A DNA stretch of 64,000 nucleotides, taken from the IMG/VR virus record IMGVR_UViG_3300046804_003469, positions 124,001 to 188,000 of that record. One strand, written 5' to 3'. The notes below the pieces were generated by a model. It saw only the letters and a program-made list of their open reading frames with translations, had not been told where the DNA came from and searched no databases. Shown one piece after another: positions 1 through 64,000 of the stretch (within the stretch, counting starts at the first letter, position 1; every line of letters starts with the position of its first letter). Both the position numbers and the translations under genes were made by a program.

Positions 1-3000
1 AATCATATCTATTTTCCAGGCCCCATGGATGGAAAACTTGAATTTTCTTATTACACATATGAAAATACTTTAGAATCTCAAATACTTGATTCTCAAAGAT
101 TAATTAGAAAAATATCTAATCCAGAACCTATTTCAAATCCAAAAGAAACCTATCCAGGAGCAACTGGAATTTTGGTTAATGGAGTTGAAATTTTAAATTA
201 TAAATCTAGAGATAGTATCTATTATGGATCAATAGAAGATATTGAAGTATTAAGATCAGGTGAAGGATTTAATGTTATAAATCCACCAGTGTTACAAATT
301 TCAGATTCCACAGGAACTGGTGCATCTGGACATTGCTGTGTAATTGGTTCATTGGATAGAATTGATATTGTTGATCCTGGTTTTGATTATTTGGATGAAC
401 CAAATATTGTAATCAAGGGTGGAAATGGTAAAAATGCAGAAGCTAAAGCCAGATTAATAGAATTTGAGCATATTGTATACTTTAATTCTCAACCAACTGC
501 GTTATGCGTAAACATATCTGATTCTTCCATAGTATTTCCAAAATATCATAAATTTAGAGATTTTGAATCTGTACTTTATAGATCATATGGTCAGCAAGAA
601 ATAACTGGATTAATTTCTGGATCAATATACTATGTTAAAGTTATAAACGAATATAAAGTACAGTTTTATTCTTCATTTGAAGATGCAGTTAATCAGGTTA
701 ATAAAATATCTTTAACTGGGCATGGGATTGGAAATCATAGTTTCCAGAGCACTAAAAATAAAAATAAAATAGGATCTATTGATATTATTGATCCTGGTTT
801 TGATTATGCTAATCAAAAAATTATTGTATCTTCGTCTGGAATTAATACTGCTTCTAATACTATATTATTCAAAAATCATGGTTATCAAAGTGGTGAAATA
901 GTAGTTTACAAACAGTCATCTGTAACTCCAATTTCAGGTTTAACCACACAAACTTCTTATTATGTAACTAAAGTTAATGATGATGAATTTAGACTATCAC
1001 GTATAAACAATCAAGCAGTAGGAATAAATTCTTCAAACTTAGAATTTTATTATACGACCAATCAATATGTAAATTTAACTTCAACTGGTGAAGGATTTCA
1101 TGAATTTAATTATGAACCAATTACTGTAGAAGTTATTGGAAATATTGGAGTTTCTTCTGTTTATAATCAAAATTTCAGTGCTATTCTTCAACCAATTTTT
1201 AAGGGAGGAATAAGCAAAGTATTTTTAGAAACTAATGGATCATCATACGGAAATGAAGAAATAATAAACTATGAAAAACAACCAACTTTATCTTTACTCA
1301 ATGGATCTGGTGCATTAGTAAGACCAGTAATTAACAATGGGTCTATAGTTGACATTTTAGTACAAAATCCTGGAATAAATTACAATTGTCCTCCAGATTT
1401 AGTAGTTAATGGTGATGGTTTTGGTGCTTTGTTAGTTCCTATAGTTGAAAATGGTTATTTAAAAAATATAAAAATAGTAGATGGTGGTTTTGGATATAAT
1501 GAAAGTAATACCACAATCAATGTTATCTCGACTGGTTATAATCAACAGTTAAAAGCAAACATTAAAAGTTGGAGAATTAATTTAGTTGAAAGAAGTATTC
1601 AAAATAATCAAATAACAGATGATGATGGATTTATTGATTCTGGTTTAAACGATAGTTATGGATTACAGTATACTCATGCTTACGCTGGAAGAAAATTCAG
1701 ATCTTCTACATTATCATCAAGATATGTTAATGGTGTTATTAGATATTATCCAGATTTACAAATGTCTGGAGGTATTGAAGTAGATTCTCCATCTCACTCT
1801 CCAATTATTGGTTGGGCATATGATGGAAATCCAATATATGGACCTTATGCATATTCATCCAAAGATGGAGGACCAATAAGATCATTAAAATCAAGTTATA
1901 TTTTACAAAACTCTTCAAATAGACCAAATATTTCTAATTATCCATTAGGAATATTTGTTGAAGACTATGTATATAATGCATCTGGTGATCTTGATGAATT
2001 TAACGGAAGATTTTGTAAAACACCAGAATTTCCTAATGGAGTTTATGCTTATTTTTGCACCATAGAGAATATTGTTCAATCTTTTGGACCTTTTAAAAAT
2101 TATAAAAAACCATCATTTCCATACATCATTGGAAACTACTATAAATCAAAACCAATTGATTTTAATTTCAACAAATCTTCAAATCAAAATGAAATTGATA
2201 TAAACAAAACTGGTTGGTTAAGAAATACTAGTGCTTATAATTTACTTCAAGAAAAAAGTGGTTATGATTATATTTTTAGACCTTATAAAATTAAAGAGCA
2301 ATTTTCAATTATTAACTCAGTATCTAGAGGAAAGGTAGATAGTATTGGCATTTTAACTGGGGGATATAATTATAAAGTTAAAGACAAAGTTATTTTTGAT
2401 AACACTAAAACAACAGGTACTGATGTATCTGCGGAAGTATCTTTAATAAAAGGTAAAAAGGTTAATTATGTAAGTACAGCATCATCTATTACCAACAATG
2501 TAGAACTTATTGCGGTTTCACCATCATCATTCGTAGGATTTACTACACTTCCACATGACTACAATAATAATGATATTGTATCATTTACTGGATTATATGA
2601 CTTTAAAAAATATGGGACAATCAAGATTTCAGAAAATCAATTATTCTTAAGAACTGGCGTTTCTTCAGTATTATATACTGGAATAGTTACTTATTTTGAT
2701 GTATTTGGATCTTTAGATTTTCCAAGAATTAGAGAAAATGACATTTATCAAATTGAAAACGAACAAGTAAAGATATTAAATATCGATCCATCATCATCAA
2801 GAATAAGAGTATTACGTAATCAAAATGGTACTGTTGGTGTTACATCATATAGTTCTGGATTTAGATGTTCCGAAATTACAAGAAAATTTGAAGTAAGTTT
2901 TGGTATTAGTTCTTCATATAGTTCTACACCAAACAAAGAAATATACTTTGATCCTTATGAATCTGTTGGTATAGGAACAAGCGTAGGTGTTGGAATCAAT

Positions 3001-6000
3001 TCTACAATTTATTTTTCAAATCCAGGAATTGGACCAAGATTTATAACAATTCCAACTAAAACAATATACTTACCAAATCATCAACTTAATACTGGATCTG
3101 AATTAATTTATTCATCTAATGGTGGAAGTCCAATATCAATTTCCACAGATGGTTATACTTCTACATCTTTACCTGATAATTCAGTAGTTTATGTAGCAAA
3201 AATAACTGATAATTTAATTGGCATATCCACAGTTTTGGTTGGGTTAGACACTACTGGTAATTTTTCTGGAATTGGAACAAATTCTTCAATAAGTACTCTA
3301 TATTTCACGAATAAGGGATCTGGAAATTATCATAGTTTTAAAACAAATTATCAAGATACACTAGTTGGAGATTTAAGTAGAAATACTGTAACTGTATTTA
3401 CAAAACAAAATCATAATTTACAATTAAATGATAATGTAATTATTGATATTTCATCTGGTATAACAACAGTGGTTAATGTTCAATATAATGATTATAATAG
3501 AAGATTAGTAGTTAATTCAAAAAACTTTAGTGAATCTGATGTAGATATATTGAAAAATACCATTAGAATTCCAAATCACAATTTCCAAGAAGGTCAAAAA
3601 GTAATCTATAAGTCTACAGCTTCAGGTATAGAGACAATATATTATGTTATTATTGTAGACTCTAATAGAATTAAACTTTCAAATAGTTATTATGAAGCAA
3701 CATTATCAAATCCAATAGAAGTTAATATTGGATTTGCTAAAACTTCTGGTTCATTATTACCTATTAATCCTCCAATTGAATTATATAAAAATAGTATAGT
3801 AAAATTTGATCTATCAGATTCTTCATTATCTTATAGTAAAAATTTCACTTCATATCCTGCTTTCCATTTCGATTTTTATAAGGATCCAGATTTTAAATAC
3901 AAATATGAAATTTCTGAAGGATCTTTATCTTATGAAGTGTATAGAATTGGAAAAATTGGTATTGATAGCACTGCCGCTGTTTATTTGACAATTACCGATA
4001 ACACTCCACAAAATTTATACTATAGATTAGAACCAATAGATCCAGTTAATAATTTACCAGAGAAATTAAGTATCATTGTAGATGATGATCAAGTAATTAA
4101 TCACAACAAATTATATTTTGTCGATAGTAAGTATAATGGAACTCATACAATAAGTGGAATTGGATCAACTTCATTTACATTTTCATTATTGGATACTCCA
4201 GAGAAAAATAGTTATTATCCATATGAAGGTGATTTAAATTATTACACAAATTCTTCAACTGCTTCTGGAGAAATATATGAATTAAAATTAACTTCTAAGG
4301 GTAGAAGTTATAACAATGTTCCAGATATAGTTGGTGTTGTTACAAATACTGGTAACTCTGCTATTCTCGAATGTCAAACTAACAGTATTGGTAAAATTCT
4401 TAATACTACAATTAAAGACATTGGATTTGATTATTCATCAGATTTATCTTTAAGACCATCTGCTAAACTACCTAGTTTAGTTAAATTGCAATCTTTATAT
4501 TCATTAGATTATATTGGTATTACTTCTTCTGGAAGAAATTATGTTACTCCTCCAGATTTACTTTTATTTGATGGTTATACTCAAAAAATAGTAACAGATG
4601 TTGATTTAAGATATGTCAAAAATAGAAATCGTGTAACAATTTTAAAGAATACTACTTCTCTTTATAATTCTATTCCAACAATTTTGCCAATTAATAATTC
4701 AAATGGAATAAAAATTAAATCAATCACTTACGAACCAACAACTGGAATTGCATCAGTAACTCTTGCCCCAAGTTACAGTGATAGAGATGTTTTTCCTTTT
4801 GAAGTTGGTGATAATGTTATGATTGAACATACTAGTGTAGGAATTGCTACTACTGGTAAAGGATATAATACTGAAGATTATAATTATCAGTTCTTCGAAA
4901 TTGTATCCATGGATCCAAATATTGGAGGAGCCAATGGAAGTGTAAGATTTAGTTTAAATGGATTATTGTCACCAGGAGAATATCCTGGAACATATGATTC
5001 TGATAATTCATTGGGTACAATTGTTCCCGAAAAATTCTTCCCAATATTTAAACCAGTATTAAAGAAAAATAATTTCTTTGTTGGTGAAACTGTAATTTCA
5101 AAATCATCCCAAACTACTGGTGTTGTTGATAGTTGGAATACTAATAGTAATTATCTTAAAGTATTAGAAGATAGAACAAAGTTTAATGTTGGTGAAACTA
5201 TTGTTGGAAAATCATCCAAAACGCAAGGAGTTATTTCAGATATAATAAGATTTGATGCTGTTTATGATGTTAATGGATCATCAATAGTCAGAAAAGGATG
5301 GAATCTTGATACTGGATTTTTAAATGAACATTCTCAAAGATTGCATGATAGTGATTATTATCAAAATTTCTCATATTCTTTAAAATCAAAAGTACCTTAT
5401 GATGTTTGGAACACATCCGTTTCTGTTCTCAATCATACCGCTGGATTTAAAAGATTTTCTGATTTAATTATAGAATCAGTTCCTATTCCAAAATCTAGCA
5501 ATATTGTTGGAATAGGAACTACAGTTAATGTTGGAGTTGGAACTGTACGAGATGATATTGTTGGAATGCAGACATCACAAAATAATGGAGACTTTAGTAG
5601 TAGAGTTGATATTATTGAATATGTTGATACAAATACAATTTATGATTTTGACCTAGTTAAGGAAAGAACTATTTCAAATAGATCAAATAATCTCGTTTTT
5701 AATTCTAGAGTTATACAGGATTATATTGAATCTGTAGGAAATAGAGTACTTATTCTTGATGATTTAAGTCCTAGTTTTAATAGCAATCCAAGACCTACAA
5801 TATTCACTCCAGTAGATCAATTTAATTTAAATTATTATAGATCTAAAAAATATTTTGCTTTAGTTCAGGATAGAGCAAATATTAATGGAAGACAGGCAAA
5901 CTTGGTAACATTAGTGCAAAATGGAAAATATGGATTTATAAGTCAATATGGTATTTTAAATACTATTTCTCAACTTGGATATTATGATTTTTCAATCTCT

Positions 6001-9000
6001 GGCGATAGAGGAAGTTTAGATTTTTATCCATTGCTTTATTCAATTAATAACTATGATATTTCTTTAGTTTCATTTGATACTATTGATAAATTTGTTGGAA
6101 TAGGAACTACAACTTTAGGTAATGTTGTTAAGATTGACTCATCAACATCATCTCTTCCTGTTGGATTCAGCACTCAGAAAAATATTGTTGGTATTTCAAG
6201 TACTTATAGAACTTCTAAAATTTTAGTTACTATAGGATCTACAGAAAATAATTATTATGAATACAATGAATTAACATTATTGCATGATGGTACAAATGTT
6301 AATATACTTGAATTTGGAAGATTGAATACGGATACTTTAGGATATAATGCTACTACTGGTCTTGGAACTTACAGTGCATCATTATCTGGATCAAATGTAT
6401 ATCTTAATTTCCAACCATATACATCATTAACACATAATTATGTTGTTAACACTGTAAATTTATCCATCGGCAATACAAGTACTACTGCTACGGATAGCAT
6501 TCTTCTTAGTAATAGTAATTTAAAATCTACACGAGTAGCAATTTCTTCTTCTCCATCACCATCAGCAGTTGGAATTGCCACTTACTCAAAATTATATTAT
6601 AAATCTTGTTACTTGATTGTTTCTATTGAAGATAAAACAAATCAAAAATATCAAGTATCTGAAGTAGCTTTAGTTGATGATGACATAACCACTTATCTTG
6701 TTGAATATGGAGTTGTTCCTGTAAGTTCTGGTTTAGGTACATTTTCAAGTTCAATAGTTGGAAGTGGTTCTACATTATCTACTGTTGTATATTTTACACC
6801 AAACCCAAACATTAATGCGGAAGTTAGAGTATTCCAGACTTCTTTAGGAAATTATGGATCCAATTTAACCTCATTATCCACAATAGATTTTGCTAAAAAT
6901 GCTGCAATAAATGCAAATAATGCAATTTATATTGGCAATGAATTAGATATTAAAAAGCAATTTGATTTGACATATAAGCAAAATCCAGTATTTGTACAAT
7001 CATTTGATTCTACTGATAATACAGTTGTAGATATTGCAAACGATCAATTCAATTTAATAAATCATTATTTTACGAATGGTGAAAAAGTAGTGTATTCTTA
7101 TGGTGATCCAACTTTATATTCTCCCGTAGGAATTGCAACTACAACAATTTCTGGAATATCGACAAATGTATTACCTTCATCACTTTATATTGTAAAGGTA
7201 AATGAATCTGCAGTTAAAGTTGCAGCATCGGCAACTGATGCATTATCATCTCCACCAAAAATATTGGATATTAATTCTCTTGGAATAGGTACGGTTCATA
7301 CATTTACAGCAGTCAATCAAAATGTCAAATCTTTAATTACAATTGATAATGTAATACAATCACCAATAGTTGGGACAAATGTAACATGTTTCCTCGATTC
7401 TGATATCGGAGGATCAAATGAAACATTAGTATTTACTGGTATTAGTTCGTTCTTTGGTGGTGATATTGTTCAAATTGATGATGAGTTGATGAAAATTCAA
7501 GCAATAGGAATTGGATCAACAAATTATGTTCTTGTCCAAAGACCTTGGTTGGGAACAGTAGCAAAACCTCATAGTAAAAACAGTTTAATTAAAAAGGTAA
7601 GTGGTAATTATAATATTGTTGATAATACTTTATACTTTGCCGAAGCACCTTATGGTAAATTTATACCTCCAAATACTTTCAATGATCCACTTGAAGTTGA
7701 TTATACTGGTTTAATAACAGCTTCATCATTCTCTGGAAGAATATTTTTAAGGTCTGGATTAAACAATTCTGGTTCCGAAGCTTATTCTGGAAATTATATT
7801 TTTGATGATATTTCTCAACAGTTCAATGGTACAAGAAATTCATTTAATATAACATCAAACAATCAAAATATTACTGGATTTTCAACAGGAAATGCAATAG
7901 TTTTATATAATGATATTTTCCAAAATCCTTTAGAATTTAATTCAATCAATAATATTGCAGATTACAGATTATTAGAAAATTCTGGAATTACATCAATTAC
8001 CTTTACTGGATCTAATTTATCTGCAAAATATGATATTAATACTGGCAATCTTCCTCGTGGTGGTATTATTTTATCAGTTGGATCATCTCAGGGATATGGT
8101 TATCAACCTTTAATCTCTGCGGGTGGTACATGTACATTATCTGGAATAGGTTCTATACAATCAATTAGTATCGGTAATAGTGGATCTGGATATAGAGTAG
8201 GAATTCAAACAGTTAGAGTTGGAGTTCAAACTTACAGTGTTGGGAAACCGAATATTACTTATGTTGGAATTGCTTCAATATCAAAAGGTAATATTGTAAG
8301 TGTTGCAATTACTAATCCAGGAGTAGGATATACCAACTATTCAACTTTTGCATATTCATATACATCTGCACAAATTTCTGCTGGTTCTACCATCATACCT
8401 TTGAATAATATTACTAATATTATTACTGGAAATTACATTTCAGTTGGTTCTGCATTGACAAATGTTTATGTTACTGGAATTGGAAGTACTTTTGTAACTA
8501 TTGGAGTTGCGAATACCACAAATAGAATTATTTCATATGGTTCTACAACAACCATCAAATCTTATAGTCCACCTAAAGTAATTTTTGACGACCCAATACC
8601 ATACACAAACATACCTTTATCTTATAGTTCTGAGTCTACTCCTGGAATTGGTACGCAGGCAACTATAGATATTGTAGTTGGACAAGGTTCAAGTGTAATT
8701 TCATTTGAAATTAAGAATTATGGTTATGCTTATGGTAATAAGGAAATACTAACTGTTCCAGTTGGAGGAAGCACTGGAATACCTACAGATACTACTAAAA
8801 CTTTTACAGAATTTAAATTATACATTGATAAAGTTTTCAATGATAAATTCTCTGGATGGACTGTTGGTGATTTACAAGTTTTAGATCCAATCAATGCATA
8901 TTTTGATGGGGTGAGAAAAGTATTTCCAATCAATTTAAATGGACAAAGAGTTTCAATTGTATCAAGAAAAGGATCTACAATAGAATTACAAGCAAATCTA

Positions 9001-10431
9001 TTAGTTTTTATTAATAATACTTTACAAGTTCCAGGAATTTCATATATCTTTAATGGTGGAAGTAACATAACATTCTTAGAAGCTCCTAAAGCAGGAGATC
9101 TATCGAAACTCGTATTTTATGCTGGAACTTCAAGCATTGATACTGTAGTAAGTAACATTTTAGAAAGTATTAAAGTAGGAGATACTGTTCAAGTTATTGG
9201 AGATACTAAAAATCTTGTAGAAAATGAAAGAGTAGTAACAGATATTGTTTCTACGGATGAAATTAATACTAATGTTTATCGCGGTCCAGGGATAACTTTA
9301 GATCAAACTTTATTGAGACCTTTGAATCTATATAAGCAAACTGAAGATAGAATTGTTTATGGAAAATATGTTGCAAAAGATAGACCTAGTTATGAACCTT
9401 TAATCTATCCATCAACGAATATTATTCAAAGTATTGGATCTGGAACTAGTGTATTCTATGTTGAAAATGTAAAAACTATATTTGATAATTTGAAAGAAAA
9501 TGTCAGTTCTGCATATCAATCCAAGATTGAAATTATTTCACAAGATGTTAATGTTGGTGCATATGCTACTGCAATAGTTTCTGCAGCTGGTTCTATAACT
9601 TCTTTCAATATAATCAATAGCGGAAGTGGTTATTTAAATAGTCCATCTGTTCACATTTCGTCTCCAACTGGAATAGGAACAACTGCAATTATTACATCAA
9701 CTATTGCAAATGGATCTATAACAAACTTATCAATATCTAATTCTGGATCTGGATATGATCCTCAAAATCCACCTTTACTTTTAATTGATCCTCCAACAAT
9801 AATAGACGAAGTGGATAATAATGTTTTATACTATGGAGATTTTGGTAATATTACTCAAATAAGAAAAACTTCTGTAGTTGGAGTAGCTTCTACTGGGTTA
9901 TACTTCAATTTCTTTATCCCATTAGATTCTCCTTTAAGAGATCAAACTGTAGTAGGAACTGCAATAACTATAAGTACTATTCAAAGTGGAGATTATTTTG
10001 TAGTAAATAACTCTAAAGTTGGGTCTGGTTTAACATCATTAAATTCGACCAATTCAACTGTTGGAATTGCAACTTCTTGTATTGATACTGTTTACCAAGT
10101 TCTTTCATCTTCAGTAGTATATAAAAATGTTGCTGGAATAGGAATAACAGCGGTTAAGGAAGTATTGGTTGGTGTATCTTCTTATAAAGGATATGATTTT
10201 AGTTTATCAACTTTTGATTGTACTACATTAACATTTGATTCAACATCTTCACAATTTACTTTTGATACAAATATAATTTATTATGCAAATTATAGTTGGG
10301 GTAAAATTATTCCATCCGCTAGAACAACAAGTTCATCTTTTAACTTCTATGGAACCAATGGAATTACTGGAATCACAACTTCTGCAATCATTAAACGTTA
10401 TAATCCTTTGACATACGTAAATTATACCTAA
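1..10431 (+). CDS. Giant baseplate wedge protein, gp7-like (5'-truncated; frame is open from position 1)
   Basis: More than 3468 aa. Has a YHYH-type domain (HSPIIGWAYDGNPIYGPY...DLDEFNGRFCKTPEFPNGVYAYF), a LHDSDYYQNFSYSLKS...HTAGF wedge motif and repeated GSGY beta modules. Lies upstream of gp8. Confidence 0.75.
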   Translation, partial: NHIYFPGPMDGKLEFSYYTYENTLESQILDSQRLIRKISNPEPISNPKETYPGATGILVNGVEILNYKSRDSIYYGSIEDIEVLRSGEGFNVINPPVLQISDSTGTGASGHCCVIGSLDRIDIVDPGFDYLDEPNIVIKGGNGKNAEAKARLIEFEHIVYFNSQPTALCVNISDSSIVFPKYHKFRDFESVLYRSYGQQEITGLISGSIYYVKVINEYKVQFYSSFEDAVNQVNKISLTGHGIGNHSFQSTKNKNKIGSIDIIDPGFDYANQKIIVSSSGINTASNTILFKNHGYQSGEIVVYKQSSVTPISGLTTQTSYYVTKVNDDEFRLSRINNQAVGINSSNLEFYYTTNQYVNLTSTGEGFHEFNYEPITVEVIGNIGVSSVYNQNFSAILQPIFKGGISKVFLETNGSSYGNEEIINYEKQPTLSLLNGSGALVRPVINNGSIVDILVQNPGINYNCPPDLVVNGDGFGALLVPIVENGYLKNIKIVDGGFGYNESNTTINVISTGYNQQLKANIKSWRINLVERSIQNNQITDDDGFIDSGLNDSYGLQYTHAYAGRKFRSSTLSSRYVNGVIRYYPDLQMSGGIEVDSPSHSPIIGWAYDGNPIYGPYAYSSKDGGPIRSLKSSYILQNSSNRPNISNYPLGIFVEDYVYNASGDLDEFNGRFCKTPEFPNGVYAYFCTIENIVQSFGPFKNYKKPSFPYIIGNYYKSKPIDFNFNKSSNQNEIDINKTGWLRNTSAYNLLQEKSGYDYIFRPYKIKEQFSIINSVSRGKVDSIGILTGGYNYKVKDKVIFDNTKTTGTDVSAEVSLIKGKKVNYVSTASSITNNVELIAVSPSSFVGFTTLPHDYNNNDIVSFTGLYDFKKYGTIKISENQLFLRTGVSSVLYTGIVTYFDVFGSLDFPRIRENDIYQIENEQVKILNIDPSSSRIRVLRNQNGTVGVTSYSSGFRCSEITRKFEVSFGISSSYSSTPNKEIYFDPYESVGIGTSVGVGINSTIYFSNPGIGPRFITIPTKTIYLPNHQLNTGSELIYSSNGGSPISISTDGYTSTSLPDNSVVYVAKITDNLIGISTVLVGLDTTGNFSGIGTNSSISTLYFTNKGSGNYHSFKTNYQDTLVGDLSRNTVTVFTKQNHNLQLNDNVIIDISSGITTVVNVQYNDYNRRLVVNSKNFSESDVDILKNTIRIPNHNFQEGQKVIYKSTASGIETIYYVIIVDSNRIKLSNSYYEATLSNPIEVNIGFAKTSGSLLPINPPIELYKNSIVKFDLSDSSLSYSKNFTSYPAFHFDFYKDPDFKYKYEISEGSLSYEVYRIGKIGIDSTAAVYLTITDNTPQNLYYRLEPIDPVNNLPEKLSIIVDDDQVINHNKLYFVDSKYNGTHTISGIGSTSFTFSLLDTPEKNSYYPYEGDLNYYTNSSTASGEIYELKLTSKGRSYNNVPDIVGVVTNTGNSAILECQTNSIGKILNTTIKDIGFDYSSDLSLRPSAKLPSLVKLQSLYSLDYIGITSSGRNYVTPPDLLLFDGYTQKIVTDVDLRYVKNRNRVTILKNTTSLYNSIPTILPINNSNGIKIKSITYEPTTGIASVTLAPSYSDRDVFPFEVGDNVMIEHTSVGIATTGKGYNTEDYNYQFFEIVSMDPNIGGANGSVRFSLNGLLSPGEYPGTYDSDNSLGTIVPEKFFPIFKPVLKKNNFFVGETVISKSSQTTGVVDSWNTNSNYLKVLEDRTKFNVGETIVGKSSKTQGVISDIIRFDAVYDVNGSSIVRKGWNLDTGFLNEHSQRLHDSDYYQNFSYSLKSKVPYDVWNTSVSVLNHTAGFKRFSDLIIESVPIPKSSNIVGIGTTVNVGVGTVRDDIVGMQTSQNNGDFSSRVDIIEYVDTNTIYDFDLVKERTISNRSNNLVFNSRVIQDYIESVGNRVLILDDLSPSFNSNPRPTIFTPVDQFNLNYYRSKKYFALVQDRANINGRQANLVTLVQNGKYGFISQYGILNTISQLGYYDFSISGDRGSLDFYPLLYSINNYDISLVSFDTIDKFVGIGTTTLGNVVKIDSSTSSLPVGFSTQKNIVGISSTYRTSKILVTIGSTENNYYEYNELTLLHDGTNVNILEFGRLNTDTLGYNATTGLGTYSASLSGSNVYLNFQPYTSLTHNYVVNTVNLSIGNTSTTATDSILLSNSNLKSTRVAISSSPSPSAVGIATYSKLYYKSCYLIVSIEDKTNQKYQVSEVALVDDDITTYLVEYGVVPVSSGLGTFSSSIVGSGSTLSTVVYFTPNPNINAEVRVFQTSLGNYGSNLTSLSTIDFAKNAAINANNAIYIGNELDIKKQFDLTYKQNPVFVQSFDSTDNTVVDIANDQFNLINHYFTNGEKVVYSYGDPTLYSPVGIATTTISGISTNVLPSSLYIVKVNESAVKVAASATDALSSPPKILDINSLGIGTVHTFTAVNQNVKSLITIDNVIQSPIVGTNVTCFLDSDIGGSNETLVFTGISSFFGGDIVQIDDELMKIQAIGIGSTNYVLVQRPWLGTVAKPHSKNSLIKKVSGNYNIVDNTLYFAEAPYGKFIPPNTFNDPLEVDYTGLITASSFSGRIFLRSGLNNSGSEAYSGNYIFDDISQQFNGTRNSFNITSNNQNITGFSTGNAIVLYNDIFQNPLEFNSINNIADYRLLENSGITSITFTGSNLSAKYDINTGNLPRGGIILSVGSSQGYGYQPLISAGGTCTLSGIGSIQSISIGNSGSGYRVGIQTVRVGVQTYSVGKPNITYVGIASISKGNIVSVAITNPGVGYTNYSTFAYSYTSAQISAGSTIIPLNNITNIITGNYISVGSALTNVYVTGIGSTFVTIGVANTTNRIISYGSTTTIKSYSPPKVIFDDPIPYTNIPLSYSSESTPGIGTQATIDIVVGQGSSVISFEIKNYGYAYGNKEILTVPVGGSTGIPTDTTKTFTEFKLYIDKVFNDKFSGWTVGDLQVLDPINAYFDGVRKVFPINLNGQRVSIVSRKGSTIELQANLLVFINNTLQVPGISYIFNGGSNITFLEAPKAGDLSKLVFYAGTSSIDTVVSNILESIKVGDTVQVIGDTKNLVENERVVTDIVSTDEINTNVYRGPGITLDQTLLRPLNLYKQTEDRIVYGKYVAKDRPSYEPLIYPSTNIIQSIGSGTSVFYVENVKTIFDNLKENVSSAYQSKIEIISQDVNVGAYATAIVSAAGSITSFNIINSGSGYLNSPSVHISSPTGIGTTAIITSTIANGSITNLSISNSGSGYDPQNPPLLLIDPPTIIDEVDNNVLYYGDFGNITQIRKTSVVGVASTGLYFNFFIPLDSPLRDQTVVGTAITISTIQSGDYFVVNNSKVGSGLTSLNSTNSTVGIATSCIDTVYQVLSSSVVYKNVAGIGITAVKEVLVGVSSYKGYDFSLSTFDCTTLTFDSTSSQFTFDTNIIYYANYSWGKIIPSARTTSSSFNFYGTNGITGITTSAIIKRYNPLTYVNYT

Positions 10432-10437
10432 TAAATA
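10430..10437 (+). promoter_or_regulatory. T4-type late promoter (AATAAATA)
   Basis: NATAAATA in the intergenic gap, about 27 nt before the ATG at 10465. Confidence 0.7.
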
Positions 10438-10464
10438 TTTCATAATTAGGTTTTTCTAAAAAAG

Positions 10465-12105
10465 ATGTCTAAATTGGGAATAAACACTGGTTCTGTTCCA
10501 AATGATGGTACTGGTGATACTTTATTGAGTGGTGCTGTAAAAATAAATACGAACTTTAATGAAATTTATAGTTCAATAGGAGATGGTTCGAATCTTGTTG
10601 TTGGTGTAGGAAAAACTGTTTTATCAATTTTACTATCTGGTAATGTTGGTGTAGGTTCTACTATACCAGCATCCAAATTGGATGTTTCTGGTAATATAAA
10701 TGGAAGTTCTATTTCTATAGGAAATACACAAATTGTCAGTGGTTCTTTCCAACTTAAAAACATTGCTTCTCTTGACTCCACTACAATTTCTACAATTGAA
10801 AACGCAATTACTCTTGCACCAAATACATTTACAGATTTGAATATAACTGGAATATCAACCTTTATTAATGGCCCTGTTTTAATTGGTGGAGGAAGTTCAA
10901 CTGGGAATGCCGCAACTGTTCTTCAAATTTCTGGAATTAATAGTAGTGTTTATGTTGGTGGAAATATTGGTATTGGAACCATAAATCCATCAAGAAGGGT
11001 TCAAGTTGCTGGTGATGCTTCAACAAATCAGTTTAACGCATCGATATCAATTACAAATACCAATAGTGCTGGATATGGAGCTTATTATGGTTTAAACGCT
11101 ACTTCAATTTCTTCTGGACGTGATTGGAGACTGGTTAGCAATGGATTATCAGATTCTGCAGGGGTTGGTAAATTTTCAATTCTCGATGTTTCTGCTGGAA
11201 GAGATAGATTAGTTATTGATAGTTCTGGAAATATTGGCATTTCATCTTTAAGTCCTTCATCGAAACTTACTGTATCTGGTGATGTTTTTATTACTGGTGT
11301 TGTAACTGCAACATCTTTTATTGGATTAACCACAGTTGCAACTAGTGTAATAGGTGGTATTGCTTCAGTAACACAGTTAAATGTAACTGGTATTGGAACT
11401 ATTAGTAATTTAAGCGGCACTACCTTTAATTACTCTTCAGGATTCATTAATGCTGGTGTAGTAACCAATATTAGTGGTACTACTTTAAATTATCCTTCAG
11501 GGTTCATTAATGCTGGTGTTGTTACTACAATTACTGGAGTAAATTTAAATTATTCTGGATTATCTACATTTACAGGTCCTGTAGTAATTGGTGGTGGTAA
11601 TTCAACAGGAATTACTTCATCAGTTCTTCAACTTGTTGGTATTAACTCAAATGCTTACATTGGTGGTAACTTAGGTATAGGTATTTCATATACTACATTA
11701 CCATTGCAAGTTGTTGGTATAGTATCAGCAACAACCGTTAGAGATGGTATTGGAACTATTAGAACAATACCACAAAACGCACAATCTTCTGGTGGAATTT
11801 ATACTGCTACCAGTTCTGATGTTGGAAAACATATTTCAATATCTTCTGGAATTGGAGTTAGTATTAATGCTGGTACTTTCTCAATTGGTGATGTTTTTTA
11901 CGTTTTCAATAATACTACTGGAACTATTACTATTGGTGCAGGTGCTGGTGTATCAATATTCTTAAGTGGAAACTACAACCCTGGTACTGGTATTAGAACT
12001 ATGATGTCGAGAGCACTTGCCACTGTTTTGTGTGTTAATAACAATACATTTGTTGCTGGTGCTCTTGCTGGAGCAGCAACAACAGCAAATGCTCCAATTG
12101 CATAA
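10465..12105 (+). CDS. Fibre/baseplate-attached protein with gp9/gp10-like N-terminal attachment domain
   Basis: N-terminus INTGSVPNDGTGDTLLSGAVKINTNFNEIY is typical of gp9/gp10-type proteins. GNVGIGT fibre repeats and internal duplications follow. Confidence 0.7.
   Translation: MSKLGINTGSVPNDGTGDTLLSGAVKINTNFNEIYSSIGDGSNLVVGVGKTVLSILLSGNVGVGSTIPASKLDVSGNINGSSISIGNTQIVSGSFQLKNIASLDSTTISTIENAITLAPNTFTDLNITGISTFINGPVLIGGGSSTGNAATVLQISGINSSVYVGGNIGIGTINPSRRVQVAGDASTNQFNASISITNTNSAGYGAYYGLNATSISSGRDWRLVSNGLSDSAGVGKFSILDVSAGRDRLVIDSSGNIGISSLSPSSKLTVSGDVFITGVVTATSFIGLTTVATSVIGGIASVTQLNVTGIGTISNLSGTTFNYSSGFINAGVVTNISGTTLNYPSGFINAGVVTTITGVNLNYSGLSTFTGPVVIGGGNSTGITSSVLQLVGINSNAYIGGNLGIGISYTTLPLQVVGIVSATTVRDGIGTIRTIPQNAQSSGGIYTATSSDVGKHISISSGIGVSINAGTFSIGDVFYVFNNTTGTITIGAGAGVSIFLSGNYNPGTGIRTMMSRALATVLCVNNNTFVAGALAGAATTANAPIA
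11401..11555 (+). repeat. Imperfect 60-bp (20-aa) tandem repeat in the fibre gene
   Basis: SGTTFNYSSGFINAGVVTNI / SGTTLNYPSGFINAGVVTTI / TGVNLNYSG. DNA ttcattaatgctggtgt recurs 60 nt apart. Confidence 0.85.
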
Positions 12106-12124
12106 TAATTATCAGTTCACATTT

Positions 12125-12132
12125 AATAAATA
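12125..12132 (+). promoter_or_regulatory. Late promoter (AATAAATA)
   Basis: Intergenic, before gp8. Confidence 0.7.
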
Positions 12133-12147
12133 AATAAAAAACCCAAA

Positions 12148-13701
12148 ATGTCTGCAATTATAACTGATCAATTAAGAATTTTGAATGCGAGTAACTTTGT
12201 CGCTGCTGCAACTTCATCGTACAATTCATATTATACATTTGTTGGTTTACCAAATGCTTCAGATTATCAATCTGATTGGAATGTAAACCCACCAGCACCA
12301 AAGGATAGTTTTGATCAAGAAAATGATTATTGGGATACTATAGTTGGATTGAAAAAAATTAAACCAGAAGATGTTAAACAAGTTATTAGAAAAATAACTT
12401 GGACTTCTGGAACTGTTTATGATATGTATAGACATGATATTACGAGAACTAATACATCAAAACCTTCAAATTCTACAAATCTTTATTCTGCCAATTATTA
12501 TGTAATGAATAAAGATTATAGGGTTTATATTTGCCTCTATAATGGAATAACACCAGAAAATCCTTCAGGAAAACCATCAATTGATGAACCAACATTTGTT
12601 GATTTAGAACCAAGAGCAGCAGGAACTAGTGGTGATGGATATATTTGGAAATATCTTTATACAATCAATCCTTCAGATATTGTAAAATTTGATTCTGTTA
12701 ATTTTATGCCAGTTCCATCAGACTGGTATACAAATATTCAAAATACTCCAATTATAGACAATGCAAAATATAGTGGTCAGATAAAGATAGTTACTATAAA
12801 AAATCGTGGAGTTGGACTTGGAACTGCTGGAGTAACTTATACTGGTGTTCCAATCAGTGGAGATGGATCTGGAGGGCAGGCAACTATCGTTATAAACAAT
12901 GATTCAAAAGTTCAATCTATTACAGTTACGAATGGTGGTTCTGGATATACTTATGGAACTGTAGATTTGATTGCTGGCAACGTTCCAACTGGCACAGTAA
13001 CACCGACTTTTGATGTAATTATTCCACCCAAAGGTGGTCATGGCGCAAACATTTATAGAGAACTTGGAGCATTTAATGTTTTAGTATTTTCTAGAATTGA
13101 AAATGATATACAAAATCCAGATTTTATTACTGGTAATCAAGTTTCAAGAATAGGTATTGTTCAAAATCCACAAGCATATAATTCTACAAATCTTTTGACT
13201 TCCGAAAAAGCAAGTAATTTATATGCAATCAAATTTAGTCAGACTAACTTCGATACAACTACATTTACATCAGATTCCTTTATTACTCAAACAGTTTCTA
13301 CTGGTGTTACTGCTGTTGGAAGAGTGGCTTCATATGATCAGAATACTGGGGTTTTGAAATATTGGCAAGATAGAACCCTTGTAGGATTTAATTCAGATGG
13401 AACACAAAATCCATCTTCATCATATGGATTAAAAATGGTTAGATTTACAAATAGTGTTGGGGTAGGTGGTTCTACAACCATAATTGGTGGATCAAGAAAT
13501 TTAAATATTGACACTACTTTTAGTGGTATTAGTACGGTAATAAATAACAATACATATTATCTTGGTCAATCTTTTACAAATGGTTTATCTAATCCAGAAG
13601 TACAAAAATATTCTGGAAATATAATTTATATTGATAATAGACCATCTGTTCTAAGATCAGTAAATCAAAAAGAAGATATTAAAGTTATTTTGCAATTCTA
13701 A
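12148..13701 (+). CDS. gp8: Baseplate wedge subunit gp8
   Basis: MSAIITDQLRILNA N-terminus, YRVYICLYN, DGYIWKYLYTI, C-terminal YIDNRP...QKEDIKVILQF. Confidence 0.92.
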   Translation: MSAIITDQLRILNASNFVAAATSSYNSYYTFVGLPNASDYQSDWNVNPPAPKDSFDQENDYWDTIVGLKKIKPEDVKQVIRKITWTSGTVYDMYRHDITRTNTSKPSNSTNLYSANYYVMNKDYRVYICLYNGITPENPSGKPSIDEPTFVDLEPRAAGTSGDGYIWKYLYTINPSDIVKFDSVNFMPVPSDWYTNIQNTPIIDNAKYSGQIKIVTIKNRGVGLGTAGVTYTGVPISGDGSGGQATIVINNDSKVQSITVTNGGSGYTYGTVDLIAGNVPTGTVTPTFDVIIPPKGGHGANIYRELGAFNVLVFSRIENDIQNPDFITGNQVSRIGIVQNPQAYNSTNLLTSEKASNLYAIKFSQTNFDTTTFTSDSFITQTVSTGVTAVGRVASYDQNTGVLKYWQDRTLVGFNSDGTQNPSSSYGLKMVRFTNSVGVGGSTTIIGGSRNLNIDTTFSGISTVINNNTYYLGQSFTNGLSNPEVQKYSGNIIYIDNRPSVLRSVNQKEDIKVILQF

Positions 13702-13707
13702 AGAATT

Positions 13708-16700
13708 ATGCCACAACATACAGATCTCAACGTTTCTCCTTATTTTGATGATTTTGATCCAAAAAAGAACTATCACAAAGTTCTGTTTAAACCTGGATAT
13801 CCAGTACAAGCTAGAGAATTAACTACTCTACAATCAATTTTTCAAAATCAAATTGAATCTTTTGGAAAAAATATCTTCAAAGAAGGATCTGTTGTAATTC
13901 CAGGTCAAACAAAATATGATGCTTCGGTTTTTGCAGTTCAAGTTGAATCTGAATATAATGGAGTTCCTATTTCATTATATCTCAACGGACTGGTTGGAAA
14001 AAGACTTAAAGGATCTATAAGTGGTGTTTCTGCTGAAGTTGTTTATGTTTTATCAAAATCAGATTCTGATAGGAATAAAGATACCATTTATTTGAGATTT
14101 TATGAAAGTGGTGGTGCTGATTTAAAAAATAAAGTTTTTTCGAATGGTGAGACATTAACTCTTTTGAGTGCATTTAAATATAACGGCATATCTTTTAATA
14201 AAGGACAGGGAATTTGCAATACTATCGCAAATGATGCGATGCAAAAAGGTTCTTTGTTTAGTGTAACTGATGGGGTATATTTTGTACGTGGATTTTTTGT
14301 AAACGTAGTAGCACAAACAATAATTTTAGATCAATATTCATCAAAACCAAATTACAAAGTAGGTTTTAATGTCATTGAATCGGTTGTAACTGCTGATGAA
14401 GATCAAAGTTTATATGATAATGCTCAAGGATTTTCAAACTATGCTGCTCCTGGAGCAGATAGATTTAAGATAGAACTAGAACTGTCTAAAAAACCATTAA
14501 CAGATACTGATACTCAAAATTTTGTAGAGATTTTTAGAGTTACTGACGGAAAAACCCAATCTTATCAAAAAAATCCTCAATATGCATTGATACGTGATGA
14601 AATGGCCAGAAGAGTGTATGATCAATCTGGTGACTTTTTTGTTAGACCTTTTTCATTATTTGTTCGTGATTGTTTAAATGATAGAGTATTAAGTAATGGA
14701 TTATATTATGAAAATCAATTAACTATGAGTAATAATAAACCATCTGAAGATAAGATGATTTATGAAATAGGTTCTGGTAAAGCCTATGTTAATGGATATG
14801 ATGTTGAAACTTTATCTGCAAAGATGATAGATGTTCCCAAAACAAGAACAACTAAAACACTTAAGAATCAACAAGTAACATTTAATGCTGGTTTATTGGC
14901 ATATGTAAATAATGTTTATGGTTCTCCAACTATTGGACTTGGTAACGGTGTTGTAGTTAGTCTTATGGATAGTAGGGTTGGAACTAATCCTACTGTTTCT
15001 ACTGGTTCTACAATTGGTATTGCTAGAGTTTATGATTATATTCCAGAAGCTGGATATTTTAATGATTCTAGCAGAATTTTAATGCGACTGTATGATATTC
15101 AAACATATACTAAAATACAGTTAACAACACCAATTACTTTACAATCTCCAGCATACATTGAAGGAGTTAGAAGTAACGCTAGTGGTTTCTTAGTTTCAAG
15201 TGTTTCCTCATCTGCAAATTTAACACTTTATGAAACTAATGGAGCATTTTTAGTTAATGAACCTATAAGAATTAATGGTATTGATAATGGACGTTTAATA
15301 TATTCAGTTACTGACTATCGTATTGGAGATATTAAATCTTTATATTCAAATACTGGAGTAAGTAATGGATTTACTGCAGATTTGGTATTAAATTCTAAAA
15401 AATTAATCGCAACTCCTGGAACTAATTTTCAGATAACCGCAAGATCAAGTGCCACTTCAAATGGAATTAGCACGGTTACAGCAGGTCTTGGCACAGATTT
15501 TATTAACACGATAAGAGCAGGAGATATTATTACTTATAGCGGTTTATCAACTACTGGTGATCCAATATACAATAAAGTTGTTTCTATTAGTGCTGGTGGA
15601 AACTCATTCACAATCGCTCCAGTTGCCACAGTTTTAGGAGTTTGTGATGGTGCTCTTCCATCAACAAACACTACAGTATCTAACATTAATAGACTTAGTA
15701 CAAATATACAAAATAAAAATTCATCATTATTAACTCCAATTAAAAATGAAAATATATCTTCAATTAATATTGAAGATAATGAATTATCTCAAAGAAGATT
15801 TTATGGATCAGTTCCTCTTTCTGGAGATTCTTTAACTGTTACTATTTCGGATCCTGATATTTATTTTGATGCTTTTTCTGCAGATAGATTTTTCATTACT
15901 TATGATACTGGAAAAATAGAATATTTGACTTTTGACAAATATTCTTTGGATACTTCAGGAAAACAACTTCAATTCATTGGATTAACAAATACAAACGGGG
16001 CAAGTTATGCTGATGTAATTACTACCGTTAAAAATTTAAAACCAAATTCAAAAATCAAAAAATTAAATAGAGCATCAAGTATTGTTATTGATGGTTCTAT
16101 TAATCAAGCTTCTGGAATTGGAGCAACTACACTAAATGATGGACTTACTTATACAAATATCTATGGTTTAAGAATTCAAGATGAACAAATTAGTTTAAAT
16201 GTTCCAGATGTAATTAATGTTCTTGCAATTTATGAGTCTACAAGTGTAGCAGAACCATCTCTTCCTAAAATAGTTTGCACTGGATTTACTGGATCACAAA
16301 ATTCAGCAAAAGATTTTGTGGTTGGAGAACACATTAATGGTGAAAGTTCTGGATCTGTAGGTCTCATAACAAAAATAATTGATGCTTCTACAATAGAATT
16401 CATATATTTAAATAATACACAATTTGTAGAGAATGAGGTTGTTTCTGGAACAGATTCAAAAACTAAAGGAATTGTTATTTCCAAACTACTTGGTGATAAA
16501 AACATCACTCAAAACTTTACTCTCGAACATGGTTATACTGATACTTATTATGATTTTTCTAGAATAATAAGAAAAGAAGGTGTTGCATCTCCTTCAAGAA
16601 AAATAAAAGTAATATTCCAGAATTATACTATTGATTCTACAGATACTGGCGAATTTATGTCAGTAAACAGTTATCCAGCATCTACATTCAAACATGATAT

Positions 16701-19700
16701 CCCATATGTCGAAAATGATCGTAGAAGATTAACAGATTATATTGACATAAGACCAAGAGTAGCTCCATATACTCCATCACAATATTCTCCTTTCGAATTC
16801 CAATCAAGAAATTTTGGTGCTGCTGGTCAATACTCCACATATACAATTGCTCCAGGAGAAAACATTATTCTTGGATATTCATACTATCTCCCAAGAATTG
16901 ATAGAGTTTATTTAACTCCATCAGGAAATTTTGAAATTAGTAGAGGAGTTCCAGCGGATAATCCAAAAGTTCCAGAAATAAAGGCAAATTGTTTAGATAT
17001 TGCTACTATACATATTCCCCCATATGTTTTTAACACCAAGAGTGTTGTTGTGGATATGGCGGAACATAAAAGATATACTATGAAAGATATTTCTGAACTG
17101 GAAAATAGAATTGAGAGAGTTGAAAGATTTACTACTCTAACAAGTTTAGAAAATAAAACTGAAAACTTCAAAATTAAAGACGCAGAAACGGGATTAGATC
17201 GTTTTAAATGTGGATTTTTTGTAGACAATTTTAGTACTACTACATATCAAGAAACTAATAATCCTCTGTTTAGATCTTGTATTGATACTGTATCTTCAAC
17301 ATTAAGACCTCCTCATCGCAGTACAAAATTAGATCTTCAATTAGGATCGGAAGCAATTTCAGGAATTGGTTCTACATATTTACCAAACTTAGATCATTCA
17401 CATGTTACTGATTTAGGATCTCCTGGAGTAAGAAAAACTGGAGATTTAATTACTTTAAATTATACCGAAAAAACATATTATGAACAACTTGTAGCAACAA
17501 GAAGTGAATATATTACTCCATTTTTGGTTAGGTTCTGGCAAGGATCTATACAACTGTTTCCTCCAGCAGATACTTGGCATGATGAATTATCAATTACAGT
17601 TCCAATTACAGTAACAAATACAACACAGGGAGTAGCACCTCCAGTAAAAAATGTTACAGTAACAAATAATGTAACTGTTGGAACTCCAGTAAATACTAAA
17701 TTACCAGTAGGTCAAACAGGTACTCAACCATTCGATTGGATTGCTAATGCAAGATCTGTTTTAAATACAATTGGTAAGCAAAAAGCATGGGGAGGTTCAA
17801 CACAAGGCGGTCTTCTTCAAGAAACTTGGAGAGGTGAGGTAACAAAAGTTACAGATAATAATATTCATTTAGTTTTTACAAATAGGTTCTTTAATACAAC
17901 TGGCGAATCAATTATTAGAAAAATACTTCCTCCAGATGTAGCCGATCAATATATTAATAAAATTAAATCTGGTGCAAAAGATCTTTCAACCACAGTTATT
18001 GATTTTGCTCCCCCAAAACAAACAACAACAACTACACAATCAACAAACGTTTCAACTACATTCACTCCACAACCTCCACAAATAACAGAAACAGTCACCC
18101 AATCAGTTTCGCATTACACACAACCAATTCGTTTCTTAAGAAGTAGAAACATTGAATTTGATGCCAAATCTTTAAGACCTGTTACAAGATTTTATCCATT
18201 TTTCCAAGGAATTGATGTAAGTAAGTATATTGTTCCAAAACTTTTAGAAATCAAAATGATTTCAGGAAAGTTTCAAGTTGGAGAAAAAGTTGTAAGTGAT
18301 GCTCATTTCTTAACAAATAGAGTAGCATTTAGATTGTGTACTCCAAATCATAAATTTGGACCTTTTAATAATCCAACTCAAAAATATAATTATCTCCCAT
18401 ACACACAACAAACTTTCCCAACAACCTATTCAGAATCATCTACTTTTTTAAATGTAGATACTTTATCAATGCAACTTCAATCAGAAACTCAATATTATGG
18501 TTCAGTTGCAATTGGAATGAGATTGATTGGACAATCATCAAAAGCGGTTGCAGAAATTACAAATATTCGTTTAGTTTCTGACAGTAATGGAAGATTAATT
18601 GGATCTTTATTTGTTCCAGATCCTTCAACAGTTGGAAACCCCAAGTGGATTAACGGTGAAAATACATTCACAGTAAGTGATTTACCAACACTACAACCAC
18701 CTGTTCCAGCACCAAATGAAATCATTGCAAACACTGTAGGATCACAAAGTTCTGCTAGTGCTGATTTCCATTCTGAGGCATGGTCTAATGTTACTGAAAC
18801 TGACATAATCACTACTAGAAATGTAGTGATTATTCCTCCACAAAAAGTTGTTACTACAACAATTACTAATACTACAACTTATGGAACAGGAACTAATGCT
18901 ACTACTAAATTTAGCGCGTCATCATTTGACCCACTTGCAGAGTCTTTCATTGTTAATGAACAAAACGGAATATTTTTAACTTCTGTCGATATTTTCTTTG
19001 AAACTAAAGATGAATCAGTACCAGTAACTTTACAAATCAGACCTATGGATGCTGGTGTTCCAAGTAATACTATCATTCCTTTCTCTGAAGTTACTTTAAA
19101 TCCTGATTTAGTCGGATTATCAACAAATGGTTCCAAATCTACTAGATTTACTTTCCCATCACCAGTTTATTTGAGCGGATCAACTCAACAGTCCATAAGA
19201 CAAGCACCAGTTGCAAATGCTCAACCAAAAGAATATTCTGTAGTTTTACTCTCGGCAAGTCCAAATTATCGTGTGTTTGTTTCTAGATTAGGTGAAAAAG
19301 ATCTTTTAACTGGAGTAACTTTAAACGCACAACCAAGTTTAGGATCTTTATTTAAGTCACAAGAAGGTTCTACTTGGACTCCATCACAATTAGAAGATTT
19401 GAAGTTTAGATTAAATAAAGCAAGTTTTGTGAAAGAAGGATTAGTAAGATTCTTCAATCCAGTTCTTTCATATAAGAATAAAAAAGTTGCAGTTACTGGA
19501 TCTAATCATTCATTATGTTTATCGAAAACTATTGTAGTTGGTCTTGGATCTACAGGTATTGATCCTAATGTTGGATTAGGTGTATCAATTATGCAAGATT
19601 CTGCTACTGCTAATTTGGTAGGACTTGCTGGAAGTGTTACTGATTTGTCAGTGGTTAATGCTGGAACTGGATATACTAATGGAACATTTAATAATATCTC

Positions 19701-21417
19701 ATTAATTACAGAAACTGGTTATGGAAAAGGAGCAACAGCAAATATTGTAGTTGCATCAAATAAAGTAACAAGTGCAACTGTTGTAAATAGTGGAACTGGA
19801 TATGAGGTAGGAGATTCATTAAAACTCCCAAGAATTGGTAATAATATTGGATTTGGAGGACAATTAGTAGTCACTTCGATAGGATCAACTAATACATTTG
19901 TACTTGGAAATGTACAAGGTCAATTTAAAGTGGGAATTTCTACATTATTCTATACAGATTATCTTGGTATTACGACTTATGTTGGTGCTGGAGTAAGCAT
20001 AACGAGCATCTTTGAAGATCAATTTGAAGATGGATTGCATATGAAGATTACTCATCCAAATCATGGAATGCACTCTCCATCCAATTTAGTTCAAATTACT
20101 GATTTTAGACCAAATGTTGAAGATAATTTTGCAAAAACAACAGCAAATATTACATCTTCAGAACAAACAACAATTCAAGTTGATTCTACTGCTGGTTTTG
20201 AAACATTTGAGGGTCTTCCAGTAAGCGCATCTAATCCAGGTTATGTTATAATTGGACATGAAGTTATAAAATATACTTCATATTCTTCAACTACTTTGAC
20301 AAATTTAACGAGAGCAATTGATGGAACTGTATCTCATCCATATAATTCTGGAGTTCCAGTTTATAAGTATGAATTTAATGGTGTTTCTCTCAGAAGAATT
20401 AATAAAATTCACGATCTTGGAGAAGTTTCTAATCCATTAGTTCATCCTACTACCCTTGATGATTATTACATCAAAGTAAGTATGGCCGCAACTGATTTCC
20501 AAGGAAATCAAATTGGAAAAGATAGAAGAAATGGTCTTTATTTCACAGAAACATCTCAATCTGGATGTCCTGGAGCTGAAATATCAAGTAATTTCCAGTT
20601 TGAAGCAATCACTCCTACAATTAGAAAAGTTTTACCTCCTGGAACAGTTATAGAACCTAAGATTAGAACAACATCAGCGACAAGTATTGGAGGTAATGAA
20701 ATTTCTTTCGTTGATAAGGGATTTGAAGATATTAAACTGGATCAAATTAATACATTTAAAGATCCAAGAATGGTTTGCTCAAAAGTTAATGAAGATCGCT
20801 ATATGACAGCAAATCCTGGAAATAGATCTTTCTCCATGCAGTTCTATATGACTACAAATAGTTCAGATTTATCTCCAGTAATTGATACTGCATTTACTTC
20901 TGTTCTATTAACAACAAATAGAATTAATGATCCTATTGGAATTCAAACTGCATTATCTTATTCAGAATCTACATTAATTAGATCATTAAATTCAGATCCA
21001 CATGATGCTATTTACATTTCTAAGATAATTAAATTAGATGTTCCAGCAAATTCATTAAAGGTTCTCTTAACTGCAAAGAGAAATACTACAAATGACATTA
21101 GAGTTATGTATAGATTATTCAGAAATGATTCTGCAGCATTGTCTTCAAGTTATCAACTGTTCCCTGGTTATTCTAACTATAAAACTGATGGTTTTGGAAT
21201 TAGAAGAGTAATTGATCCTTCTTTAAATGATGGTTCTGAAGATTTTTATTCGCAACCTTCAGGGGCTATGGAATTTAGAGATTATGAATATACTGCAGAT
21301 AATTTACCCGAATTTAATGCATTCAGTATTAAAATTGTTATGGCAGGAACTAACCAAGCGCAACCACCAGTATTTGCAGATTTAAGAGCAATCGCAACAG
21401 TAAGACCGCAAACATAA
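13708..21417 (+). CDS. Large VrlC-like (DUF4815-type) virion structural protein
   Basis: MPQHTDLNVSPYFDDFD...VLFKPGYPVQARELTTLQS, APGADRFK, GFFVDNF, DPLAESF...FLTSVDIFF. Follows gp8, as in cyanomyoviruses. Confidence 0.85.
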   Translation: MPQHTDLNVSPYFDDFDPKKNYHKVLFKPGYPVQARELTTLQSIFQNQIESFGKNIFKEGSVVIPGQTKYDASVFAVQVESEYNGVPISLYLNGLVGKRLKGSISGVSAEVVYVLSKSDSDRNKDTIYLRFYESGGADLKNKVFSNGETLTLLSAFKYNGISFNKGQGICNTIANDAMQKGSLFSVTDGVYFVRGFFVNVVAQTIILDQYSSKPNYKVGFNVIESVVTADEDQSLYDNAQGFSNYAAPGADRFKIELELSKKPLTDTDTQNFVEIFRVTDGKTQSYQKNPQYALIRDEMARRVYDQSGDFFVRPFSLFVRDCLNDRVLSNGLYYENQLTMSNNKPSEDKMIYEIGSGKAYVNGYDVETLSAKMIDVPKTRTTKTLKNQQVTFNAGLLAYVNNVYGSPTIGLGNGVVVSLMDSRVGTNPTVSTGSTIGIARVYDYIPEAGYFNDSSRILMRLYDIQTYTKIQLTTPITLQSPAYIEGVRSNASGFLVSSVSSSANLTLYETNGAFLVNEPIRINGIDNGRLIYSVTDYRIGDIKSLYSNTGVSNGFTADLVLNSKKLIATPGTNFQITARSSATSNGISTVTAGLGTDFINTIRAGDIITYSGLSTTGDPIYNKVVSISAGGNSFTIAPVATVLGVCDGALPSTNTTVSNINRLSTNIQNKNSSLLTPIKNENISSINIEDNELSQRRFYGSVPLSGDSLTVTISDPDIYFDAFSADRFFITYDTGKIEYLTFDKYSLDTSGKQLQFIGLTNTNGASYADVITTVKNLKPNSKIKKLNRASSIVIDGSINQASGIGATTLNDGLTYTNIYGLRIQDEQISLNVPDVINVLAIYESTSVAEPSLPKIVCTGFTGSQNSAKDFVVGEHINGESSGSVGLITKIIDASTIEFIYLNNTQFVENEVVSGTDSKTKGIVISKLLGDKNITQNFTLEHGYTDTYYDFSRIIRKEGVASPSRKIKVIFQNYTIDSTDTGEFMSVNSYPASTFKHDIPYVENDRRRLTDYIDIRPRVAPYTPSQYSPFEFQSRNFGAAGQYSTYTIAPGENIILGYSYYLPRIDRVYLTPSGNFEISRGVPADNPKVPEIKANCLDIATIHIPPYVFNTKSVVVDMAEHKRYTMKDISELENRIERVERFTTLTSLENKTENFKIKDAETGLDRFKCGFFVDNFSTTTYQETNNPLFRSCIDTVSSTLRPPHRSTKLDLQLGSEAISGIGSTYLPNLDHSHVTDLGSPGVRKTGDLITLNYTEKTYYEQLVATRSEYITPFLVRFWQGSIQLFPPADTWHDELSITVPITVTNTTQGVAPPVKNVTVTNNVTVGTPVNTKLPVGQTGTQPFDWIANARSVLNTIGKQKAWGGSTQGGLLQETWRGEVTKVTDNNIHLVFTNRFFNTTGESIIRKILPPDVADQYINKIKSGAKDLSTTVIDFAPPKQTTTTTQSTNVSTTFTPQPPQITETVTQSVSHYTQPIRFLRSRNIEFDAKSLRPVTRFYPFFQGIDVSKYIVPKLLEIKMISGKFQVGEKVVSDAHFLTNRVAFRLCTPNHKFGPFNNPTQKYNYLPYTQQTFPTTYSESSTFLNVDTLSMQLQSETQYYGSVAIGMRLIGQSSKAVAEITNIRLVSDSNGRLIGSLFVPDPSTVGNPKWINGENTFTVSDLPTLQPPVPAPNEIIANTVGSQSSASADFHSEAWSNVTETDIITTRNVVIIPPQKVVTTTITNTTTYGTGTNATTKFSASSFDPLAESFIVNEQNGIFLTSVDIFFETKDESVPVTLQIRPMDAGVPSNTIIPFSEVTLNPDLVGLSTNGSKSTRFTFPSPVYLSGSTQQSIRQAPVANAQPKEYSVVLLSASPNYRVFVSRLGEKDLLTGVTLNAQPSLGSLFKSQEGSTWTPSQLEDLKFRLNKASFVKEGLVRFFNPVLSYKNKKVAVTGSNHSLCLSKTIVVGLGSTGIDPNVGLGVSIMQDSATANLVGLAGSVTDLSVVNAGTGYTNGTFNNISLITETGYGKGATANIVVASNKVTSATVVNSGTGYEVGDSLKLPRIGNNIGFGGQLVVTSIGSTNTFVLGNVQGQFKVGISTLFYTDYLGITTYVGAGVSITSIFEDQFEDGLHMKITHPNHGMHSPSNLVQITDFRPNVEDNFAKTTANITSSEQTTIQVDSTAGFETFEGLPVSASNPGYVIIGHEVIKYTSYSSTTLTNLTRAIDGTVSHPYNSGVPVYKYEFNGVSLRRINKIHDLGEVSNPLVHPTTLDDYYIKVSMAATDFQGNQIGKDRRNGLYFTETSQSGCPGAEISSNFQFEAITPTIRKVLPPGTVIEPKIRTTSATSIGGNEISFVDKGFEDIKLDQINTFKDPRMVCSKVNEDRYMTANPGNRSFSMQFYMTTNSSDLSPVIDTAFTSVLLTTNRINDPIGIQTALSYSESTLIRSLNSDPHDAIYISKIIKLDVPANSLKVLLTAKRNTTNDIRVMYRLFRNDSAALSSSYQLFPGYSNYKTDGFGIRRVIDPSLNDGSEDFYSQPSGAMEFRDYEYTADNLPEFNAFSIKIVMAGTNQAQPPVFADLRAIATVRPQT

Positions 21418-21420
21418 TTT

Positions 21421-21648
21421 ATGGAATACATAAAAGTAAAAGATAAAGATCATTTAGTTCGTGATAGTTATTCAAACGCAATTATTAATACTGACATTGA
21501 AGGTTACAATTCCTATATGGAAACTTATAGAATTAAATATAATGAAAAAAAGAGAATTGAAAACTTAGAAAATGATGTAAACTCAATCAAAAGTGATTTG
21601 AATGAAATTAAAGATTTGTTGAGAGGATTATCTAATGGATCCAAATAA
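21421..21648 (+). CDS. Small coiled-coil hypothetical protein
   Basis: LVRDSYSNAIINTD...LENDVNSIKSDLNEIKDLL. Directly follows the VrlC-like gene. Confidence 0.8.
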   Translation: MEYIKVKDKDHLVRDSYSNAIINTDIEGYNSYMETYRIKYNEKKRIENLENDVNSIKSDLNEIKDLLRGLSNGSK

Positions 21649-21799
21649 AATTACTTTAGAAAACATCAATAAATTGTTTGAATATGAAAAACTTTGTCGA
21701 GACATAGATAGTATAGATGATATTGATGTTGTAAAAGATTTTGCAAAATCTTATATTAAACTTTATTTCAAACAACAAGAAGTCATATCGAATTTCTAA
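21635..21799 (+). CDS. 54-aa NblA-like protein (not in the ORF track)
   Basis: Hand translation: MDPNKITLENINKLFEYEKLCRDIDSIDDIDVVKDFAKSYIKLYFKQQEVISNF. SD-like GAGAGGA upstream; TAATG overlap with gp13 start. The ORF looks solid, the NblA call is by-eye similarity. Confidence 0.6.
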   Translation: MDPNKITLENINKLFEYEKLCRDIDSIDDIDVVKDFAKSYIKLYFKQQEVISNF

Positions 21800-22644
21800 T
21801 GGCACAACCATCTACTAGACAAGAATTAATCGACTATTGTAAAAGAAAACTGGGACATCCAGTTTTAGAGATTAACGTTGCTGATGAACAAATTGATGAT
21901 TTGGTAGATGATGCTATTCAATTCTTTCAAGAAAGACATTTTGATGGTGTGTATCAAACATACATGAAATATAAAATTACTCAAGATGATATTAATAGAG
22001 GAAGATCTAGAGCTCATGGCGTAACTCCAGTTGGAATTACAACCACTACAGTATATGAAAATCTTGGAAATTCTACTTCATTTTCTTTTGAAGAAAATGG
22101 AAACTACTTACCAGTTCCTCCATCAGTAATTGGAGTTGAAAGAATATTTCATTTTGATGGTTCAAACACCATAACACATAATATGTTTAGTGTTAAATAT
22201 CAATTATTTTTAAATGATATTTACTATTGGGGTTCAACGGAACTGTTAACTTATGCCATGGTTAAAACATATCTTGAAGATATTGACTTTTTATTGACAA
22301 CTCAGAAACAAATTAGATTTAATAAGAGACAAGATAGACTTTATCTTGATATTGATTGGGGAAGTGTTACTCCAGATACTTATCTAATTATTGATTGTTA
22401 TAGAACACTCGATCCAAATGATTACGGAAGAGTATGGAATGATTCGTTCTTAAAATTATATCTCACATCGCTAATTAAACGTCAGTGGGGTCAGAATTTA
22501 ATTAAATTCCAAGGTGTAAAACTTCCAGGTGGAGTAGAATTAAATGGAAGGCAATTATATGATGATGCTCAAAGAGAAATTGATGTACTTATGGAAAAAA
22601 TGTCCAATACTTACGAACTCCCACCATTAGACATGATTGGATAA
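21799..22644 (+). CDS. gp13: Neck protein gp13
   Basis: RQELIDYCKRKLGHPVLEINV...KRQWGQNLIKFQGVKLPGGVELNG. Confidence 0.95.
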   Translation: MAQPSTRQELIDYCKRKLGHPVLEINVADEQIDDLVDDAIQFFQERHFDGVYQTYMKYKITQDDINRGRSRAHGVTPVGITTTTVYENLGNSTSFSFEENGNYLPVPPSVIGVERIFHFDGSNTITHNMFSVKYQLFLNDIYYWGSTELLTYAMVKTYLEDIDFLLTTQKQIRFNKRQDRLYLDIDWGSVTPDTYLIIDCYRTLDPNDYGRVWNDSFLKLYLTSLIKRQWGQNLIKFQGVKLPGGVELNGRQLYDDAQREIDVLMEKMSNTYELPPLDMIG

Positions 22645-22645
22645 T

Positions 22646-24079
22646 ATGCTTAATCCATTTTTCCTCCAAGGGTCAAAATCAGAACAATCTTTAGTTCAAG
22701 ATTTAATTAATGAACAACTCCGCATGTATGGAGTTGAAATTTATTATTTGCCAAGAAAGTATGTTACTAAAAATACTGTAATTAGAGAAGTAATTGAATC
22801 TAAATTTGATAATGCATATCCATTGGAAGCATATGTTGATACGTATGATGGATATGAGGGACAGGGAACTATTCTTTCAAAATTTGGCATTCAACCATTA
22901 ACAGACTTAACTGTTATTATTTCTAAAGAAAGATTTGAAACTTATATTACACCATTAATAAAAAATTTACCGAATGTAGAACTAGCAACCAGACCAAAAG
23001 AGGGAGATTTAATTTATTTTCCTCTTGGTCACAGATTATTTGAAATTAAATTTGTTGAGCACGAAAAACCTTTTTATCAACTTCAAAAAACTTATGTCTA
23101 TGAATTGAGATGTGAACTCTTTAGACTTGAAGATGAAATTATAGATACTGGAGTTGCTGATGTAGATAATACTGTGAATGGTGGAGTTGATAATTTAGGC
23201 AATACATCAATTAATGATGAAGATAGTAATACTTATATTCAAGGGCATACCCAAACTTTACAATTAGTTGGATCTGGTGTAACTGCAACTGCAATCACTA
23301 GTGTATTAAATCATGGTGTAAGATATATTGATATTTTAAATAGAGGAAATGGATATACTTCCACACCAACTATAAAAATATCATCAGCACCTTTGGGTGG
23401 ATCTACAGCAGTTGGAATTGCCTCTATGATTGATGGTCTTATTGATTGTGATGGTATAATTTCACCAAAAATACAAGCAATTCAAATTATAAATCCTGGT
23501 TATGGTTATGATGTAACACCTTCTATAATGGCAATTGGTGGAGGTGGATCTGGATTTATTGCTACATGCGTTCTTGGAGATGGAATAGTTGGAATTATTA
23601 CAGTCACAAATGGTGGATCTGGATATGTTAATAATCCTACAGTAACTATTAGTAGTCCATCTTCTGGTGAAACTGCAACCGCAACTGCTCACATTAATAC
23701 AGTTGGAATTGTTACTATGATAACTTTATCAAATACTGGATATGGTTACACTAGCGTTCCAACTATAACAATACAATCTCCAAATGTAACTGGAATTGGA
23801 ACATACGTTCCTAATGAAACTATAGTTGGAAGTATATCTCAAACTACAGCACTGGTAAGATCCTGGAATTCACTCACTAATGAGTTAATAATTTCAAATA
23901 TTTCTGGTTCATTTAAACCTGGGGAAGTTATAACAGGTTCAGAATCTGGTGCGTTTTATAATTTGAAAAAATATGTTCTTGATAATTCGATAGATAAATA
24001 TAATCAAAATTTAGAAATACAAACTGAATCTAATTCAATTATTGACTTTTCTGAATCCAACCCTTTTGGGATGCCATAA
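22646..24079 (+). CDS. gp14: Neck/head-closure protein gp14 with C-terminal beta-repeat extension
   Basis: MLNPFF...EQSLVQDLINEQLRMYGVEIYYLPR, RPKEGDLIYFP, ending DFSESNPFG. ATG 22646 preferred over TTG 22637. Confidence 0.93.
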   Translation: MLNPFFLQGSKSEQSLVQDLINEQLRMYGVEIYYLPRKYVTKNTVIREVIESKFDNAYPLEAYVDTYDGYEGQGTILSKFGIQPLTDLTVIISKERFETYITPLIKNLPNVELATRPKEGDLIYFPLGHRLFEIKFVEHEKPFYQLQKTYVYELRCELFRLEDEIIDTGVADVDNTVNGGVDNLGNTSINDEDSNTYIQGHTQTLQLVGSGVTATAITSVLNHGVRYIDILNRGNGYTSTPTIKISSAPLGGSTAVGIASMIDGLIDCDGIISPKIQAIQIINPGYGYDVTPSIMAIGGGGSGFIATCVLGDGIVGIITVTNGGSGYVNNPTVTISSPSSGETATATAHINTVGIVTMITLSNTGYGYTSVPTITIQSPNVTGIGTYVPNETIVGSISQTTALVRSWNSLTNELIISNISGSFKPGEVITGSESGAFYNLKKYVLDNSIDKYNQNLEIQTESNSIIDFSESNPFGMP

Positions 24080-24082
24080 ATA
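24075..24082 (+). promoter_or_regulatory. Late promoter (CATAAATA)
   Basis: Overlaps the gp14 stop, upstream of gp15. Confidence 0.65.
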
Positions 24083-24119
24083 GTCAATTAATTGTTATTT
24101 TTAACAAAGGGTTAACAAC

Positions 24120-25121
24120 ATGTTTGAATATTTTTATCACGAAATACTAAGAAGAACCATAATTGGTTTTGGTTCTTTATTTAATGGTATTTCAATTAAA
24201 CATGTTAATGAATCAAAAGATGTAACCAATGTTATACAAGTTCCTCTTGCATACGGACCTACTCAAAAATTTCTCGCAAGATTAGAGCAAGTACCAAATT
24301 TAAATAAACCAGTTCAAATCACATTACCAAGAATGTCATTTGAATTTGTTGGTTTAACCTACGATCCTACAAGAAAAGTAACTACAACTCAAACATTTTT
24401 ATCTGTCGATAAAAATGGAAGTAGTGTAAGAAAAACTTTTATGCCAGTTCCATACAATATGGAATTTGAACTTTCTATTTTTACAATTTTAAATGATGAT
24501 ATGCTTCAAATCATCGAACAAATTTTACCTTATTTTCAACCTGCATATACATTGACAGTTGATTTAGTAGATAAAATTGGAGAAAAAAGAGATATTCCAA
24601 TCGTAATAGATTCTATTACGATGCAAGATAATTATGAAGGAAATTTTGATACTAGAAGAGCGTTAATTTATACCATTAGATTTACTGCTAAAACTTATCT
24701 TTTTGGACCTACTTCTTCTTCGGATGTATCCAAAGATATTATTCAAAGAGTTTCTATTGGTTATGTTACTGGAGAACAGGGAAGTGGTGCAACCAGAGAT
24801 CTCACATATAGTGTTGAACCAAGAGCATTACAAAGTTATTCAAATAATACAGTTACTTCCTTGGCATCAGATATTGATCAATCTTCCACTTTATTAACAG
24901 TAAATGATACTTCATCTTTAGCAATAAACAAGTATATTACTATAGATAATGAAGAACTTTATATTACTTCTATCCCAAGTTCAACTACAATTATTGTAAA
25001 TAGAGGTGCTGATGGAACCACTGCATCTTCTCACGTATCTGGAACTGAAATTAAGTTAATTACTCAATCTGATAATTCTTTAATACCATTTGGCGACGAT
25101 TTTGGATTTGATGGATTATGA
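24120..25121 (+). CDS. gp15: Tail terminator/sheath stabiliser gp15 with extra C-terminal domain
   Basis: YFYHEILRRTIIGFGSLFN, VPLAYGPTQKFLARL, LPRMSFE, QIIEQILPYFQP. Confidence 0.95.
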   Translation: MFEYFYHEILRRTIIGFGSLFNGISIKHVNESKDVTNVIQVPLAYGPTQKFLARLEQVPNLNKPVQITLPRMSFEFVGLTYDPTRKVTTTQTFLSVDKNGSSVRKTFMPVPYNMEFELSIFTILNDDMLQIIEQILPYFQPAYTLTVDLVDKIGEKRDIPIVIDSITMQDNYEGNFDTRRALIYTIRFTAKTYLFGPTSSSDVSKDIIQRVSIGYVTGEQGSGATRDLTYSVEPRALQSYSNNTVTSLASDIDQSSTLLTVNDTSSLAINKYITIDNEELYITSIPSSTTIIVNRGADGTTASSHVSGTEIKLITQSDNSLIPFGDDFGFDGL

Positions 25122-25567
25122 AAATGACTAAAAAATTTGATAACCTAAATCAAACTTTTAATGTTTCTGGAGACATTGTTTCGAAAGAAGTGGAAGAAAT
25201 ACAACCAATTGAAGATAAAATTGAAAAAATATCTTCAATTTCAGATGATATTAAAAAAGATTATGAATATACGAGAGGAAACTTATATTCTATCATTGAA
25301 AAAGGTCAGGAAGCAATTAATGGTATATTAGAACTTGCCCAAGAAAGTGAAATGCCTCGTGCATATGAGGTTGCTGGACAATTAATTAAGAGTGTTTCTG
25401 ATGCAACTGATAAGTTAATGGATCTTCAGAAAAAACTAAAAGATATTGATGAAGTTAAACATAAAGGCCCTACAAATGTTACAAATGCACTTTTTGTTGG
25501 ATCAACTGCAGAACTTCAAAAATTGTTAAAACAACAACAATTTAATGGAGAAGTTCCAAACAAATAA
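25118..25567 (+). CDS. gp16: Terminase small subunit gp16
   Basis: DYEYTRGNLY, PRAYEVAGQLIK, NALFVGSTAELQK. Confidence 0.95.
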   Translation: MKMTKKFDNLNQTFNVSGDIVSKEVEEIQPIEDKIEKISSISDDIKKDYEYTRGNLYSIIEKGQEAINGILELAQESEMPRAYEVAGQLIKSVSDATDKLMDLQKKLKDIDEVKHKGPTNVTNALFVGSTAELQKLLKQQQFNGEVPNK

Positions 25568-25570
25568 ATA
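25563..25570 (+). promoter_or_regulatory. Late promoter (AATAAATA)
   Basis: At the gp16 stop, upstream of the 582-aa ORF. Confidence 0.65.
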
Positions 25571-25596
25571 ATAAATGAGAATGACTCTTTTTTTAA

Positions 25597-27345
25597 ATGC
25601 ATGAAGTAAAGGCGCACAAAACAATTGAGCAAATTGCAAAAAAACATCGTCTTGATGTGTCTTTTGTGAGTAAGCAGTTAGAAATGGGCATCCCTATTGA
25701 ACATGAGCATACTAAAGACAAAGATCTTGCCACTGATATTGCCCTACAGCATCTTGATGAAATTCCAGACTACTACACTAGATTAAAGAAAATGGAAGCA
25801 TCTGCCAAAAAAGAACATAAAAAGTTCAAAGATGTAAAGGAAGATGCAGATTCAGGTGTTGATGATATGGATTCGCCAATTCATCCAGTTCATGCAATTC
25901 ATGTAGATCATGAAAAAAGATACTGTCCGAAATGCAAAAGAGTTGAATTGAGAAGTCAATGTAAATATGGACCAAAATGTTGGGACATGTTTTCATCTCC
26001 AGCCAAATTAAAAGAGGAAAAATCTATGCAAGACGAAAAAAGATATTGCCCTCTATGCGATAAAAGAGAAACGAGATCTGAATGTTCTTATGGTGGCAAG
26101 GCATGGGATAAAGTATCTGTAAAAGATCATGAGTACTCTATGGCACGTTCTGAACTTTCTACTATTGCAGATGCAGTTAAAAGATTGAATATGAAGGTTG
26201 GAAAAGGTGAAGGTAACTTAGAAGCATGGGTTCAATCAAAAATTACTAAAGCAGCAGATTACATTGATACTGTGGCAGATTATATTGCAAGTGGTGAAAT
26301 GGAAGAAGCATTAAGTTTTGAACTTGGTCCAAAATTCAAAACCGCACAAAAGATAGCAAAAGCATCTGAAATTTCTAAAAAAGGATCTACTGAAGGAGAA
26401 AGAACTGCAGGTAAAAAAGCAGTTCAAAGATTGGGTGGAACTGCAGCAGAACTGCCTAAGATTAAAGAGGAAAATTTAGTTAATAAAATTTTAGGAGAGT
26501 TGGAAGAGGATAAAAAGAAGGGTTTGTGGGATAATATTCATGCTCGTAGAGAAAAAGGATTACCACGTAAAAAACCAGGACAAAAAGGATATCCAGAAAC
26601 ACTCGATATTGATGAAGACCTTGAACAAGCACGTAAAAATGTAGGTGCTAGTAAATGCTGGAAAGGTAAAGTTGCAAAGGGAACAAAAATAAAGAATGGA
26701 AAAGAAGTTCCAAACTGTGTTCCTGCAGAAAGCGTAACTATTGAAGATGCAAATGGAAATCCATATGTAGAATTTGTTGATTTAATTAAACCAGATCCAC
26801 TTGTATCTGAGACATATCGTTTACCTCCTAATAATGGAAATATACTTCTTGTAACTGTAATGTGGAGAGGAGCAACATATTCAACAAAAATGTTCTTCCC
26901 ACAAATTAATATTCCATCAAGAAAAGATGTAACTGATGAAATTCAAAAAGTATATCCAGGGGCAAAAGTTTTAGCATATCAACCATCAAATTTTCAACCT
27001 GGACAAGCACTGATTGTTACCGATAGAAGATCAAAAAATTATCTTATCACAAACAAAACAATTGGTGAAGAAGTAGAACTTGAAGAAGATTGGCAATCTG
27101 TAAATCGTAAAGATAAAACTGATGGATTAAGTCAAAAAGCAGTTAATGCTTATCGTCGTGAAAATCCTGGTTCCAAGTTACAAACTGCTGTAACTGAAAA
27201 AAAGCCTAAAGGGAAAAGGAAGAAAAGACGTAAGAGTTTTTGTAGTCGTATGAAAGGAATGAAATCAAAACTTACATCAGCAAAAACTGCTAGAGATCCA
27301 GATTCAAGAATTAACAAAGCACTTCGTCGTTGGAATTGTAACTAA
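25597..27345 (+). CDS. Modular 582-aa protein, probable internal head protein/polyprotein
   Basis: DUF5661-like N-module (GIPIEHEHT...IALQHLDEIPDYYTRL), two CPxC repeats, and a basic DUF6321-like C-module (SFCSRMKG...SRINKALRRWNC). Modules are separated by acidic xxEE linkers. Confidence 0.6.
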   Translation: MHEVKAHKTIEQIAKKHRLDVSFVSKQLEMGIPIEHEHTKDKDLATDIALQHLDEIPDYYTRLKKMEASAKKEHKKFKDVKEDADSGVDDMDSPIHPVHAIHVDHEKRYCPKCKRVELRSQCKYGPKCWDMFSSPAKLKEEKSMQDEKRYCPLCDKRETRSECSYGGKAWDKVSVKDHEYSMARSELSTIADAVKRLNMKVGKGEGNLEAWVQSKITKAADYIDTVADYIASGEMEEALSFELGPKFKTAQKIAKASEISKKGSTEGERTAGKKAVQRLGGTAAELPKIKEENLVNKILGELEEDKKKGLWDNIHARREKGLPRKKPGQKGYPETLDIDEDLEQARKNVGASKCWKGKVAKGTKIKNGKEVPNCVPAESVTIEDANGNPYVEFVDLIKPDPLVSETYRLPPNNGNILLVTVMWRGATYSTKMFFPQINIPSRKDVTDEIQKVYPGAKVLAYQPSNFQPGQALIVTDRRSKNYLITNKTIGEEVELEEDWQSVNRKDKTDGLSQKAVNAYRRENPGSKLQTAVTEKKPKGKRKKRRKSFCSRMKGMKSKLTSAKTARDPDSRINKALRRWNCN

Positions 27346-27361
27346 TATATAAATTTTTATT

Positions 27362-29011
27362 ATGGCAAATGATAACATTTACTTAGGTAATCCTAATCTA
27401 AAAAAAGCAAATACACCGATTGAATTTACTCAAGAACAGATTCTTGAGTTTGTAAAATGTAAAAATGATCCTGTATATTTTTCAAAAAATTATGTAAAAA
27501 TTGTGACTCTTGATCACGGTCTGCAACCATTTGAACCTTATGATTTTCAAGAAAAATTAATTAATAACTTCTATAAGAATAGATTTAATATTTGTAAGAT
27601 GCCACGGCAAACTGGTAAATCTACCACCGTAGTATCTTTTCTTTTACATTATGCAGTATTCAATGACAGTGTAAATATTGGTATTCTTGCAAACAAAGCA
27701 TCAACTGCAAGAGAACTTTTAAGTAGACTTCAAATTGCTTATGAAAACCTTCCTAAATGGATGCAGCAAGGCATTCTATCGTGGAATAAGGGTTCTCTTG
27801 AGTTAGAGAATGGTTCAAAGATTCTTGCCGCTTCTACGTCAGCATCTGCTGTCAGAGGAATGTCATTTAATATTATCTTTTTGGATGAATTTGCGTTCGT
27901 TCCAAATCATATTGCTGATGACTTTTTTAGTTCAGTATATCCAACTATTTCTTCAGGTAAATCCACAAAGGTAATTATTGTATCTACGCCCAAAGGTATG
28001 AATCATTTCTACCGAATGTGGCATGATGCTGAACGAGGAAAAAATGAATATATTCCTACAGATGTTCATTGGTCTGAAGTTCCTGGAAGAGATTCTGCTT
28101 GGAAAGAGCAAACCATTAAAAATACTTCAGAACAACAATTTAAAGTTGAGTTTGAATGTGAATTCTTAGGATCTGTAGATACTTTAATTGCTCCTAGCAA
28201 ATTAAGAAGTTTGATTTATGAGGCACCACAAACAAGGAATGCTGGATTAGATGTCTATGAAGACTCTAAAGATAATCATGACTATGTTATTTCTGTAGAC
28301 GTTGCTAGAGGAGTTGGGAACGACTACTCAGCATTTGTTGTGGTGGATATTACAGAGTTCCCCCATAGAATGGTTGCAAAGTATCGAGATAACAATATAA
28401 AACCGATGCTATTTCCAAGTATAATTCAAGAGGTAGCAAAAAATTACAACAATGCTTATATCTTATGTGAGGTTAATGATATTGGAGATCAAGTAGCAAG
28501 TATTCTTCACTATGATTTAGAATATACAAATATTCTTATGTGTTCTATGAGAGGTAGAGCAGGTCAAATTGTTGGACAAGGATTTTCTGGAAAGAAAACA
28601 CAACTTGGTGTCAAAATGTCCAAAACTGTTAAAAAAGTTGGATGTTTAAATCTTAAAACACTTATAGAAGAAAGTAAACTGTTACTTTGTGATTATGATA
28701 CAATTAGTGAATTAACAACATTTATCCAAAAGCATAATTCTTTTGAAGCAGAAGAAGGTTGTAATGACGATCTTGCTATGTGCTTAGTAATTTATGCTTG
28801 GTTAGTCGCTCAAGATTACTTTAAAGAACTTACCGATCAAGATGTAAGAAAGCGTTTATATGAAGAACAAAAAAATCAAATAGAGCAGGATATGGCTCCA
28901 TTTGGATTTATATCTGACGGATTAGATGATGTTAGTTTTGTGGATGATGATGGTGATAGATGGTTCACAGATGAATATGGTGACCGTTCATATATGTGGC
29001 AATATATGTGA
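27362..29011 (+). CDS. gp17: Terminase large subunit gp17
   Basis: Walker A PRQTGKST, Walker B IIFLDEFAF, nuclease motifs VDVARG and NDDLAM. Confidence 0.98.
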   Translation: MANDNIYLGNPNLKKANTPIEFTQEQILEFVKCKNDPVYFSKNYVKIVTLDHGLQPFEPYDFQEKLINNFYKNRFNICKMPRQTGKSTTVVSFLLHYAVFNDSVNIGILANKASTARELLSRLQIAYENLPKWMQQGILSWNKGSLELENGSKILAASTSASAVRGMSFNIIFLDEFAFVPNHIADDFFSSVYPTISSGKSTKVIIVSTPKGMNHFYRMWHDAERGKNEYIPTDVHWSEVPGRDSAWKEQTIKNTSEQQFKVEFECEFLGSVDTLIAPSKLRSLIYEAPQTRNAGLDVYEDSKDNHDYVISVDVARGVGNDYSAFVVVDITEFPHRMVAKYRDNNIKPMLFPSIIQEVAKNYNNAYILCEVNDIGDQVASILHYDLEYTNILMCSMRGRAGQIVGQGFSGKKTQLGVKMSKTVKKVGCLNLKTLIEESKLLLCDYDTISELTTFIQKHNSFEAEEGCNDDLAMCLVIYAWLVAQDYFKELTDQDVRKRLYEEQKNQIEQDMAPFGFISDGLDDVSFVDDDGDRWFTDEYGDRSYMWQYM

Positions 29012-29235
29012 TGGATTTAGATAATCAAATAACATTAGGTCATTTATTTTTCACAAATAGGAATTGTAGGACTTGTGGGAAACAAAAAAATTTACTAGAA
29101 GATTTTTATAGAATTAGAAAAGGATCTTTAGTATCTTCATATTCTTACGAATGTAAAGAATGCACCAAGGAAAGAATTATAAAAAATAGAAAAAATAAAT
29201 TTTATCATTACAAAACAGAATATCCCGATTGGTAG
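29011..29235 (+). CDS. Small CxxC...CxxC zinc-binding protein
   Basis: CRTC...YECKEC...EYPDW. TGATG overlap with the gp17 stop. Confidence 0.7.
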   Translation: MDLDNQITLGHLFFTNRNCRTCGKQKNLLEDFYRIRKGSLVSSYSYECKECTKERIIKNRKNKFYHYKTEYPDW

Positions 29236-29274
29236 ATATTCATGCATTGTTTCCCCGATCAAAAGTTGCTTTTT

Positions 29275-29282
29275 AATAAATA
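29275..29282 (+). promoter_or_regulatory. Late promoter (AATAAATA)
   Basis: Upstream of gp18; AGGAG SD follows. Confidence 0.75.
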
Positions 29283-29315
29283 TTTTTTAGATACATAAAT
29301 CATCAGGAGAAAAAC

Positions 29316-31517
29316 ATGGCGACTCCTCAATTATCTCCAGGCGTACTCGTCAGAGAAGTTGATTTAACTGTAGGGAGAGCTGATAATGTATTAGAAAATG
29401 TTGGAGCAATTGCAGGTCCTTTCGCACTTGGTCCAGTTAATGAGATTGTAAATATTACTACAGAACAAGAACTTATTAATACTTTTGGAAAACCACTTTC
29501 AACAGATTCCCAGTATGAGTATTGGATGAGTGCATCCTCATACCTTTCTTACGGTGGTGTTCTTAAAGTAATCAGAACAGATAGTGCTAACTTAAATTGT
29601 GCAAATGCTGGCGTAAATACTGTTAGTAATGCATCAACTAAAATTAAAAATTATGATGATTATGTAGCAAACTGGTCTTCAACAAATTCAACATATATTT
29701 TTGCTGCTAAAAATCCAGGAACTTGGGGTAATGGATTAAAAGTTTGCATGATTGATGATCTTGCAGATCAAATTGTAGCAATTAACACTTCCAATCCAGG
29801 CAATGTTGGAGCAATTGTTGGATATGGAATGACTTATGCAATTACCAATACGGTGCTTGCTGGAATTGGAACTACTACTCCATTTACTGGTTATCTTAAA
29901 GCAATTGTTACTGGTGTAACAACAGATACACAAACTTCAAATAGTTTAGTTTCTGTTAAAATTGTTTCCAGAGTATCTTCTGGTGGAACAGAATATCCTG
30001 TATCTTATGCAGAAGGATTTGTTGGTGCTGCATTTAGTTCATATAGTTCAAACGTTAATTTTATTAACAATAGTGGTACTCTTGCTGGAACTGTTACACT
30101 TGGAATTGCTTCAGATTGGTATGGACAGCAAACTTTAGGACTGACAAATACAACAATTTATTGGAAATCAATTGCACCAAAGCCAATCTCAAATAGTTTT
30201 ACATTAAATAGATCTGGAAAAAATGATGGTCTTCATGTTGTAGTTGTTGATGATAGAGGATCTATAACTGGAGTTACTGGTAATATTTTAGAAAAGCATC
30301 TGTTCTTATCAAAATCAGCAGATTCTGTTTCAACCAGAAATTCACCACAAAGAAACTATTGGAAGGATTACTTAGCATTAAGTTCTGATTATCTCTATGC
30401 TGGTGATAATCCATCAGTTGGAGCAGATACTTATTGGAACACACAATATCGTGCTACAGGTTTCTCAACTGCTTTCAATCCATATTCTGAATCTCAAGGT
30501 GCATGGAATCAAAATGCACAAGGAGTTACTTTCAGTGCATTAGGAAATCTAACATATACATTATCTGGAGGAAAAGATTATTATGGAACTGATAATGTAT
30601 CGAACGGAATGGTTGCAAAATTAGGTGATTTATATACTTCATACGACTTATTTGCAAGCAAAGAAAATTCTAAGGTTGACTTCTTAATCATGGGTCCTGG
30701 ACTTGATAATAAATCTGAATCTCAAGCAAAAGCAAATCATCTGATTGCAATTGCCGATGGAAGAAAAGATTGTGTTGCAGTTATTTCTCCACACAGATCA
30801 GATCTGGTAAATGTAACTAATGCAGAAACACAAACAAATAATGTAATTCAGTTCTTTAGTCCACTTTCCTCATCCTCATATGCAGTATTTGATAGTGGAT
30901 ATAAGTATACTTATGATAGATTTAATAACCTGTTTAGATATATCCCATGTAATGCGGATATTGCTGGATTAATGTGCAGAACTGGAATTCAAGCCTATCC
31001 TTGGTTCTCACCTGCTGGTCAACAGCGTGGAATTTTAAATAATGCAATTAAACTTGCATATAATCCAAACCAAGCACAAAGAGATAGACTTTATCCATTG
31101 AGAATTAATTCAGTTATAAATCAACCTGGAATTGGTATTTTACTCTTTGGAGATAAAACTGCTCTTGGATATGATTCGGCATTTGATAGAATTAATGTTA
31201 GAAGATTGTTCTTAACTGTTGAGCAAGCACTTCAAAAGTCTGCACAAGCACAACTGTTCGAATTAAATGATCAAATTACAAGAGCAAACTTCGTAAATAT
31301 TGTTGAACCTTATTTACGTGATGTTCAAGCTAAGAGAGGATTATATGATTTCAGAGTGATCTGCGATGAGACTAACAACACTCCTGATATTATTGATAAT
31401 AATGAGTTTAGAGCAGATATCTATCTCAAACCAGCTAAGTCTATCAACTATGTAACTATTACATTTGTTGCTACGAGAACTGGAGTCTCGTTCGAAGAAG
31501 TTGCTGGTAGAGTTTAA
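29316..31517 (+). CDS. gp18: Tail sheath protein gp18
   Basis: LSPGVLVREVDLT, PWFSPAG, AFDRINVRRLF, KPAKSINYV. Confidence 0.98.
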   Translation: MATPQLSPGVLVREVDLTVGRADNVLENVGAIAGPFALGPVNEIVNITTEQELINTFGKPLSTDSQYEYWMSASSYLSYGGVLKVIRTDSANLNCANAGVNTVSNASTKIKNYDDYVANWSSTNSTYIFAAKNPGTWGNGLKVCMIDDLADQIVAINTSNPGNVGAIVGYGMTYAITNTVLAGIGTTTPFTGYLKAIVTGVTTDTQTSNSLVSVKIVSRVSSGGTEYPVSYAEGFVGAAFSSYSSNVNFINNSGTLAGTVTLGIASDWYGQQTLGLTNTTIYWKSIAPKPISNSFTLNRSGKNDGLHVVVVDDRGSITGVTGNILEKHLFLSKSADSVSTRNSPQRNYWKDYLALSSDYLYAGDNPSVGADTYWNTQYRATGFSTAFNPYSESQGAWNQNAQGVTFSALGNLTYTLSGGKDYYGTDNVSNGMVAKLGDLYTSYDLFASKENSKVDFLIMGPGLDNKSESQAKANHLIAIADGRKDCVAVISPHRSDLVNVTNAETQTNNVIQFFSPLSSSSYAVFDSGYKYTYDRFNNLFRYIPCNADIAGLMCRTGIQAYPWFSPAGQQRGILNNAIKLAYNPNQAQRDRLYPLRINSVINQPGIGILLFGDKTALGYDSAFDRINVRRLFLTVEQALQKSAQAQLFELNDQITRANFVNIVEPYLRDVQAKRGLYDFRVICDETNNTPDIIDNNEFRADIYLKPAKSINYVTITFVATRTGVSFEEVAGRV

Positions 31518-31555
31518 TTTAACTAGATTATTAATTACAAAAGGAGGATCCTAAA

Positions 31556-32170
31556 ATGGCAACAATTCCAGTAAGAAACCTTTCTCAATTTAAATCAAAG
31601 TTAATTGGTGGTGGTGCTCGTCCTAATTTATTTGAAGTGAACGTAACTTTCCCAACAGGAGTTAATTTAGGAATTCAGGCTGATGGTGGTGGAACATTTA
31701 ACACAGATAATTTTAGATTCCTGTGTAAGGCTGCCGCATTACCTGCATCAAACGTTGCTCCAATTGATGTCCCATTCAGAGGACGTATTTTAAAAGTTGC
31801 TGGAGACAGAACTTTTGATACTTGGACTGTAACCGTTATTAATGATGAAAACTTCCAACATAGAAGAGCATTTGAAGCATGGATGCAAAACGTTGCTCAA
31901 TATGCTGACCATGCTGGTTTAACTAACCCAGCTAGTTACATGGGTAATGCTAATGTTTATCAACTTGGAAGAACTAGATCAAATACTCAAACTCAAAGCA
32001 GCACTTCTGGTAATGCTGCTATATTAGCACAATATAAATTCATTGATATTTTCCCAACTAATGTTTCTGCAATTGAACTTTCTTATGAAAGCACTGATAC
32101 TATTGAAGAGTTTACTGTTGAGTTCCAAGTTCAATACTTCTATCCTGAAAGAGCAGGTTCTGGTGCTTGA
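31556..32170 (+). CDS. gp19: Tail tube protein gp19
   Basis: GGGARPNLFEV, VPFRGRILKVAGDRTFDTWTVTV, IEEFTVEFQ. Confidence 0.98.
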   Translation: MATIPVRNLSQFKSKLIGGGARPNLFEVNVTFPTGVNLGIQADGGGTFNTDNFRFLCKAAALPASNVAPIDVPFRGRILKVAGDRTFDTWTVTVINDENFQHRRAFEAWMQNVAQYADHAGLTNPASYMGNANVYQLGRTRSNTQTQSSTSGNAAILAQYKFIDIFPTNVSAIELSYESTDTIEEFTVEFQVQYFYPERAGSGA

Positions 32171-32176
32171 TAAATA
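32169..32176 (+). promoter_or_regulatory. Late promoter (GATAAATA)
   Basis: Between gp19 and gp20. Confidence 0.7.
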
Positions 32177-32202
32177 GAGCATAAGTAAGACGAATTTTAA
32201 TA

Positions 32203-33879
32203 ATGGCAAAACTGTTTGGTTTTTCAATTAATGATGATAACAAATTGCCCGCTAGTGCGGTCTCTCCCGTTCCTCCGAATACGGATGACGGGGCTGACTT
32301 TTACCTCACTAGCGGGTTTTTTGGATCTTATGTAGACCTTGAAGGAATTTATAGAACTGAATTTGATTTAATTAAAAGATATCGTGAGATGGCACTTCAC
32401 CCAGAATGTGATGGTGCTATTGAAGATATTGTAAATGAAGCAATTGTTTCGGATACAAATGATGTTCCTGTTGAAATTGAATTATCAAACTTAAACGCCA
32501 GTGATGGTATAAAAAATAAAATAAGACAAGAATTTAGATATATTTTAGATCTTTTAGATTTTGATAAAAAATGTCATGAAATTTATAGAAATTGGTATGT
32601 TGATGGAAGAATTCACTACCATAAGATTATCGATTTAAAAAGACCTCAGGATGGCATACAAGAATTAAGATATATTGATGCCATGAAAATTAGGTATGTT
32701 AGACAAACCAAAAAGGAAAAGAAAGATCAATATAGATTATCCAATATGAATCAGGATAATCCCATGCAATATGAGTTTCCTGAAATTGAGGAGTATTTTC
32801 TTTATACTCCTCAAGCAACATATCCATCTTCAAATCCTTCAGCATTAGGAGATCAAAAAGGAATTAAGATTGCAAAAGATGCAATTACTTATTGCACTTC
32901 AGGACTTGTTGATAGAAATAAAGGATCCGTTCTTTCATATCTACATAAAGCAATTAAAGCACTCAATCAACTTCGTATGATTGAGGATAGTCTTGTTATT
33001 TACAGACTTTCTCGTGCTCCAGAAAGAAGAATTTTCTATATTGATGTAGGAAATCTTCCAAAAGTTAAAGCAGAACAATATCTTCGTGATGTTATGATGC
33101 GTTATCGTAACAAACTGGTATATGATGCAAATACTGGTGAAATTCGTGATGATCGCAAATTTATGTCTATGATGGAAGATTTTTGGCTTCCAAGAAGAGA
33201 AGGTGGTAGAGGAACTGAAATTACCACTCTTCCTGGTGGACAAAATCTTGGAGAAATTACAGATATTAAATATTTCCAAGAAAAACTTTACAGATCTTTA
33301 AGTGTTCCACCTTCAAGAATTAGTGGAGATACTGGATTCAATCTTGGCAGATCTTCTGAAATCTTAAGAGATGAATTAAAGTTCACTAAATTTGTTGGTC
33401 GTCTCAGAAAAAGATTTTCAAACATGTTTAACGACATGTTAAAGACACAATTGATTTTAAAGAATATTATTACCCCAGAAGATTGGGAAGTAATGTCACA
33501 ACATATACAATATGATTTCCTTTATGACAATCATTTCTCGGAATTAAAAGAAGCCGAACTCTTAACTGAAAGATTAAATCTTCTTGTGACTGCAGAGCCT
33601 TATGTTGGTAAATATTTCTCCAAAGATTATGTAAGAAGAAAAATTCTTCGTCAAACTGATGAAGAAATCATTGAACAAGATAAAATTATTAATAAAGAAA
33701 TTAAAGATGGTATTATTCCAGATCCAAATGCACCAATAGATCCAAATACTGGAATGCCAATGCAAGATACTGCTGGAATGAATCTTGGTCAACCAGTCAT
33801 GGAACCAGATATTCAAAAACAAGCAGATTCTGCAGTTGGAGTAAAGTCAGATTCTACTGCGCAAAAAGCAAATAAATAA
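32203..33879 (+). CDS. gp20: Portal protein gp20
   Basis: RAPERRIFYIDVGNLPKVKAEQYL, EDFWLPRREGGRGTEITTLPGGQNLG. Confidence 0.99.
   Translation: MAKLFGFSINDDNKLPASAVSPVPPNTDDGADFYLTSGFFGSYVDLEGIYRTEFDLIKRYREMALHPECDGAIEDIVNEAIVSDTNDVPVEIELSNLNASDGIKNKIRQEFRYILDLLDFDKKCHEIYRNWYVDGRIHYHKIIDLKRPQDGIQELRYIDAMKIRYVRQTKKEKKDQYRLSNMNQDNPMQYEFPEIEEYFLYTPQATYPSSNPSALGDQKGIKIAKDAITYCTSGLVDRNKGSVLSYLHKAIKALNQLRMIEDSLVIYRLSRAPERRIFYIDVGNLPKVKAEQYLRDVMMRYRNKLVYDANTGEIRDDRKFMSMMEDFWLPRREGGRGTEITTLPGGQNLGEITDIKYFQEKLYRSLSVPPSRISGDTGFNLGRSSEILRDELKFTKFVGRLRKRFSNMFNDMLKTQLILKNIITPEDWEVMSQHIQYDFLYDNHFSELKEAELLTERLNLLVTAEPYVGKYFSKDYVRRKILRQTDEEIIEQDKIINKEIKDGIIPDPNAPIDPNTGMPMQDTAGMNLGQPVMEPDIQKQADSAVGVKSDSTAQKANK
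33871..33878 (+). promoter_or_regulatory. Late promoter (AATAAATA)
   Basis: At the gp20 3' end. Confidence 0.6.
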
Positions 33880-33904
33880 AAACGATTACTTATTTTTAAA
33901 AATT

Positions 33905-34066
33905 ATGGAAGAATTAATGGATATGATTGCTGCAGATGAAAGTCCTTCACAAATCAGCGATAAAATCAAAGATTTACTTTTTACAAAAGCGGCAGAAAAG
34001 ATAGATGATTTTAAACCATCTGTGTCTTCTTCTTTATTTGGTCAATTCGATACCGACGAGGAATAA
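33905..34066 (+). CDS. 53-aa acidic prohead core protein in the gp67-like position (not in the ORF track)
   Basis: Hand translation: MEELMDMIAADESPSQISDKIKDLLFTKAAEKIDDFKPSVSSSLFGQFDTDEE. Immediately after portal. Confidence 0.7.
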   Translation: MEELMDMIAADESPSQISDKIKDLLFTKAAEKIDDFKPSVSSSLFGQFDTDEE

Positions 34067-34387
34067 ATGAAATCTTTCAAGCAATTTATCTCAGAATCAG
34101 TTAATATTGCTGGCGATTTCACAGGAAATCTTTATATCAACTCGCAACCAGATCAACCACAGCAAGTTGGTGAGGAATATGTTGCTGATGTAATGTGGAA
34201 TGGAAGTTTATATAGGTTGGAATTAACAACTAGAAACGGAATTCCAACAAAACAAGAACTTGGTGAGCAATTACAATCAACTTATCCTGGTGTAGTTGTT
34301 CATCAAATTTATCCAATGATGGAAAAGAATTTAAATATCAAAGATGTAAAAAGATACCACCCATCAAAATTAGAATGGATTGATTGA
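34067..34387 (+). CDS. Putative internal head protein with capsid-targeting-like N-terminus
   Basis: Starts MKSFKQFISE (T4 internal-protein CTS is MKTYQEFIAE). Shares a domain with the 582-aa ORF. Confidence 0.65.
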   Translation: MKSFKQFISESVNIAGDFTGNLYINSQPDQPQQVGEEYVADVMWNGSLYRLELTTRNGIPTKQELGEQLQSTYPGVVVHQIYPMMEKNLNIKDVKRYHPSKLEWID

Positions 34388-34390
34388 TAA

Positions 34391-35821
34391 ATGGCTCAGT
34401 GGAATGTAACTACACAAGATTATTTAAATCAAGAAAGAAGTTTATTTGAAGTCGTTGGTGTCGCTTCCAGTGATGGACAAATTATTAGTGCTCAAAATCC
34501 ATTCCCAGTAACTGGAACAGTTGGAATATCATCAGAAACACTTGTAACAATCAATGCAGATACAAATTCCGTAGATGCTTTTGGAAGACAAAGAGTATCT
34601 GAACCCTTTACTCTTGGTGATTATAAACATCTTTATGCAATTGATCCAAACTTTTTAGATAGTTATTCTGGTGCTGGATCTACAGTATCATTTTTATCAA
34701 ACCAAGCGTGTGCAAGATTATCTACTGGTATTGGATCTACTGCATATTCAGTTCATCAAACTAAATTTTATCATCATTATCAACCAGGAAAATCACAATT
34801 AATTTTCAGTTCTTTTAATTTTTATGCACCCCAACAAAATGCAACAAAAAGAACTGGATACTTTGATGATAGAGATGGAATATTTTTTGAACAAGTTGGA
34901 CTTAGCACTTCAGATGGTATAAATGCTGGTATAGGAACTTATAACTGGGTTATAAGAAGTTATGTTACTGGAATTGCATCAGAAACAAGAATTCCAAGAT
35001 CTCAATGGAATAGAGATAAATTTAATGGAACTGGGGCATCTGGTATAACTCTTGATTTTACAAAAACTCAACTTGCATTTATTGATTTTCAATGGTTAGG
35101 GGTAGGTAGAGTTCGTTGTGGTTTTGCTCACGATGGAAAATTAGTGACTGCACACGAATTTTATCACTCAAATAATTTACCTACAGTATATCTTGCAAAT
35201 CCCAATCTTCCAGTTCGTTGCGAACTTAGAAACACTGGTGTTGGTATTGGAGCATCATTTGATCAAATTTGTGCCACCGTAATGTCTGAAGGTGGATATG
35301 TAGAAAGTGGAATTGATTTTTCTCATACTATGCTTACCACAAGAACAACTCCAACCCCAGCAGGAACAGAGTTTCCTTTGATTGCTATTCGCCTTAAAAA
35401 TAGTTTTCAAGGTTATCCAAATAGAATGTCAGTCAGATTGAATAACTTATCAATTTATTGCGAAACGAATAGTATTTCATATAGAGTTGTTAAACTTCCA
35501 AGTTCCTCATTTTTAAGTAATGCAGGAACTTTAACTTGGACTTCTGCAGCAAATGATAGTGGTGTGGAATACTGTATTGATGCAACAACTTATTCTGATG
35601 GAGATGAGTTTGCATCAGGATTTGTTCCTTCTGGAGCATCTCAAAACTCACTTTCTCCAGTTGCATCAGGGCAACTAAGTTCAGCAAAGAAAAATATTAT
35701 TGTTCAGAATATTGACTCAACAAGTTCAGAAGTTTATGCAATTATTGTGAGAACAATTACAACGACTGGAAATGCAACCGCAAACGTTGCTTGTTCATTA
35801 CAATGGAGAGAGATATATTAA
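34391..35821 (+). CDS. 476-aa hypothetical beta-rich (virion?) protein
   Basis: Long clean ORF with DAFGRQRVSEP, YQPGKSQL and DFQWLGVGRVRCGF motifs; carries GIGT motifs. Confidence 0.75.
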   Translation: MAQWNVTTQDYLNQERSLFEVVGVASSDGQIISAQNPFPVTGTVGISSETLVTINADTNSVDAFGRQRVSEPFTLGDYKHLYAIDPNFLDSYSGAGSTVSFLSNQACARLSTGIGSTAYSVHQTKFYHHYQPGKSQLIFSSFNFYAPQQNATKRTGYFDDRDGIFFEQVGLSTSDGINAGIGTYNWVIRSYVTGIASETRIPRSQWNRDKFNGTGASGITLDFTKTQLAFIDFQWLGVGRVRCGFAHDGKLVTAHEFYHSNNLPTVYLANPNLPVRCELRNTGVGIGASFDQICATVMSEGGYVESGIDFSHTMLTTRTTPTPAGTEFPLIAIRLKNSFQGYPNRMSVRLNNLSIYCETNSISYRVVKLPSSSFLSNAGTLTWTSAANDSGVEYCIDATTYSDGDEFASGFVPSGASQNSLSPVASGQLSSAKKNIIVQNIDSTSSEVYAIIVRTITTTGNATANVACSLQWREIY

Positions 35822-35824
35822 TTT

Positions 35825-35832
35825 AATAAATA
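35825..35832 (+). promoter_or_regulatory. Late promoter (AATAAATA)
   Basis: Intergenic. Confidence 0.65.
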
Positions 35833-35856
35833 ACTAATAAGTGTATTATAAGAATA

Positions 35857-36408
35857 ATGACTCATAGACCAGTTGGAGCTGGTGTTTCAATCGCCACTTC
35901 CATAACTTCAGCACAATCAAGTGCATTTACATGCCAATCAAATGCAATTCGTTTAGTTGCATCTGGTGCTGGTGCATTTGTTGCGATTGGCACAAATCCA
36001 ACTGCAACTACTTCAGATTATTATATTCCAGCAAATACTGCAGCAGTTCTCACTCTTGATATTGGTTCACAAAGAGTAGTTGGTGTTACTACTGGAACAA
36101 CCACAATTATAGATTTTCCAGAAGGAACTGGTTCACCATTTGATGTTGGAGAAACAGTAACTTTGACTGCATCAAGTCAAACATATTATAACTTCACTCA
36201 TGCAACTGTTGCTTCAGTAAATAATTCTTCTGGGGTTGGTGGTTATTATTCCACAAGAATTGTAGTAAATGCCAATACTAGTGGGATTGTAACAGCATTT
36301 ACTGATGCAGATACGACTTTAAGAAAATCATTAAAAGTTGCAGCTAGAACCGATACTGGAACTGGTACACTTTATGCACAACAAATTCAAGTTACAGGAC
36401 AGGCATAA
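35857..36408 (+). CDS. 183-aa Thr/Gly-rich hypothetical structural protein
   Basis: Late promoter upstream; sits immediately before gp21. Confidence 0.75.
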   Translation: MTHRPVGAGVSIATSITSAQSSAFTCQSNAIRLVASGAGAFVAIGTNPTATTSDYYIPANTAAVLTLDIGSQRVVGVTTGTTTIIDFPEGTGSPFDVGETVTLTASSQTYYNFTHATVASVNNSSGVGGYYSTRIVVNANTSGIVTAFTDADTTLRKSLKVAARTDTGTGTLYAQQIQVTGQA

Positions 36409-36409
36409 A

Positions 36410-37057
36410 ATGAAACTTATCAGAGAAGAAATAGAAAAAGTAAAAGTTATTACCGAAGAAAAAAACGGTAAGAAAAATCTTTATATTCAAGGTGTGTTCC
36501 TCCAAAGTGAGTGTGTAAACCGCAATGGAAGGATGTATCCTTTTTCAATTATGGAAAGGGAAGTAAAAAGATATAATGAAAACTATGTTCAAAAAGGTAG
36601 AGCATTAGGTGAACTTGGACATCCTGATGGTCCAACCGTCAATCTCGATAGAGTATCTCATAAAATTGTAGAACTCTATCAAAAAGGAAATAACTTTATT
36701 GGTAAAGCACAAATTTTATCCACTCCAATGGGTAAAATTGCAGAAGCACTTTTAGGTGATGGTGTTACTTTGGGTGTTTCTTCTCGTGGTATTGGTTCTT
36801 TAAAAGAGAATCATAAAGGGTATAAAGAAGTTGGTGAAGATTTTATGCTTGCAACTGCAGCAGATATTGTTGCAGATCCTTCTGCTCCTGATGCTTTTGT
36901 TCAGGGAATCATGGAAGGAGTTGAGTGGGTTTGGAATAATGGAATTCTTGAGCAAAGAGTTCAAGGATTTAAAACAAAGATAGATAGATTAGCAAGATCA
37001 AGACAACTTGAAGAGAATAAATTAAACCTCTTCAATGAATTTCTTGCAAATTTATAA
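36410..37057 (+). CDS. gp21: Prohead protease gp21
   Basis: MKLIREE start, NRNGRMY, ALGELGHP, GVSSRGIGS, DIVADPSAPDAFV. Confidence 0.97.
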   Translation: MKLIREEIEKVKVITEEKNGKKNLYIQGVFLQSECVNRNGRMYPFSIMEREVKRYNENYVQKGRALGELGHPDGPTVNLDRVSHKIVELYQKGNNFIGKAQILSTPMGKIAEALLGDGVTLGVSSRGIGSLKENHKGYKEVGEDFMLATAADIVADPSAPDAFVQGIMEGVEWVWNNGILEQRVQGFKTKIDRLARSRQLEENKLNLFNEFLANL

Positions 37058-37059
37058 TT

Positions 37060-37067
37060 TATAAATA
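37060..37067 (+). promoter_or_regulatory. Late promoter (TATAAATA, perfect T4 consensus)
   Basis: Upstream of gp22/gp23. Confidence 0.85.
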
Positions 37068-37105
37068 AATATAGATTAAATTACTAGGTTAATCGGAGAG
37101 TTCAA

Positions 37106-38335
37106 ATGTCTCGTGGAGATTTACAAGAAATGGAAGTAGGCACTAAGCAATCCAAAACCGCTGTCAATGCAAATGCTAAGGCAGGGGATGCAATGCCAAA
37201 ATTATCAGGAAATCTTCCTGATGGACAAACAGGAAGTTGGGAAGATCTTGGTGGACCAGATCCTTCCAACTATCGTCCAGATGATGATTCAGCAAAACTG
37301 AAGACACCTGGAGCAACTCTGAAGCAAGTCAGAGATGTTGTTAACAAGGGTGCTAAGGGTGCTGATCCAATGAAAGGTCTTAAGAAAGAAGACGCTGATT
37401 ATGATGAGGACGAAGAACTCTTAGAAGGTAAGTACGAAGAAGAGGAAGAGGAGGAAGAAGAGGAAGAGGAAGAAGAAGGTGGTAAGAAAAAAGGTAAGAA
37501 AAAAGTAGCAGAAGCTAAAGAGGAAGAGGAGGAAGAGGAGGAAGAAGAGGAAGAGGAGGAAGAAGAGGAAGAGGATGGTGAGAAGAAAGGTAAAAAGAAA
37601 ATGGAAGAAGACTTCAACATCGATGAAGATGTTGATGCTCTCGTAGGTGGTGAAGATCTTTCCGAAGAATTTAAGGAAAGAGCAAAAGTTATTTTTGAGG
37701 CTGCATTAAGAAGCAAGGTTTCTGAAATTCAAGAAGCACTTGAAGTGCAGTATGAAGAAAGACTCATCGAAGAAGTTTCTGAAATCAAAGCAGAACTTCA
37801 AGAAAGAGTCGATGCATACCTTGAGTATGTTTCTGAAGAATGGATGTCAGAAAATGAACTGGCAGTTGAGCACGGACTCAAATCCGAAATGACCGAATCA
37901 TTCCTTTCAGGAATGAAGGATCTTTTTGAAGCACATTATGTATCAATCCCTGAAGATAAATATGATGTTCTTGAGAGCATGGTAGAAAAACTTGATGACA
38001 TGGAGACAAAACTCAACGAGCAAATCGAGAAAAATATCCATTTAAACAAGCGTCTCGCAGAGTCGGTTGCTGATGGAATCTTTGAACAAGTTTCTGAAGG
38101 TCTTGCGGCTACTCAGAAAGATAAGCTCGCTTCACTTGCCGAAAGTGTTGAGTTTGAAAGTGAAGAAGAATATCGTGAAAAACTGGAGACATTAAGGGAA
38201 TCGTATTTCCCTTCAAGAGGAGCTTCTCCATCAACTAAAGCTGATACCCTTTCAGAGGGCGTAAGCATTGCTCCTGAGTCATACACAGGTTCAATGGCTG
38301 CTTATTTGAAAACTCTTTCAGCATTTAGTAAATAA
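37106..38335 (+). CDS. gp22: Prohead scaffold/core protein gp22
   Basis: LSEEFKERAKVIFEAA, VDAYLEYVSEEWMSEN, KLETLRESYF. Lies between gp21 and gp23. Confidence 0.95.
   Translation: MSRGDLQEMEVGTKQSKTAVNANAKAGDAMPKLSGNLPDGQTGSWEDLGGPDPSNYRPDDDSAKLKTPGATLKQVRDVVNKGAKGADPMKGLKKEDADYDEDEELLEGKYEEEEEEEEEEEEEEGGKKKGKKKVAEAKEEEEEEEEEEEEEEEEEEDGEKKGKKKMEEDFNIDEDVDALVGGEDLSEEFKERAKVIFEAALRSKVSEIQEALEVQYEERLIEEVSEIKAELQERVDAYLEYVSEEWMSENELAVEHGLKSEMTESFLSGMKDLFEAHYVSIPEDKYDVLESMVEKLDDMETKLNEQIEKNIHLNKRLAESVADGIFEQVSEGLAATQKDKLASLAESVEFESEEEYREKLETLRESYFPSRGASPSTKADTLSEGVSIAPESYTGSMAAYLKTLSAFSK
37436..37600 (+). repeat. Two (GAR)n tracts encoding E14 and E18, each followed by a GKKK-type basic cap
   Basis: Direct reading of the GAA/GAG runs. 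Confidence 0.95.
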
Positions 38336-38394
38336 TTGAATTTAATATAATTCAAACCCAAAAAACAAACACTTAGTAAAAAAGGTAAAAGCAA

Positions 38395-39831
38395 ATGTTC
38401 CATTCCGAGCATCTGCAGGAAAAGTGGGCACCACTCTTAGACTATCAGGGTCTTGATCCAATCAAAGATTCTCATCGTAGAGCTGTAACCGCTGTCCTGC
38501 TCGAAAACCAAGAGAAATTCTTAAGAGAGCAATCTGCTTTCGATAACGGTTCCATGAGTATGCTCATGGAGTCCCCAACCAATAGTGCAAACGCTGCTGG
38601 CGCAACAGGTGGATTTGGCGGCGGCGCTGCTGCTGGCGGTCCTACTGCTGGTTTTGATCCAGTTCTGATTTCACTCATTCGTCGTTCAATGCCTAACTTG
38701 GTCGCTTATGACCTCGCTGGCGTTCAACCAATGAGTGGTCCTACTGGACTCATCTTCGCAATGCGTTCACGTTATACCAATCAAAACGGTACTGAGACAT
38801 TCTTCAACGAAGTAGATACTGCATTCTCAGGTCAGAATGCTGGTGGTACTCTTGTTGGATTTGCTGACACTAGTGCTGGTATTGGTACAACTGCACAGTC
38901 TGGTTCTAACCCATCAATTCTGAACCCAACTGCTAGTGCATCACAAACCGATTATAACGTCGGTGAAGGTATGCTCACTGGCGATTCAGAAAATCTTGAT
39001 GGTAACAGCACTGGTGCTTTCAACCAGATGGCATTCTCAATCGAGAAAGTCACTGTTACTGCACGTTCAAGAGCACTGAAAGCCGAGTATTCATTAGAAC
39101 TCGCACAAGACCTCAAGGCAATCCATGGTCTGAACGCTGAGGCTGAGTTAGCAAACATTCTCTCAACCGAGATTCTTGCTGAAATCAACCGTGAAGTTAT
39201 CAGAACCATCTACAAGATTGCTGAACAGGGTGCTGTAGAAAATACCGCAACTGCTGGTGTATTCGACCTCGACGTTGATTCAAACGGTCGTTGGTCAGTT
39301 GAGAAGTTCAAGGGTCTTCTGTTCCAGATCGAAAGAGACGCAAACAGAATCGCTCAGAGAACTCGTAGAGGAAAGGGTAACATCATCATGTGCTCTGCTG
39401 ACGTTGCTTCAGCACTGACCATGGCTGGTGTTCTCGATTACACCCCTGCGCTCAATGCTAACCTCAATGTTGATGACACTGGTAACACCTTCGCTGGTGT
39501 TCTCCAAGGTCGTTACAGAGTTTATATCGACCCATATGCTGCAAACCTTGCTGCTGATAACAGCGGTCTCGCACAGGGCACCAACCAATACTACGTTGTT
39601 GGTTATAAGGGTTCCAGCCCATATGATGCTGGTCTCTTCTATTGCCCATATGTTCCTCTCCAAATGGTACGTGCCGTTGGTGAGAACTCCTTCCAGCCCA
39701 AGATTGGCTTCAAGACCCGTTACGGTATTGTTGCTAACCCATTTGCTGAAGGTACAACCCAAGGTCTCGGCAGACTCAAAGTTAACGCAAACCGTTACTA
39801 CAGAAGAGTTGCTATCAAGAACCTCATGTGA
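38395..39831 (+). CDS. gp23: Major capsid protein gp23
   Basis: EKWAPLL, GVQPMSGPTGLIFAMRSRY, RALKAEYSLELAQDLKAIHGLNAEAEL, FQPKIGFKTRYG. Confidence 0.99.
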   Translation: MFHSEHLQEKWAPLLDYQGLDPIKDSHRRAVTAVLLENQEKFLREQSAFDNGSMSMLMESPTNSANAAGATGGFGGGAAAGGPTAGFDPVLISLIRRSMPNLVAYDLAGVQPMSGPTGLIFAMRSRYTNQNGTETFFNEVDTAFSGQNAGGTLVGFADTSAGIGTTAQSGSNPSILNPTASASQTDYNVGEGMLTGDSENLDGNSTGAFNQMAFSIEKVTVTARSRALKAEYSLELAQDLKAIHGLNAEAELANILSTEILAEINREVIRTIYKIAEQGAVENTATAGVFDLDVDSNGRWSVEKFKGLLFQIERDANRIAQRTRRGKGNIIMCSADVASALTMAGVLDYTPALNANLNVDDTGNTFAGVLQGRYRVYIDPYAANLAADNSGLAQGTNQYYVVGYKGSSPYDAGLFYCPYVPLQMVRAVGENSFQPKIGFKTRYGIVANPFAEGTTQGLGRLKVNANRYYRRVAIKNLM

Positions 39832-39852
39832 TTCATCACACAAAGGTCTCTG

Positions 39853-39878
39853 GGGTGCCGAAAGGCACCCTTTTTTTT
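39853..39878 (+). terminator. Intrinsic terminator after gp23
   Basis: GGGTGCC-GAAA-GGCACCC followed by T8. Confidence 0.92.
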
Positions 39879-39879
39879 A

Positions 39880-39887
39880 TCTAAATA
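39880..39887 (+). promoter_or_regulatory. Late promoter variant (TCTAAATA)
   Basis: Directly after the terminator, before gp3. Confidence 0.6.
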
Positions 39888-39896
39888 TTTAAAAAA

Positions 39897-40460
39897 ATGG
39901 CAACGAGTAACGCATTTAAAAATCAGATACAAAATAGAAACTTTCTTTCCCCAGTTGGATTTAAGTTTTTATTGAATAGAGCACCTAAAGTTGCATTCTT
40001 TAGCAATTCAGCAAATGTTCCTGGAATGACTCTTGGAACAGCAATTCAACCAACATATTTAAAAGATATTGATGTTCCTGGTGATAAAATTACATTTCAA
40101 GATTTTTCTTTAAGATTTTTAGTTGATGAAAATCTTGAGAATTATTTGGAAATACAACATTGGATGAGAGGTCTTGGATATCCAGAATCTTTAGAAGAAA
40201 TTTATAATTTACAATCAGAAAATAAAATTGGAACTACCAGTTCAAAATTAATGGATATATTTTCTGACGGAACTTTGCAAATTTTAACAAGTAGTAATAA
40301 TTTAAATTTTCAAGTAAAATTCAAAGATTTATTTCCAGTAGATTTGTCAAATCTCGAATTTGATGCTACGGATACTGATATTGAATACTTTACAGCACAA
40401 GTCACTTTCAAGTATACTATTTACAATATAACTGATTTAAATGGAAATGTTTTAGCATGA
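39897..40460 (+). CDS. gp3: Tail tube terminator/completion protein gp3
   Basis: NRNFLSPVGFKF, LRFLVDENLENY, AQVTFKY. Follows gp23. Confidence 0.88.
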   Translation: MATSNAFKNQIQNRNFLSPVGFKFLLNRAPKVAFFSNSANVPGMTLGTAIQPTYLKDIDVPGDKITFQDFSLRFLVDENLENYLEIQHWMRGLGYPESLEEIYNLQSENKIGTTSSKLMDIFSDGTLQILTSSNNLNFQVKFKDLFPVDLSNLEFDATDTDIEYFTAQVTFKYTIYNITDLNGNVLA

Positions 40461-40894
40461 GTATTGATCTTGATACTATTCAAAAAATGTGGGAAAAAGA
40501 TTCCCAAATTGATCCAGATAATTTACACACAGAATCTTTAAATATTCCAGTTTTACACGCAAAATATTTTGATTTGTATAATACACTGGTTCTTTTGAGA
40601 AAGAGAGCAGAACAACAAAGAAAAAATATTCGCCATGAAAGATATGAATATTATACAGGAAAAGCAGATCCAGAAGTTTATGTAGAAGATCCTTTTCCTA
40701 AAAAAATTAGAGATAAAGATACACTTCAAAAATATCTTGATGCAGATAATAAATTATCTCAGGTTAATCTTAAAATAGAGTATTATGAAACTATGATAAA
40801 TTACTTAGAGAGTATTCTTAAAGTAATTCAAAATAGAACTTACCAAATTAAGAATGCTGTTGAATTCATTAAATTCCAGGCAGGATATGGTTGA
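40457..40894 (+). CDS. uvsY: Recombination mediator UvsY
   Basis: ESLNIPVLHAKY, EYYTGKA, RTYQIKNAVEF. Confidence 0.92.
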   Translation: MSIDLDTIQKMWEKDSQIDPDNLHTESLNIPVLHAKYFDLYNTLVLLRKRAEQQRKNIRHERYEYYTGKADPEVYVEDPFPKKIRDKDTLQKYLDADNKLSQVNLKIEYYETMINYLESILKVIQNRTYQIKNAVEFIKFQAGYG

Positions 40895-42386
40895 TACAGT
40901 TAACTTAGTTATCAGTAAATCTAACGAAGTTTTTTTAAAGATAAAAACAGAACCTCATATTGAATATGAATTAAGAGATCACTTCAAATTTGAAGTTCCT
41001 AATGCAAAGTTTATGCCTCAATATAGAGGTAGAAATTGGAATGGAGAAATACATTTATTTGATATGAGATCCAAGCAAATTTATGTGGGTCTCTTAGATA
41101 AAATTGTAAATTTTTGCGAGCAATATGGTTATTCATATAAATTTGAAGATAATAAATTTTATGGACAACCTTTTGAAATTAATGAGAATATCTCATACGA
41201 GGGTGTAAAAGATTACATGCAATCTATTTGTACTCATTCTCCACGGCAGTATCAAATAGAGGGAGTATACGACGCTCTACGACATAACCGAAAATTATTG
41301 ATATCACCCACAGCCTCAGGAAAATCCTTGATGATTTATTCCCTCGTAAGGTATTATGTAGATAAAGGACAAAAAATTCTTCTAGTTGTTCCAACGACAT
41401 CTTTGGTAGAACAGATGTACAAGGATTTCCAAGATTATAGTTGGGATGCTGAGTCATATTGTCATCGTATTTACTCTGGTAGAGAGAAAACAAATGAACA
41501 TTCTGTAACTATTACAACGTGGCAATCTGTATATAAGTTAGAACGTTCATTCTTTGAAGATTATAATGTGATTATAGGAGATGAAGCACATTTATTCAAG
41601 AGTAAGTCTCTGATTGAGATTATGACTAAGTTGCATCATGCAAAATATAGATTTGGATTTACAGGAACTCTTGATGGTACACAAACCCATAAATGGGTGC
41701 TTGAAGGATTATTTGGTCCTTCATATAAAGTTACTAAGACTGCTGAATTGATGGAACAAGGACATCTTTCTCAATTAGACATTAGATGTTTAGTTCTTAA
41801 ACATTCACCTCAAAAATTTGAAACTTATGAAGATGAAATTCAATATCTAATTTCCCATGATCAAAGAAATAAATTTATTACTAATTTAACTCTTGATTTG
41901 AAAGGTAATACTCTTGTTTTATTTTCAAGAGTAGAGTCTCATGGAGCAATACTTTTTGAAAGAATAAATAACAATAAGCGAGATGATCGTAAAGTATTTT
42001 TCATTCATGGAAAAGTGGATGCTGAAGAAAGAGAATTGGTAAGAGAAATTACTGAAAAAGAAAATAATGCAATTATTGTTGCATCATATGGGACATTCAG
42101 TACTGGTGTCAATATTAAAAATTTACATAATGTTATTTTTGCATCACCAAGTAAATCAAGAATTAGAAATCTACAAAGCATTGGAAGAGTTTTAAGAAAA
42201 GGAAAAAATAAAACTAAAGCAATGCTATATGATATTTCTGATGATTGTTCATATAACTCAAGAAAAAATTATACATTAAATCATTTTATAGAAAGAATCA
42301 AAATTTATAACGAAGAAAATTTTAACTATGAAATTATTACTATTCAATTAAAAAGTAAGTTGGAGGGTATGTTAAATGGGAATTGA
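40887..42386 (+). CDS. uvsW: SF2 helicase UvsW
   Basis: SPTASGKS, IGDEAH, GFTGTL, LQSIGRVLR. Confidence 0.96.
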   Translation: MVDTVNLVISKSNEVFLKIKTEPHIEYELRDHFKFEVPNAKFMPQYRGRNWNGEIHLFDMRSKQIYVGLLDKIVNFCEQYGYSYKFEDNKFYGQPFEINENISYEGVKDYMQSICTHSPRQYQIEGVYDALRHNRKLLISPTASGKSLMIYSLVRYYVDKGQKILLVVPTTSLVEQMYKDFQDYSWDAESYCHRIYSGREKTNEHSVTITTWQSVYKLERSFFEDYNVIIGDEAHLFKSKSLIEIMTKLHHAKYRFGFTGTLDGTQTHKWVLEGLFGPSYKVTKTAELMEQGHLSQLDIRCLVLKHSPQKFETYEDEIQYLISHDQRNKFITNLTLDLKGNTLVLFSRVESHGAILFERINNNKRDDRKVFFIHGKVDAEERELVREITEKENNAIIVASYGTFSTGVNIKNLHNVIFASPSKSRIRNLQSIGRVLRKGKNKTKAMLYDISDDCSYNSRKNYTLNHFIERIKIYNEENFNYEIITIQLKSKLEGMLNGN

Positions 42387-42768
42387 AGATGATTTTTATG
42401 CTACAGTTAAATTAAAGACAGGTGAAGAAATATTTGCTAAAGTTGCTGCATCTGAAGAGGAAGATAGAACTTTACTGATTGTATCTAATCCTATTATGAT
42501 TTCTGAAATTAAAACAAGAAATGGAATTGGATACAAAGTAGAACCTTGGTTGAAAACAACTAATGACGATATGTTTGTTATTAATTTAGATGATGTTCTT
42601 ACTATGAGTGAATCATCAGATATAGAAATAATTTCAATGTATCAATCTTATCTAAGACAAACTTATAAACTTAGAAATAAAGAAGCGAAGCTTGATAGAA
42701 GAATGGGATATATCTCTAATATAAATGATGCTAAAGAGATCTTAGAGAAACTTTATAAGAGTAACTAA
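42376..42768 (+). CDS. Hypothetical protein, Sm-like fold candidate
   Basis: VKLKTGEEIFAKV...NP...EPW pattern. Located between uvsW and gp55. Confidence 0.7.
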   Translation: MGIEDDFYATVKLKTGEEIFAKVAASEEEDRTLLIVSNPIMISEIKTRNGIGYKVEPWLKTTNDDMFVINLDDVLTMSESSDIEIISMYQSYLRQTYKLRNKEAKLDRRMGYISNINDAKEILEKLYKSN

Positions 42769-42804
42769 AGCTCTTAAGCTGTTCCCTCAAAGCCAGACAA
42801 ACCT

Positions 42805-42834
42805 AGTCTACAGTATTTGTAAAGGTCTTGTCAA
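42805..42834 (-). promoter_or_regulatory. Possible divergent antisense sigma70 promoter
   Basis: Minus strand TTGACA-18 nt-TAGACT, sharing the TTGTCAA element. Confidence 0.45.
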
Positions 42835-42856
42835 GCGTTCATCTCAGTGTTATAAT
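42828..42856 (+). promoter_or_regulatory. Sigma70-type promoter for gp55
   Basis: TTGTCA-17 nt-TATAAT. Confidence 0.8.
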
Positions 42857-42883
42857 TCCTACATTATAAATTAAATAATATAG

Positions 42884-43378
42884 ATGATCACAACAACAGT
42901 TATGACCAAAAGAAAGAGGTCAGAGCATTACGTCAACAACAAAGAGTTTTTAGCAGCACTTATTGCTTATCGTGAAAGTGTTGATCTTGCTGCCATTCGT
43001 GGAGAACCAAAACCACGTATTACAAATTATATTGGTGAATGCTTTCTTAAGATTGCAACACATCTTTCCTTTAAACCAAATTTTGTGAATTACATGTTTA
43101 AGGAAGATATGATTTGTGATGGTATTGAAAATTGTATCCAATACATTCATAATTTTAATCCAGAGAAATCTCAGAATCCCTTTGCTTACTTTACTCAAAT
43201 TATCAACTATGCTTTTTTGAGAAGAATTCAAAAAGAGAAAAAGCAATTAGAAATCAAAAATAAAATTCTTGAAAGAACTGGATTTGATCAGGTCTTTGAT
43301 GACTCATCGGTTGACGGATCTAACTATTCAGATTATAATTCAATCAAGGATGCCATCTATTCTAAACTTCGGTACTGA
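42884..43378 (+). CDS. gp55: Late-transcription sigma factor gp55
   Basis: HYVNNKEFL, IGECFLKIATHLS, NPFAYFTQI...AFLRRIQKEKKQ. Confidence 0.97.
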   Translation: MITTTVMTKRKRSEHYVNNKEFLAALIAYRESVDLAAIRGEPKPRITNYIGECFLKIATHLSFKPNFVNYMFKEDMICDGIENCIQYIHNFNPEKSQNPFAYFTQIINYAFLRRIQKEKKQLEIKNKILERTGFDQVFDDSSVDGSNYSDYNSIKDAIYSKLRY

Positions 43379-44419
43379 ATGAAAATAGCAATTATCACAG
43401 ACCAACATTTTGGTGCTAGAAAAAATTCAAAACTTTTTCACGATTATTTTTTACAATTTTATAATGACATATTTTTTCCTACTTTAGAAAAGGAAGGAAT
43501 TACTACTGTCGTTGATATGGGTGATACATTTGATAGTCGTAAAGGAATTGATTTTTCTGCTCTTGCTTGGGCAAAAGATAATTACTACGATAAACTTAAA
43601 TCTTTAGGATGTAAAGTTTATACAATTGTTGGAAATCATACGGCGTATTATAAAAACACAAACGACGTAAATGCTGTAGACCTGTTGTTGAGAGAATATA
43701 AAAATGTAGAGATAGTTTCTCATCCATCTGAGTTTATTCTTGATAATCTTAAAGTTCTTTTCATTCCATGGATTAATCAAGAAAATGAGCAGAAGACAAT
43801 GCAACTGATTAGAAATACAGAATCAACAGTTGCTATGGGTCATTTGGAGTTAAATGGATTTTCTCCTTATCGTGGTCATACTATGGATGGAGGAATGGAT
43901 CCAACTATTTTTGATAGATTTGAAAGAGTTTTTTCTGGTCATTATCATACTCGATCAACAAATGGTAAGATTTTTTATCTGGGTAATCCATATGAGATAT
44001 ATTGGAACGACGTAAATGATACTCGGGGATTTACTATTTTTGATACGGATACGTTAGAACATACTTCAGTAGATAATCCATATCAAATGTTTCATAACAT
44101 TTATTATGAAGATACTCCGTATCAGATGTTTGATACAAGATCTTATCAAAATAAAATTATTAGAGTTATTGTTAGAAAAAAATCAGATAGTAAAAAATTT
44201 GAAAAATTTATAGATAAACTCTATAGTGCAAACGTTTTTGAGTTAAAGGTAGTAGAAAATTTTCAAGTTAAAGAATCTGAAGAATTTGAAGCATTTGAAA
44301 GTGAAGATACTATCTCTATTTTGAATAGATATATAAAAGAGTCTGAAATTGAATTGGATAAATCAATTATTCAAGATATCATTCAAGAAGTTTATAAGGA
44401 AGCATGTGAGATGGTATAA
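43379..44419 (+). CDS. gp47: Recombination nuclease gp47 (Mre11/SbcD-like)
   Basis: TDQHFG, GDTFD, GNH, GHLE, SGHYH metallophosphoesterase motifs. Confidence 0.97.
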   Translation: MKIAIITDQHFGARKNSKLFHDYFLQFYNDIFFPTLEKEGITTVVDMGDTFDSRKGIDFSALAWAKDNYYDKLKSLGCKVYTIVGNHTAYYKNTNDVNAVDLLLREYKNVEIVSHPSEFILDNLKVLFIPWINQENEQKTMQLIRNTESTVAMGHLELNGFSPYRGHTMDGGMDPTIFDRFERVFSGHYHTRSTNGKIFYLGNPYEIYWNDVNDTRGFTIFDTDTLEHTSVDNPYQMFHNIYYEDTPYQMFDTRSYQNKIIRVIVRKKSDSKKFEKFIDKLYSANVFELKVVENFQVKESEEFEAFESEDTISILNRYIKESEIELDKSIIQDIIQEVYKEACEMV

Positions 44420-44689
44420 ATGTACATACTAACTATCAATGGTAAAGAAACAGAAGGTGCATATTCAGTAACTGATGAAGAGGGAGATAATATTCTTTAT
44501 ATCTTCCAAGAAGAGGATGATGCAGTTCGTTTTGCCATGATGTTAGAAGAAGATGGATTTCCAGAAATGCATGTAATTGAAGTAGAAGATCATATCATGA
44601 TGAAGACATGTGAAATCCAAAATTACAGATATAGTATAATTACTAAAGATGATATTGTGATACCCCCAGAAGACCATGATTTTATTTGA
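44420..44689 (+). CDS. Small acidic hypothetical protein
   Basis: EGAYSV...FQEEDDAVRFAMMLE...DDIVIPP. Abuts gp47 and overlaps gp46. Confidence 0.8.
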   Translation: MYILTINGKETEGAYSVTDEEGDNILYIFQEEDDAVRFAMMLEEDGFPEMHVIEVEDHIMMKTCEIQNYRYSIITKDDIVIPPEDHDFI

Positions 44690-46388
44690 AAAAATTCGTT
44701 GGAAAAACTTTTTAAGCACTGGAAATCAGTTTACGGAAGTCATTCTCAACAAGACAGATAACACTCTTATTATAGGATCAAATGGTGCTGGAAAGAGTAC
44801 AATTCTTGATGCATTGACTTTTTCACTTTTTGGAAAACCTTTTCGTAAAATTAATAAACCACAACTTATAAATTCTACGAATGAAAAGGATTGTTTAGTT
44901 GAGGTTGAATTATCTATTGGTTCTACTTCTTGGAAAGTTGTGCGTGGAATTAAACCAGCAATATTTGAAATTTATAGAAATGGTAAACTTTTAGATCAAT
45001 CTGCTGCTGCTTTAGACCAACAAAAATGGTTAGAGCAAACTGTATTAAAAATGAATTACAAATCTTTCACTCAGATTGTAATTCTTGGATCAAGTACATT
45101 TGTCCCCTTTATGCAACTTCCTGCTGCTCATAGGAGAGAAGTTATTGAAGATCTTTTGGATATTAAAATATTTTCTTCAATGACTTCAATTATTAAGGAT
45201 AAAATACGTCAAATTAAAGATGATATCAAAGTTTTGAATCTTAAAAAAGATTCTTTAAAAGATAAAGTTGATATGCAACAAAATTTTATTGAAGAATTGG
45301 AAAATCGTGGAAATGCCAAAATAAATGCCAATAAAGAAAAGATTGCAAATTTAGATCAAGAAGTTGGTGTTTATATGGTGGATAACTCTGCTATTGAAGA
45401 AGGAATTTATAAACTTCAAAAAGAACAAGAGGGAGTTATTAGTTCTGTAGAAAAAATAAAAAAACTTAATAATCTTAAAGGTAAAGTATCTCAAAAAGTA
45501 GTATCAGTAACAAGAGAGCATAAGTTTTTTAAAGAAAATACGGTATGCCCTACTTGTACTCAAACAATTGAAGAAGAATTTCGGTTAAATAAAGTTGCAG
45601 ATGCTCAAAATAAAGCAAAAGAACTCCAAAAAGGTTATCAAGAACTTGAGGAGACTATAAAAAATGAACAGGAAAGAGAGCGTCAATTTATTGAACTTTC
45701 CAAAGAAATTACAAAACTAAACCATGAGATTTCGCAGAATAATACTCGCATTTCCTTCAACCAAAGACAAATTCAAGATCTTGAATCTGAAATTCAAACT
45801 ATTACCGAACAGATTAAGAATAAAAATACTGAACATGAAAAATTAGAAGAATTTAAAAAAAATCTAACGGAAACTTTTTCTGAACTAGCAGAGAAAAAAG
45901 ACAAAATTAATTATTATGATTTTTCATATAGTTTACTTAAAGATGGTGGAGTAAAAACTAAAATCATCAAGAAGTATCTACCGCTGATAAATCAGCAAGT
46001 TAATCGTTATCTTCAAATGATGGATTTTTATATCAATTTTACTCTTGATGAAGAGTTTGATGAAACTATTCAATCTCCCATTCATGAAGATTTTTCTTAT
46101 GCTTCTTTTAGTGAGGGTGAAAAAATGAGAATTGATTTGTCTCTTTTGTTTACTTGGAGAGAAGTTGCCAGATATAAAAATTCAGTAAATACGAATCTTT
46201 TAATCCTTGATGAAGTATTTGATTCTTCTTTAGATGGATTTGGTACTGATGAATTTTTAAAAATTATTCGGTATGTTATAAAAGATGCTAATATCTTTGT
46301 TATTTCGCATAAAACGGGAATGGAAGATAAATTTAGAAGTGTAGTAAAATTTGAAAAAATTAAAGGTTTTAGTAGGATGGTTTCTTAA
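44676..46388 (+). CDS. gp46: Recombination ATPase gp46 (Rad50/SbcC-like)
   Basis: GSNGAGKS, CPTC zinc hook, FSEGEK signature, LILDEVFD. Confidence 0.97.
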   Translation: MILFEKIRWKNFLSTGNQFTEVILNKTDNTLIIGSNGAGKSTILDALTFSLFGKPFRKINKPQLINSTNEKDCLVEVELSIGSTSWKVVRGIKPAIFEIYRNGKLLDQSAAALDQQKWLEQTVLKMNYKSFTQIVILGSSTFVPFMQLPAAHRREVIEDLLDIKIFSSMTSIIKDKIRQIKDDIKVLNLKKDSLKDKVDMQQNFIEELENRGNAKINANKEKIANLDQEVGVYMVDNSAIEEGIYKLQKEQEGVISSVEKIKKLNNLKGKVSQKVVSVTREHKFFKENTVCPTCTQTIEEEFRLNKVADAQNKAKELQKGYQELEETIKNEQERERQFIELSKEITKLNHEISQNNTRISFNQRQIQDLESEIQTITEQIKNKNTEHEKLEEFKKNLTETFSELAEKKDKINYYDFSYSLLKDGGVKTKIIKKYLPLINQQVNRYLQMMDFYINFTLDEEFDETIQSPIHEDFSYASFSEGEKMRIDLSLLFTWREVARYKNSVNTNLLILDEVFDSSLDGFGTDEFLKIIRYVIKDANIFVISHKTGMEDKFRSVVKFEKIKGFSRMVS

Positions 46389-46432
46389 GTGGCACATGAA
46401 GAAGATTGGGCAGATCGTTTGGTAAATAGGAT
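46386..46432 (+). promoter_or_regulatory. Phage-type promoter: AAGTGGCACA box plus -10 TAGGAT
   Basis: 31-nt spacing from TGGCAC to the -10, identical to the copies at 46582 and 48812. Confidence 0.55.
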
Positions 46433-46464
46433 ATGGGACTTCATAGATAGGATCTGTTACCCTG

Positions 46465-46650
46465 ATGGCAAACCACAAGATCTGGGAAAGTGGTCGCAAT
46501 CCTCACAGGAGGAACGACAAGGGGAAAAAGAAACCCCAAGCACTCCGACAAGCAAAAGCACGACTGAACCACTTTAAAAAGTGTCACAAGACCTCCCCCA
46601 AAAAGGGAGGTTCTTCTTTATTGTACGTTCATACGATTCAAATCAAATGA
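46465..46650 (+). CDS. 61-aa highly basic protein with an internal terminator (ArfA/BrfA-like gene architecture)
   Basis: MANHKIWESGRNPHRRNDKGKKKPQALRQAKARLNHFKK... Own promoter upstream; ATGA overlap with the next gene. Confidence 0.6.
   Translation: MANHKIWESGRNPHRRNDKGKKKPQALRQAKARLNHFKKCHKTSPKKGGSSLLYVHTIQIK
46569..46624 (+). promoter_or_regulatory. Phage-type promoter: CCACTT-N3-AAAGTGTCACAAGA plus -10 TATTGT
   Basis: Near-identical box at 48799-48821, with the same 31-nt spacing. Confidence 0.7.
46591..46619 (+). terminator. Intrinsic terminator-like hairpin inside ORF 46465..46650
   Basis: ACCTCCC-CCAAAAA-GGGAGGT followed by TCTTCTTT. Confidence 0.6.
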
Positions 46651-48797
46651 CCGTCCGCCACGAAATCAAGTCTCAACTCGCCAAACTTCTTGCTACTGAA
46701 GACCTTGTGGTTGAGCACAAGAAAGTAGAGACCGCTTGCTTCAACGTCCATACTCGTGTGCTGACTCTTCCAATGTGGGAGAAGGCAAGCAACACCGTCT
46801 ATGACCTGCTGGTTGGTCACGAAGTTGGTCACGCTCTTTATACTCCAGATGAAGATTGGTTGAAAGAATATAAGATTCCACCTCAGTTTGTGAATGTGGT
46901 GGAGGATGCTCGTATTGAGAAACTGATGAAGCGTCGTTATGCTGGTCTGGCGAAGACTTTCTTCAACGGATACAAGGAACTTGCCGACGATGATTTCTTT
47001 CAAATCAAAGACGACAACCTGGAAACTTATAATCTTGCCGACCGTGCAAACCTGTGGTTCAAGATTGGTAATTATACTCAGGTGCCGATTGAGCATGGTG
47101 AAGAGACTGATATTATCAATCTGATTGCCGAAACTGAAACTTTTGCCGATGTGCTGATTGCCGCAGAGGCACTCTACAAGTATTGTAAGCACAAGCAAGA
47201 AGAAGAAACAAAGACTTCTCTGGATAATCTTGAGTCCCAACAGAGTGGTTCTAATCAACCTGCTTCTGACTTTAGTGATCAACAAGAAGGTGAAAACGAT
47301 CAACCAGAATCTGGTGCTAGTGATGGTTCTTCTTCTGATGAATCTACTCAACAACCTACTCAACAAACTCCCCAAGAAATGGGTGGTGAAAAGGATGAAG
47401 ATCCAGAAGTAAAGACGATGGATTCTCTGGAAGAGTCTCTAAAAGAACTTGTGAATAATAGCACTCCTGAAAATGTTTATTTGGAACTTCCTCAACTTGA
47501 CTTAAAAAAAGTCATTGTTCCAAATGATATTATTCATTCTAAGTGTGAACAAGAATGGGATAACTATATTCAAGTGCGAGAATGTACATATGATCAAATT
47601 TTTGGTGTAGTTGATAAGTCATTTATCGAGTTCAAGCGTTCTGCTCAGAAAGAAGTCAACTATCTGGTGAAAGAGTTTGAGTGTCGCAAGGCAGCAGATT
47701 CCTATGCCCGTGCATCAACTGCCCGTACTGGTGTTCTGGACTGCTCCAAACTTCATACCTACAAGTACAACGAAGACCTGTTTAAAAAAGTCACTACTTT
47801 TGCCGATGGTAAAAATCATGGTCTAGTGTTTGTTCTGGATTGGTCTGGATCTATGAATGAGGTGATGTTGGATACTGTCAAGCAACTCTTCAATCTTGTA
47901 TGGTTCTGTAAGAAAGTTGCAATTCCGTTTGAGGTTTATGCTTTCACTTCGGATTATCCTTTAGTATCTTACGATGAAAATGGTCGATCTAATTTGAGGC
48001 AACTTTCTTATAAAAAACGTGATGGTTTGATTCAAGTTGGGGAATGGTTTTCTATGATGAATCTGTTGACTAGTAATACTAATAATAAAGTTCTTGATCA
48101 ACAGATGAAAAATCTCTATCGTATTGCATATTCTTTTGGTAGAAATTGTTATACTTCTTATTCAATTCCAAATGGACTTTCTCTTTCTGGAACTCCTTTG
48201 AATGAAGCAATTATTTCTCTTCATCAAATTCTCCCTAAATTTCAGAAAGAAAACAAACTTCAAAAAGTTCAGTGTGTGGTTTTAACTGATGGTGAAGCAT
48301 GTGGTATCAAATATCATCGTGAAGTAAAACGTCATTGGGAGCAAGAACCTTTTCTTGGAACTTTTCATATTGGAAGGGATGCTATTCTTCGTGACCGCAA
48401 AACGGGAAATACTTATTCTTTGGATTGTGAATGGCATCAATTTACTGATATTCTTCTTCGCAATATTCGTGATCGTTTTGTCGATATTAACTTTATCGGT
48501 ATTCGTGTTCTCGAATCCCGTGATGCTGGTAGTTTTATTCGCCGTTATTGTGGATTTTATGGTGAAGAACATGATAAAGTGATGGGTGCTTGGCGTAAAG
48601 AAAAAGCATTTTCTATTAAAAAGTCTGGATACCATACTTACTTTGGTCTTTCTGCAACTGCTCTTTCTCAAGATACTGAATTTGAAGTTGCTGAATGTGC
48701 TACTAAATCTCAAATCAAATCTGCATTTGTAAAAAGTTTAAAATCGAAAAAAATGAACAAAAAAATTCTGGGTGAGTTTGTGGAACTGGTTGCCTGA
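46647..48797 (+). CDS. CobT-like protein: HExxH metallopeptidase-like domain, acidic linker, vWA domain
   Basis: GHEVGHALYT, NVVEDARIEK, MIDAS motif DWSGSM, SGTPL, LTDGE. Confidence 0.85.
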   Translation: MTVRHEIKSQLAKLLATEDLVVEHKKVETACFNVHTRVLTLPMWEKASNTVYDLLVGHEVGHALYTPDEDWLKEYKIPPQFVNVVEDARIEKLMKRRYAGLAKTFFNGYKELADDDFFQIKDDNLETYNLADRANLWFKIGNYTQVPIEHGEETDIINLIAETETFADVLIAAEALYKYCKHKQEEETKTSLDNLESQQSGSNQPASDFSDQQEGENDQPESGASDGSSSDESTQQPTQQTPQEMGGEKDEDPEVKTMDSLEESLKELVNNSTPENVYLELPQLDLKKVIVPNDIIHSKCEQEWDNYIQVRECTYDQIFGVVDKSFIEFKRSAQKEVNYLVKEFECRKAADSYARASTARTGVLDCSKLHTYKYNEDLFKKVTTFADGKNHGLVFVLDWSGSMNEVMLDTVKQLFNLVWFCKKVAIPFEVYAFTSDYPLVSYDENGRSNLRQLSYKKRDGLIQVGEWFSMMNLLTSNTNNKVLDQQMKNLYRIAYSFGRNCYTSYSIPNGLSLSGTPLNEAIISLHQILPKFQKENKLQKVQCVVLTDGEACGIKYHREVKRHWEQEPFLGTFHIGRDAILRDRKTGNTYSLDCEWHQFTDILLRNIRDRFVDINFIGIRVLESRDAGSFIRRYCGFYGEEHDKVMGAWRKEKAFSIKKSGYHTYFGLSATALSQDTEFEVAECATKSQIKSAFVKSLKSKKMNKKILGEFVELVA

Positions 48798-48798
48798 T

Positions 48799-48854
48799 CC
48801 ACTTTTCAAACTGTCACAAGAGTCATCTCTATGCCCCTTGTGTGCCCCTATAAT
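48799..48854 (+). promoter_or_regulatory. Phage-type promoter: CCACTT-N3-AAACTGTCACAAGA plus -10 TATAAT
   Basis: Perfect -10 located 31 nt after TGTCAC; no canonical -35. Confidence 0.75.
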
Positions 48855-48886
48855 TACTTTGTTGAAACAATTCCACTTAACTCATC

Positions 48887-49999
48887 ATGCCCCGTAAAAT
48901 TTCTGTGACTGACGACCAACTGATTACTGATCTTCGTTCTGTGTTTGGTAGTGAAGTAATTGCTGCCGATATTCGTGGATTTTGTGCCTCTCGTGGTCTT
49001 AACTATCAAACTGTGACTCGTCGCCTTGATAACTATAAGACTGGTCGTGGTCGTTGGAATCTTGAGGTAACTCAAGAACGTGTTGAAGAAATTGAACGTT
49101 CTTACCAATCTCCTGCAGTTCTTCCTGTCGTGGAACAAAACCTTATTCCTGATAAAGATGATACCTTCGTCAAGTTTGGTAATTTTAACGATATTAAAAA
49201 AATTATTCAGTCCCGTCTTTTTTATCCTACGTTTATTACGGGTCTTTCGGGTAATGGTAAAACGTTCAGTGTGGAGCAAGCATGTGCTCAATTGGGTCGG
49301 GAACTGATTCGTGTCAACATCACCATTGAGACCGATGAGGATGATCTGATTGGTGGTTTCCGTCTTGTGAATGGTGAAACTGCATGGCATAACGGTCCTG
49401 TGATTGAAGCATTAGAGCGTGGTGCAATTCTTCTTCTGGATGAGATTGATCTTGCTTCTAACAAGATTCTGTGTCTCCAATCTGTTCTTGAAGGTAAGGG
49501 CGTCTTCCTCAAAAAAATTGGTCGATTCGTGAAACCCGCTGCTGGATTCAACGTGATTGCCACTGCAAATACCAAGGGTAAGGGTTCTGATGATGGTCGT
49601 TTCATTGGCACCAACGTGCTCAACGAAGCATTCCTTGAACGCTTCCCCGTGACCTTTGAGCAGTCCTACCCTGCTCCCGCAACGGAGCAGAAGATCCTGG
49701 AAGGCATCGCTCTGGACCTTGGCGTGGAAGACCGCGACTTCTGCAAGCAATTGGTAAATTGGTCTGATATTATTAGGAAAACTTTCTATGATGGTGGTAT
49801 TGAAGAAATCATTAGCACCCGACGACTGGTTCATATCATTCGTGCATATAGTATTTTTGGTGATAAGGCAAAGGCAATCCAAGTTTGCATTAACCGCTTT
49901 GACGATGAAACCAAAACCGCATTCCTTGAACTTTATGATAAAATTGATGTCAATTTTGAACTTCCAAAAGAAGAGAGTGGCGAGACTCCTACTTTCTAA
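48887..49999 (+). CDS. cobS: CobS/MoxR-like AAA+ ATPase
   Basis: GLSGNGKT, LLLDEID, ATANTKGKG, NEAFLERF, STRRLV. Confidence 0.9.
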   Translation: MPRKISVTDDQLITDLRSVFGSEVIAADIRGFCASRGLNYQTVTRRLDNYKTGRGRWNLEVTQERVEEIERSYQSPAVLPVVEQNLIPDKDDTFVKFGNFNDIKKIIQSRLFYPTFITGLSGNGKTFSVEQACAQLGRELIRVNITIETDEDDLIGGFRLVNGETAWHNGPVIEALERGAILLLDEIDLASNKILCLQSVLEGKGVFLKKIGRFVKPAAGFNVIATANTKGKGSDDGRFIGTNVLNEAFLERFPVTFEQSYPAPATEQKILEGIALDLGVEDRDFCKQLVNWSDIIRKTFYDGGIEEIISTRRLVHIIRAYSIFGDKAKAIQVCINRFDDETKTAFLELYDKIDVNFELPKEESGETPTF

Positions 50000-50020
50000 T
50001 TTCTAATAAAACTTTTTTAC

Positions 50021-50060
50021 TGAAAAGTGTTATTCGTATAAATAGTAATAGCACTTTTCA
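50021..50060 (+). promoter_or_regulatory. 14-bp hairpin with late promoter TATAAATA (50037-50044) in its loop
   Basis: TGAAAAGTGTTATT / AATAGCACTTTTCA inverted repeat ending 7 nt before the HNH ATG. Confidence 0.75.
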
Positions 50061-50067
50061 CCAACTT

Positions 50068-50565
50068 ATGTCATATACAAAAGAACAAAGAATTGAGTAT
50101 AATAAAAAATACTATGAAAATAGGAGTGATGAGCAAAAAGAACTAAAACGCCTTGCTGATAGGGAATATTATTACAAAAATAAAGAAAAATGCAATAAAA
50201 GGCATTTAGAATATTATGAAACCAATAAAGAAAAACTAAAAAAACAGAATACTGAAAACAATAACAAAAGACGACAAAAACTAAAAGAGGAAGCAAAACA
50301 AAAACTTGGTGGAAAATGTGTATGGTGTGGAGCAACTGAAAACCTTGAATTTGACCATATAGACCCAGCACAAAAACAATTTACCATAAGTGCCTTTCCT
50401 TGCTCTCTTGAATTATGGTGGAAAGAGGTTGAAAAATGTCGCCTATTATGCAAAACCTGCCACAAAAAACATAGTGATGCTGAAATGGCAGCAAAACATC
50501 TTTATTGGGTAAATCTTTCTTTTGATGAACGACAAAAACTCATTCAGCAGCAACTTGACCAATAA
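50068..50565 (+). CDS. Free-standing HNH (homing) endonuclease
   Basis: CVWCG...LEFDHIDP...KCRLLCKTCHKKH, with a basic helical N-terminus of YYxKNKEK repeats. Confidence 0.88.
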   Translation: MSYTKEQRIEYNKKYYENRSDEQKELKRLADREYYYKNKEKCNKRHLEYYETNKEKLKKQNTENNNKRRQKLKEEAKQKLGGKCVWCGATENLEFDHIDPAQKQFTISAFPCSLELWWKEVEKCRLLCKTCHKKHSDAEMAAKHLYWVNLSFDERQKLIQQQLDQ

Positions 50566-50583
50566 CCTCAATCCTGATATAAT
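50555..50583 (+). promoter_or_regulatory. Sigma70-type promoter with extended -10
   Basis: TTGACC-17 nt-TATAAT, with TG-N preceding the -10. Confidence 0.8.
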
Positions 50584-50585
50584 TG

Positions 50586-50614
50586 GGGGAGGTAAAAAAT
50601 ACACCTTCCCTTTT
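50586..50614 (+). terminator. Possible terminator hairpin overlapping the predicted transcription start
   Basis: GGGGAGGT-N9-ACCTTCCC followed by TTTT. Confidence 0.45.
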
Positions 50615-50618
50615 CATT

Positions 50619-51119
50619 ATGGATAATAAAAACACTGATTACATTTCACTAAACAACCCTCAATATTTTATGGGTGGTGATGGTTGTAGTGACGATTATG
50701 CACATTTGAATTTAAGTAACTTGTATACTTATAATCTCAATAATGAAGATAAAATTGAAATTAAAAAAACTCCAGGTGAATCTTCCGCAACTATGAATGA
50801 GACTAAAAATCATCTTTGGAAATACAACGAAGACAAAATCTTGAAAGATATTCAGGATTATGTGACTAGCACTTATGGAAGTCACTATTGCGGACATCAA
50901 CAAGAATATCAAGGTGTCCAAACGATTGATTTGATGGCAGCAAAGGAACTTGCTTCAGATTTCTGTCAAGCAAATATTATTAAATACGGTTCTCGTTATG
51001 GTGATAAAGACGGACGTAGCAAGCGTGATTTGATGAAAGTCATTCACTATGCTATGCTTCTACTTCACTTCGATGGTCATTATTCACGCAAGGATAATGG
51101 TCTTACAGAATTCCGTTGA
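50619..51119 (+). CDS. DUF3310-like (putative nucleotide kinase family) protein
   Basis: KYNEDKIL...STYGSHY...QTIDL...FCQANIIKYGSRYGDKDG...DLMKVIHYA. ATG 50619 preferred over TTG 50583. Confidence 0.65.
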   Translation: MDNKNTDYISLNNPQYFMGGDGCSDDYAHLNLSNLYTYNLNNEDKIEIKKTPGESSATMNETKNHLWKYNEDKILKDIQDYVTSTYGSHYCGHQQEYQGVQTIDLMAAKELASDFCQANIIKYGSRYGDKDGRSKRDLMKVIHYAMLLLHFDGHYSRKDNGLTEFR

Positions 51120-51121
51120 TT

Positions 51122-51808
51122 ATGAAACTCAGACAAGATACTATGAAATTTTCTGATAAAACTTTAACTCTTCTTAAAAATTTTTCTTCGATTAATCAAT
51201 CAATTCTTTTTAAGAAGGGAAATTCGCTTCGCACCATTTCGGTAATGAAAAACATTCTTGCTGAAGCAACTATTGATGAAGATCTCCCTAAAGATTTTGG
51301 AATTTATGATTTAAACCAATTTCTAAATGGTCTTTCACTTCACAATGATGCTGAACTGGACTTTACAAATGACAAGTACACAATCATTAAAGAAGGTAAA
51401 AGTAGGTCGAAATACTTCTTTGCTGATCCAAATGTAATTGTAACTCCTCCCGATAAATCTATTGTTCTTCCTAGTGAAGATGTTTGCTTTCTTCTTGATA
51501 CTAAAGAATTAGATAAACTGAAAAAAGCATCAGCAGTTTATGAACTTGATGATCTTTCGGTAATCGGTGAAAATGGAGTTGTAAAACTTCTTGTTCGTGA
51601 TAAGAAGAATGAAACATCTAATGACTTCTCCGTAATTGTTGGTGAAACGGATGATACTTTTGTTTTTAACTTTAAAGTTGAAAATCTTAAGATTCTTCCT
51701 GGTTCTTATGAAGTAGTAATTTCTAAGCAACTTCTTTCTAGGTTCAAGAGTACTACCTATAGTGTAACGTATTACATCGCAATGGAACCAGACTCATCTT
51801 TCAACTGA
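51122..51808 (+). CDS. gp45: Sliding clamp gp45
   Basis: LLKNFSSINQSI, FGIYDLNQFL, YYIAMEPDS. Confidence 0.96.
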   Translation: MKLRQDTMKFSDKTLTLLKNFSSINQSILFKKGNSLRTISVMKNILAEATIDEDLPKDFGIYDLNQFLNGLSLHNDAELDFTNDKYTIIKEGKSRSKYFFADPNVIVTPPDKSIVLPSEDVCFLLDTKELDKLKKASAVYELDDLSVIGENGVVKLLVRDKKNETSNDFSVIVGETDDTFVFNFKVENLKILPGSYEVVISKQLLSRFKSTTYSVTYYIAMEPDSSFN

Positions 51809-51836
51809 TATACTAAGGATATCAACAACTTACATT

Positions 51837-52346
51837 ATGAACATCTTTGCCACTCATCCCTTTCCTGCTGAGTCTGCTATTTGTCTTCCCGATAAACATA
51901 TTGTTAAAATGCCACTTGAGTGCTGCCAAATGCTTTCCATTGTAGCATCCAAGTGGTATCATAATTATGGAGCAATTCATAAAGCAGATGGAAATCCTTA
52001 TGCAACTGAGAAAGGTGCATTCCGCAACCATCCATGTACTCAATGGGCATCACAAACAATTGATAATGCATATTGGTTGATTAAGTGGGGAATGAATTTA
52101 TGTGATGAATATGCTATTCGTTATGATAAGATTCATGCTTGTTATAACACTCTAGTTGAAGCATATTATTTGTTTCCTAAAGGTAAACTGGATAACGTAA
52201 CTCCTTTTGCTCGTGCGATGCCAGATGAGTATAAACTTGATGGCAGTATTGACACTTTTACTGCTTACAAGATGTATATCGCATCCAAACCTTGGGTTGC
52301 ATCTAATTATCTTCGTATGCCGCAACGAAAACCTGATTGGGTCTAA
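51837..52346 (+). CDS. Pyrimidine-dimer DNA glycosylase/DenV-like protein
   Basis: MNIF...DKHIVKMPLECCQMLS, NHPCTQW, AMPDEYK, AYKMY. Confidence 0.8.
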   Translation: MNIFATHPFPAESAICLPDKHIVKMPLECCQMLSIVASKWYHNYGAIHKADGNPYATEKGAFRNHPCTQWASQTIDNAYWLIKWGMNLCDEYAIRYDKIHACYNTLVEAYYLFPKGKLDNVTPFARAMPDEYKLDGSIDTFTAYKMYIASKPWVASNYLRMPQRKPDWV

Positions 52347-52349
52347 ATT

Positions 52350-52526
52350 ATGAAACTCTCTGATGATGAAGTTCTGTGGATTTCTGCTATACTTCATAAA
52401 TCTAAATCAAAAGTTCTTTCGGAATATCCTGAAGCACAATTGATTATGGATAAGATTTGTAACGAATCTGGAAAAATAGTTGCAAATAAAGCACGGAAAC
52501 TCTTAAAACTTGGTAAGTGGTCTTAA
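52350..52526 (+). CDS. 58-aa hypothetical protein (not in the ORF track)
   Basis: Hand translation: MKLSDDEVLWISAILHKSKSKVLSEYPEAQLIMDKICNESGKIVANKARKLLKLGKWS. Exactly fills the gap. Confidence 0.65.
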   Translation: MKLSDDEVLWISAILHKSKSKVLSEYPEAQLIMDKICNESGKIVANKARKLLKLGKWS

Positions 52527-52529
52527 ATT

Positions 52530-53474
52530 ATGACAAGTGAATTCTTATTCTGTGAGAAGTATCGTCCTCAAGTGATTGAAGATTGTATTCTCCCCGATGA
52601 TACTAAAAAAACATTCAAGGAGTTTGTAGAAAAAGGAGAGATTCCAAATCTTCTTCTTGCTGGTCCTCCTGGTATTGGTAAAACAACAATCGCAAAAGCA
52701 CTTTGCAATGAACTAGGAGCAGATTATTATGTTATCAATGGATCCGACGAAGGACGTTTCTTGGATACTGTACGAAACCAAGCAAAGAACTTTGCTTCGA
52801 CCGTCTCACTTACGGGATCTTCTAAACATAAAGTCATCATCATCGATGAGGCGGATAACACAGGAAACGACGTACAACTCCTTCTACGGGCGAATATTGA
52901 GACATTTTATAGCAACTGCAGATTCATCTTCACCTGCAACTATAAAAACAAAATTATTGAACCTCTTCACTCTCGATGTGCAGTCATCGACTTCACAATC
53001 AAGGGGAAACAAAAGGCACAACTTGCGGGATCATTTTTCAAGCGTCTCCAAATTATCTTGGATCAGGAAAAAATTGAATATGATCAAAAAGTCGTTGCAG
53101 AACTTGTATCCAAACATTTTCCTGATTTTCGACGTGTCCTCAACGAATGTCAACGATATTCTACAGGAGGAAAAATCGACTCAGGCATTCTTGCATCTTT
53201 CTCAGACGTTTCAGTAAATGATCTCATTAAACATCTCAAAACTAAAAACTTCACAGAAGTACGAAAGTGGGTGGTCTCCAACTTGGACAACGATCCTTCT
53301 ATCCTTTTTCGCAGGATTTATGACGCCTGTTATACTTGCCTTTCACCTCAAACTATTCCCGCTGCCATTCTTGTTATTGCTAAGTATCAATACCAATGTG
53401 CGTTCGTGGCTGATCAAGAAATTAACTTTTTAGCAGCATTGACTGAAATTATGTGTGAGTGTGAGTTTCTATGA
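52530..53474 (+). CDS. gp44: Clamp loader large subunit gp44
   Basis: EKYRP, GPPGIGKTT, IIDEAD, PLHSRC, FPDFRR. Confidence 0.97.
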   Translation: MTSEFLFCEKYRPQVIEDCILPDDTKKTFKEFVEKGEIPNLLLAGPPGIGKTTIAKALCNELGADYYVINGSDEGRFLDTVRNQAKNFASTVSLTGSSKHKVIIIDEADNTGNDVQLLLRANIETFYSNCRFIFTCNYKNKIIEPLHSRCAVIDFTIKGKQKAQLAGSFFKRLQIILDQEKIEYDQKVVAELVSKHFPDFRRVLNECQRYSTGGKIDSGILASFSDVSVNDLIKHLKTKNFTEVRKWVVSNLDNDPSILFRRIYDACYTCLSPQTIPAAILVIAKYQYQCAFVADQEINFLAALTEIMCECEFL

Positions 53475-53686
53475 ATCCTTATAAAATAGATCGCTCAAAA
53501 CTATATGAGCATCCAGTTAAGACTACTCCCGAAAATGTGAAAGAGGCAAATGAAGGTCTTTTTCGTGCTAAAATGACTCTTCCTGCTGCTGCAAAACATT
53601 GTGGTATGACGCAGAAAGAAATGAAACTCACCTTTTTTGAATACCTAAAGTATAACAAACCTGATTATGAAAACAAAGGTCACTAA
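53471..53686 (+). CDS. 71-aa putative helix-turn-helix protein
   Basis: MTLPAAAKHCGMTQKEMK HTH-like pattern; ATGA overlap with gp44. Confidence 0.65.
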   Translation: MNPYKIDRSKLYEHPVKTTPENVKEANEGLFRAKMTLPAAAKHCGMTQKEMKLTFFEYLKYNKPDYENKGH

Positions 53687-54221
53687 ACCTCACAAAAAAA
53701 ATTGGAAGGCATATTGTGAAACTGCCTTTAATAATTGTAAAGGTAGTTTGTATAACTGGGGGAAACCAGATTATTTTAGACCAATTACTCGCACCTTCTA
53801 CATTAATGTATTTGATTGTGCTGGAGCAAATCATACTGGTCTTATTAGTAAAGATGCGATTGATAGTCCTAAAGATAGAACACTTGATCACTGTCTTTCG
53901 CCGCAGTTTATTGGTAGGATGATTATGGATAATCCAGAAAAGTTTTTGAATGATTATGAAACATTTGAAAATCTTTTTTGGTTGGCATGTTCTACAATCA
54001 CAGTAACTAAAAAAGAAAATACAGCATTGAGTTTATTGACTATCAATGATGGTTATGAATATAAAGTTTCTGTTCCAACAAACTTGAAATATAATCATCT
54101 TGGAATTCAACTGTATATGAAAGTTGGAAATCGCTGGAGGGATTCTGCTCCTGTAGAATCGAATATTATTGATGCTCCAGAAGAATTGTTGGAATATGAA
54201 AAAAACTTTTTAATTTTGTAA
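53667..54221 (+). CDS. 184-aa hypothetical protein, possible degenerate His-Me/HNH-like fold
   Basis: TLDHCLSPQ ... TITVTKKEN. Confidence 0.55.
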   Translation: MKTKVTKPHKKNWKAYCETAFNNCKGSLYNWGKPDYFRPITRTFYINVFDCAGANHTGLISKDAIDSPKDRTLDHCLSPQFIGRMIMDNPEKFLNDYETFENLFWLACSTITVTKKENTALSLLTINDGYEYKVSVPTNLKYNHLGIQLYMKVGNRWRDSAPVESNIIDAPEELLEYEKNFLIL

Positions 54222-55282
54222 TGTTATTAACCGAAGAGAATGCCATTTGGGCAGCAAATCAATTCATACAATATTATTCTGATTTTAATCGTATTGACGA
54301 TTATATGAGGTTTGTTAAAAAGAGTAGAATTGAAAATTCTGTTGGAAAATTATTTGGACCTCATGATGAAATCTTTTCAGATTTTTCTTTAGATCCAAAT
54401 AATATGTCATTTGCAATTCATGAAGTTGACACAAGTTCAAAACCAAAATCAAAGTATAACCAAGAATTATACTCTGAAATTTTGAACATGACTGCATCAA
54501 ATGCTATTGAAGAAGCAATTCCAGGTAGAACTATTAAATGGATTGTTACTGAAGAAACAACTAAAAAAATTGTCGGAGTTGTTCGTTTTGGGTCTCCTAC
54601 AATTAACTCAAAACCAAGAAATGATTATTTTGGTGAAGTTCTTCCTCTTTCCACAATTAATCAGCAGTTTGTAATGGGATTTAACATTGTTCCCGTCCAA
54701 CCATTTGGATATAATTATCTTGGCGGAAAACTTCTTGCTCTTTTAGCATCATCAAATTATCTTAAAAGACAATTTGATTTGAAGTATGGAACTGATCTTC
54801 AGTATTTTGAAACTACTTCATTGTATGGAACAACAAAAGGTGTATCCATGTATGATGGTCTTAAACCTTACATCAAACATATTGGAGATACTGAAAGCAA
54901 ATTTCTTCCTTTGTTTCATGATGATTATTTTAGAGATTTATTCTGGTGGTTTAATAATAATGCTAATGGCGGAGAAAGATTAATCTCTGCAGATAAGTCT
55001 TCTAAAAAATTAAAAATACAAGTGAAAATGATTTCAATTATTCGCCATTCTCTTAAGGACGAAAATAAATTAAATGAGTTTAATGCGTGTATTGAAAAAG
55101 CAAAATCATTAACTGAAAAGAAAAGATACTATCTTTCAAAATTTGGTTATGAACCAGAAGATGTTATTGCTTGGTGGAAAGTTAAGGCATCTAAAAGATA
55201 TAATAAATTAATTCTGGAGAATAAGTTAAGAACAAAAATTGAATTATGGGAACCTGGAGTTGATTTGGAGATTATTCGATGA
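54221..55282 (+). CDS. DUF4338 (Druantia DruA-related) family protein
   Basis: IPGRTIKWIV...VGVVRFGSPTINSKPRN, IVPVQPFGYNYLGGKLLALL, ETTSLYG...SMYDG. Confidence 0.7.
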   Translation: MLLTEENAIWAANQFIQYYSDFNRIDDYMRFVKKSRIENSVGKLFGPHDEIFSDFSLDPNNMSFAIHEVDTSSKPKSKYNQELYSEILNMTASNAIEEAIPGRTIKWIVTEETTKKIVGVVRFGSPTINSKPRNDYFGEVLPLSTINQQFVMGFNIVPVQPFGYNYLGGKLLALLASSNYLKRQFDLKYGTDLQYFETTSLYGTTKGVSMYDGLKPYIKHIGDTESKFLPLFHDDYFRDLFWWFNNNANGGERLISADKSSKKLKIQVKMISIIRHSLKDENKLNEFNACIEKAKSLTEKKRYYLSKFGYEPEDVIAWWKVKASKRYNKLILENKLRTKIELWEPGVDLEIIR

Positions 55283-55422
55283 AATGTGAAGTCCAACTCT
55301 ATGTTGCTGGTACGGTTTTTTATGAAACCGTAATTGCCAGAGATTATAAAGAAGCAAAGGAAGTTGCCCTTGCTCGTAATCCTAATGCTAAAGTAATTGC
55401 TGTCACTGCGAAGTTTAAATAA
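55279..55422 (+). CDS. 47-aa hypothetical protein (not in the ORF track)
   Basis: MKCEVQLYVAGTVFYETVIARDYKEAKEVALARNPNAKVIAVTAKFK. ATGA and TAATG overlaps on the two sides. Confidence 0.75.
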   Translation: MKCEVQLYVAGTVFYETVIARDYKEAKEVALARNPNAKVIAVTAKFK

Positions 55423-55802
55423 TGGAACTGAAAGATTGGTTGAATTCGATAAATCAAACAAAAGTAAATTTAATTGATGATGATTTATCTTTAGAAAAAG
55501 AATATGCTCCATTCATCATCAATAGGTGTCTTTCTGGTCATATTGATTGTATTATGTATGCAAATGAGATGAACAGGTATAATTTTTTGCCAAAAAAGAT
55601 GCAGTATGATTTTTTTATAAATAGTCTGAGGAAAAAAAAGAGATTCTCTCCTTGGCTCCGAAAAGATCAAATCAAAGACTTAGAATGTGTTAAACAATAC
55701 TATGGATATAGTAATGAAAAAGCACTACAATCTTTGAAGATTTTAAACAAAGAACAAATCAACTTTATTAAACAACGACTTGAAATTGGCGGAAAGAAAT
55801 GA
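55422..55802 (+). CDS. gp62: Clamp loader small subunit gp62
   Basis: YAPFIINRCLS, ANEMN, QYDFFINSLRKKKRFSPW, YYGYSNEKA. Confidence 0.93.
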   Translation: MELKDWLNSINQTKVNLIDDDLSLEKEYAPFIINRCLSGHIDCIMYANEMNRYNFLPKKMQYDFFINSLRKKKRFSPWLRKDQIKDLECVKQYYGYSNEKALQSLKILNKEQINFIKQRLEIGGKK

Positions 55803-56239
55803 CTAATCAAACTATTGAACCACAAGTAAATTGGTCTCCTGAGATGATGGTGGAAGTTATTCTGAATGAACCAGATGACTTTCTTAAAGTTCGTGAAACT
55901 TTGACTCGAATCGGAGTTGCATCGAGAAAGGAGAAAAAACTCTATCAGAGTTGCCACATTCTTCATAAGCAAGGTAGATATTATCTTGTTCACTTTAAGG
56001 AACTGTTTGCTCTGGATGGTAAACATGCAAACCTGACTGTGAATGATGTTCAGCGTCGCAATCGTATTACTCGCCTTCTTTCTGATTGGGGGTTAATTAC
56101 TGTTGTAAAAGAAGAATCTATTGCAGATATTGCTCCCCTCAATCAAATTAAAGTTCTTTCTTATAAAGATAAAGGTGATTGGATTTTAGAGCAAAAATAC
56201 AATATTGGTAAAAAAGGAAAAGGTCAGGAAACCGAATGA
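55799..56239 (+). CDS. regA: Translational repressor RegA
   Basis: DDFLKVRETLTRIGVAS, LYQSCHILHKQGRYYLVHFKELFALDG. Confidence 0.98.
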   Translation: MTNQTIEPQVNWSPEMMVEVILNEPDDFLKVRETLTRIGVASRKEKKLYQSCHILHKQGRYYLVHFKELFALDGKHANLTVNDVQRRNRITRLLSDWGLITVVKEESIADIAPLNQIKVLSYKDKGDWILEQKYNIGKKGKGQETE

Positions 56240-56245
56240 TTTTGT

Positions 56246-56270
56246 AGGGAGGTCAACACCTCCCTTTTTT
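56246..56270 (+). terminator. Intrinsic terminator after regA
   Basis: AGGGAGGT-CAAC-ACCTCCCT followed by a T run. Confidence 0.85.
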
Positions 56271-56290
56271 AATGAATTTTGATATATATT

Positions 56291-56379
56291 AGTGATGGGA
56301 TTGGAAATTCCACCCATACGCTAAAGCGGAGTCTTCGGATCCGTAAGTCAAAACACTCGCTTATTCAAGGAGAACTCAA
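56291..56379 (+). promoter_or_regulatory. Structured hsp20 5' leader, ROSE-like RNA thermometer candidate
   Basis: Three hairpins. The last pairs CTC-G-CTT with the SD AAGGAG and leaves a bulged G (UCGCU motif). Confidence 0.6.
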
Positions 56380-56826
56380 ATGTTTAACACTTCAGTTACC
56401 AAATACTATACATCTAATAATGGAATTGAAAAGTTGTTTCAAGATTTAGAAAAAAATTCAATTGGTATGGATGAATGGTTCCATAGAATTGGAACTCTCC
56501 ACGAATCATCTGCCAATTACCCTCCATATAATTTAATTAAAGAAAGTTCTACAGAGTTTACTTTAGAAATTGCTCTGGCAGGATATAAAAAAGAAGATAT
56601 TGAAGTGACAACAGAATGGAACAAACTTTTTGTAGAAGTTAAAAAAGCAAAGACTGAATATGAATATATGCATAATGGAATTGCTCGTAGAGCATTTACT
56701 AGAACATGGACTTTATCTGATGATGTAGTTGTTGGTGATGTTTCTTTTGTAGATGGATTACTCACTATTAAACTAAATAGAGTTATTCCAGATCATCAAA
56801 AGAAAAAAGTATATGATATCTTTTAA
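56380..56826 (+). CDS. hsp20: Small heat-shock protein Hsp20
   Basis: NYPPYNL, LEIALAGY, HNGIARRAFTRTWTL, DGLLTIKL alpha-crystallin motifs. Confidence 0.96.
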   Translation: MFNTSVTKYYTSNNGIEKLFQDLEKNSIGMDEWFHRIGTLHESSANYPPYNLIKESSTEFTLEIALAGYKKEDIEVTTEWNKLFVEVKKAKTEYEYMHNGIARRAFTRTWTLSDDVVVGDVSFVDGLLTIKLNRVIPDHQKKKVYDIF

Positions 56827-56971
56827 AGAGTTTATGGAAATCATTCAAGAAAAGGTTGGAGATTTTGGAAATCCACCTTTACCAACTCCAGTAAACTGTT
56901 ATGGAAAAACTGTGAAATATGCCATGGCTCCTGGAAAGAAAGTTTGTGCTTTTAAAAGAAAAAGAGAATAA
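56813..56971 (+). CDS. 52-aa late protein with CTS-like N-terminus (not in the ORF track)
   Basis: MISFKEFMEIIQEKVGDFGNPPLPTPVNCYGKTVKYAMAPGKKVCAFKRKRE. CTAAATA late-promoter variant at 56773-56779 inside hsp20. Confidence 0.55.
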   Translation: MISFKEFMEIIQEKVGDFGNPPLPTPVNCYGKTVKYAMAPGKKVCAFKRKRE

Positions 56972-56974
56972 ATA

Positions 56975-57044
56975 ATACGGGTTATCCAAATATCGTCGGC
57001 GCGGAGGGGAAACTGGCACAATCCAGTTGACTCCCCTCTTTTTT
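56975..57044 (+). ncRNA. Candidate ~65-nt small RNA between a late promoter (56967-56974) and a terminator-like hairpin
   Basis: No ORF. GAGGGGA-AACTGG-loop-CCAGTT-gac-TCCCCTC followed by T6. Confidence 0.35.
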
Positions 57045-57055
57045 CATGGTAAAAT
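57011..57055 (+). promoter_or_regulatory. Sigma70-type promoter embedded in the hairpin, with an upstream AACTGGCACA box
   Basis: TTGACT-17 nt-TAAAAT; box to -10 spacing is 30 nt. Confidence 0.7.
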
Positions 57056-57076
57056 TAAAAGAGGTATGAAATTCTT

Positions 57077-57418
57077 ATGACTATAAAACTTGCAATTTTA
57101 AAATCTGGGGAAAGTATAATTACTGATATTAAAGAAGGAATTGTAGATGATAAAGTAGTTGCTTACATTTTCAATAGTCCTTGTACAGTTTCTGTAAATG
57201 GAACATATAAAATTTTAGATGATAATGAAGATACTGCTGAGAAATTAAGTCTTAAATTGCAACCATGGCCTTATCTTTCTGTAGATAAAGTTGTAACTGT
57301 AGTTTTGGATTGGGTAATTACAATTGTTGAACCTAATCCAGAACTTAAAGAAATGTACGAAAAAGAGGTATTAAAAAATGGAACAACAGAACATCAAACT
57401 ACTGATACTGCACAATAA
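57077..57418 (+). CDS. Hypothetical protein, Sm-like fold candidate
   Basis: IKLAILKSGESIITDI...P...LQPW...VITIVEP. Confidence 0.75.
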   Translation: MTIKLAILKSGESIITDIKEGIVDDKVVAYIFNSPCTVSVNGTYKILDDNEDTAEKLSLKLQPWPYLSVDKVVTVVLDWVITIVEPNPELKEMYEKEVLKNGTTEHQTTDTAQ

Positions 57419-57653
57419 TGTTATTCTAATAACTCAAATTGAAGAAGTAGGTTCAGAACTTGGAGAACCTGATTGTAAATTAATTGAACCTTTTGTGGTC
57501 AACAAAAATGATCTAACAAACTCAATAATTCTTGAACCATGGTTAATTGATGTTACATCACAAAACACATACATGATTCATTCAGATAAAATTCTGACAA
57601 TCGCTGATCCTAAACCAACCCTCCTTGAAAAATACCAAAATTTGATTAAATGA
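57378..57653 (+). CDS. Hypothetical protein, paralogue of the preceding gene
   Basis: IKLLIL...LITQI...P...LEPW...ILTIADP. Confidence 0.75.
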   Translation: MEQQNIKLLILHNNVILITQIEEVGSELGEPDCKLIEPFVVNKNDLTNSIILEPWLIDVTSQNTYMIHSDKILTIADPKPTLLEKYQNLIK

Positions 57654-60145
57654 GATTTTATACCAATGTGCAAATGATCGGGAATCAATTCCTGGTTCGT
57701 GGTTATGACAATGGAAAACATGTAATGTTTAAGGAGGAATATACTCCAACTTTATTCATTAGATCAAATAGACAATCAAAATATAAAACTCTTGATGGGG
57801 AAAATGTAGAACCAATTCAACCTGGACTAGTAAAAGATTGTCGAGAGTTTTATAAAAAATATGATGATGTCGAAGGATTCAAAATCTATGGAAATGACAA
57901 ATATGTATCTCAGTATATTTCTGACAAGTATCCAGAAGATGAAATTAAATTCGATATCAGTAAAATTAAATTAACTACAATTGATATTGAAGTTGCATCT
58001 GAAAATGGATTCCCAGATACTGAATCATGTTCAGAAGAAATTCTTACAATTACAATTCAAGACTATACAACTAAAAAGATTATTACATGGGGTGTCAAAC
58101 CATTTAATAATAAACAAGAAAATGTAACTTACATTGAATGTTCCAGTGAGCATAATTTGTTATCCAGATTTATCGATTATTGGGATGCAAATATTCCAGA
58201 AGTAATTACTGGATGGAACATTCAATTTTATGACGTTCCATATATCTGTGGTCGTCTTAATAAAGTTGTCAGTGAAAAGCAAATGAAAAGATTTTCACCT
58301 TGGGGTCTGATTACAAGAAACGAAATTTTTATCAAAGGTCGCAAAGAAATTTGTTATGATGTTGGTGGAATTACTCAGTTAGATTATCTAGATCTTTATA
58401 AGAAATTTACTTATACCAATCAGGAATCTTATCGTCTGGATCACATTGCTGAAGTGGAACTTGGGCAGAAGAAACTGGATCACTCTGAGTTTGATACGTT
58501 CAAAGATTTTTACACCAAAGGTTGGCAGAAATTTGTAGAGTACAATATTGTTGACGTAGAACTTGTTGACCGTTTGGAAGACAAGATGAAACTCATTGAA
58601 CTTGCAATTACAATGGCATATGACGCCAAGGTAAACTTTGCAGATGTTTTTTCCCAAGTTAGAATGTGGGATAGCATTATCTACAATTATCTTAAGAAAA
58701 GGAATATTGTAATTCCTCCAAAAGTAAAAACTGAAAAGGATGAAAAATATGCTGGAGCATATGTAAAAGAACCTATTCCAGGAAAATATGACTGGGTTGT
58801 ATCGTTTGACTTGAATAGTCTTTATCCGCATTTAATTATGCAATACAATATTAGTCCTGAAACTCTTTTGGAAGAAAGACATCCAACGGTAAATGTGGAT
58901 AAAATTTTAACCAAAAAAATTAACTTTGAAGATTGTAAAGATAAAGCAGTTTGTGCTAATGGTGCAATGTACCGCAAAGATGTTCGTGGATTTCTTCCAG
59001 AACTTATGGAAAAAATTTATAATGAACGTGTAATCTTTAAGAAAAAAATGATTACGGCAGAGCAAGAATATGTCAAGAAAAAAACAAAAGAATTAGAAAA
59101 AGAAATTGCTCGATGTAATAACATTCAGATGGCACGAAAGATCCAACTTAATTCTGCCTATGGTGCAATTGGTAATCAGTATTTTCGTTATTATAAACTT
59201 GAAAATGCTGAAGCAATTACGCTTTCTGGACAAGTTTCCATTCAATGGATTATGGATAAGATGAATTCTTATTTAAATAAAATTCTTAAAACTGGAGATG
59301 TAGATTATGTTATTGCTTCTGATACTGATTCTTTGTACATCAATATGGGTCCTTTGGTTGAAAGTGTATTCAAGGAAAGAGAGAAAACTACTCAAGGCAT
59401 TGTTTCATTCCTTGATAAGGTCTGTAAAATGGAATTTGAAAAGTATATTGAAAGTTCTTATCAAGAATTGGCGGATTATGTAAATGCTTATGAGCAAAAA
59501 ATGTTCATGAAGCGTGAATGTATTTCTGAACGTGGAATCTGGACTGCCAAGAAAAGATACATTTTGAGTGTATGGGATAGTGAAGGTGTTCGTTATGAAG
59601 AACCTAAACTTAAAATCAAGGGTATTGAAGCAATTAAATCTTCAACTCCTGCTCCTTGTCGTAAGATGCTCAAAGAGTCATTTAAAATTATGATGAGTGG
59701 TACTGAATCAAATATGATTGATTTTATTGAGGGGTGTCGTAAAAAATTTAAATCTCTTTCTCCAGCAGAAATCTCTTTTCCTCGTTCAGTAAATGACATT
59801 AAGAAGTATCATTCTAGTTCTACAATTTATGCACATAAAACACCAATCCAAGTAAGAGGTGCTTTATTGTTTAACTACTATGTTAAAGAAAATAAACTAA
59901 CAAATAAATATTCACTCATTCAAAACGGTGAAAAAATTAAATTTTGCTATCTTAAAAAACCAAATCCAATTCATGAAAATGTGATTTCCTTTATTCAAGA
60001 TTTTCCTAAAGAATTTGGAATTGACAAGTATGTAGATTATGACCTACAATTTGAGAAGGCATTTTTAGAACCACTTAAAACAATTCTTGATGTTATTGGG
60101 TGGAATGTAGAAAAAACTGTAAACCTTGAATCATTTTTCTTCTAA
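57650..60145 (+). CDS. gp43: Family B DNA polymerase gp43
   Basis: DIE exonuclease motif, [24 protein letters not shown]. Confidence 0.99.
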
Positions 60146-61149
60146 TGGATTTTTTAAAAGATATTGTAAAAGAGATTGGCGATGACTATACAAAAGTAGC
60201 ATCAGACATTGATGAAACAGAAACTTATGTTGACACAGGTTCGTACATTTTTAATGCACTGGTTTCAGGTAGTATATTTGGTGGTGTATCTGGGAATAAG
60301 ATTACTGCTATTGCTGGAGAGTCTTCTACTGGAAAGACTTTCTTTTCTCTCGCTGTGGTTAAGAATTTTCTTGATACTCACCCCGATGGTTATTGTCTCT
60401 ACTTTGATACTGAGGCTGCCATTACTAAGTCACTCTTGGAGTCACGCGGCATCGACACATCTCGTCTTGTCGTGGTTAATGTTGTCACAGTAGAAGAGTT
60501 TCGTACTAAGGCACTTAAGGCAGTAGATCTCTATATGAAGAAACCTGAAGAAGAACGCAAACCCTGCATGTTTGTGTTAGACTCCTTAGGAATGCTTTCC
60601 ACGGAGAAAGAAATTACTGATGCACTGAATGATAAGCAAGTTCGTGATATGACTAAATCACAACTTATCAAAGGTGCTTTTAGAATGTTAACCCTCAAAT
60701 TAGGACAGGCAAATGTTCCACTCTTGGTCACAAATCATACATACGATGTCATCGGAGCTTATGTACCAACGAAAGAAATGGGAGGAGGTTCTGGACTCAA
60801 ATATGCAGCGAGCACAATCATTTATCTCAGCAAAAAGAAAGAAAAGGATGGAACAGAAGTGGTCGGCAATATTATCAAGGCTAAGACTGCTAAATCGCGT
60901 TTGAGTAAGGAAAATAAAGATGTTGAAATCCGTCTGTATTATGATGAGCGCGGCCTTGATCGTTACTATGGTCTTTTGGAACTTGGTGAGATTGGTGGAC
61001 TCTGGAAGAATGTAGCGGGACGCTATGAGATTGATGGTAAGAAAATCTATGGTAAACAAATTCTTGCAAATCCAGAAGATTACTTTACTGAAGAAGTGAT
61101 GCAAAAACTTGATGAGATTGCAAAAGAAGAGTTTAGTTATGGGCATTGA
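60145..61149 (+). CDS. uvsX: RecA-like recombinase UvsX
   Basis: [33 protein letters not shown]. Confidence 0.97.
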
Positions 61150-61699
61150 ACTAAATGATTTTGTTCATGTTTATGATGATGCTTTAGAACCAAATATATG
61201 TCAATTTTTAATTGATTTTTTTGAAGCATGTCCAGATAAACATGAACGAATAGATCAAAATCAAAAACCAAATTTTACTCAGTTTAATTTAACTGAAAAT
61301 CACAAATACTCAGAAGATGTAGAAAAAGTTCATAATCATCTGATTGCAAAAGTATTTGAATATAAAAAGAAATATTATGAATTTGTAGATGAACGTTGTT
61401 TCCCAGAACAACATAATTTTGAACAATTCAGAATTAAAAAATATAACAATGATGGTAATGATTTATTTGATACACATGTAGATGTAATGGATCATGAATC
61501 ATCTAGAAGATTTTTATCTTTTTTCTGGTACTTAAATGACGTTGAAACTGGTGGTGAAACAATCTTTCAGGATTTGGTAATTGCGCCAAAAACTGGTAAG
61601 ATGGTAGTGTTCCCACCGCTATGGATGTTCCCTCATAAAGGGTGCATTCCAATTAGCAACACAAAATACTTGTTAAGCACTTACTTACATTATAAATGA
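61139..61699 (+). CDS. 2OG-Fe(II) oxygenase
   Basis: HVD facial-triad start, [25 protein letters not shown]. Confidence 0.9.
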
Positions 61700-63075
61700 T
61701 GGACAAAATAGAATTTTTGATTTTAAGGAATTTATTGCACAATGATGAATATGTTAGGAAAGTAATTCCTTTTATCAAAGATGAATATTTTGAAGATGTG
61801 CAACAGAAAATAGTTTTTCAAGAAATTTTTAAGTTTATTCAAGAATACAATCAATTAGCAACAAAAGAAGTTCTTAGTATTGAAATTGAAAAACGAAAAG
61901 ATATTGATGAAAAATCATTTCAAGAAATAAAACACCTAATCAGTTGTCTTGAAGATATTCCTGTAGAGTTAAATTGGTTGATCAATATCACTGAAAAATG
62001 GTGTCGTGATCGTGCAATTTATATTGCACTCATGGAATCAATCTATATTGCTGATGGTAAAGATGAGAAGAAGAATCGTGATAGTATTCCTTCTATTTTA
62101 TCTGATGCTCTTGCAGTAAGTTTTGATACTCACGTTGGACATGATTATCTTGAAGATTATGAACAAAGATATGAATCATACCATAAAAAGGAGGATAAAA
62201 TTGAATTTGATCTTGAATACTTTAATAAAATCACGAAAGGTGGTCTCCCTAACAAAACTCTTAACATCGCTCTTGCTGGTACGGGTGTCGGGAAATCTCT
62301 ATTCATGTGCCATGTGGCTAGCTCCGTCTTGCTCCAAGGACGGAACGTTTTGTACATTACGTTGGAAATGGCAGAAGAACGCATTGCTGAAAGAATTGAC
62401 GCAAATCTCTTGAATGTCCCTATTCAAGATATTATCGATCTTCCAAAATCTATTTTTGAAAATAAAGTTACTAATCTTGCGAAGAAAACTCAGGGAACAC
62501 TTATAATTAAAGAATATCCAACGGCATCTGCCCATGCTGGACATTTTAAAGCACTTCTTAATGAACTTTCACTTAAGAAGTCATTTAGACCTGATATTAT
62601 TTTCATTGATTACCTTAATATTTGTTCTTCCTCTAGGTATCGCGGAAACAGCAATATCAATTCTTATACATTTGTTAAAGCAATTGCAGAAGAACTTAGA
62701 GGACTCGCAGTTGAATTTAATGTTCCAATTGTTTCCGCTACTCAGACTACTCGTTCAGGTTTTGGTAGTTCTGATGTTGAACTTACTGATACTTCTGAAT
62801 CCTTTGGTCTCCCTGCTACTGCTGATCTTATGTTTGCCCTTATTAGCACTGAAGAGTTGGAGGGACTTGGACAAATTCTAGTGAAGCAACTTAAGAATCG
62901 TTATAATGATCCTACAATCTACAAAAGATTTGTGGTTGGAATTGATAGGGCAAAAATGCGTCTATATGATTGCGAACAATCTGCTCAAAATGATATTCTT
63001 GACAATCGACAAGAAGAAGAGTATGATTATGAAGAAAGAAAACCTAAAAAATCATTTGAGGGATTTAAGTTTTAA
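61696..63075 (+). CDS. gp41: Replicative helicase gp41
   Basis: AGTGVGKS, YITLEMAEE, IFIDYLN, ATQTTR, QLKNRY. Confidence 0.98.
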   Translation: MMDKIEFLILRNLLHNDEYVRKVIPFIKDEYFEDVQQKIVFQEIFKFIQEYNQLATKEVLSIEIEKRKDIDEKSFQEIKHLISCLEDIPVELNWLINITEKWCRDRAIYIALMESIYIADGKDEKKNRDSIPSILSDALAVSFDTHVGHDYLEDYEQRYESYHKKEDKIEFDLEYFNKITKGGLPNKTLNIALAGTGVGKSLFMCHVASSVLLQGRNVLYITLEMAEERIAERIDANLLNVPIQDIIDLPKSIFENKVTNLAKKTQGTLIIKEYPTASAHAGHFKALLNELSLKKSFRPDIIFIDYLNICSSSRYRGNSNINSYTFVKAIAEELRGLAVEFNVPIVSATQTTRSGFGSSDVELTDTSESFGLPATADLMFALISTEELEGLGQILVKQLKNRYNDPTIYKRFVVGIDRAKMRLYDCEQSAQNDILDNRQEEEYDYEERKPKKSFEGFKF

Positions 63076-63077
63076 AT

Positions 63078-63488
63078 ATGGCACAAGTTATTGATACAAA
63101 CAAATATATTGAATTCGTTCGTCAAACTACGAGTCCTGCAAGCACTGACTATGCTTCTCTTTTGACTCGCTTAAATGAACTTGAAGTACAAGATACTGAT
63201 GTTCCTCGTCTTTTGACTGCTGCTCTTGGGATTAGTGCAGAAGCAGGAGAATTTACTGAGGTTGTGAAAAAGATTTTCCTTCAAGGCAAACCCTACAACG
63301 AAGAAAGTGTTTTTCATATGAAGCGTGAACTTGGTGATATTTGCTGGTATCTTTCACAAGCATTTATGGCACTTGATACTAATTTTGAAGAGATTCTTCA
63401 AATGAACTTTGAGAAACTGAGTGCTCGTTATCCTGAAGGTACATTTGATGTTTATCGTTCTGAAAATCGTGTGGAGGGAGACCTGTGA
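63078..63488 (+). CDS. mazG: MazG-like nucleotide pyrophosphohydrolase
   Basis: EAGEFTEVVKK, ELGDICWY, KLSARYP. Confidence 0.93.
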   Translation: MAQVIDTNKYIEFVRQTTSPASTDYASLLTRLNELEVQDTDVPRLLTAALGISAEAGEFTEVVKKIFLQGKPYNEESVFHMKRELGDICWYLSQAFMALDTNFEEILQMNFEKLSARYPEGTFDVYRSENRVEGDL

Positions 63489-63661
63489 GCAAAGAAAAAC
63501 AAGTAACGATTAAAATGAATGTGAATTCAGCAATTCGAGTTCTTGAAGTTCTTGATAATGCTACTGCTGGATATAGTAAAGAACATATTCCAGAAAGAAT
63601 TGTACTTCTACGTGAAGTTATTGAACAACTTGATAAAGAACTTGAAAAAGTAGTTCTCTGA
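63485..63661 (+). CDS. 58-aa hypothetical protein (GTG start, not in the ORF track)
   Basis: MSKEKQVTIKMNVNSAIRVLEVLDNATAGYSKEHIPERIVLLREVIEQLDKELEKVVL. GTGA overlap with mazG; GGAG SD upstream. Confidence 0.7.
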   Translation: MSKEKQVTIKMNVNSAIRVLEVLDNATAGYSKEHIPERIVLLREVIEQLDKELEKVVL

Positions 63662-63679
63662 CCCCGTGAGGGGTTTTTT
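63661..63679 (+). terminator. Intrinsic terminator
   Basis: ACCCC-GTGA-GGGGT followed by a T run. Confidence 0.8.
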
Positions 63680-63687
63680 CATAAATA
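63680..63687 (+). promoter_or_regulatory. Late promoter (CATAAATA)
   Basis: Immediately after the terminator. Confidence 0.7.
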
Positions 63688-63701
63688 TTTAAAAAAAAGC
63701 A

Positions 63702-64000
63702 ATGTATTTTTCTGAATGGAGAAAGCAGCAACGTTTAAAAGAAACTTATAATTTTTTTAAAGTTCCTGCAAATAAAATTACTGATGTTCAATTTGCAACA
63801 ATTATTCATGCTTTTATAAAGTTTGCAAAAAAATATTTAAAGATAAAATCTAATCCAAAAATTAAATTTGTAAAAGATTCTAAATTTGCCCAAAAGATAG
63901 GTGCATTTGGACAAATTACTGGAAAGAATGAGATTAAGATTGATATATTAAATAGACATCCAATGGATATACTGAGAACTGTAGCGCATGAATTAGTTCA
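63702..64000 (+). CDS. Partial late gene, HExxH zinc-metallopeptidase-like (runs off the window)
   Basis: MYFSEWRKQQRLKE...NRHPMDILRTVAHELV, with the next codon cut at 'ca' (His or Gln). Confidence 0.65.
   Translation, partial: MYFSEWRKQQRLKETYNFFKVPANKITDVQFATIIHAFIKFAKKYLKIKSNPKIKFVKDSKFAQKIGAFGQITGKNEIKIDILNRHPMDILRTVAHELV

What the first reader, a model, noticed from the sequence alone, without database searches (positions are those of the whole stretch)
25..39831. Virion-wide 'GIGT' motif: candidate sequon for a shared virion modification
Seen: the motif [VTSA]-G-[IVL]-[GSAT]-[TS] recurs dozens of times in gp7 (VGIGT, TGIVT, IGIST, VGIATT, SGIST, TGITT). It also occurs in unrelated folds: fibre, gp8 (VGLGT, SGIST), VrlC (NGIST, SGIGST, VGLST), gp13 (VGITTT), gp14 (VGIAS, VGIVT, TGIGT), gp18 (AGIGTT), the 476-aa and 183-aa proteins, and gp23 (SAGIGTT, 38872-38892). 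I did not notice it in terminase, portal, scaffold or replication proteins. Inference: a motif shared by non-homologous exterior proteins looks like a recognition signal. Possible roles are Ser/Thr O-glycosylation by a phage glycosyltransferase or docking of a decoration protein.
Basis: partly seen in the sequence, partly recalled or inferred. Interest (0 to 1): 0.8.

Follow-up and report, generated by a model that had tools for sequence, protein, structure and literature searches.

The report
Clade-specific virion motif in cyanophages
A five-residue motif (V/T/S-Gly-Ile/Val/Leu-small-Thr/Ser) is about ten times too frequent in the tail, neck, sheath and capsid-surface proteins of one lineage of marine T4-like cyanophages; that same lineage alone carries a conserved glycosyltransferase-like gene next to its baseplate genes, so coating of the virus particle with sugars is a testable but unproven idea.

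Summary
The window is the structural module of a T4-like cyanomyovirus. The strict motif occurs 55 times in virion genes against about 5 expected, and 0 times in 27 non-virion genes (about 0.4 expected). GIGT is the top non-low-complexity 4-mer (14 v 0.67). The signal is in the protein frame only.

It is not a general property of beta-rich phage proteins. Six members of one gp8-monophyletic clade are 7-15x enriched: this genome, S-SM2, P-SSM2, P-TIM68, ACG-2014f and S-8S56. Six other cyanomyovirus lineages, pelagiphage HTVC008M, T4 and P-SSP7 are at chance.

Within the clade most gp7 sites are positionally conserved. VrlC gains the motif at different positions in different genera. Conserved proteins (gp23, gp13, gp8) carry it where outgroups have other residues.

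The same clade alone carries GT25/GT11 sugar genes. It also has a 69-86% conserved GT-A-like gene upstream of gp25-gp6-gp7, about 6 kb upstream of this window.

In the fibre the motif belongs to a known structural capping loop. In models it lies at strand-loop junctions.

Best reading (about 0.4): a recognition signal for a clade-specific modifying enzyme, probably a protein O-glycosyltransferase. Main rival (about 0.35): a purely structural turn motif spread by module shuffling. No modification was shown.

The parts
1..10431 (+). gp7 baseplate wedge initiator, 5'-truncated in the window (full length 4136 aa). It has 29 strict and 36 core motif sites.
   Evidence: PHROG 2885 and YHYH domain. 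Truncation. Counts. 109 homologues average 24 sites v 1.9 expected.
6358..6369 (+). gp7 site aa 2112 (GLGT), at the start of a tandem ~125-aa beta-sandwich repeat. It is in register with aa 2236 (6730-6741).
   Evidence: hhalign in-register pair, probability 97. Motif present in 100% of 48 homologues. A strand starts 2 residues after G0 in the model.
7129..7164 (+). gp7 sites aa 2369 and aa 2377 (GIAT...GIST), forming a hairpin in an NHxF..G..VxY / YYVxKV-type module.
   Evidence: Conserved in 81% and 60% of homologues.
9670..9681 (+). gp7 site aa 3216 (GIGT), opening a GxGY hairpin module shared with gp14, gp8 and VrlC.
   Evidence: BLASTP module sharing. Sequence context.
10465..12105 (+). 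gp10-N-like fibre protein with 10 core sites. Three of them (10648-10659, 10969-10980, 11236-11247) fit the capping-loop pattern G-x-G/S-[ST]-x-x-P-x-x-x-L.
   Evidence: Pfam T4_gp9_10_N. Match to Bdellovibrio Bd2133, PDB 8OND, E=2.4e-7. Capping-loop consensus in PMC10769870.
12148..13701 (+). gp8, with sites at 12814-12825 (GLGT) and 13525-13536 (GIST).
   Evidence: Pfam Phage-Gp8. Site aa 460 is present in all four clade members compared and in none of six outgroups. Site aa 223 replaces the GSGYN of other lineages.
13708..21417 (+). VrlC / DUF4815 structural protein, 6 strict sites (for example 19540-19551).
   Evidence: Sites are mostly not positionally shared inside the clade. Clade total 26 v 5.3 expected; outgroup total 10 v about 6.
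22033..22044 (+). gp13 neck protein site aa 79 (GITT).
   Evidence: [VT]GI[TV]TT in clade members. Other residues or a gap in P-HM1, S-RIM8, S-ShM2 and HTVC008M.
22637..24079 (+). gp14 neck protein. Its C-terminal GxGY modules carry sites at 23414-23425 and 23792-23803.
   Evidence: Pfam T4_neck-protein for the N-terminal half. Module sharing with gp7 and gp8.
29862..29873 (+). gp18 sheath site aa 183 (GIGT).
   Evidence: AG[IL]GTTT in the window and S-SM2. xLGTTT without the first Gly in P-HM1. Absent in T4.
34391..35821 (+). p476 virion structural protein (tandem jelly-roll), 6 sites including 34727-34738, 34928-34939 and 34970-34981.
   Evidence: PHROG 1645. 6 v 0.18 expected. Five sites conserved in 72 orthologues. 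Model and fold matches.
36082..36093 (+). p183 (DUF7243) site aa 76 (GVTT).
   Evidence: Conserved in 21 orthologues of 49-62% identity. Pfam.
38878..38889 (+). gp23 major capsid protein site aa 162 (GIGT), in a G/S/T/N/P-rich segment that aligns with part of the variable region of T4 gp23.
   Evidence: G[IL]GTT in the window, S-SM2 and P-SSM2. ATPPT in P-HM1, a gap in HTVC008M and unrelated sequence in T4, although gp23 is 65% identical overall.

Best explanation
The motif is a lineage-specific recognition signal on virion proteins for a trans-acting factor that only this cyanomyovirus clade encodes. The most likely factor is a protein O-glycosyltransferase acting on the Thr/Ser at position +3 (and often +4).

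The acceptor is presented in a Gly-capped turn at the edge of a beta-strand. The same five residues therefore also behave as a small structural unit.

The best enzyme candidate is the GT-A-like protein (phrog_1574) encoded 1-2 kb upstream of gp25-gp6-gp7. In this genome it lies about 6 kb upstream of the window start, at L101:4040-4810. The clade's GT25/GT11 and sugar-nucleotide genes could extend the glycan.

Shown: the enrichment, its restriction to virion proteins, its restriction to one clade, the positional conservation, repeated gains in VrlC, and co-occurrence with the GT genes.

Inferred: that any enzyme reads the motif, that the modification is a sugar, and which enzyme does it.
For: 1. 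Clade restriction despite similar protein architecture and composition. Strict motif, observed/expected:
- Enriched: window 55/4.9; S-SM2 87/14.3 genome-wide; P-SSM2 47/6; P-TIM68 37/4.7; ACG-2014f 21/3.1; S-8S56 50/4.7.
- At chance: P-HM1 15/17.4 genome-wide; S-PM2 3/3.3; S-RIM8 9/5.3; S-ShM2 6/6.2; S-RIM44 4/4.0; P-RSM4 5/7.2; HTVC008M 5/7.6; T4 0/1.9; P-SSP7 0/2.7.

2. VrlC is the same orthologous protein everywhere. Inside the clade it has 26 v 5.3 expected, at largely non-shared positions. Outside it has 10 v about 6. That pattern means repeated gains only where the GT genes are present.

3. Conserved orthologues (gp23, gp13, gp8, gp18) carry the motif only in the clade, in indel-prone segments.

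4. Motif windows in gp7 are no more related to each other than control windows (1.6% v 1.5-1.7% high-probability hhalign pairs). At least four different module types carry the motif.

5. The motif is a gap-free conserved island with ordinary flanks. G0 is kept in 92%, IVL in 92%, a small residue in 90% and T/S in 91% of homologues, with T and S interchanging 51:40 and almost no other replacement.

6. The GT-A-like gene is present, syntenic and 69-86% identical in all six motif-rich genomes. It is absent from P-HM1 and from the gp25-upstream regions of S-PM2 and S-RIM44. It has a profile hit to PHROG 'glycosyltransferase' at E=1.5e-7, and shows DxD and C-terminal ED...H hallmarks.

7. GT25 and GT11 occur in about 100 phage records, all from this clade. 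Sullivan 2010 found these genes only in P-SSM2, S-SM2 and S-SSM7 among 16 cyanophages, with function unknown.

8. In S-SM2 all the excess lies in virion proteins. Non-virion ORFs have 4 single hits, about the chance level.
Against: - No mass shift, glycan or enzyme activity was observed. I found no paper reporting cyanophage virion glycosylation.
- The motif-rich taxa are monophyletic in the gp8 tree (SH-like 0.999). Motif and GT genes could therefore simply share one ancestor.
- The two glycines and the hydrophobic residue are conserved as strongly as the Thr/Ser. That is typical of a turn, whereas known bacterial O-glycosylation sites are usually loose.
- In the fibre the motif is the capping loop solved in unglycosylated recombinant Bdellovibrio fibres.
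- In the two models, 13 of 14 sites lie within 2-3 residues of a strand end, and 8 of 14 Thr/Ser are inside strands. Exposure could not be measured.
- The GT assignment of phrog_1574 rests on a weak profile hit and short motifs. Pfam, NCBIfam and PDB sequence searches found nothing.
- Within the close gp7 family the excess is fully accounted for by conserved sites. Sporadic sites are at chance.
Confidence: 0.4

Rival explanations
1. The motif is purely structural. It is a Gly-hydrophobic-small-Thr turn or strand cap that belongs to a few families of small beta modules: beta-helical fibre rungs and capping loops, GxGY hairpins, and beta-sandwich repeats. These modules multiplied and were exchanged among virion genes in this clade. 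Nothing reads the motif.
For: - The fibre sites match the solved capping-loop motif of S74/MAT-type trimeric fibres.
- S-SM2 fibre proteins carry five perfect S.G.LGIGT..P...L repeats and ~35-aa rungs that each open with G[IV][SGA]T.
- The motif is in register in tandem gp7 repeats: aa 2112/2236 exactly, aa 2056/2183 nearly so.
- A GxGY module is shared by gp7, gp8, gp14 and VrlC.
- S-8S56 has longer gp13 and gp14 with more sites.
- Sites lie at strand-loop junctions, and Gly is the most conserved residue.
- The excess in the gp7 family comes from conserved sites.
- I and V interchange with genome GC content.
Against: - It does not explain why orthologous or analogous folds outside the clade do without the motif (VrlC, gp8, gp23, gp13, and giant baseplate proteins of 3000-4800 aa).
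- It does not explain why VrlC gains the motif at different positions in different genera of the clade only.
- It does not explain why motif windows are no more inter-related than control windows.
Confidence: 0.35
2. The motif is a binding site for a non-enzymatic partner, such as a decoration protein, an assembly chaperone (for example the phage Hsp20) or a fibre-assembly factor.
For: The motif is a conserved island restricted to virion proteins. hsp20 is encoded in the window at 56380-56826.
Against: - More than 50 sites sit in proteins of different symmetry and location, from capsid to fibre tips.
- hsp20 is core to all cyanomyoviruses, including the motif-poor ones.
- No clade-specific candidate partner was identified.
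Confidence: 0.07
3. The motif is a composition artefact or chance: G, I, T and S are simply abundant in these proteins.
For: The proteins are rich in G, S, T and I.
Against: - Global and local shuffles, the permuted-order control and the six-frame control all reject this.
- Compositionally similar proteins of other lineages sit at their shuffle expectation.
Confidence: 0.01
4. The motif is a DNA-level signal: a recombination linker, like the His-box motifs of T-even fibre genes, or a regulatory or restriction-related word.
For: Motif sites often lie at module starts, where recombination joints would be expected.
Against: Eleven different 12-mers encode 14 GIGT, and all wobble positions vary. 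There is no excess in other frames or on the other strand.
Confidence: 0.02

Closest known systems
Capping-loop motif of S74/MAT-type trimeric beta-helix fibres (Bdellovibrio Bd3182 and Bd2133; also phage T5 pb1 and K1F endosialidase stalks; Caulton et al. 2024, PMC10769870)
   Same: The window's fibre, and the S-SM2 tail-fibre-like protein, contain the same ...G-N-[VIL]-G-I-G-T-x-x-P-x-x-x-L-x-V... unit. There is a direct sequence match to Bd2133 at E=2.4e-7.
   Different: Only about 5 of 73 core sites in the window fit that longer pattern. No S74 chaperone domain was found in the window's fibre. The other sites lie in unrelated module types.
O-glycosylation of mycobacteriophage capsid and tail-tube proteins by phage-encoded glycosyltransferases (Freeman et al. 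2023; known to me, and cited in PMC12801897)
   Same: A phage encodes GT genes beside its structural genes. Ser/Thr-bearing virion surface proteins are the proposed targets.
   Different: There the sites are C-terminal Ser/Thr-rich tails and the modification was demonstrated. Here a defined internal five-residue motif is proposed and nothing has been demonstrated.
Cytoplasmic glycosylation of beta-helical adhesins: HMW1C on N-X-S/T of HMW1, and Aah/TibC heptosyltransferases on Ser in strand-loop-strand repeats of AIDA-I and TibA (recalled from memory, not tested here)
   Same: Many sites per protein. The acceptor sits in a short loop between beta-strands of repetitive beta-rich surface proteins. 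The enzyme acts in the cytoplasm.
   Different: The enzyme families differ (GT41 and BAHT) and so do the motifs. No homology was tested.
Chlorovirus PBCV-1 capsid glycosylation at atypical sequons by virus-encoded enzymes (from memory)
   Same: A virus-encoded glycosylation machinery with its own non-canonical sequon on virion proteins.
   Different: It is N-linked, in a eukaryotic virus, with different motifs and enzymes.
His-box (GxHxH) motifs of T-even tail-fibre genes as recombination linkers (from memory)
   Same: A short motif recurring at module boundaries of fibre proteins.
   Different: That mechanism needs DNA identity. Here the codons are diverse.

Membership tests
S74/MAT-type fibre capping loop | Consensus V-G-x-G/N-small-x-x-P-x-x-x-L | tested here: met
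   Three fibre sites (aa 62, 169, 258), plus VrlC aa 1945 and gp14 aa 386, fit the pattern. The consensus is from PMC10769870.
S74/MAT-type fibre capping loop | Sequence similarity to a solved member | tested here: met
   Fibre aa 189-320 v Bd2133 (8OND), E=2.4e-7, three aligned repeats.
S74/MAT-type fibre capping loop | C-terminal S74 intramolecular chaperone domain | tested here: not met
   Pfam finds only T4_gp9_10_N in the fibre. Non-S74 members of the MAT family do exist.
S74/MAT-type fibre capping loop | Applies to the motif as a whole | tested here: not met
   60 of 73 core sites lack the P...L extension and the other recognisable contexts.
Phage virion O-glycosylation system | Phage-encoded glycosyltransferase | tested here: inconclusive
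   L101:4040-4810 matches phrog_1574, with a hit to PHROG 'glycosyltransferase' at E=1.5e-7 and DxD-like and ED...H motifs. There are no Pfam, NCBIfam or PDB sequence hits. GT25 and GT11 are found in relatives but were not seen in the 74 kb of this genome that I hold.
Phage virion O-glycosylation system | Conserved hydroxyl acceptor in the motif | tested here: met
   T/S is kept in 91% at 35 conserved gp7 sites, with T and S interchanging.
Phage virion O-glycosylation system | Acceptor exposed on the virion surface | tested here: inconclusive
   Only secondary structure was available. Sites lie at strand-loop junctions and 8 of 14 T/S are in strands. The gp23 and gp18 sites lie in segments that vary between lineages.
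Phage virion O-glycosylation system | Motif and enzyme co-occur beyond shared ancestry | tested here: inconclusive
   Concordance is 6 of 6 against 6 of 6 cyanomyoviruses, but the motif-rich taxa form one clade in the gp8 tree. The gp13 tree is unresolved.
Phage virion O-glycosylation system | Glycan detected on virion proteins | not testable with these tools
   Published virion proteomes cover S-SM1, S-PM2 and Syn9 only.
T4-like (Kyanoviridae) structural module | gp7, gp8, gp13-gp23 homologues in T4 order | tested here: met
   Pfam and PHROG assignments, and synteny with S-SM2, P-TIM68 and P-SSM2.

The most novel reading that the evidence does not exclude
One large clade of marine cyanomyoviruses (Nilus-, Salacisa-, Haifa-, Atlaua- and Kanaloavirus and thousands of metagenomic relatives) coats its virion with O-linked glycans at a defined sequon, [VTS]-G-[IVL]-[GSAT]-[TS]. 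The modification is started by the uncharacterised GT-A-like protein phrog_1574, encoded beside the baseplate operon, and is extended by the 'LPS' GT25/GT11 gene clusters whose function has been an open question since 2005. Sequons are gained and lost on exposed loops, as in the glycan shields of animal viruses.
Probability: 0.25. Interest if true: 0.85.

Novelty: new variant of a known kind. Interest (0 to 1): 0.58.

Why it matters
T4-like cyanophages are among the most abundant viruses in the ocean. The large 'LPS/glycosyltransferase' gene clusters of their bigger genomes have had no demonstrated role; the literature suggests host-surface or DNA modification, or stuffer DNA.

This study links three things that occur together in one clade: a virion-wide motif, a highly conserved GT-like gene beside the baseplate operon, and those sugar clusters. 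That gives the question a concrete test: look for mass shifts on motif peptides in virions of S-SM2, P-SSM2 or P-TIM68, with S-PM2 or P-HM1 as controls.

If the hypothesis is true, it would add a second bacterial-virus group with glycosylated virions and the first defined phage O-glycosylation sequon. It would bear on host range, grazing, particle stickiness and decay in seawater.

If it is false, the motif remains a useful clade marker and an example of a lineage-specific structural 'dialect' in phage tail proteins.

Tried and rejected
- **Composition or local composition as the cause.** Rejected by global and block shuffles, by the permuted-order control, and by compositionally matched proteins of other lineages.
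- **A DNA-level signal.** Rejected by codon diversity and the six-frame count.
- **One repeated domain explaining all sites.** hhalign of 37 motif-centred against 37 control windows of the gp7 family gave the same rate of high-probability pairs. Regex classing puts only 13 of 73 sites in recognisable contexts.
- **A general feature of Prochlorococcus/Synechococcus phages or of T4-likes.** Rejected by P-SSP7, T4, HTVC008M and six cyanomyovirus lineages.
- **Ile-specific recognition.** The 4.8x preference for Ile in this 31% GC genome becomes I and V in roughly equal use in S-SM2, and I/V/L interchange among homologues.
- **Fold identification of the gp7 region.** Only local matches to T4 gp9-like and tailspike N-terminal beta-sandwiches. 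The model is good for aa 2000-2540 only.
- **Sequence and profile searches of the GT-A-like protein** against PDB, Pfam and NCBIfam, and hhalign against S-SM2 GT25. Nothing significant; the best local hhalign stretch merely overlays the two DxD regions.
- **Literature.** No paper mentions a GIGT-type motif in phages or glycosylated cyanophage virions.
- **Tool limits.** I did not send that sequence to any other outside tool afterwards and worked with the window genome's own copy instead.

Full report
**What the window is.** The 64-kb window (31% GC) is the structural and replication core of a T4-like cyanomyovirus.
- On the + strand it encodes gp7 (5'-truncated; full length 4136 aa), a gp10-N-like fibre, gp8, VrlC/DUF4815, gp13, gp14, gp15, gp16, a 582-aa DUF5661/DUF6321 protein, gp17, gp18, gp19 and gp20.
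- Then come three lineage-specific proteins (106, 476 and 183 aa), gp21, gp22 and gp23.
- Downstream are uvsY, uvsW, gp55, gp47/46, cobS, gp45, denV, gp44/62, regA, hsp20, gp43, uvsX, a 2OG-Fe(II) oxygenase and gp41.
- The nearest cultured phages (S-SM2, S-B05, SynMITS9220M01) are only 75-80% identical in gp23 DNA.
- The genome itself is IMG/VR contig UViG_3300046804_003469, 215 kb.

- The strict motif [VTSA]G[IVL][GSAT][TS] occurs 55 times in the 19 virion-module ORFs against about 4.9 expected from per-protein shuffles. It occurs 0 times in 27 other ORFs, where about 0.4 is expected.
- gp7 has 29 v 1.4, p476 6 v 0.18, VrlC 6 v 0.9 and the fibre 5 v 1.1.
- Shuffling inside 10-40-residue blocks does not remove the excess. 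The written order is the commonest of the 120 orders of the five residue classes, 55 against a median of 8.
- Without any prior, GIGT is the most over-represented 4-mer apart from the poly-Glu of gp22: 14 v 0.67, P=2e-14, in six proteins.
- The positions are mutually dependent.
- The signal is at protein level. There are 55 hits in the coding frame against 0-1 in each other frame, and 11 different 12-mers encode 14 GIGT.
- Two details of the finding need correction. gp7 continues upstream of the window. The carriers are not all unrelated, because gp7, gp8, gp14 and VrlC share an ~80-aa GxGY hairpin module.

**Anatomy of the sites.**
- In 48 gp7 homologues (mean 50% identity), 35 alignment columns carry the core motif in at least half of the sequences.
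- Each protein has on average 27 sites in such columns, 7.7 in intermediate columns and 2.1 sporadic. Chance predicts 5.7-7.4, so the excess consists of conserved sites.
- At these sites G0 is kept in 92%, I/V/L in 92%, a small residue in 90% and T/S in 91% of sequences, with T and S interchanging and hardly any other replacement.
- The flanks are at background conservation and tolerate indels on both sides.
- Motif-centred windows are no more similar to one another than control windows.
- The motif sits in at least four module types: an NHxF..G..VxY/YYVxKV module, a ~125-aa tandem beta-sandwich (in register at aa 2112/2236 and nearly so at aa 2056/2183), GxGY hairpins, and a QIDDE..KI module whose paralogue lacks the motif.
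- Two AlphaFold models were made: p476 (pLDDT 67) and gp7 aa 2000-2900 (reliable for 2000-2540). They place 13 of 14 sites within 2-3 residues of a strand end. In 8 a strand starts at G0-1 to G0+3, and 8 of 14 T/S are in strands.

**The fibre sites are a known structural element.**
- The fibre matches Bdellovibrio Bd2133 (8OND) at E=2.4e-7 through repeats of the form S-G-N-[VIL]-G-[IL]-[GS]-[TS]-x-x-P-x-x-K-L-x-V.
- Caulton et al. 2024 describe this element as a capping loop on the edges of trimeric beta-helices. It is shared with S74-type phage fibres.
- S-SM2 fibre proteins show five perfect copies of it, and ~35-aa rungs that each open with G[IV][SGA]T.
- Only about 5 of 73 core sites in the window fit this longer pattern.

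**The decisive comparative result: the enrichment is confined to one clade.** Strict motif, observed/expected:

| Group | Phage | Observed / expected |
|---|---|---|
| Enriched | S-SM2 (whole genome; excess all in virion proteins, 4 single hits elsewhere) | 87 / 14.3 |
| Enriched | P-SSM2 | 47 / 6 |
| Enriched | P-TIM68 | 37 / 4.7 |
| Enriched | ACG-2014f | 21 / 3.1 |
| Enriched | S-8S56 | 50 / 4.7 |
| At chance | P-HM1 (whole genome; its 4446-aa gp7 has none) | 15 / 17.4 |
| At chance | S-PM2 | 3 / 3.3 |
| At chance | S-RIM8 | 9 / 5.3 |
| At chance | S-ShM2 | 6 / 6.2 |
| At chance | S-RIM44 | 4 / 4.0 |
| At chance | P-RSM4 | 5 / 7.2 |
| At chance | pelagimyophage HTVC008M | 5 / 7.6 |
| At chance | T4 | 0 / 1.9 |
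| At chance | podovirus P-SSP7 | 0 / 2.7 |

- Sources.
- The motif-poor phages have equally large, beta-rich, G/S/T/I-rich baseplate and fibre proteins; their shuffle expectations are similar. So neither composition nor 'beta-richness' explains the difference.
- In a gp8 tree the six motif-rich taxa are monophyletic (SH-like 0.999) and sister to S-PM2/S-RIM44. A gp13 tree is less clear.

**Orthologous proteins behave differently inside and outside the clade.**
- VrlC is alignable throughout. It carries 26 sites v 5.3 expected in six clade members and 10 v about 6 in seven outgroups.
- The window's nine core VrlC sites are shared with S-SM2 in three cases, with P-TIM68 in one and with P-SSM2 in none, although those proteins have 6, 1 and 4 sites of their own.
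- gp23 is 65% identical between this phage and P-HM1. It has G[IL]GTT in the clade, ATPPT in P-HM1, a gap in HTVC008M and unrelated sequence in T4.
- gp13 has [VT]GI[TV]TT only in the clade.
- gp8 site aa 460 is present in all four clade members compared and in none of six outgroups.
- In gp18 the first Gly is added to an older xLGTTT.
- HTVC008M orthologues lack the motif at every aligned site.

**Glycosyltransferases co-occur with the motif.**
- The window itself has no GT.
- S-SM2 has two GT11 genes, a GT25 gene and a sugar-nucleotide cluster.
- tblastn finds GT25 in 99-101 phage records and GT11 in 103. All are members of this clade: S-SM2, S-B05 group, SynMITS9220M01, Bellamy, P-TIM68, P-SSM2/5, S-SSM7/6a, S-CAM7/9, ACG-2014f, S-SCSM1/2R, S-8S53/56 and others.
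- None of the roughly 360 other cyanomyovirus records has them.
- Sullivan et al. 2010 likewise found these genes only in P-SSM2, S-SM2 and S-SSM7 among 16 genomes and left their function open. Later work reads them as host-surface or DNA modification.

**A GT-A-like gene beside the baseplate operon.**
- A 250-300-aa protein (phrog_1574) lies 1-2 kb upstream of gp25-gp6-gp7 in all six motif-rich genomes, at 69-86% identity. That is far above the 31-65% identity of gp7 and gp8.
- In this genome it is at L101:4040-4810, about 6 kb upstream of the window start.
- It has no homologue in P-HM1, or in the gp25-upstream regions of S-PM2 and S-RIM44.
- It hits a PHROG 'glycosyltransferase' family at E=1.5e-7. 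It shows a hydrophobic-D-x-D-hydrophobic segment and a C-terminal G-E-D...H segment of the kind I know from GT-A/GT2 enzymes.
- It has more than 2,600 highly conserved metagenomic homologues, all unnamed.
- Pfam, NCBIfam and PDB sequence searches are silent.

**Weighing the explanations.**
- A purely structural reading explains several things: the glycines, the strand-edge position, the fibre capping loops, the in-register tandem repeats, and spread by module exchange.
- It does not explain why the same or analogous folds in sister lineages do without the motif. It does not explain why VrlC keeps gaining it at new positions only inside the clade. It does not explain why gp23, gp13 and gp8 carry it in indel-prone segments only there.
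- A clade-specific trans-acting reader explains these points and is compatible with the structural features, since it could be an enzyme that recognises a short strand-turn element.
- The co-occurring GT genes make protein O-glycosylation the obvious candidate.
- Against this reading: nothing shows that the proteins are modified, the co-occurrence is one phylogenetic event, and the GT assignment of phrog_1574 is weak.
- I put the recognition/glycosylation reading at about 0.4 and the structural reading at about 0.35. The remainder is a non-enzymatic partner or something not yet considered. Composition and DNA-level explanations are excluded.

**Novelty.** No paper in the library mentions this motif or glycosylated cyanophage virions. 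Phage virion glycosylation is known in mycobacteriophages, and the capping loop is known in fibres. So at most this is a new variant of known kinds, but it makes the long-open question of the cyanophage 'LPS' gene clusters directly testable.

Noticed in passing
L101:4040-4810 (same genome, about 6 kb upstream of window position 1): A highly conserved GT-A-like gene (phrog_1574) upstream of gp25-gp6-gp7. It is syntenic in six clade genomes and absent from P-HM1. More than 2,600 unnamed metagenomic homologues at 76-90% identity.
   Followed up: partly
window 1-24: gp7 runs off the 5' end of the window. The ATG at position 25 is internal. The full protein is 4136 aa and starts 1,980 nt upstream.
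   Followed up: yes
window 34391-35821: The 476-aa virion structural protein (phrog_1645) is modelled as a tandem jelly-roll/lectin-like fold. It lies between gp20 and gp21 and is absent at that place in S-SM2, P-SSM2 and P-HM1. More than 5,400 homologues.
   Followed up: partly
window 54221-55282: A 353-aa protein between the clamp-loader genes has a Pfam DruA (Druantia defence) match, E=4.5e-10. That is odd for a phage replication module.
   Followed up: no
window 37106-38335: The gp22 scaffold contains a long poly-glutamate run (26 overlapping EEEE). It is the only k-mer more over-represented than GIGT.
   Followed up: no
window 12814-12825: In gp8 the motif VGLGTA occupies the place of the GSGYN signature of the GxGY module found in P-HM1, S-RIM8, S-ShM2 and others.
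   Followed up: partly
window 36338-37057: gp21 protease has two adjacent core matches (GVSS, GIGS at aa 146-154). This is probably its own conserved segment rather than part of the phenomenon. The listed TTG start also overlaps the end of the 183-aa ORF by 71 nt.
   Followed up: no
window 61109-61699; L083:5591-8587: A 2OG-Fe(II) oxygenase lies between uvsX and gp41. In P-SSM2 two such oxygenases flank the GT-like gene just upstream of gp25.
   Followed up: no
window 25597-27345 and 34067-34387: The 582-aa protein between gp16 and gp17 (DUF5661 + DUF6321) shares an ~88-aa stretch with the 106-aa protein downstream of gp20 (BLASTP E=2e-5).
   Followed up: no
window 36000-40000: GC rises to 0.41 over gp21-gp23, against about 0.31 elsewhere.
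   Followed up: no
L104 (S-8S56) 31763-34817: gp13 (372 aa) and gp14 (644 aa) are much longer than in other clade members and carry 4 motif sites each. This suggests module insertion into neck proteins.
   Followed up: no

What the first reader, a model, noticed from the sequence alone, without database searches (positions are those of the whole stretch)
21635..21799. Hidden NblA-like gene inside the late structural operon
Seen: a 54-aa ORF below the track cut-off, with an SD and a TAATG overlap with gp13. Its pattern L....F-E-x-E-K-x-x-R-x-I-D-x-x-D-D-x-x-x-x-K-x-x-A-K...Q fits my recollection of the helix-loop-helix NblA family, especially picocyanobacterial forms; KDF aligns with Nostoc NblA 'AKDF'. 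Known: NblA is the adaptor that targets phycobilisomes for Clp degradation, and some cyanophages encode it (e.g. Ma-LMM01). Inference: late co-expression with virion genes would release amino acids from the antenna when capsids are built. An nblA fixed in the T4-like core module would be easy to overlook.
Basis: partly seen in the sequence, partly recalled or inferred. Interest (0 to 1): 0.8.

Follow-up and report, generated by a model that had tools for sequence, protein, structure and literature searches.

The report
NblA-like gene in cyanophage neck operon
A real, conserved 54-residue gene just before neck gene gp13 of a freshwater T4-like cyanophage belongs to a small phage family already predicted in print to be NblA, the adaptor that marks the cyanobacterial light antenna for degradation, so it is a new member of a known kind with untested function.

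Summary
The ORF at 21635-21799 (+) is real. It has an AGGA Shine-Dalgarno site 7 nt upstream. It overlaps the upstream 75-aa virion gene by 14 nt and shares TAATG with gp13. It stays open in 75/75 distinct relatives, with dN/dS about 0.19.

It belongs to phrog_27081 (E 1e-25). It is 52-59% identical to proteins of S-SCSM1, S-SCSM2R, S-TIM5/61, S-SM2, Bellamy and S-SRM01. GenBank or a 2022 paper already calls several of these NblA (HHpred 95-97%).

My tests were mixed but net positive:
- No Pfam NblA hit for the ORF or for 81 relatives.
- The family profile aligns end to end with Ma-LMM01 NblA (hhalign P 8e-4; 0/200 shuffles reach the score).
- The AlphaFold model (pLDDT 88) is a helix-loop-helix. 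In a scan of 48,161 PDB chains, the three NblA structures rank 1, 2 and 5.

The slot between the DUF4815 giant protein, the 75-aa gene and gp13 is kept in 79/80 viral contigs, and in four of the seven divergent members checked, down to 33% identity. Other members lie in non-structural regions.

Late expression and antenna degradation are inferred, not shown. Verdict: plausible viral NblA, new member of a known kind.

The parts
21635..21799 (+). nblA-like gene, 54 codons plus TAA. Predicted helix 11-25, loop 26-29, helix 30-53.
   Evidence: ORF. phrog_27081 E 1.2e-25. AF2 pLDDT 88.4. Top PDB structural neighbours are NblA. hhalign against Ma-LMM01 NblA gives P 8e-4. dN/dS 0.19.
21621..21627 (+). 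Shine-Dalgarno-like GAGAGGA, 7 nt before the ATG, inside the 3' end of the upstream gene.
   Evidence: Sequence. GGAG/GAGG/AGGA lies 5-20 nt upstream in 65 of 74 distinct related loci.
21421..21648 (+). 75-aa coiled-coil 'virion structural protein' gene. Its last 14 nt overlap the nblA-like start.
   Evidence: phrog_473 E 1e-24. Same gene and same overlap in S-SM2, S-SRM01, Bellamy and SynMITS9220M01 and in IMG/VR loci.
13708..21417 (+). 2569-aa giant structural protein (VrlC-like, DUF4815) that opens the conserved block.
   Evidence: ORF. Its C-terminal 600 aa match upstream of the small genes in 75 of the 80 IMG/VR loci. Annotated VrlC/structural protein in isolates. PF16075 in related contigs.
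21799..22644 (+). gp13 neck protein (head-tail adaptor Ad2). Its ATG shares an A with the nblA-like stop (TAATG).
   Evidence: phrog_211 E 4e-48. 74% identical to S-SM2 gp13.
22637..24079 (+). gp14 neck protein.
   Evidence: Pfam T4_neck-protein E 1.7e-30. phrog_460.
24120..25121 (+). gp15 tail sheath stabiliser.
   Evidence: Pfam T4-gp15_tss E 2.4e-83.
13540..13546 (+). Nearest upstream ATAAATA motif (T4-type late-promoter core). It is a candidate start of the transcript that would carry the nblA-like gene.
   Evidence: 21 of 22 ATAAATA sites are on the + strand, many just upstream of gene starts, and none lies between 13546 and 23994. No terminator-like or sigma-70-like signal above chance in 10000-29500. 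Promoter function is inferred.

Best explanation
The ORF encodes a small helix-loop-helix protein of the cyanomyovirus NblA-like family (phrog_27081). This family is a very divergent viral relative of cyanobacterial NblA.

Proposed mechanism, by analogy with NblA, none of it tested here: the protein dimerises through its long C-terminal helix. It binds phycobiliproteins and/or other host proteins on one surface and the ClpC chaperone on the other. This hands them to the host Clp protease, which dismantles the light antenna and frees amino acids.

In this phage and a broad lineage of relatives, the gene sits between a 75-aa virion gene and gp13, with overlapping start and stop codons. It is therefore most likely transcribed from T4-type late promoters and translated in step with the neck genes.

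Shown: the gene is real and under purifying selection, its family membership, its NblA-like predicted fold, a weak but significant profile similarity to a bona fide NblA, and conserved synteny. Inferred: dimer formation, binding partners, bleaching activity and late timing.
For: Real gene:
- (see the observation check).

Family:
- phrog_27081 at E 1e-25.
- 52-59% identity to S-SCSM1 YP_010669930, annotated 'phycobilisome degradation protein (nblA)', to S-SCSM2R 'NblA', and to the S-TIM5/S-TIM61 proteins.
- Published HHpred for these homologues against PDB NblA gives 95-97.3% probability (PMC9602691 Tables S2 and S4).

Fold:
- The AF2 model has pLDDT 88.4, a short helix, a loop and a long helix.
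- In a Foldseek-independent scan of 48,161 PDB chains, 1ojh_A NblA ranks 1 (Z 5.3, rmsd 1.7 A, 47 of 52 residues), 2q8v_A NblA ranks 2, and 3cs5_A NblA ranks 5.

Sequence:
- hhalign of the 81-member family profile against Ma-LMM01 NblA scores 22.5 with P 8e-4 over 62 columns end to end.
- 200 shuffles of that sequence give mean 9.4, sd 2.0 and maximum 17.0. The reversed sequence scores 11.2.
- Ma-LMM01 NblA is a valid positive control: Pfam NblA 1e-13, and it hits PDB 1ojh, 2q8v, 2qdo and 3cs5.

ESM Atlas:
- Nearest clusters include 'Phycobilisome degradation protein family'.
- At rank 63 there is a cluster in which 12% of members carry PF04485.

Function is not tied to the neck:
- Relatives lie next to a helicase and 2OG oxygenases (S-SCSM1), between the small- and large-terminase genes (S-SCSM2R), among tRNAs and small ORFs (S-TIM61, S-SKS1, S-B05, Sf-FS3), beside restriction-modification genes (DSL-LC03), and after gp45.
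- NblA is not among the non-structural proteins that the virion proteome texts of S-SCSM1 and S-SCSM2R name. The full protein lists were not seen.

Relevance of a viral NblA:
- Deleting nblA in the T7-like phage S-TIP37 lengthens the latent period and reduces virion protein production (PMC12695635).
Against: - No match to Pfam NblA (PF04485) at E<=10 for the ORF, for 22 isolate and metagenome relatives, or for 81 representatives down to 30% identity.
- Family HMMs do not find PDB NblA sequences.
- hhalign against a T7-like phage NblA profile is only P 0.034. Against S-TIP37 NblA alone it is at shuffle level.
- Foldseek finds nothing in the PDB or in AFDB Swiss-Prot.
- Z 5.3 is low in absolute terms, and a two-helix hairpin is a common shape.
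- Relative to canonical NblA the alignment needs a 3-residue insertion after the L-x-L-E motif. The protein also ends near Anabaena residue 51, so it lacks the conserved C-terminal tail.
- No member of this myovirus clade has been tested, and one marine phage NblA (G1b) failed to complement.
- No cellular member of the family was found, so a host origin is not shown here.
- No RNA data are available for this phage.
Confidence: 0.6

Rival explanations
1. It is a small assembly factor or minor component of the neck/whisker region. For example, it could be a helper for the adjacent 75-aa coiled-coil virion protein, the giant DUF4815 protein or gp13. On this reading the NblA-like hairpin is only a shared shape.
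For: - Tight and very old synteny with translational coupling: 79/80 IMG/VR loci, four isolates, and divergent members at 33-49% identity.
- Overlap with the upstream virion gene occurs in nearly all loci.
- In T4, the gene before gp13 is wac (fibritin), a coiled-coil neck fibre (established knowledge).
- Sequence evidence for NblA is weak.
Against: - Members of the same family sit in replication, terminase or hypervariable regions far from gp13 in at least ten other phages or contigs.
- The gene is absent from this slot in phage B3.
- It is absent from about 95% of cyanomyovirus records that have gp13.
- It is not mentioned among the virion proteins of S-SCSM1 or S-SCSM2R.
- The three NblA structures, rather than phage structural proteins, top the structural ranking.
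Confidence: 0.13
2. It is a host-takeover hairpin protein with a target other than the phycobilisome. It could be an adaptor or inhibitor acting on other host proteins or on a host defence. It would share ancestry or only shape with NblA, but not the bleaching function.
For: - Viral NblA of S-TIP37 directs degradation of non-phycobilisome proteins as well, and nblA occurs in phages of phycobilisome-less Prochlorococcus.
- One marine phage NblA did not complement bleaching.
- The family is fused in either order to a domain of unknown function (phrog_3426, T4 Y07B-like) in some phages.
- There is a weak N-terminal similarity to AcrIIA15, E 0.03-0.5.
Against: - All 23 isolate records with the gene are Synechococcus phages. 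Synechococcus carries phycobilisomes (established knowledge). This is not statistically distinguishable from chance, given only 24 Prochlorococcus phage records.
- The AcrIIA15 similarity is not significant.
- The best-supported relatives by fold and profile are NblA.
Confidence: 0.25
3. It is a chance ORF that does not code for protein, lying in the gap between two virion genes.
For: It is short (54 codons) in a genome of about 31% G+C, where stop-free stretches need explaining.
Against: - The frame is open in 75/75 distinct relatives, while the other frames are closed.
- dN/dS is 0.19.
- There are hundreds of protein clusters.
- The SD site is conserved.
- The AF2 model is confident.
Confidence: 0.01

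Closest known systems
Cyanomyovirus and TIM5-like phage NblA-like proteins: S-SCSM1 ORF237 (YP_010669930), S-SCSM2R ORF118, the S-TIM5/S-TIM61 protein, S-SM2 SSM2_101, Bellamy gp115, SynMITS9220M01_087, S-SRM01 gp198. All are phrog_27081.
   Same: - Full-length alignment at 37-59% identity.
- Same length class, and the same conserved F-E-Y-E-K and K-L-Y-x-K-Q-Q-E blocks.
- In S-SM2, Bellamy, SynMITS9220M01 and S-SRM01 the slot is the same, and the overlap with the 75-aa virion gene is the same 14 nt or, in SynMITS9220M01, 11 nt.
   Different: - This copy comes from an uncultured freshwater phage with about 31% G+C.
- It abuts gp13 directly (TAATG), whereas the isolates have one or two extra genes in between.
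- None of the family has been tested experimentally.
Canonical cyanobacterial NblA (Pfam PF04485; PDB 1OJH, 2Q8V/2QDO, 3CS5) and host-derived phage copies such as Ma-LMM01 NblA.
   Same: - Size of about 55-65 residues.
- Short-helix, loop, long-helix fold. These are the best structural neighbours.
- L-x-L-E start of helix 1, and end-to-end profile alignment with Ma-LMM01 NblA.
   Different: - No Pfam hit.
- A 3-residue insertion after L-x-L-E.
- No C-terminal W-G tail.
- No cellular members found.
- Dimerisation, ClpC binding and phycobiliprotein binding are untested.
T7-like cyanophage NblA (S-TIP37, MH540083 nt 12467-12703). This is the only viral NblA with a deletion phenotype.
   Same: A small phage-encoded protein that overlaps neighbouring genes, with a proposed role in freeing host resources.
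   Different: - S-TIP37 NblA passes the Pfam NblA threshold at 27.8 bits.
- The present family shows no significant similarity to it.
- S-TIP37 nblA lies in the DNA replication/metabolism cluster after the exonuclease gene, not in a virion-gene operon.

Membership tests
NblA (Pfam PF04485) | Sequence match to the curated family model at or above its gathering score (25 bits). | tested here: not met
   No hit at E<=10 for the ORF, for 22 relatives or for 81 representatives. The controls pass: Ma-LMM01 NblA at 51.8 bits and S-TIP37 NblA at 27.8 bits.
NblA (Pfam PF04485) | Remote (profile-level) homology to bona fide NblA. | tested here: inconclusive
   Positive against Ma-LMM01 NblA: hhalign P 8e-4, and 0/200 shuffles reach the score. 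Weak against a T7-like NblA profile (P 0.034). Null against S-TIP37 alone. Published HHpred for orthologues is 95-97%.
NblA (Pfam PF04485) | Helix-loop-helix monomer of about 60 residues, with a short N-terminal and a long C-terminal helix. | tested here: met
   AF2 gives helices 11-25 and 30-53 at pLDDT 88.4. NblA chains rank 1, 2 and 5 of 48,161. This rests on a predicted model, Z is at most 5.3, and the shape is common.
NblA (Pfam PF04485) | Homodimer (four-helix arrangement) as the functional unit. | not testable with these tools
   Only monomer prediction is offered. A natural tandem duplicate of the domain (P0121) hints at a two-copy unit.
NblA (Pfam PF04485) | Binds phycobiliproteins and ClpC, and causes phycobilisome degradation (bleaching). 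| not testable with these tools
   No experiment exists for any member of this clade.
Cyanomyovirus NblA-like family (phrog_27081) | Full-length match to the family profile and to named members. | tested here: met
   phrog_27081 E 1.2e-25 over residues 1-53. tblastn gives 94-100% coverage of 23 phage records. Alignments A1, A3 and A4.
Cyanomyovirus NblA-like family (phrog_27081) | Slot between the 75-aa virion gene and gp13, with overlapping start, in the S-SM2/Bellamy-type lineage. | tested here: met
T4-type neck or virion structural protein | Present wherever the neck module is present, and detected in virions. | tested here: not met
   518 records carry gp13 but only 23 carry this gene. It is absent at this slot in B3 and elsewhere in the genome in other phages. 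It is not reported in two virion proteomes, which is weak evidence for so small a protein.

The most novel reading that the evidence does not exclude
In a broad, old lineage of T4-like cyanophages, the NblA-like gene has been locked into the late neck operon. There it is translationally coupled to a virion gene and to gp13, and the arrangement persists while the protein diverges to 33% identity. This would make it a late-timed proteolysis adaptor, or an NblA-fold protein with a second job in morphogenesis. Either would be a mode of regulation and use different from the DNA-metabolism-cluster nblA of T7-like phages. I did not find it discussed in the papers I read.
Probability: 0.25. Interest if true: 0.5.

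Novelty: new member of a known kind. Interest (0 to 1): 0.3.

Why it matters
Viral NblA has recently been shown to speed up infection and to lower light harvesting by ocean picocyanobacteria, but only for T7-like phages (PMC12695635). T4-like cyanophages are the other major group. If their divergent NblA-like family is active, antenna degradation by phages is more widespread than the T7-like counts suggest. It would also extend to freshwater picocyanobacteria.

This window adds a freshwater member. It also shows that the gene is a stable resident of the late neck operon in a large lineage, which gives a clear, testable prediction about timing. It does not open a new class of system.

Tried and rejected
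- Pfam and PDB sequence searches with the single protein and with family profiles found no NblA, only sub-threshold noise: DUF7212, AcrIIA15, Smoothelin.
- Foldseek against the PDB and AFDB Swiss-Prot returned nothing for this 54-residue model. I treat that as uninformative, not negative.
- I looked for cellular (host) members. A scan of species-representative genomes gave 4 loci, all mis-binned phage contigs carrying gp13, gp14 or the giant protein. The first try with the wide alignment failed for lack of a conserved stretch.
- Divergent representatives that looked host-like by eye (P0180/P0271, P0238) turned out to be phage genes in the same slot. Cluster look-up gave no names.
- I tested host-range enrichment (Synechococcus versus Prochlorococcus phages): 23 versus 0 records. 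With only 24 Prochlorococcus records this is not significant, so I dropped it as an argument.
- The only public runs holding this DNA are freshwater DNA metagenomes, with no RNA.
- A search for a second copy, or for a Y07B-like partner, in the window found none.
- Sigma-70 promoter and terminator scans around the gene were at chance level.

Full report
**Observation.** The window holds a long run of same-strand virion genes. A 54-codon ORF runs from ATG 21635 to TAA 21797-21799 on the + strand. GAGAGGA at 21621-21627 gives a Shine-Dalgarno site 7 nt before the start. The start overlaps the last 14 nt of a 75-aa ORF (21421-21648). The stop shares an A with the ATG of the next gene (TAATG). The neighbours are:
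- a 2569-aa giant structural protein (13708-21417);
- the 75-aa protein, which matches phrog_473 'virion structural protein';
- gp13 (phrog_211, E 4e-48);
- gp14 (Pfam T4_neck-protein, E 2e-30);
- gp15 (Pfam T4-gp15_tss, E 2e-83).

**Is it a gene?** Yes.
- It matches phrog_27081 at E 1.2e-25.
- There are 404 clusters of relatives in the 5.8-billion protein collection.
- There are 240 representatives at E<=1e-3 in an exhaustive HMMER pass over 1.84 billion proteins.
- In 80 related IMG/VR contigs the frame is intact (54-66 codons). Two apparent exceptions are an ATT in the start position and a match cut by a contig end.
- Across 75 distinct DNA versions the coding frame is always open, while the other five frames carry stops in 85-100% of them.
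- Median dN/dS is 0.19 at dS about 1.
- A strong SD motif is present in 65 of 74 distinct loci, and the upstream gene ends 4-26 nt inside the ORF in nearly all.

**What family?** tblastn against 50,697 phage records finds 23 records at 37-59% identity, all Synechococcus phages or S-TIM5-type cyanophages.
- Two are annotated as NblA: S-SCSM1 YP_010669930, 'phycobilisome degradation protein (nblA)', and S-SCSM2R 'NblA'.
- The S-SCSM1 paper (PMC9602691) reports HHpred probabilities of 95-95.5% for ORF237 against PDB NblA.
- It reports 96.4-97.3% for seven homologues: S-B43, S-B05, S-SKS1, S-SM2 YP_004322257, Bellamy YP_009791272, SynMITS9220M01 QJT70100 and S-SRM01 QPX48163. It groups them with S-TIM5 and picocyanobacterial NblA.
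- The last four named by accession are the genes in the same slot as the ORF studied here.
- The same paper cites Nadel et al. 2019 as having counted S-TIM5 among nblA-carrying isolates. The preprint itself speaks only of eleven marine cyanophages.

So the family and its NblA reading are in the literature. The gene is 'hidden' only because it is under the ORF length cut-off.

**Negative tests of the NblA claim.**
- Pfam NblA (PF04485) is not hit at E<=10 by the ORF, by 22 relatives or by 81 representatives down to 30% identity.
- Family HMMs do not retrieve NblA chains from PDB sequences.
- Foldseek returns nothing.
- The controls behave as they should. Ma-LMM01 NblA scores 51.8 bits on PF04485 and finds 1OJH, 2Q8V, 2QDO and 3CS5. 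The experimentally validated S-TIP37 NblA scores 27.8 bits.

**Positive tests of the NblA claim.**
- hhalign of the 81-member profile against Ma-LMM01 NblA aligns 62 columns end to end, with score 22.5 and P 8e-4.
- 200 shuffles of that sequence give mean 9.4, sd 2.0 and maximum 17.0. The reversed sequence scores 11.2.
- A Foldseek-independent scan of 48,161 PDB representatives ranks NblA of Nostoc 7120 first (Z 5.3, rmsd 1.7 A, 47 residues). It ranks NblA of T. vulcanus second (Z 4.9) and NblA of S. elongatus fifth (Z 4.4).
- These are all three NblA clusters in that library. The absolute Z values are modest and hairpins are common, but finding all three in the top five is hard to credit to chance.
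- ESM Atlas neighbours include a viral cluster named 'Phycobilisome degradation protein family'. At rank 63 there is a cluster in which 12% of members carry PF04485.

**Limits of the NblA claim.**
- Against T7-like phage NblA the signal is weak or absent: P 0.034 against a profile, and shuffle level against S-TIP37 alone.
- The family is therefore a distant branch, nearer to the canonical cyanobacterial type than to the T7-like type.
- The alignment needs a 3-residue insertion after the L-x-L-E motif.
- The protein ends near Anabaena residue 51, without the W-G tail.

**Context and distribution.**
- Of the 80 closest IMG/VR contigs, 79 keep neighbours from the order giant protein, 75-aa gene, nblA-like gene, gp13, gp14, gp15. 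In a minority, one or more extra genes sit before gp13.
- Of the seven divergent representatives looked up, four (33-49% identity) keep the same slot: P0271, P0238, P0164 and P0272. The residence there is therefore old.
- Other members lie elsewhere:
  - beside a helicase and 2OG oxygenases (S-SCSM1);
  - between the small- and large-terminase genes (S-SCSM2R);
  - among tRNAs and small ORFs (S-TIM61, S-SKS1, S-B05, Sf-FS3);
  - next to restriction-modification genes (DSL-LC03);
  - after gp45;
  - in runs of small ORFs.
- Phage B3 lacks it at this slot.
- Only 23 records carry it, against 518 with a gp13 match, about 460 of them cyanophages.
- No cellular genome holds a close relative. The four hits in species-representative genomes are phage contigs mis-binned into Pirellulaceae, Methanobacteriota, Crocinitomicaceae and Acetobacteraceae MAGs.
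- This mobility, and the gene's absence from most phages that have the neck module, argue against an obligatory structural role.
- The virion-proteome sections of the S-SCSM1 and S-SCSM2R papers do not list NblA among the detected non-structural proteins. This is weak evidence for a 6-kDa protein.

**Expression.**
- No RNA data exist. The DNA is found only in two runs of one freshwater metagenome sample.
- ATAAATA, the core of the T4-type late promoter (established knowledge for T4-like phages), occurs 22 times. Of these, 21 are on the + strand, many just upstream of gene starts: 10431, 12126, 24076, 25564, 29276, 32170, 35826 and 37061.
- None lies between 13546 and 23994.
- Sigma-70-like sites and terminators are at chance level around the gene.
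- The gene is therefore probably read from late transcripts that start upstream of the giant gene, and translated by coupling. This is inference.
- It contrasts with S-TIP37, where nblA belongs to the DNA replication/metabolism cluster.

**Mechanism.**
- Most likely, the protein is a viral NblA-type adaptor that delivers phycobiliproteins, and perhaps other host proteins, to ClpC-ClpP. This would free amino acids when virion proteins are made. I put this at about 0.6 overall, and lower for the specific bleaching activity.
- In S-TIP37, loss of nblA lengthens the latent period from 3 h to 8-10 h and cuts production of morphogenesis proteins.
- The rivals are an NblA-shaped host-takeover protein with another target (0.25), a neck-assembly helper (0.13) and a chance ORF (0.01).

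**Verdict.** The NblA reading is supported by fold, by one significant profile comparison and by published HHpred results on orthologues. It fails the curated Pfam test and has no experimental backing. The claim of an overlooked core-module gene is only partly right: the gene is lineage-specific and was already described. It is a new (freshwater) member of a known kind. The conserved late-operon position is the one aspect that may deserve a follow-up.

Noticed in passing
window 54221-55282 (+): A 353-aa protein in the replication module matches Pfam DruA (Druantia defence protein A) at 39.6 bits, E 4.5e-10, above the 27-bit cut-off. It lies between the gp44 clamp-loader gene (52530-53474), an unassigned 184-aa ORF (53667-54221) and regA (55799-56239). 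A Druantia-type domain in a cyanophage replication block is unexpected.
   Followed up: no
P0121; P0140, P0143, P0157; L008:2264-2677 (S-SKS1 SWZG_00226): Natural fusions of the family exist. P0121 is a tandem duplicate of two NblA-like domains in one 134-aa protein. In the others, the domain is fused in either order to a roughly 65-aa domain of unknown function (phrog_3426, which the ESM Atlas names T4 Y07B-like, PF27001). The window itself has no such partner.
   Followed up: partly
window, whole; e.g. 10431, 12126, 24076, 25564, 29276, 32170, 35826, 37061: ATAAATA occurs on the + strand in 21 of 22 cases, and many sites lie just upstream of gene starts. It is rarer overall than in shuffles (22 versus 39 expected). 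This looks like a set of T4-type late promoters, with the motif avoided elsewhere.
   Followed up: partly
L175-L178 (JBILTA010000815.1, NZRR01000014.1, JBIPMW010000332.1, JBIPLY010000592.1): Contigs filed in GTDB species genomes as Pirellulaceae, Methanobacteriota, Crocinitomicaceae and Acetobacteraceae MAGs carry cyanophage gp13, gp14, gp15, the 75-aa gene and the giant protein. They are mis-binned phage fragments, three of them from one lake series.
   Followed up: yes
window 21647-21709 (residues 5-25 of the ORF): The N-terminal stretch KITLENINKLFEYEKLCRDID resembles residues 42-62 of the anti-CRISPR AcrIIA15 (PDB 8jfo, 8jfr). E is only 0.03-0.5, so it is probably chance.
   Followed up: partly
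L094:968-1204 (S-TIP37, MH540083 nt 12467-12703): The experimentally studied nblA of S-TIP37 is not annotated in its GenBank record. It overlaps the exonuclease gene and had to be located from the coordinates given in the paper.
   Followed up: yes
window, whole: The source is an uncultured freshwater phage. The DNA is held by two runs of one freshwater metagenome sample, and the longest contig carrying the protein is 215 kb. G+C is unusually low at 28-34%. The closest isolates reach only about 74% protein identity in gp13. Typical cyanomyovirus genes are present: a CobS-like AAA ATPase, Hsp20, denV and regA.
   Followed up: partly
window 25-10431 and 13708-21417 (+): Two giant ORFs (3468 and 2569 aa) occupy 18 kb of the structural operon. 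The second is VrlC/DUF4815-like. The first was not examined.
   Followed up: no

What the first reader, a model, noticed from the sequence alone, without database searches (positions are those of the whole stretch)
25597..27345. Bead-on-string protein between gp16 and gp17: probable gp21-processed internal polyprotein
Seen: at least seven short, mostly basic modules. They include two zinc-ribbon-like repeats (EKRYCPKCKRVELRSQCKYGPKCWD and EKRYCPLCDKRETRSECSYGGKAWD), a 'WVQSKITKAADYI' helix, 'GLWDNIHARR', 'CWKG...VPNCVP' and a basic C-module. They are separated by VKED, LKEE, MEEA, IKEE, LEED, VSE and LEED linkers, and a late promoter lies upstream. Known: T4 gp21 cleaves after hydrophobic-X-Glu. 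Inference: one precursor is packaged into the prohead and cut into several small effectors injected with the DNA.
Basis: partly seen in the sequence, partly recalled or inferred. Interest (0 to 1): 0.65.

Follow-up and report, generated by a model that had tools for sequence, protein, structure and literature searches.

The report
Modular internal head polyprotein of cyanophage
This 582-residue gene of a T4-like cyanophage strings together about ten small protein modules joined by sites that fit the phage's head-maturation protease, and the same modules occur elsewhere as separate small proteins carrying the T4 signal for packaging into the head, so it is most likely a precursor that is loaded into the capsid and cut into pieces.

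Summary
The ORF (25597-27345, +, 582 aa) is real. It lies between TerS (gp16) and TerL (gp17) of a T4-like cyanomyovirus, and a NATAAATA late-promoter-like motif sits 34 nt upstream. It belongs to cyanophage cluster T4-GC119, which ends in DUF6321. Homologs were found by mass spectrometry in S-SM1 and S-SCSM1 virions, with function unknown. The family is extremely mosaic.

- In 57 of the 120 best short relatives, DUF6321 follows a 9-10-residue leader (M-K-T/S-F/L-K-x-F/Y-I/L-x-E). This matches the T4 capsid-targeting sequence MKTYQEFIAE. The leader's final Glu lies where P0001 has LEE|DWQ.
- A 106-aa gene beside the portal gene (34067-34387) starts MKSFKQFISE|S. Its mature part is homologous to P0001 417-471.
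- A hydrophobic-x-Glu site directly precedes module starts far more often than shuffling predicts: DUF6321 95% against 37%, GLW 100%, beta-domain 90%.

The genome encodes a gp21-type protease (Peptidase_S77).

Not shown: cleavage itself, head location of this protein (it has no N-terminal targeting sequence), ejection, or any effector role.

Verdict: probable protease-processed internal head polyprotein, confidence about 0.6. It is a new variant of a known kind.

The parts
25563..25570 (+). AATAAATA, a T4-type late-promoter-like motif 34 nt upstream of the ATG. It overlaps the gp16 stop codon.
   Evidence: The NATAAATA motif lies 19-46 nt upstream of 12 + strand ORFs, including gp15, gp18, gp20 and gp22. 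This rests on the motif only; no transcript data were used.
25597..27345 (+). ORF for the 582-aa multi-module protein P0001 (66 kDa, pI 9.3). It is a member of cyanophage cluster T4-GC119 and the DUF5661...DUF6321 family.
25597..25842 (+). Module 1, residues 1-82: DUF5661, a four-helix domain that ends in the conserved KKFKDV-K-E82.
   Evidence: Pfam PF18905, E 9e-16. pLDDT is 76-90. V-x-E follows KKFKD across the family. The domain is also fused to CTP_transf_like, HD and DUF5824 in other viral proteins.
25843..26016 (+). Residues 83-140: an acidic disordered spacer (83-103), then Cys-rich repeat 1 (CPKC-x9-C-x5-C). It ends at LKE140.
   Evidence: One search gives the sequence. pLDDT is below 50 for residues 80-103 and 87 for residues 110-130, with beta-hairpin strands predicted at 108-117.
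26017..26307 (+). Residues 141-237: Cys-rich repeat 2 (3 Cys only) fused to the long helical hairpin EYSMARSEL...EAWVQSKITKAADYI. It ends at MEE237.
   Evidence: Many columns are invariant in 49 homologs. The helix start is rarely preceded by hxE (31%), so ZnR2 and the helix behave as one unit.
26308..26508 (+). Residues 238-304: a basic helical segment (net +6) ending at IKE291, then the short LVNKILGELEE304 helix.
26509..26616 (+). Residues 305-340: the GLWDNIHARR module. It ends at IDE340.
   Evidence: hxE lies 0-5 aa upstream in 25/25 unique contexts. Stand-alone genes start M-x-KKKGLW. A separate 58-aa gene in podovirus P-SCSP1i carries the same module.
26617..26730 (+). Residues 341-378: the DLEQARKNVGASK-CWKG...VPNCVP module (beta-hairpin, 2 Cys). 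It ends at PAE378.
   Evidence: The module occurs between a capsid-targeting leader and DUF6321 in P0030, P0079, P0095 and P0098.
26731..26811 (+). Residues 379-405: the acidic SVTIEDANGN... segment. It ends at VSE405.
   Evidence: It aligns with the first residues after the targeting leader of ORF106 (SE|SVNIAGDF...). pLDDT is below 50.
26812..27087 (+). Residues 406-497: a beta-beta-alpha-beta domain (WRG..Y..KMFFPQ...VYPG) plus a linker ending at LEE497.
   Evidence: It is homologous to the ORF106 family: BLASTP E 9e-7 and hhalign probability 94.5%, E 7.5e-8. pLDDT is 80-89. hxE lies immediately upstream in 26/29 contexts.
27088..27342 (+). Residues 498-582: DUF6321, a very basic helical C-terminal module (net +20) that starts at DWQ.
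   Evidence: PF19846, E 2e-14. There are 6843 short stand-alone relatives. Of the best 120, 57 consist of a 9-10-aa T4-like leader plus this module. hxE lies upstream in 140/148 contexts.
34067..34387 (+). Companion gene ORF106, downstream of the portal gene gp20. It has a T4-like capsid-targeting leader MKSFKQFISE|S followed by a paralogue of P0001 residues 379-471.
   Evidence: phrog_1742. In other cyanophages its homolog lies 3-5 nt downstream of the P0001 homolog.
36338..37057 (+). gp21 homolog, the T4-type prohead serine protease and presumed processing enzyme.
   Evidence: Peptidase_S77, E 1.9e-39. phrog_207 head maturation protease, E 3e-85.
38395..39831 (+). gp23 major capsid protein. 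The site LME59|S lies within 3 residues of the position aligned to the T4 maturation site LTE65|A.

Best explanation
P0001 is a late-expressed precursor of internal head proteins. It concatenates about ten small modules, most of which exist elsewhere as separate genes. It is probably incorporated into the prohead core. When the gp21-type protease (Peptidase_S77) is activated, it would cut the disordered linkers after hydrophobic-x-Glu: E82, E140, E237, E291, E304, E340, E405 and E497, and possibly E378. That would release pieces of 1.5-11 kDa. The larger and basic pieces, above all the +20 DUF6321 module, would stay with the packaged DNA and would be expected to leave the head with it at infection.

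Shown here:
- the ORF and its modular anatomy;
- the mosaicism of the family;
- homology of the modules to small proteins led by a capsid-targeting sequence, and to free-standing small proteins;
- the position-specific hxE before module starts;
- the presence of the protease gene.

Taken from the literature: homologs are present in virions, and T4 gp21 cleaves internal proteins behind the capsid-targeting sequence.

Inferred: entry of this particular protein into the prohead, the cleavages themselves, and the fate and function of the products.
For: 1. Family identity and virion presence. The DUF6321 end matches P-SSM2 PSSM2_123, which is annotated T4-GC 119. T4-GC119 is listed as a 'Structural protein' with 13 peptide counts in the first proteome column of Table S8 of PMC3037559, which I take to be S-SM1. 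Its gene size ranges from 276 to 2985 nt across cyanophages. The S-SCSM1 homolog ORF29 is annotated 'virion protein' from MS of CsCl-purified particles.

2. Equivalence with the capsid-targeting sequence. T4 IPII and IPIII begin MKTYQEFIAE|A. Of the 120 best short DUF6321 proteins, 57 consist of a 9-10-residue leader plus DUF6321 starting at DWQ. The leader logo is M1, K/I2, T/N/S3, F/L4, K5, x6, F/Y7, I/L8, x9, E10, with E10 in 29 of 29 unique leaders. In T4, residues 4 and 7 carry targeting and residues 8 and 10 carry processing (PMC9026906). P0001 has ...LEE497|DWQ at the same place. Intermediate forms exist that read leader + CWxGY module + hxE + DUF6321.

3. ORF106 in the same window starts MKSFKQFISE|S. 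Its mature part aligns with P0001 residues 377-463, and the leader's Glu aligns to E378. Its homologs sit directly downstream of P0001 homologs in many phages. In contig L093 a leader-DUF6321 gene occupies the slot upstream of phrog_1645 that ORF106 occupies here.

4. hxE ends 0-5 aa before module starts far above shuffled expectation:
- DUF6321: 140/148 unique contexts (95% against 37% shuffled; hxD only 4%).
- GLW: 25/25.
- Beta-domain: 26/29.
- SGD: 8/8.
- CWxGY: 80/115.
Before the beta-domain, P3 is I/V/L, P2 varies, P1 is always E and P1' is mostly A/S/T.

5. All 7 long low-confidence linkers of the AlphaFold model hold an hxE site (P = 0.007).

6. Modules are separate genes in a protease-less T7-like podovirus. 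P-SCSP1i has an 84-aa DUF6321 gene and a 58-aa GLYANIH gene side by side between the capsid and adaptor genes.

7. The gp21 homolog is present. gp23 has an LME|S site near the aligned T4 site. A late-promoter-like motif lies upstream.
Against: - There is no direct evidence of cleavage or of head location for this protein or any homolog.
- The published proteomes list only presence. I found no peptide lists.
- P0001 lacks an N-terminal capsid-targeting sequence. It begins with DUF5661, whose role is unknown.
- In P0001 alone the hxE count equals chance. Acidic residues are in any case enriched in its linkers, and other E/hydrophobic spacings are mildly enriched there too.
- My mosaic-breakpoint test was noisy. 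The reversed motif E-x-h was enriched about as much as hxE.
- Some junctions lack a hydrophobic P3, for example PAE378|S and many K-x-E-D sites before VTIED.
- The gene sits among neck and terminase genes, not in the head-core cluster.
Confidence: 0.6

Rival explanations
1. The protein is packaged in the virion but stays essentially uncut, or loses only an end piece. It would act as one flexible, multi-domain, DNA-associated internal protein. The acidic hxE linkers would be ordinary spacers between basic domains.
For: The hxE count in P0001 is at chance, and linkers are generally rich in E and D. The E-x-h control was also enriched at mosaic breakpoints. No published proteome reports fragments.
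Against: hxE keeps a fixed register immediately before module starts in 90-100% of contexts, while hxD is near 0-4%. The same position is the cleavage Glu of a T4-like targeting leader in short relatives. T4 gp21 cuts accessible sites of core proteins at many places (PMC5694885), so disordered hxE|A/S linkers inside a prohead would be hard to protect.
Confidence: 0.2
2. The protein is a virion or assembly component outside the head interior, or a DNA-binding helper of packaging. It might sit at the neck, the tail or the capsid surface, or act with the terminase, as its position between neck genes and gp16/gp17 could suggest.
For: The gene lies between TerS and TerL, after gp13, gp14 and gp15. 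In several relatives it follows tail-fibre genes. DUF6321 is extremely basic.
Against: The g15-g17 interval is a known hyperplastic hot spot, so position says little (PMC3037559). The family's place varies: it lies before gp16 in P-SSM2. The modules are homologous to leader-bearing small proteins and to a gene in the head-core slot. Proteins bound to DNA cannot pass the portal during packaging (established knowledge), so detection in virions argues for incorporation at assembly.
Confidence: 0.12
3. It is an evolutionary by-product: a fusion of mobile mini-genes in a recombination hot spot with no collective function. The hxE junctions would be left over from former leader sequences.
For: The mosaicism is extreme and the length range wide: 276-2985 nt and 329-773 aa. 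The family is linked to homing endonucleases and mobile cassettes (PMC3037559). An EndoVII-like ORF lies nearby.
Against: The frame is open in at least 2000 clustered relatives. DUF5661 and the helical module are nearly invariant. The cluster is present in 15 of 16 cyanomyovirus genomes and was detected in virions.
Confidence: 0.05

Closest known systems
T4 internal proteins IPI, IPII and IPIII (and Alt) with the capsid-targeting sequence
   Same: They are small, mostly basic proteins carried inside the head, and they vary greatly between related phages. A 10-residue leader ending in h-x-E is removed by gp21. Short relatives of the P0001 modules, and ORF106 in this window, carry a near-identical leader: MKSFKQFISE against MKTYQEFIAE.
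   Different: P0001 has no N-terminal leader. It joins about ten modules in one chain, with the leader's h-x-E repeated as an internal joint. T4 internal proteins are single products cut once. There is no sequence similarity between the mature parts.
T4 prohead core proteins gp22, gp67 and gp68, which gp21 cuts at many sites
   Same: The same protease cuts them at several h-x-E sites inside the prohead (PMC5694885). Some of the resulting peptides stay in the head (established T4 knowledge).
   Different: Those proteins are scaffold that is destroyed. Here the pieces are conserved folded or basic modules that also exist as genes of their own. I found no similarity to T4 gp68.
Inner-body and ejection proteins of phiKZ-like jumbo phages (phiKZ, SPN3US)
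   Same: Many internal head proteins are processed by a gp21-related protease at x-x-E motifs, often at several sites, and long propeptides are thought to target them to the prohead (PMC5694885).
   Different: In jumbo phages one large mature fragment is kept and the propeptide is discarded. A chain of many small reusable modules has not been described there. There is no sequence relationship.
Cyanophage gene cluster T4-GC119, 'structural protein' (Sullivan et al. 2010); Pfam DUF6321 and DUF5661
   Same: P0001 is a member. It has the C-terminal DUF6321, lies in the same hyperplastic region and shows the same large size variation. The cluster was detected in virions.
   Different: The literature treats it as a hypothetical structural protein. 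In the library searched I found no mention of its modular make-up, the targeting-leader link or protease sites.
Polyvalent proteins of phages and conjugative elements (Iyer, Burroughs, Anand, de Souza, Aravind 2017; recalled from memory, not checked here)
   Same: One packaged polypeptide combines many unrelated, shuffled domains. It is proposed to be delivered with the DNA and sometimes to be processed by proteases.
   Different: Those are very large proteins built from enzymatic domains. Here the modules are 13-97 residues long and show no recognisable catalytic domain.

Membership tests
T4-GC119 / DUF6321 virion protein family of cyanomyoviruses | C-terminal DUF6321 module ending ...RRWNC | tested here: met
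   PF19846, E 1.9e-14, residues 505-579. tblastn finds the module in 506 phage records, among them P-SSM2 PSSM2_123, which is annotated T4-GC 119.
T4-GC119 / DUF6321 virion protein family of cyanomyoviruses | Location in the variable g15-g17 region of a T4-like cyanophage | tested here: met
   It lies between gp16 and gp17. Homologs lie just upstream of TerL in S-SRM01, S-SCSM1, RN05-S, P-TIM68 and Bellamy.
T4-GC119 / DUF6321 virion protein family of cyanomyoviruses | Presence in purified virions | not testable with these tools
   Only homologs have data: 13 peptide counts in the first proteome column of Table S8 (taken as S-SM1) and S-SCSM1 ORF29.
T4-type internal head proteins bearing a capsid-targeting sequence | N-terminal leader of about 10 residues, M-K-x-[FY]-x-x-[FY]-[IL]-x-E | tested here: not met
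   P0001 starts MHEVKAHKTIEQIAKK and continues into DUF5661. The feature is met by ORF106 (34067-34387), by a 201-aa ORF just outside the window, and by 57 of 120 short DUF6321 relatives.
T4-type internal head proteins bearing a capsid-targeting sequence | The genome encodes a gp21-type prohead protease | tested here: met
   Window 36338-37057: Peptidase_S77, E 1.9e-39.
T4-type internal head proteins bearing a capsid-targeting sequence | Accessible hydrophobic-x-Glu cleavage site(s) | tested here: met
   Eight hxE sites lie in the 7 long low-pLDDT linkers. Their register before module starts is conserved across the family. This is sequence-level evidence only.
T4-type internal head proteins bearing a capsid-targeting sequence | Incorporation into the prohead core and cleavage by gp21 | not testable with these tools
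   This needs virion MS with a semi-specific search, or gp21 co-expression.
Viral polyprotein (one precursor, several independent mature products) | The segments exist elsewhere as separate gene products with matching boundaries | tested here: met
   DUF6321 stands alone with or without a leader. GLW and CWxG modules stand alone and start at KKKGLW. The beta-domain stands alone as ORF106. This was not examined for the DUF5661, ZnR and helix modules, apart from the Atlas listing stand-alone DUF5661 proteins.
Zinc ribbon / zinc knuckle | Four metal ligands (CxxC ... CxnC) on two beta-hairpins | tested here: inconclusive
   Repeat 1 has four Cys (CPKC-x9-C-x5-C) and predicted hairpin strands. Repeat 2 has three Cys, with Ala in place of the fourth. 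There is no Pfam zinc-ribbon hit for P0001.

The most novel reading that the evidence does not exclude
Marine T4-like cyanophages keep a combinatorial kit of internal head mini-proteins. A library of 13-100-residue modules would be freely shuffled between three formats: single genes with a T4-type targeting leader, multi-module polyproteins in which the leader's h-x-E is reused as a universal joint for the prohead protease, and free genes in protease-less podoviruses. DUF5661 would be a second packaging handle that can also carry enzymes into the head, since it is fused to a cytidylyltransferase-type domain and to HD domains in other viral proteins. Each phage would then load and deliver its own cocktail of DNA-bound or host-directed peptides.
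Probability: 0.3. Interest if true: 0.78.

Novelty: new variant of a known kind. Interest (0 to 1): 0.62.

Why it matters
Internal head proteins are how T4-type phages carry ready-made proteins into the cell, and until now they have been studied mainly in coliphages. T4-like cyanophages are among the most abundant viruses in the sea, yet I found no internal proteins or capsid-targeting sequences described for them in the library searched.

If the reading is right:
- One of the most widespread cyanophage 'hypothetical structural proteins' gets a mechanism. T4-GC119 is present in 15 of 16 reference genomes, and thousands of DUF5661 and DUF6321 proteins occur in metagenomes.
- The T4 targeting-and-cleavage system is conserved from coliphages to cyanophages.
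- Module shuffling at protease joints offers a simple way to diversify what a phage delivers into its host.
- It could also offer a natural route for packaging foreign proteins into cyanophage heads.

The claim can be tested directly on existing isolates and probably on existing raw MS files.

Tried and rejected
- Foldseek search of the whole AlphaFold model against the PDB found nothing at E <= 0.001.
- The ORF106 beta-domain model against 48,161 PDB chains gave a best Z of 5.2 (a ribosomal protein). phi29 p6 scored 5.0, T7 Gp2 4.7 and T4 Dmd 4.0. All are below the level the tool calls meaningful, so I claim no fold-based function.
- T4 gp68 against P0001 showed no similarity, so DUF6321 is not shown to be a gp68 analogue.
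- The raw count of hxE in P0001 is not above chance.
- The mosaic-breakpoint test with ungapped BLAST was noisy (about 25 breakpoints per protein), and the reversed motif was enriched as well. I replaced it with the test anchored on module starts.
- The gapped BLAST breakpoint histogram was too sparse to use.
- Literature searches for DUF6321, DUF5661, and 'capsid targeting sequence' with cyanophage found nothing relevant.
- I looked for peptide-level MS data in the supplements of PMC3037559 and PMC9602691 and found none.
- The P-SCSP1u cryo-EM paper does not mention the two small genes between the capsid and adaptor genes.
- I read 'EHEHT' in DUF5661 as a possible zincin HExxH motif and rejected it, because the spacing does not fit.
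Full report
**Setting.** The window comes from a 215-kb IMG/VR virus record with about 30% G+C. It has the gene order of a T4-like cyanomyovirus: gp13, gp14, gp15 (24120-25121), gp16/TerS (25118-25567), the ORF in question (25597-27345), gp17/TerL (27362-29011), a small EndoVII-like ORF, gp18, gp19, gp20, and then the head genes gp21, gp22 and gp23. The nearest isolates are Prochlorococcus and Synechococcus myoviruses at about 75-78% DNA identity in TerL.

**The observation.** Pfam recognises only the two ends: DUF5661 at residues 11-67 and DUF6321 at residues 505-579. PHROGs show that the C-terminal module ends many families of very different length (99 to 928 aa), and that residues 283-382 match still other families.

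An AlphaFold model built on 49 homologs gives a chain of small confident elements separated by low-confidence linkers at 80-103, 138-144, 236-244, 282-293, 332-352, 378-409 and 477-509. Each of these seven linkers holds at least one [LIVMF]-x-E site (P = 0.007 on shuffling within linkers). The total number of sites in the protein is no more than composition predicts.

Three details need correcting.
- The second Cys-rich repeat has three cysteines, not four.
- Only about half of the modules are basic.
- The upstream 'late promoter' is AATAAATA at 25563-25570. This is credible because NATAAATA sits 19-46 nt before 12 + strand ORFs, including gp15, gp18, gp20 and gp22.

**What family it is.** tblastn finds relatives in 387 phage records, and the C-terminal module alone in 506. 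Nearly all are cyanophages, plus Pelagibacter phages. The P-SSM2 member is annotated T4-GC 119. In Sullivan et al. 2010, T4-GC119 is a 'Structural protein' detected with 13 peptide counts in the first proteome column, which I take to be S-SM1. It is present in 15 of 16 cyanomyovirus genomes, with gene sizes from 276 to 2985 nt (PMC3037559 Table S8). The S-SCSM1 homolog is annotated 'virion protein' from MS of CsCl-purified particles. The interval between gp16 and gp17 is a known hot spot of variable genes.

In metagenomes there are at least 2000 clusters of DUF5661-led proteins of 329-773 aa, most ending in DUF6321. There are also 6843 short proteins (47-149 aa) carrying DUF6321. All are unnamed.

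**Mosaicism.** Among 80 IMG/VR loci the homologs share modules in different numbers and orders. The GLW and CWxG modules, for example, may lie before or after the helical module. Other members carry modules that P0001 lacks, such as SGD..DWF..GWV, ACYxKVKSRY-VWPSAYASG and a stretch I recognise by eye as a DUF192-like domain (not scanned here).

**Link to the T4 packaging signal.** T4 IPII and IPIII begin MKTYQEFIAE|A. In T4 the first ten residues suffice for packaging: residues 4 and 7 matter for targeting, and residues 8 and 10 for cleavage (PMC9026906).
- In this window a 106-aa ORF downstream of the portal gene (34067-34387) begins MKSFKQFISE|S. It is the only strict match in the genome. 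A looser match (MKKFSDFINE|A, 201 aa) lies 1.6 kb beyond the window.
- The mature part of ORF106 is homologous to P0001 residues 377-471 (BLASTP E 9e-7; hhalign 94.5%, E 7.5e-8). The leader's Glu aligns to E378 of P0001.
- In S-SCSM1, S-RIM2, S-T4, RN05-S and many IMG/VR contigs, the ORF106 homolog carries the same leader and starts 3-5 nt after the stop of the P0001 homolog.
- Of the 120 best short DUF6321 proteins, 57 are 94-95 aa long and consist of a 9-10-residue leader followed by DUF6321 starting at DWQ. The 29 unique 10-residue leaders read M, K/I, T/N/S, F/L, K, x, F/Y, I/L, x, E, and E10 is invariant.
- Others read leader + CWxGY module + h-x-E + DUF6321.
- One such gene lies between the virion cytidylyltransferase gene and phrog_1645 of a T4-like contig. 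That is the slot ORF106 holds here.

P0001 has ...VELEE497|DWQ at the same point. The internal joints of the long proteins and the cleavage site of the leader are therefore the same sequence feature in the same register.

**Family-wide test.** I anchored on the first conserved residues of each module and took only unique 10-residue upstream contexts from 356 sequences. An h-x-E ends 0-5 residues before the module as follows:
- DUF6321: 140/148 contexts (95%, against 37% after shuffling those same 10-mers).
- GLW: 25/25.
- Beta-domain: 26/29.
- SGD: 8/8.
- CWxGY: 80/115.
- Cys-rich repeat: 57/107.

h-x-D is rare for most modules (0-5%; 20% before CWxGY). For DUF6321 and the beta-domain the site abuts the module in most contexts. 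Before the beta-domain, P3 is I, V or L, P2 varies, P1 is Glu and P1' is mostly Ala, Ser or Thr. That is the pattern of T4 gp21 sites, including LTE65|A of T4 gp23. ZnR2 and the helix are rarely separated, so they behave as one unit. The VTIED and ACY modules show the site less often.

**Independent genes without a protease.** In the T7-like podovirus P-SCSP1i, which has no maturation protease gene among its annotated features, DUF6321 (84 aa) and the GLYANIHAKR module (58 aa) are two adjacent genes between the capsid and adaptor genes. A Pelagibacter podophage has a 94-aa DUF6321 gene. Stand-alone GLW/CWxG proteins begin M-x-KKKGLW, which is where P0001 has LEE304|DKKKGLW.

**Mechanism proposed.** The gene is transcribed late. 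The precursor enters the prohead core, and the gp21 homolog (Peptidase_S77, E 1.9e-39) cuts the exposed joints, as gp21 does with T4 core proteins at multiple sites (PMC5694885). Products of 1.5-11 kDa result. The basic ones stay with the DNA. How P0001 itself is targeted is open. Candidates are the ORF106-like segment and DUF5661. In other viral proteins DUF5661 is fused to a CTP-transferase-like domain, an HD domain and DUF5824, and a cytidylyltransferase is itself a detected cyanophage virion protein. That DUF5661 acts as a packaging handle is my inference only.

**Limits.** Nothing here shows cleavage, head location or ejection. The word 'effector' is not supported. The only structural lead is a weak resemblance of the beta-domain to small beta-beta-alpha-beta proteins such as T7 Gp2 and phi29 p6 (Z about 5), which is not significant. 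BFVD matches merely recover the same family.

**Comparison and novelty.** The closest known systems are the T4 internal proteins with their capsid-targeting sequence, the multiply cut T4 core proteins, and the processed inner-body proteins of phiKZ-like phages. P0001 fails the defining N-terminal leader test, so I do not file it as a leader-bearing internal protein. It works like one in the sense argued above. It is a member of T4-GC119. What appears new is a chain of many reusable mini-modules joined by the leader's own cleavage motif, together with T4-like targeting leaders in cyanophages; I found neither described in the library searched.

Noticed in passing
window 34067-34387 (+): A 106-aa ORF between the portal gene gp20 and a phrog_1645 virion protein begins MKSFKQFISE|S, nearly the T4 IPII/IPIII capsid-targeting sequence. 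It has no Pfam family (phrog_1742, function unknown). It is probably a true internal head protein of this cyanophage.
   Followed up: yes
L095 1588-2193 (genome 189588-190193, about 1.6 kb beyond the window end) and L095 251-1342: A second ORF (201 aa) has a targeting-like leader, MKKFSDFINE|A. Its middle part matches modules found in virion 'cytidyltransferase' PHROGs and in phrog_22379, which also matches P0001 residues 291-376. The 363-aa ORF upstream has an acidic N-terminus and an Ala/Lys-rich basic C-terminus.
   Followed up: partly
window 28996-29235 (+): A 79-aa EndoVII-like ORF (phrog_4723, E 4e-32) overlaps the last codons of gp17. Such small endonuclease genes accompany the variable region in relatives and in the mobile cassette that Sullivan et al. 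2010 described around T4-GC119.
   Followed up: partly
window 22637-24079 (+), gp14 homolog: The 480-aa neck protein homolog is much longer than many cyanophage gp14 proteins. It carries four copies of a motif of the type N-x-G-x-GY-x-x-x-P-T-[IV]-x-I-S-S in its C-terminal half.
   Followed up: no
window 24120-25121 (+), gp15 homolog: Residues 235-316 form a C-terminal extension beyond the gp15 domain. They match tail-fibre and virion structural PHROGs (E 1e-5 to 1e-8).
   Followed up: no
window 36000-40000 and 46000-50000: G+C rises to 37-44% over gp22/gp23 and to 39% at 46-50 kb, against about 30% elsewhere.
   Followed up: no
window, + strand, 21 sites (for example 24075, 25563, 29275, 32169, 35825, 37060): NATAAATA lies 19-46 nt upstream of 12 + strand ORFs, as expected of T4-type late promoters. 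The exact TATAAATA occurs only 3 times, fewer than in shuffled sequence.
   Followed up: partly
L086 5959-6377 (Prochlorococcus podovirus P-SCSP1i): Two tiny genes between the major capsid and adaptor genes of this T7-like phage encode free DUF6321 and GLYANIHAKR modules. The cryo-EM paper on the sister phage P-SCSP1u does not mention them.
   Followed up: partly
L092 1292-3148 (Synechococcus phage Bellamy gp123): This family member carries a larger insert that looks like a DUF192-type domain among the small modules. The chain can therefore also hold domains of about 110 residues. I recognised the domain by eye and did not scan it.
   Followed up: no
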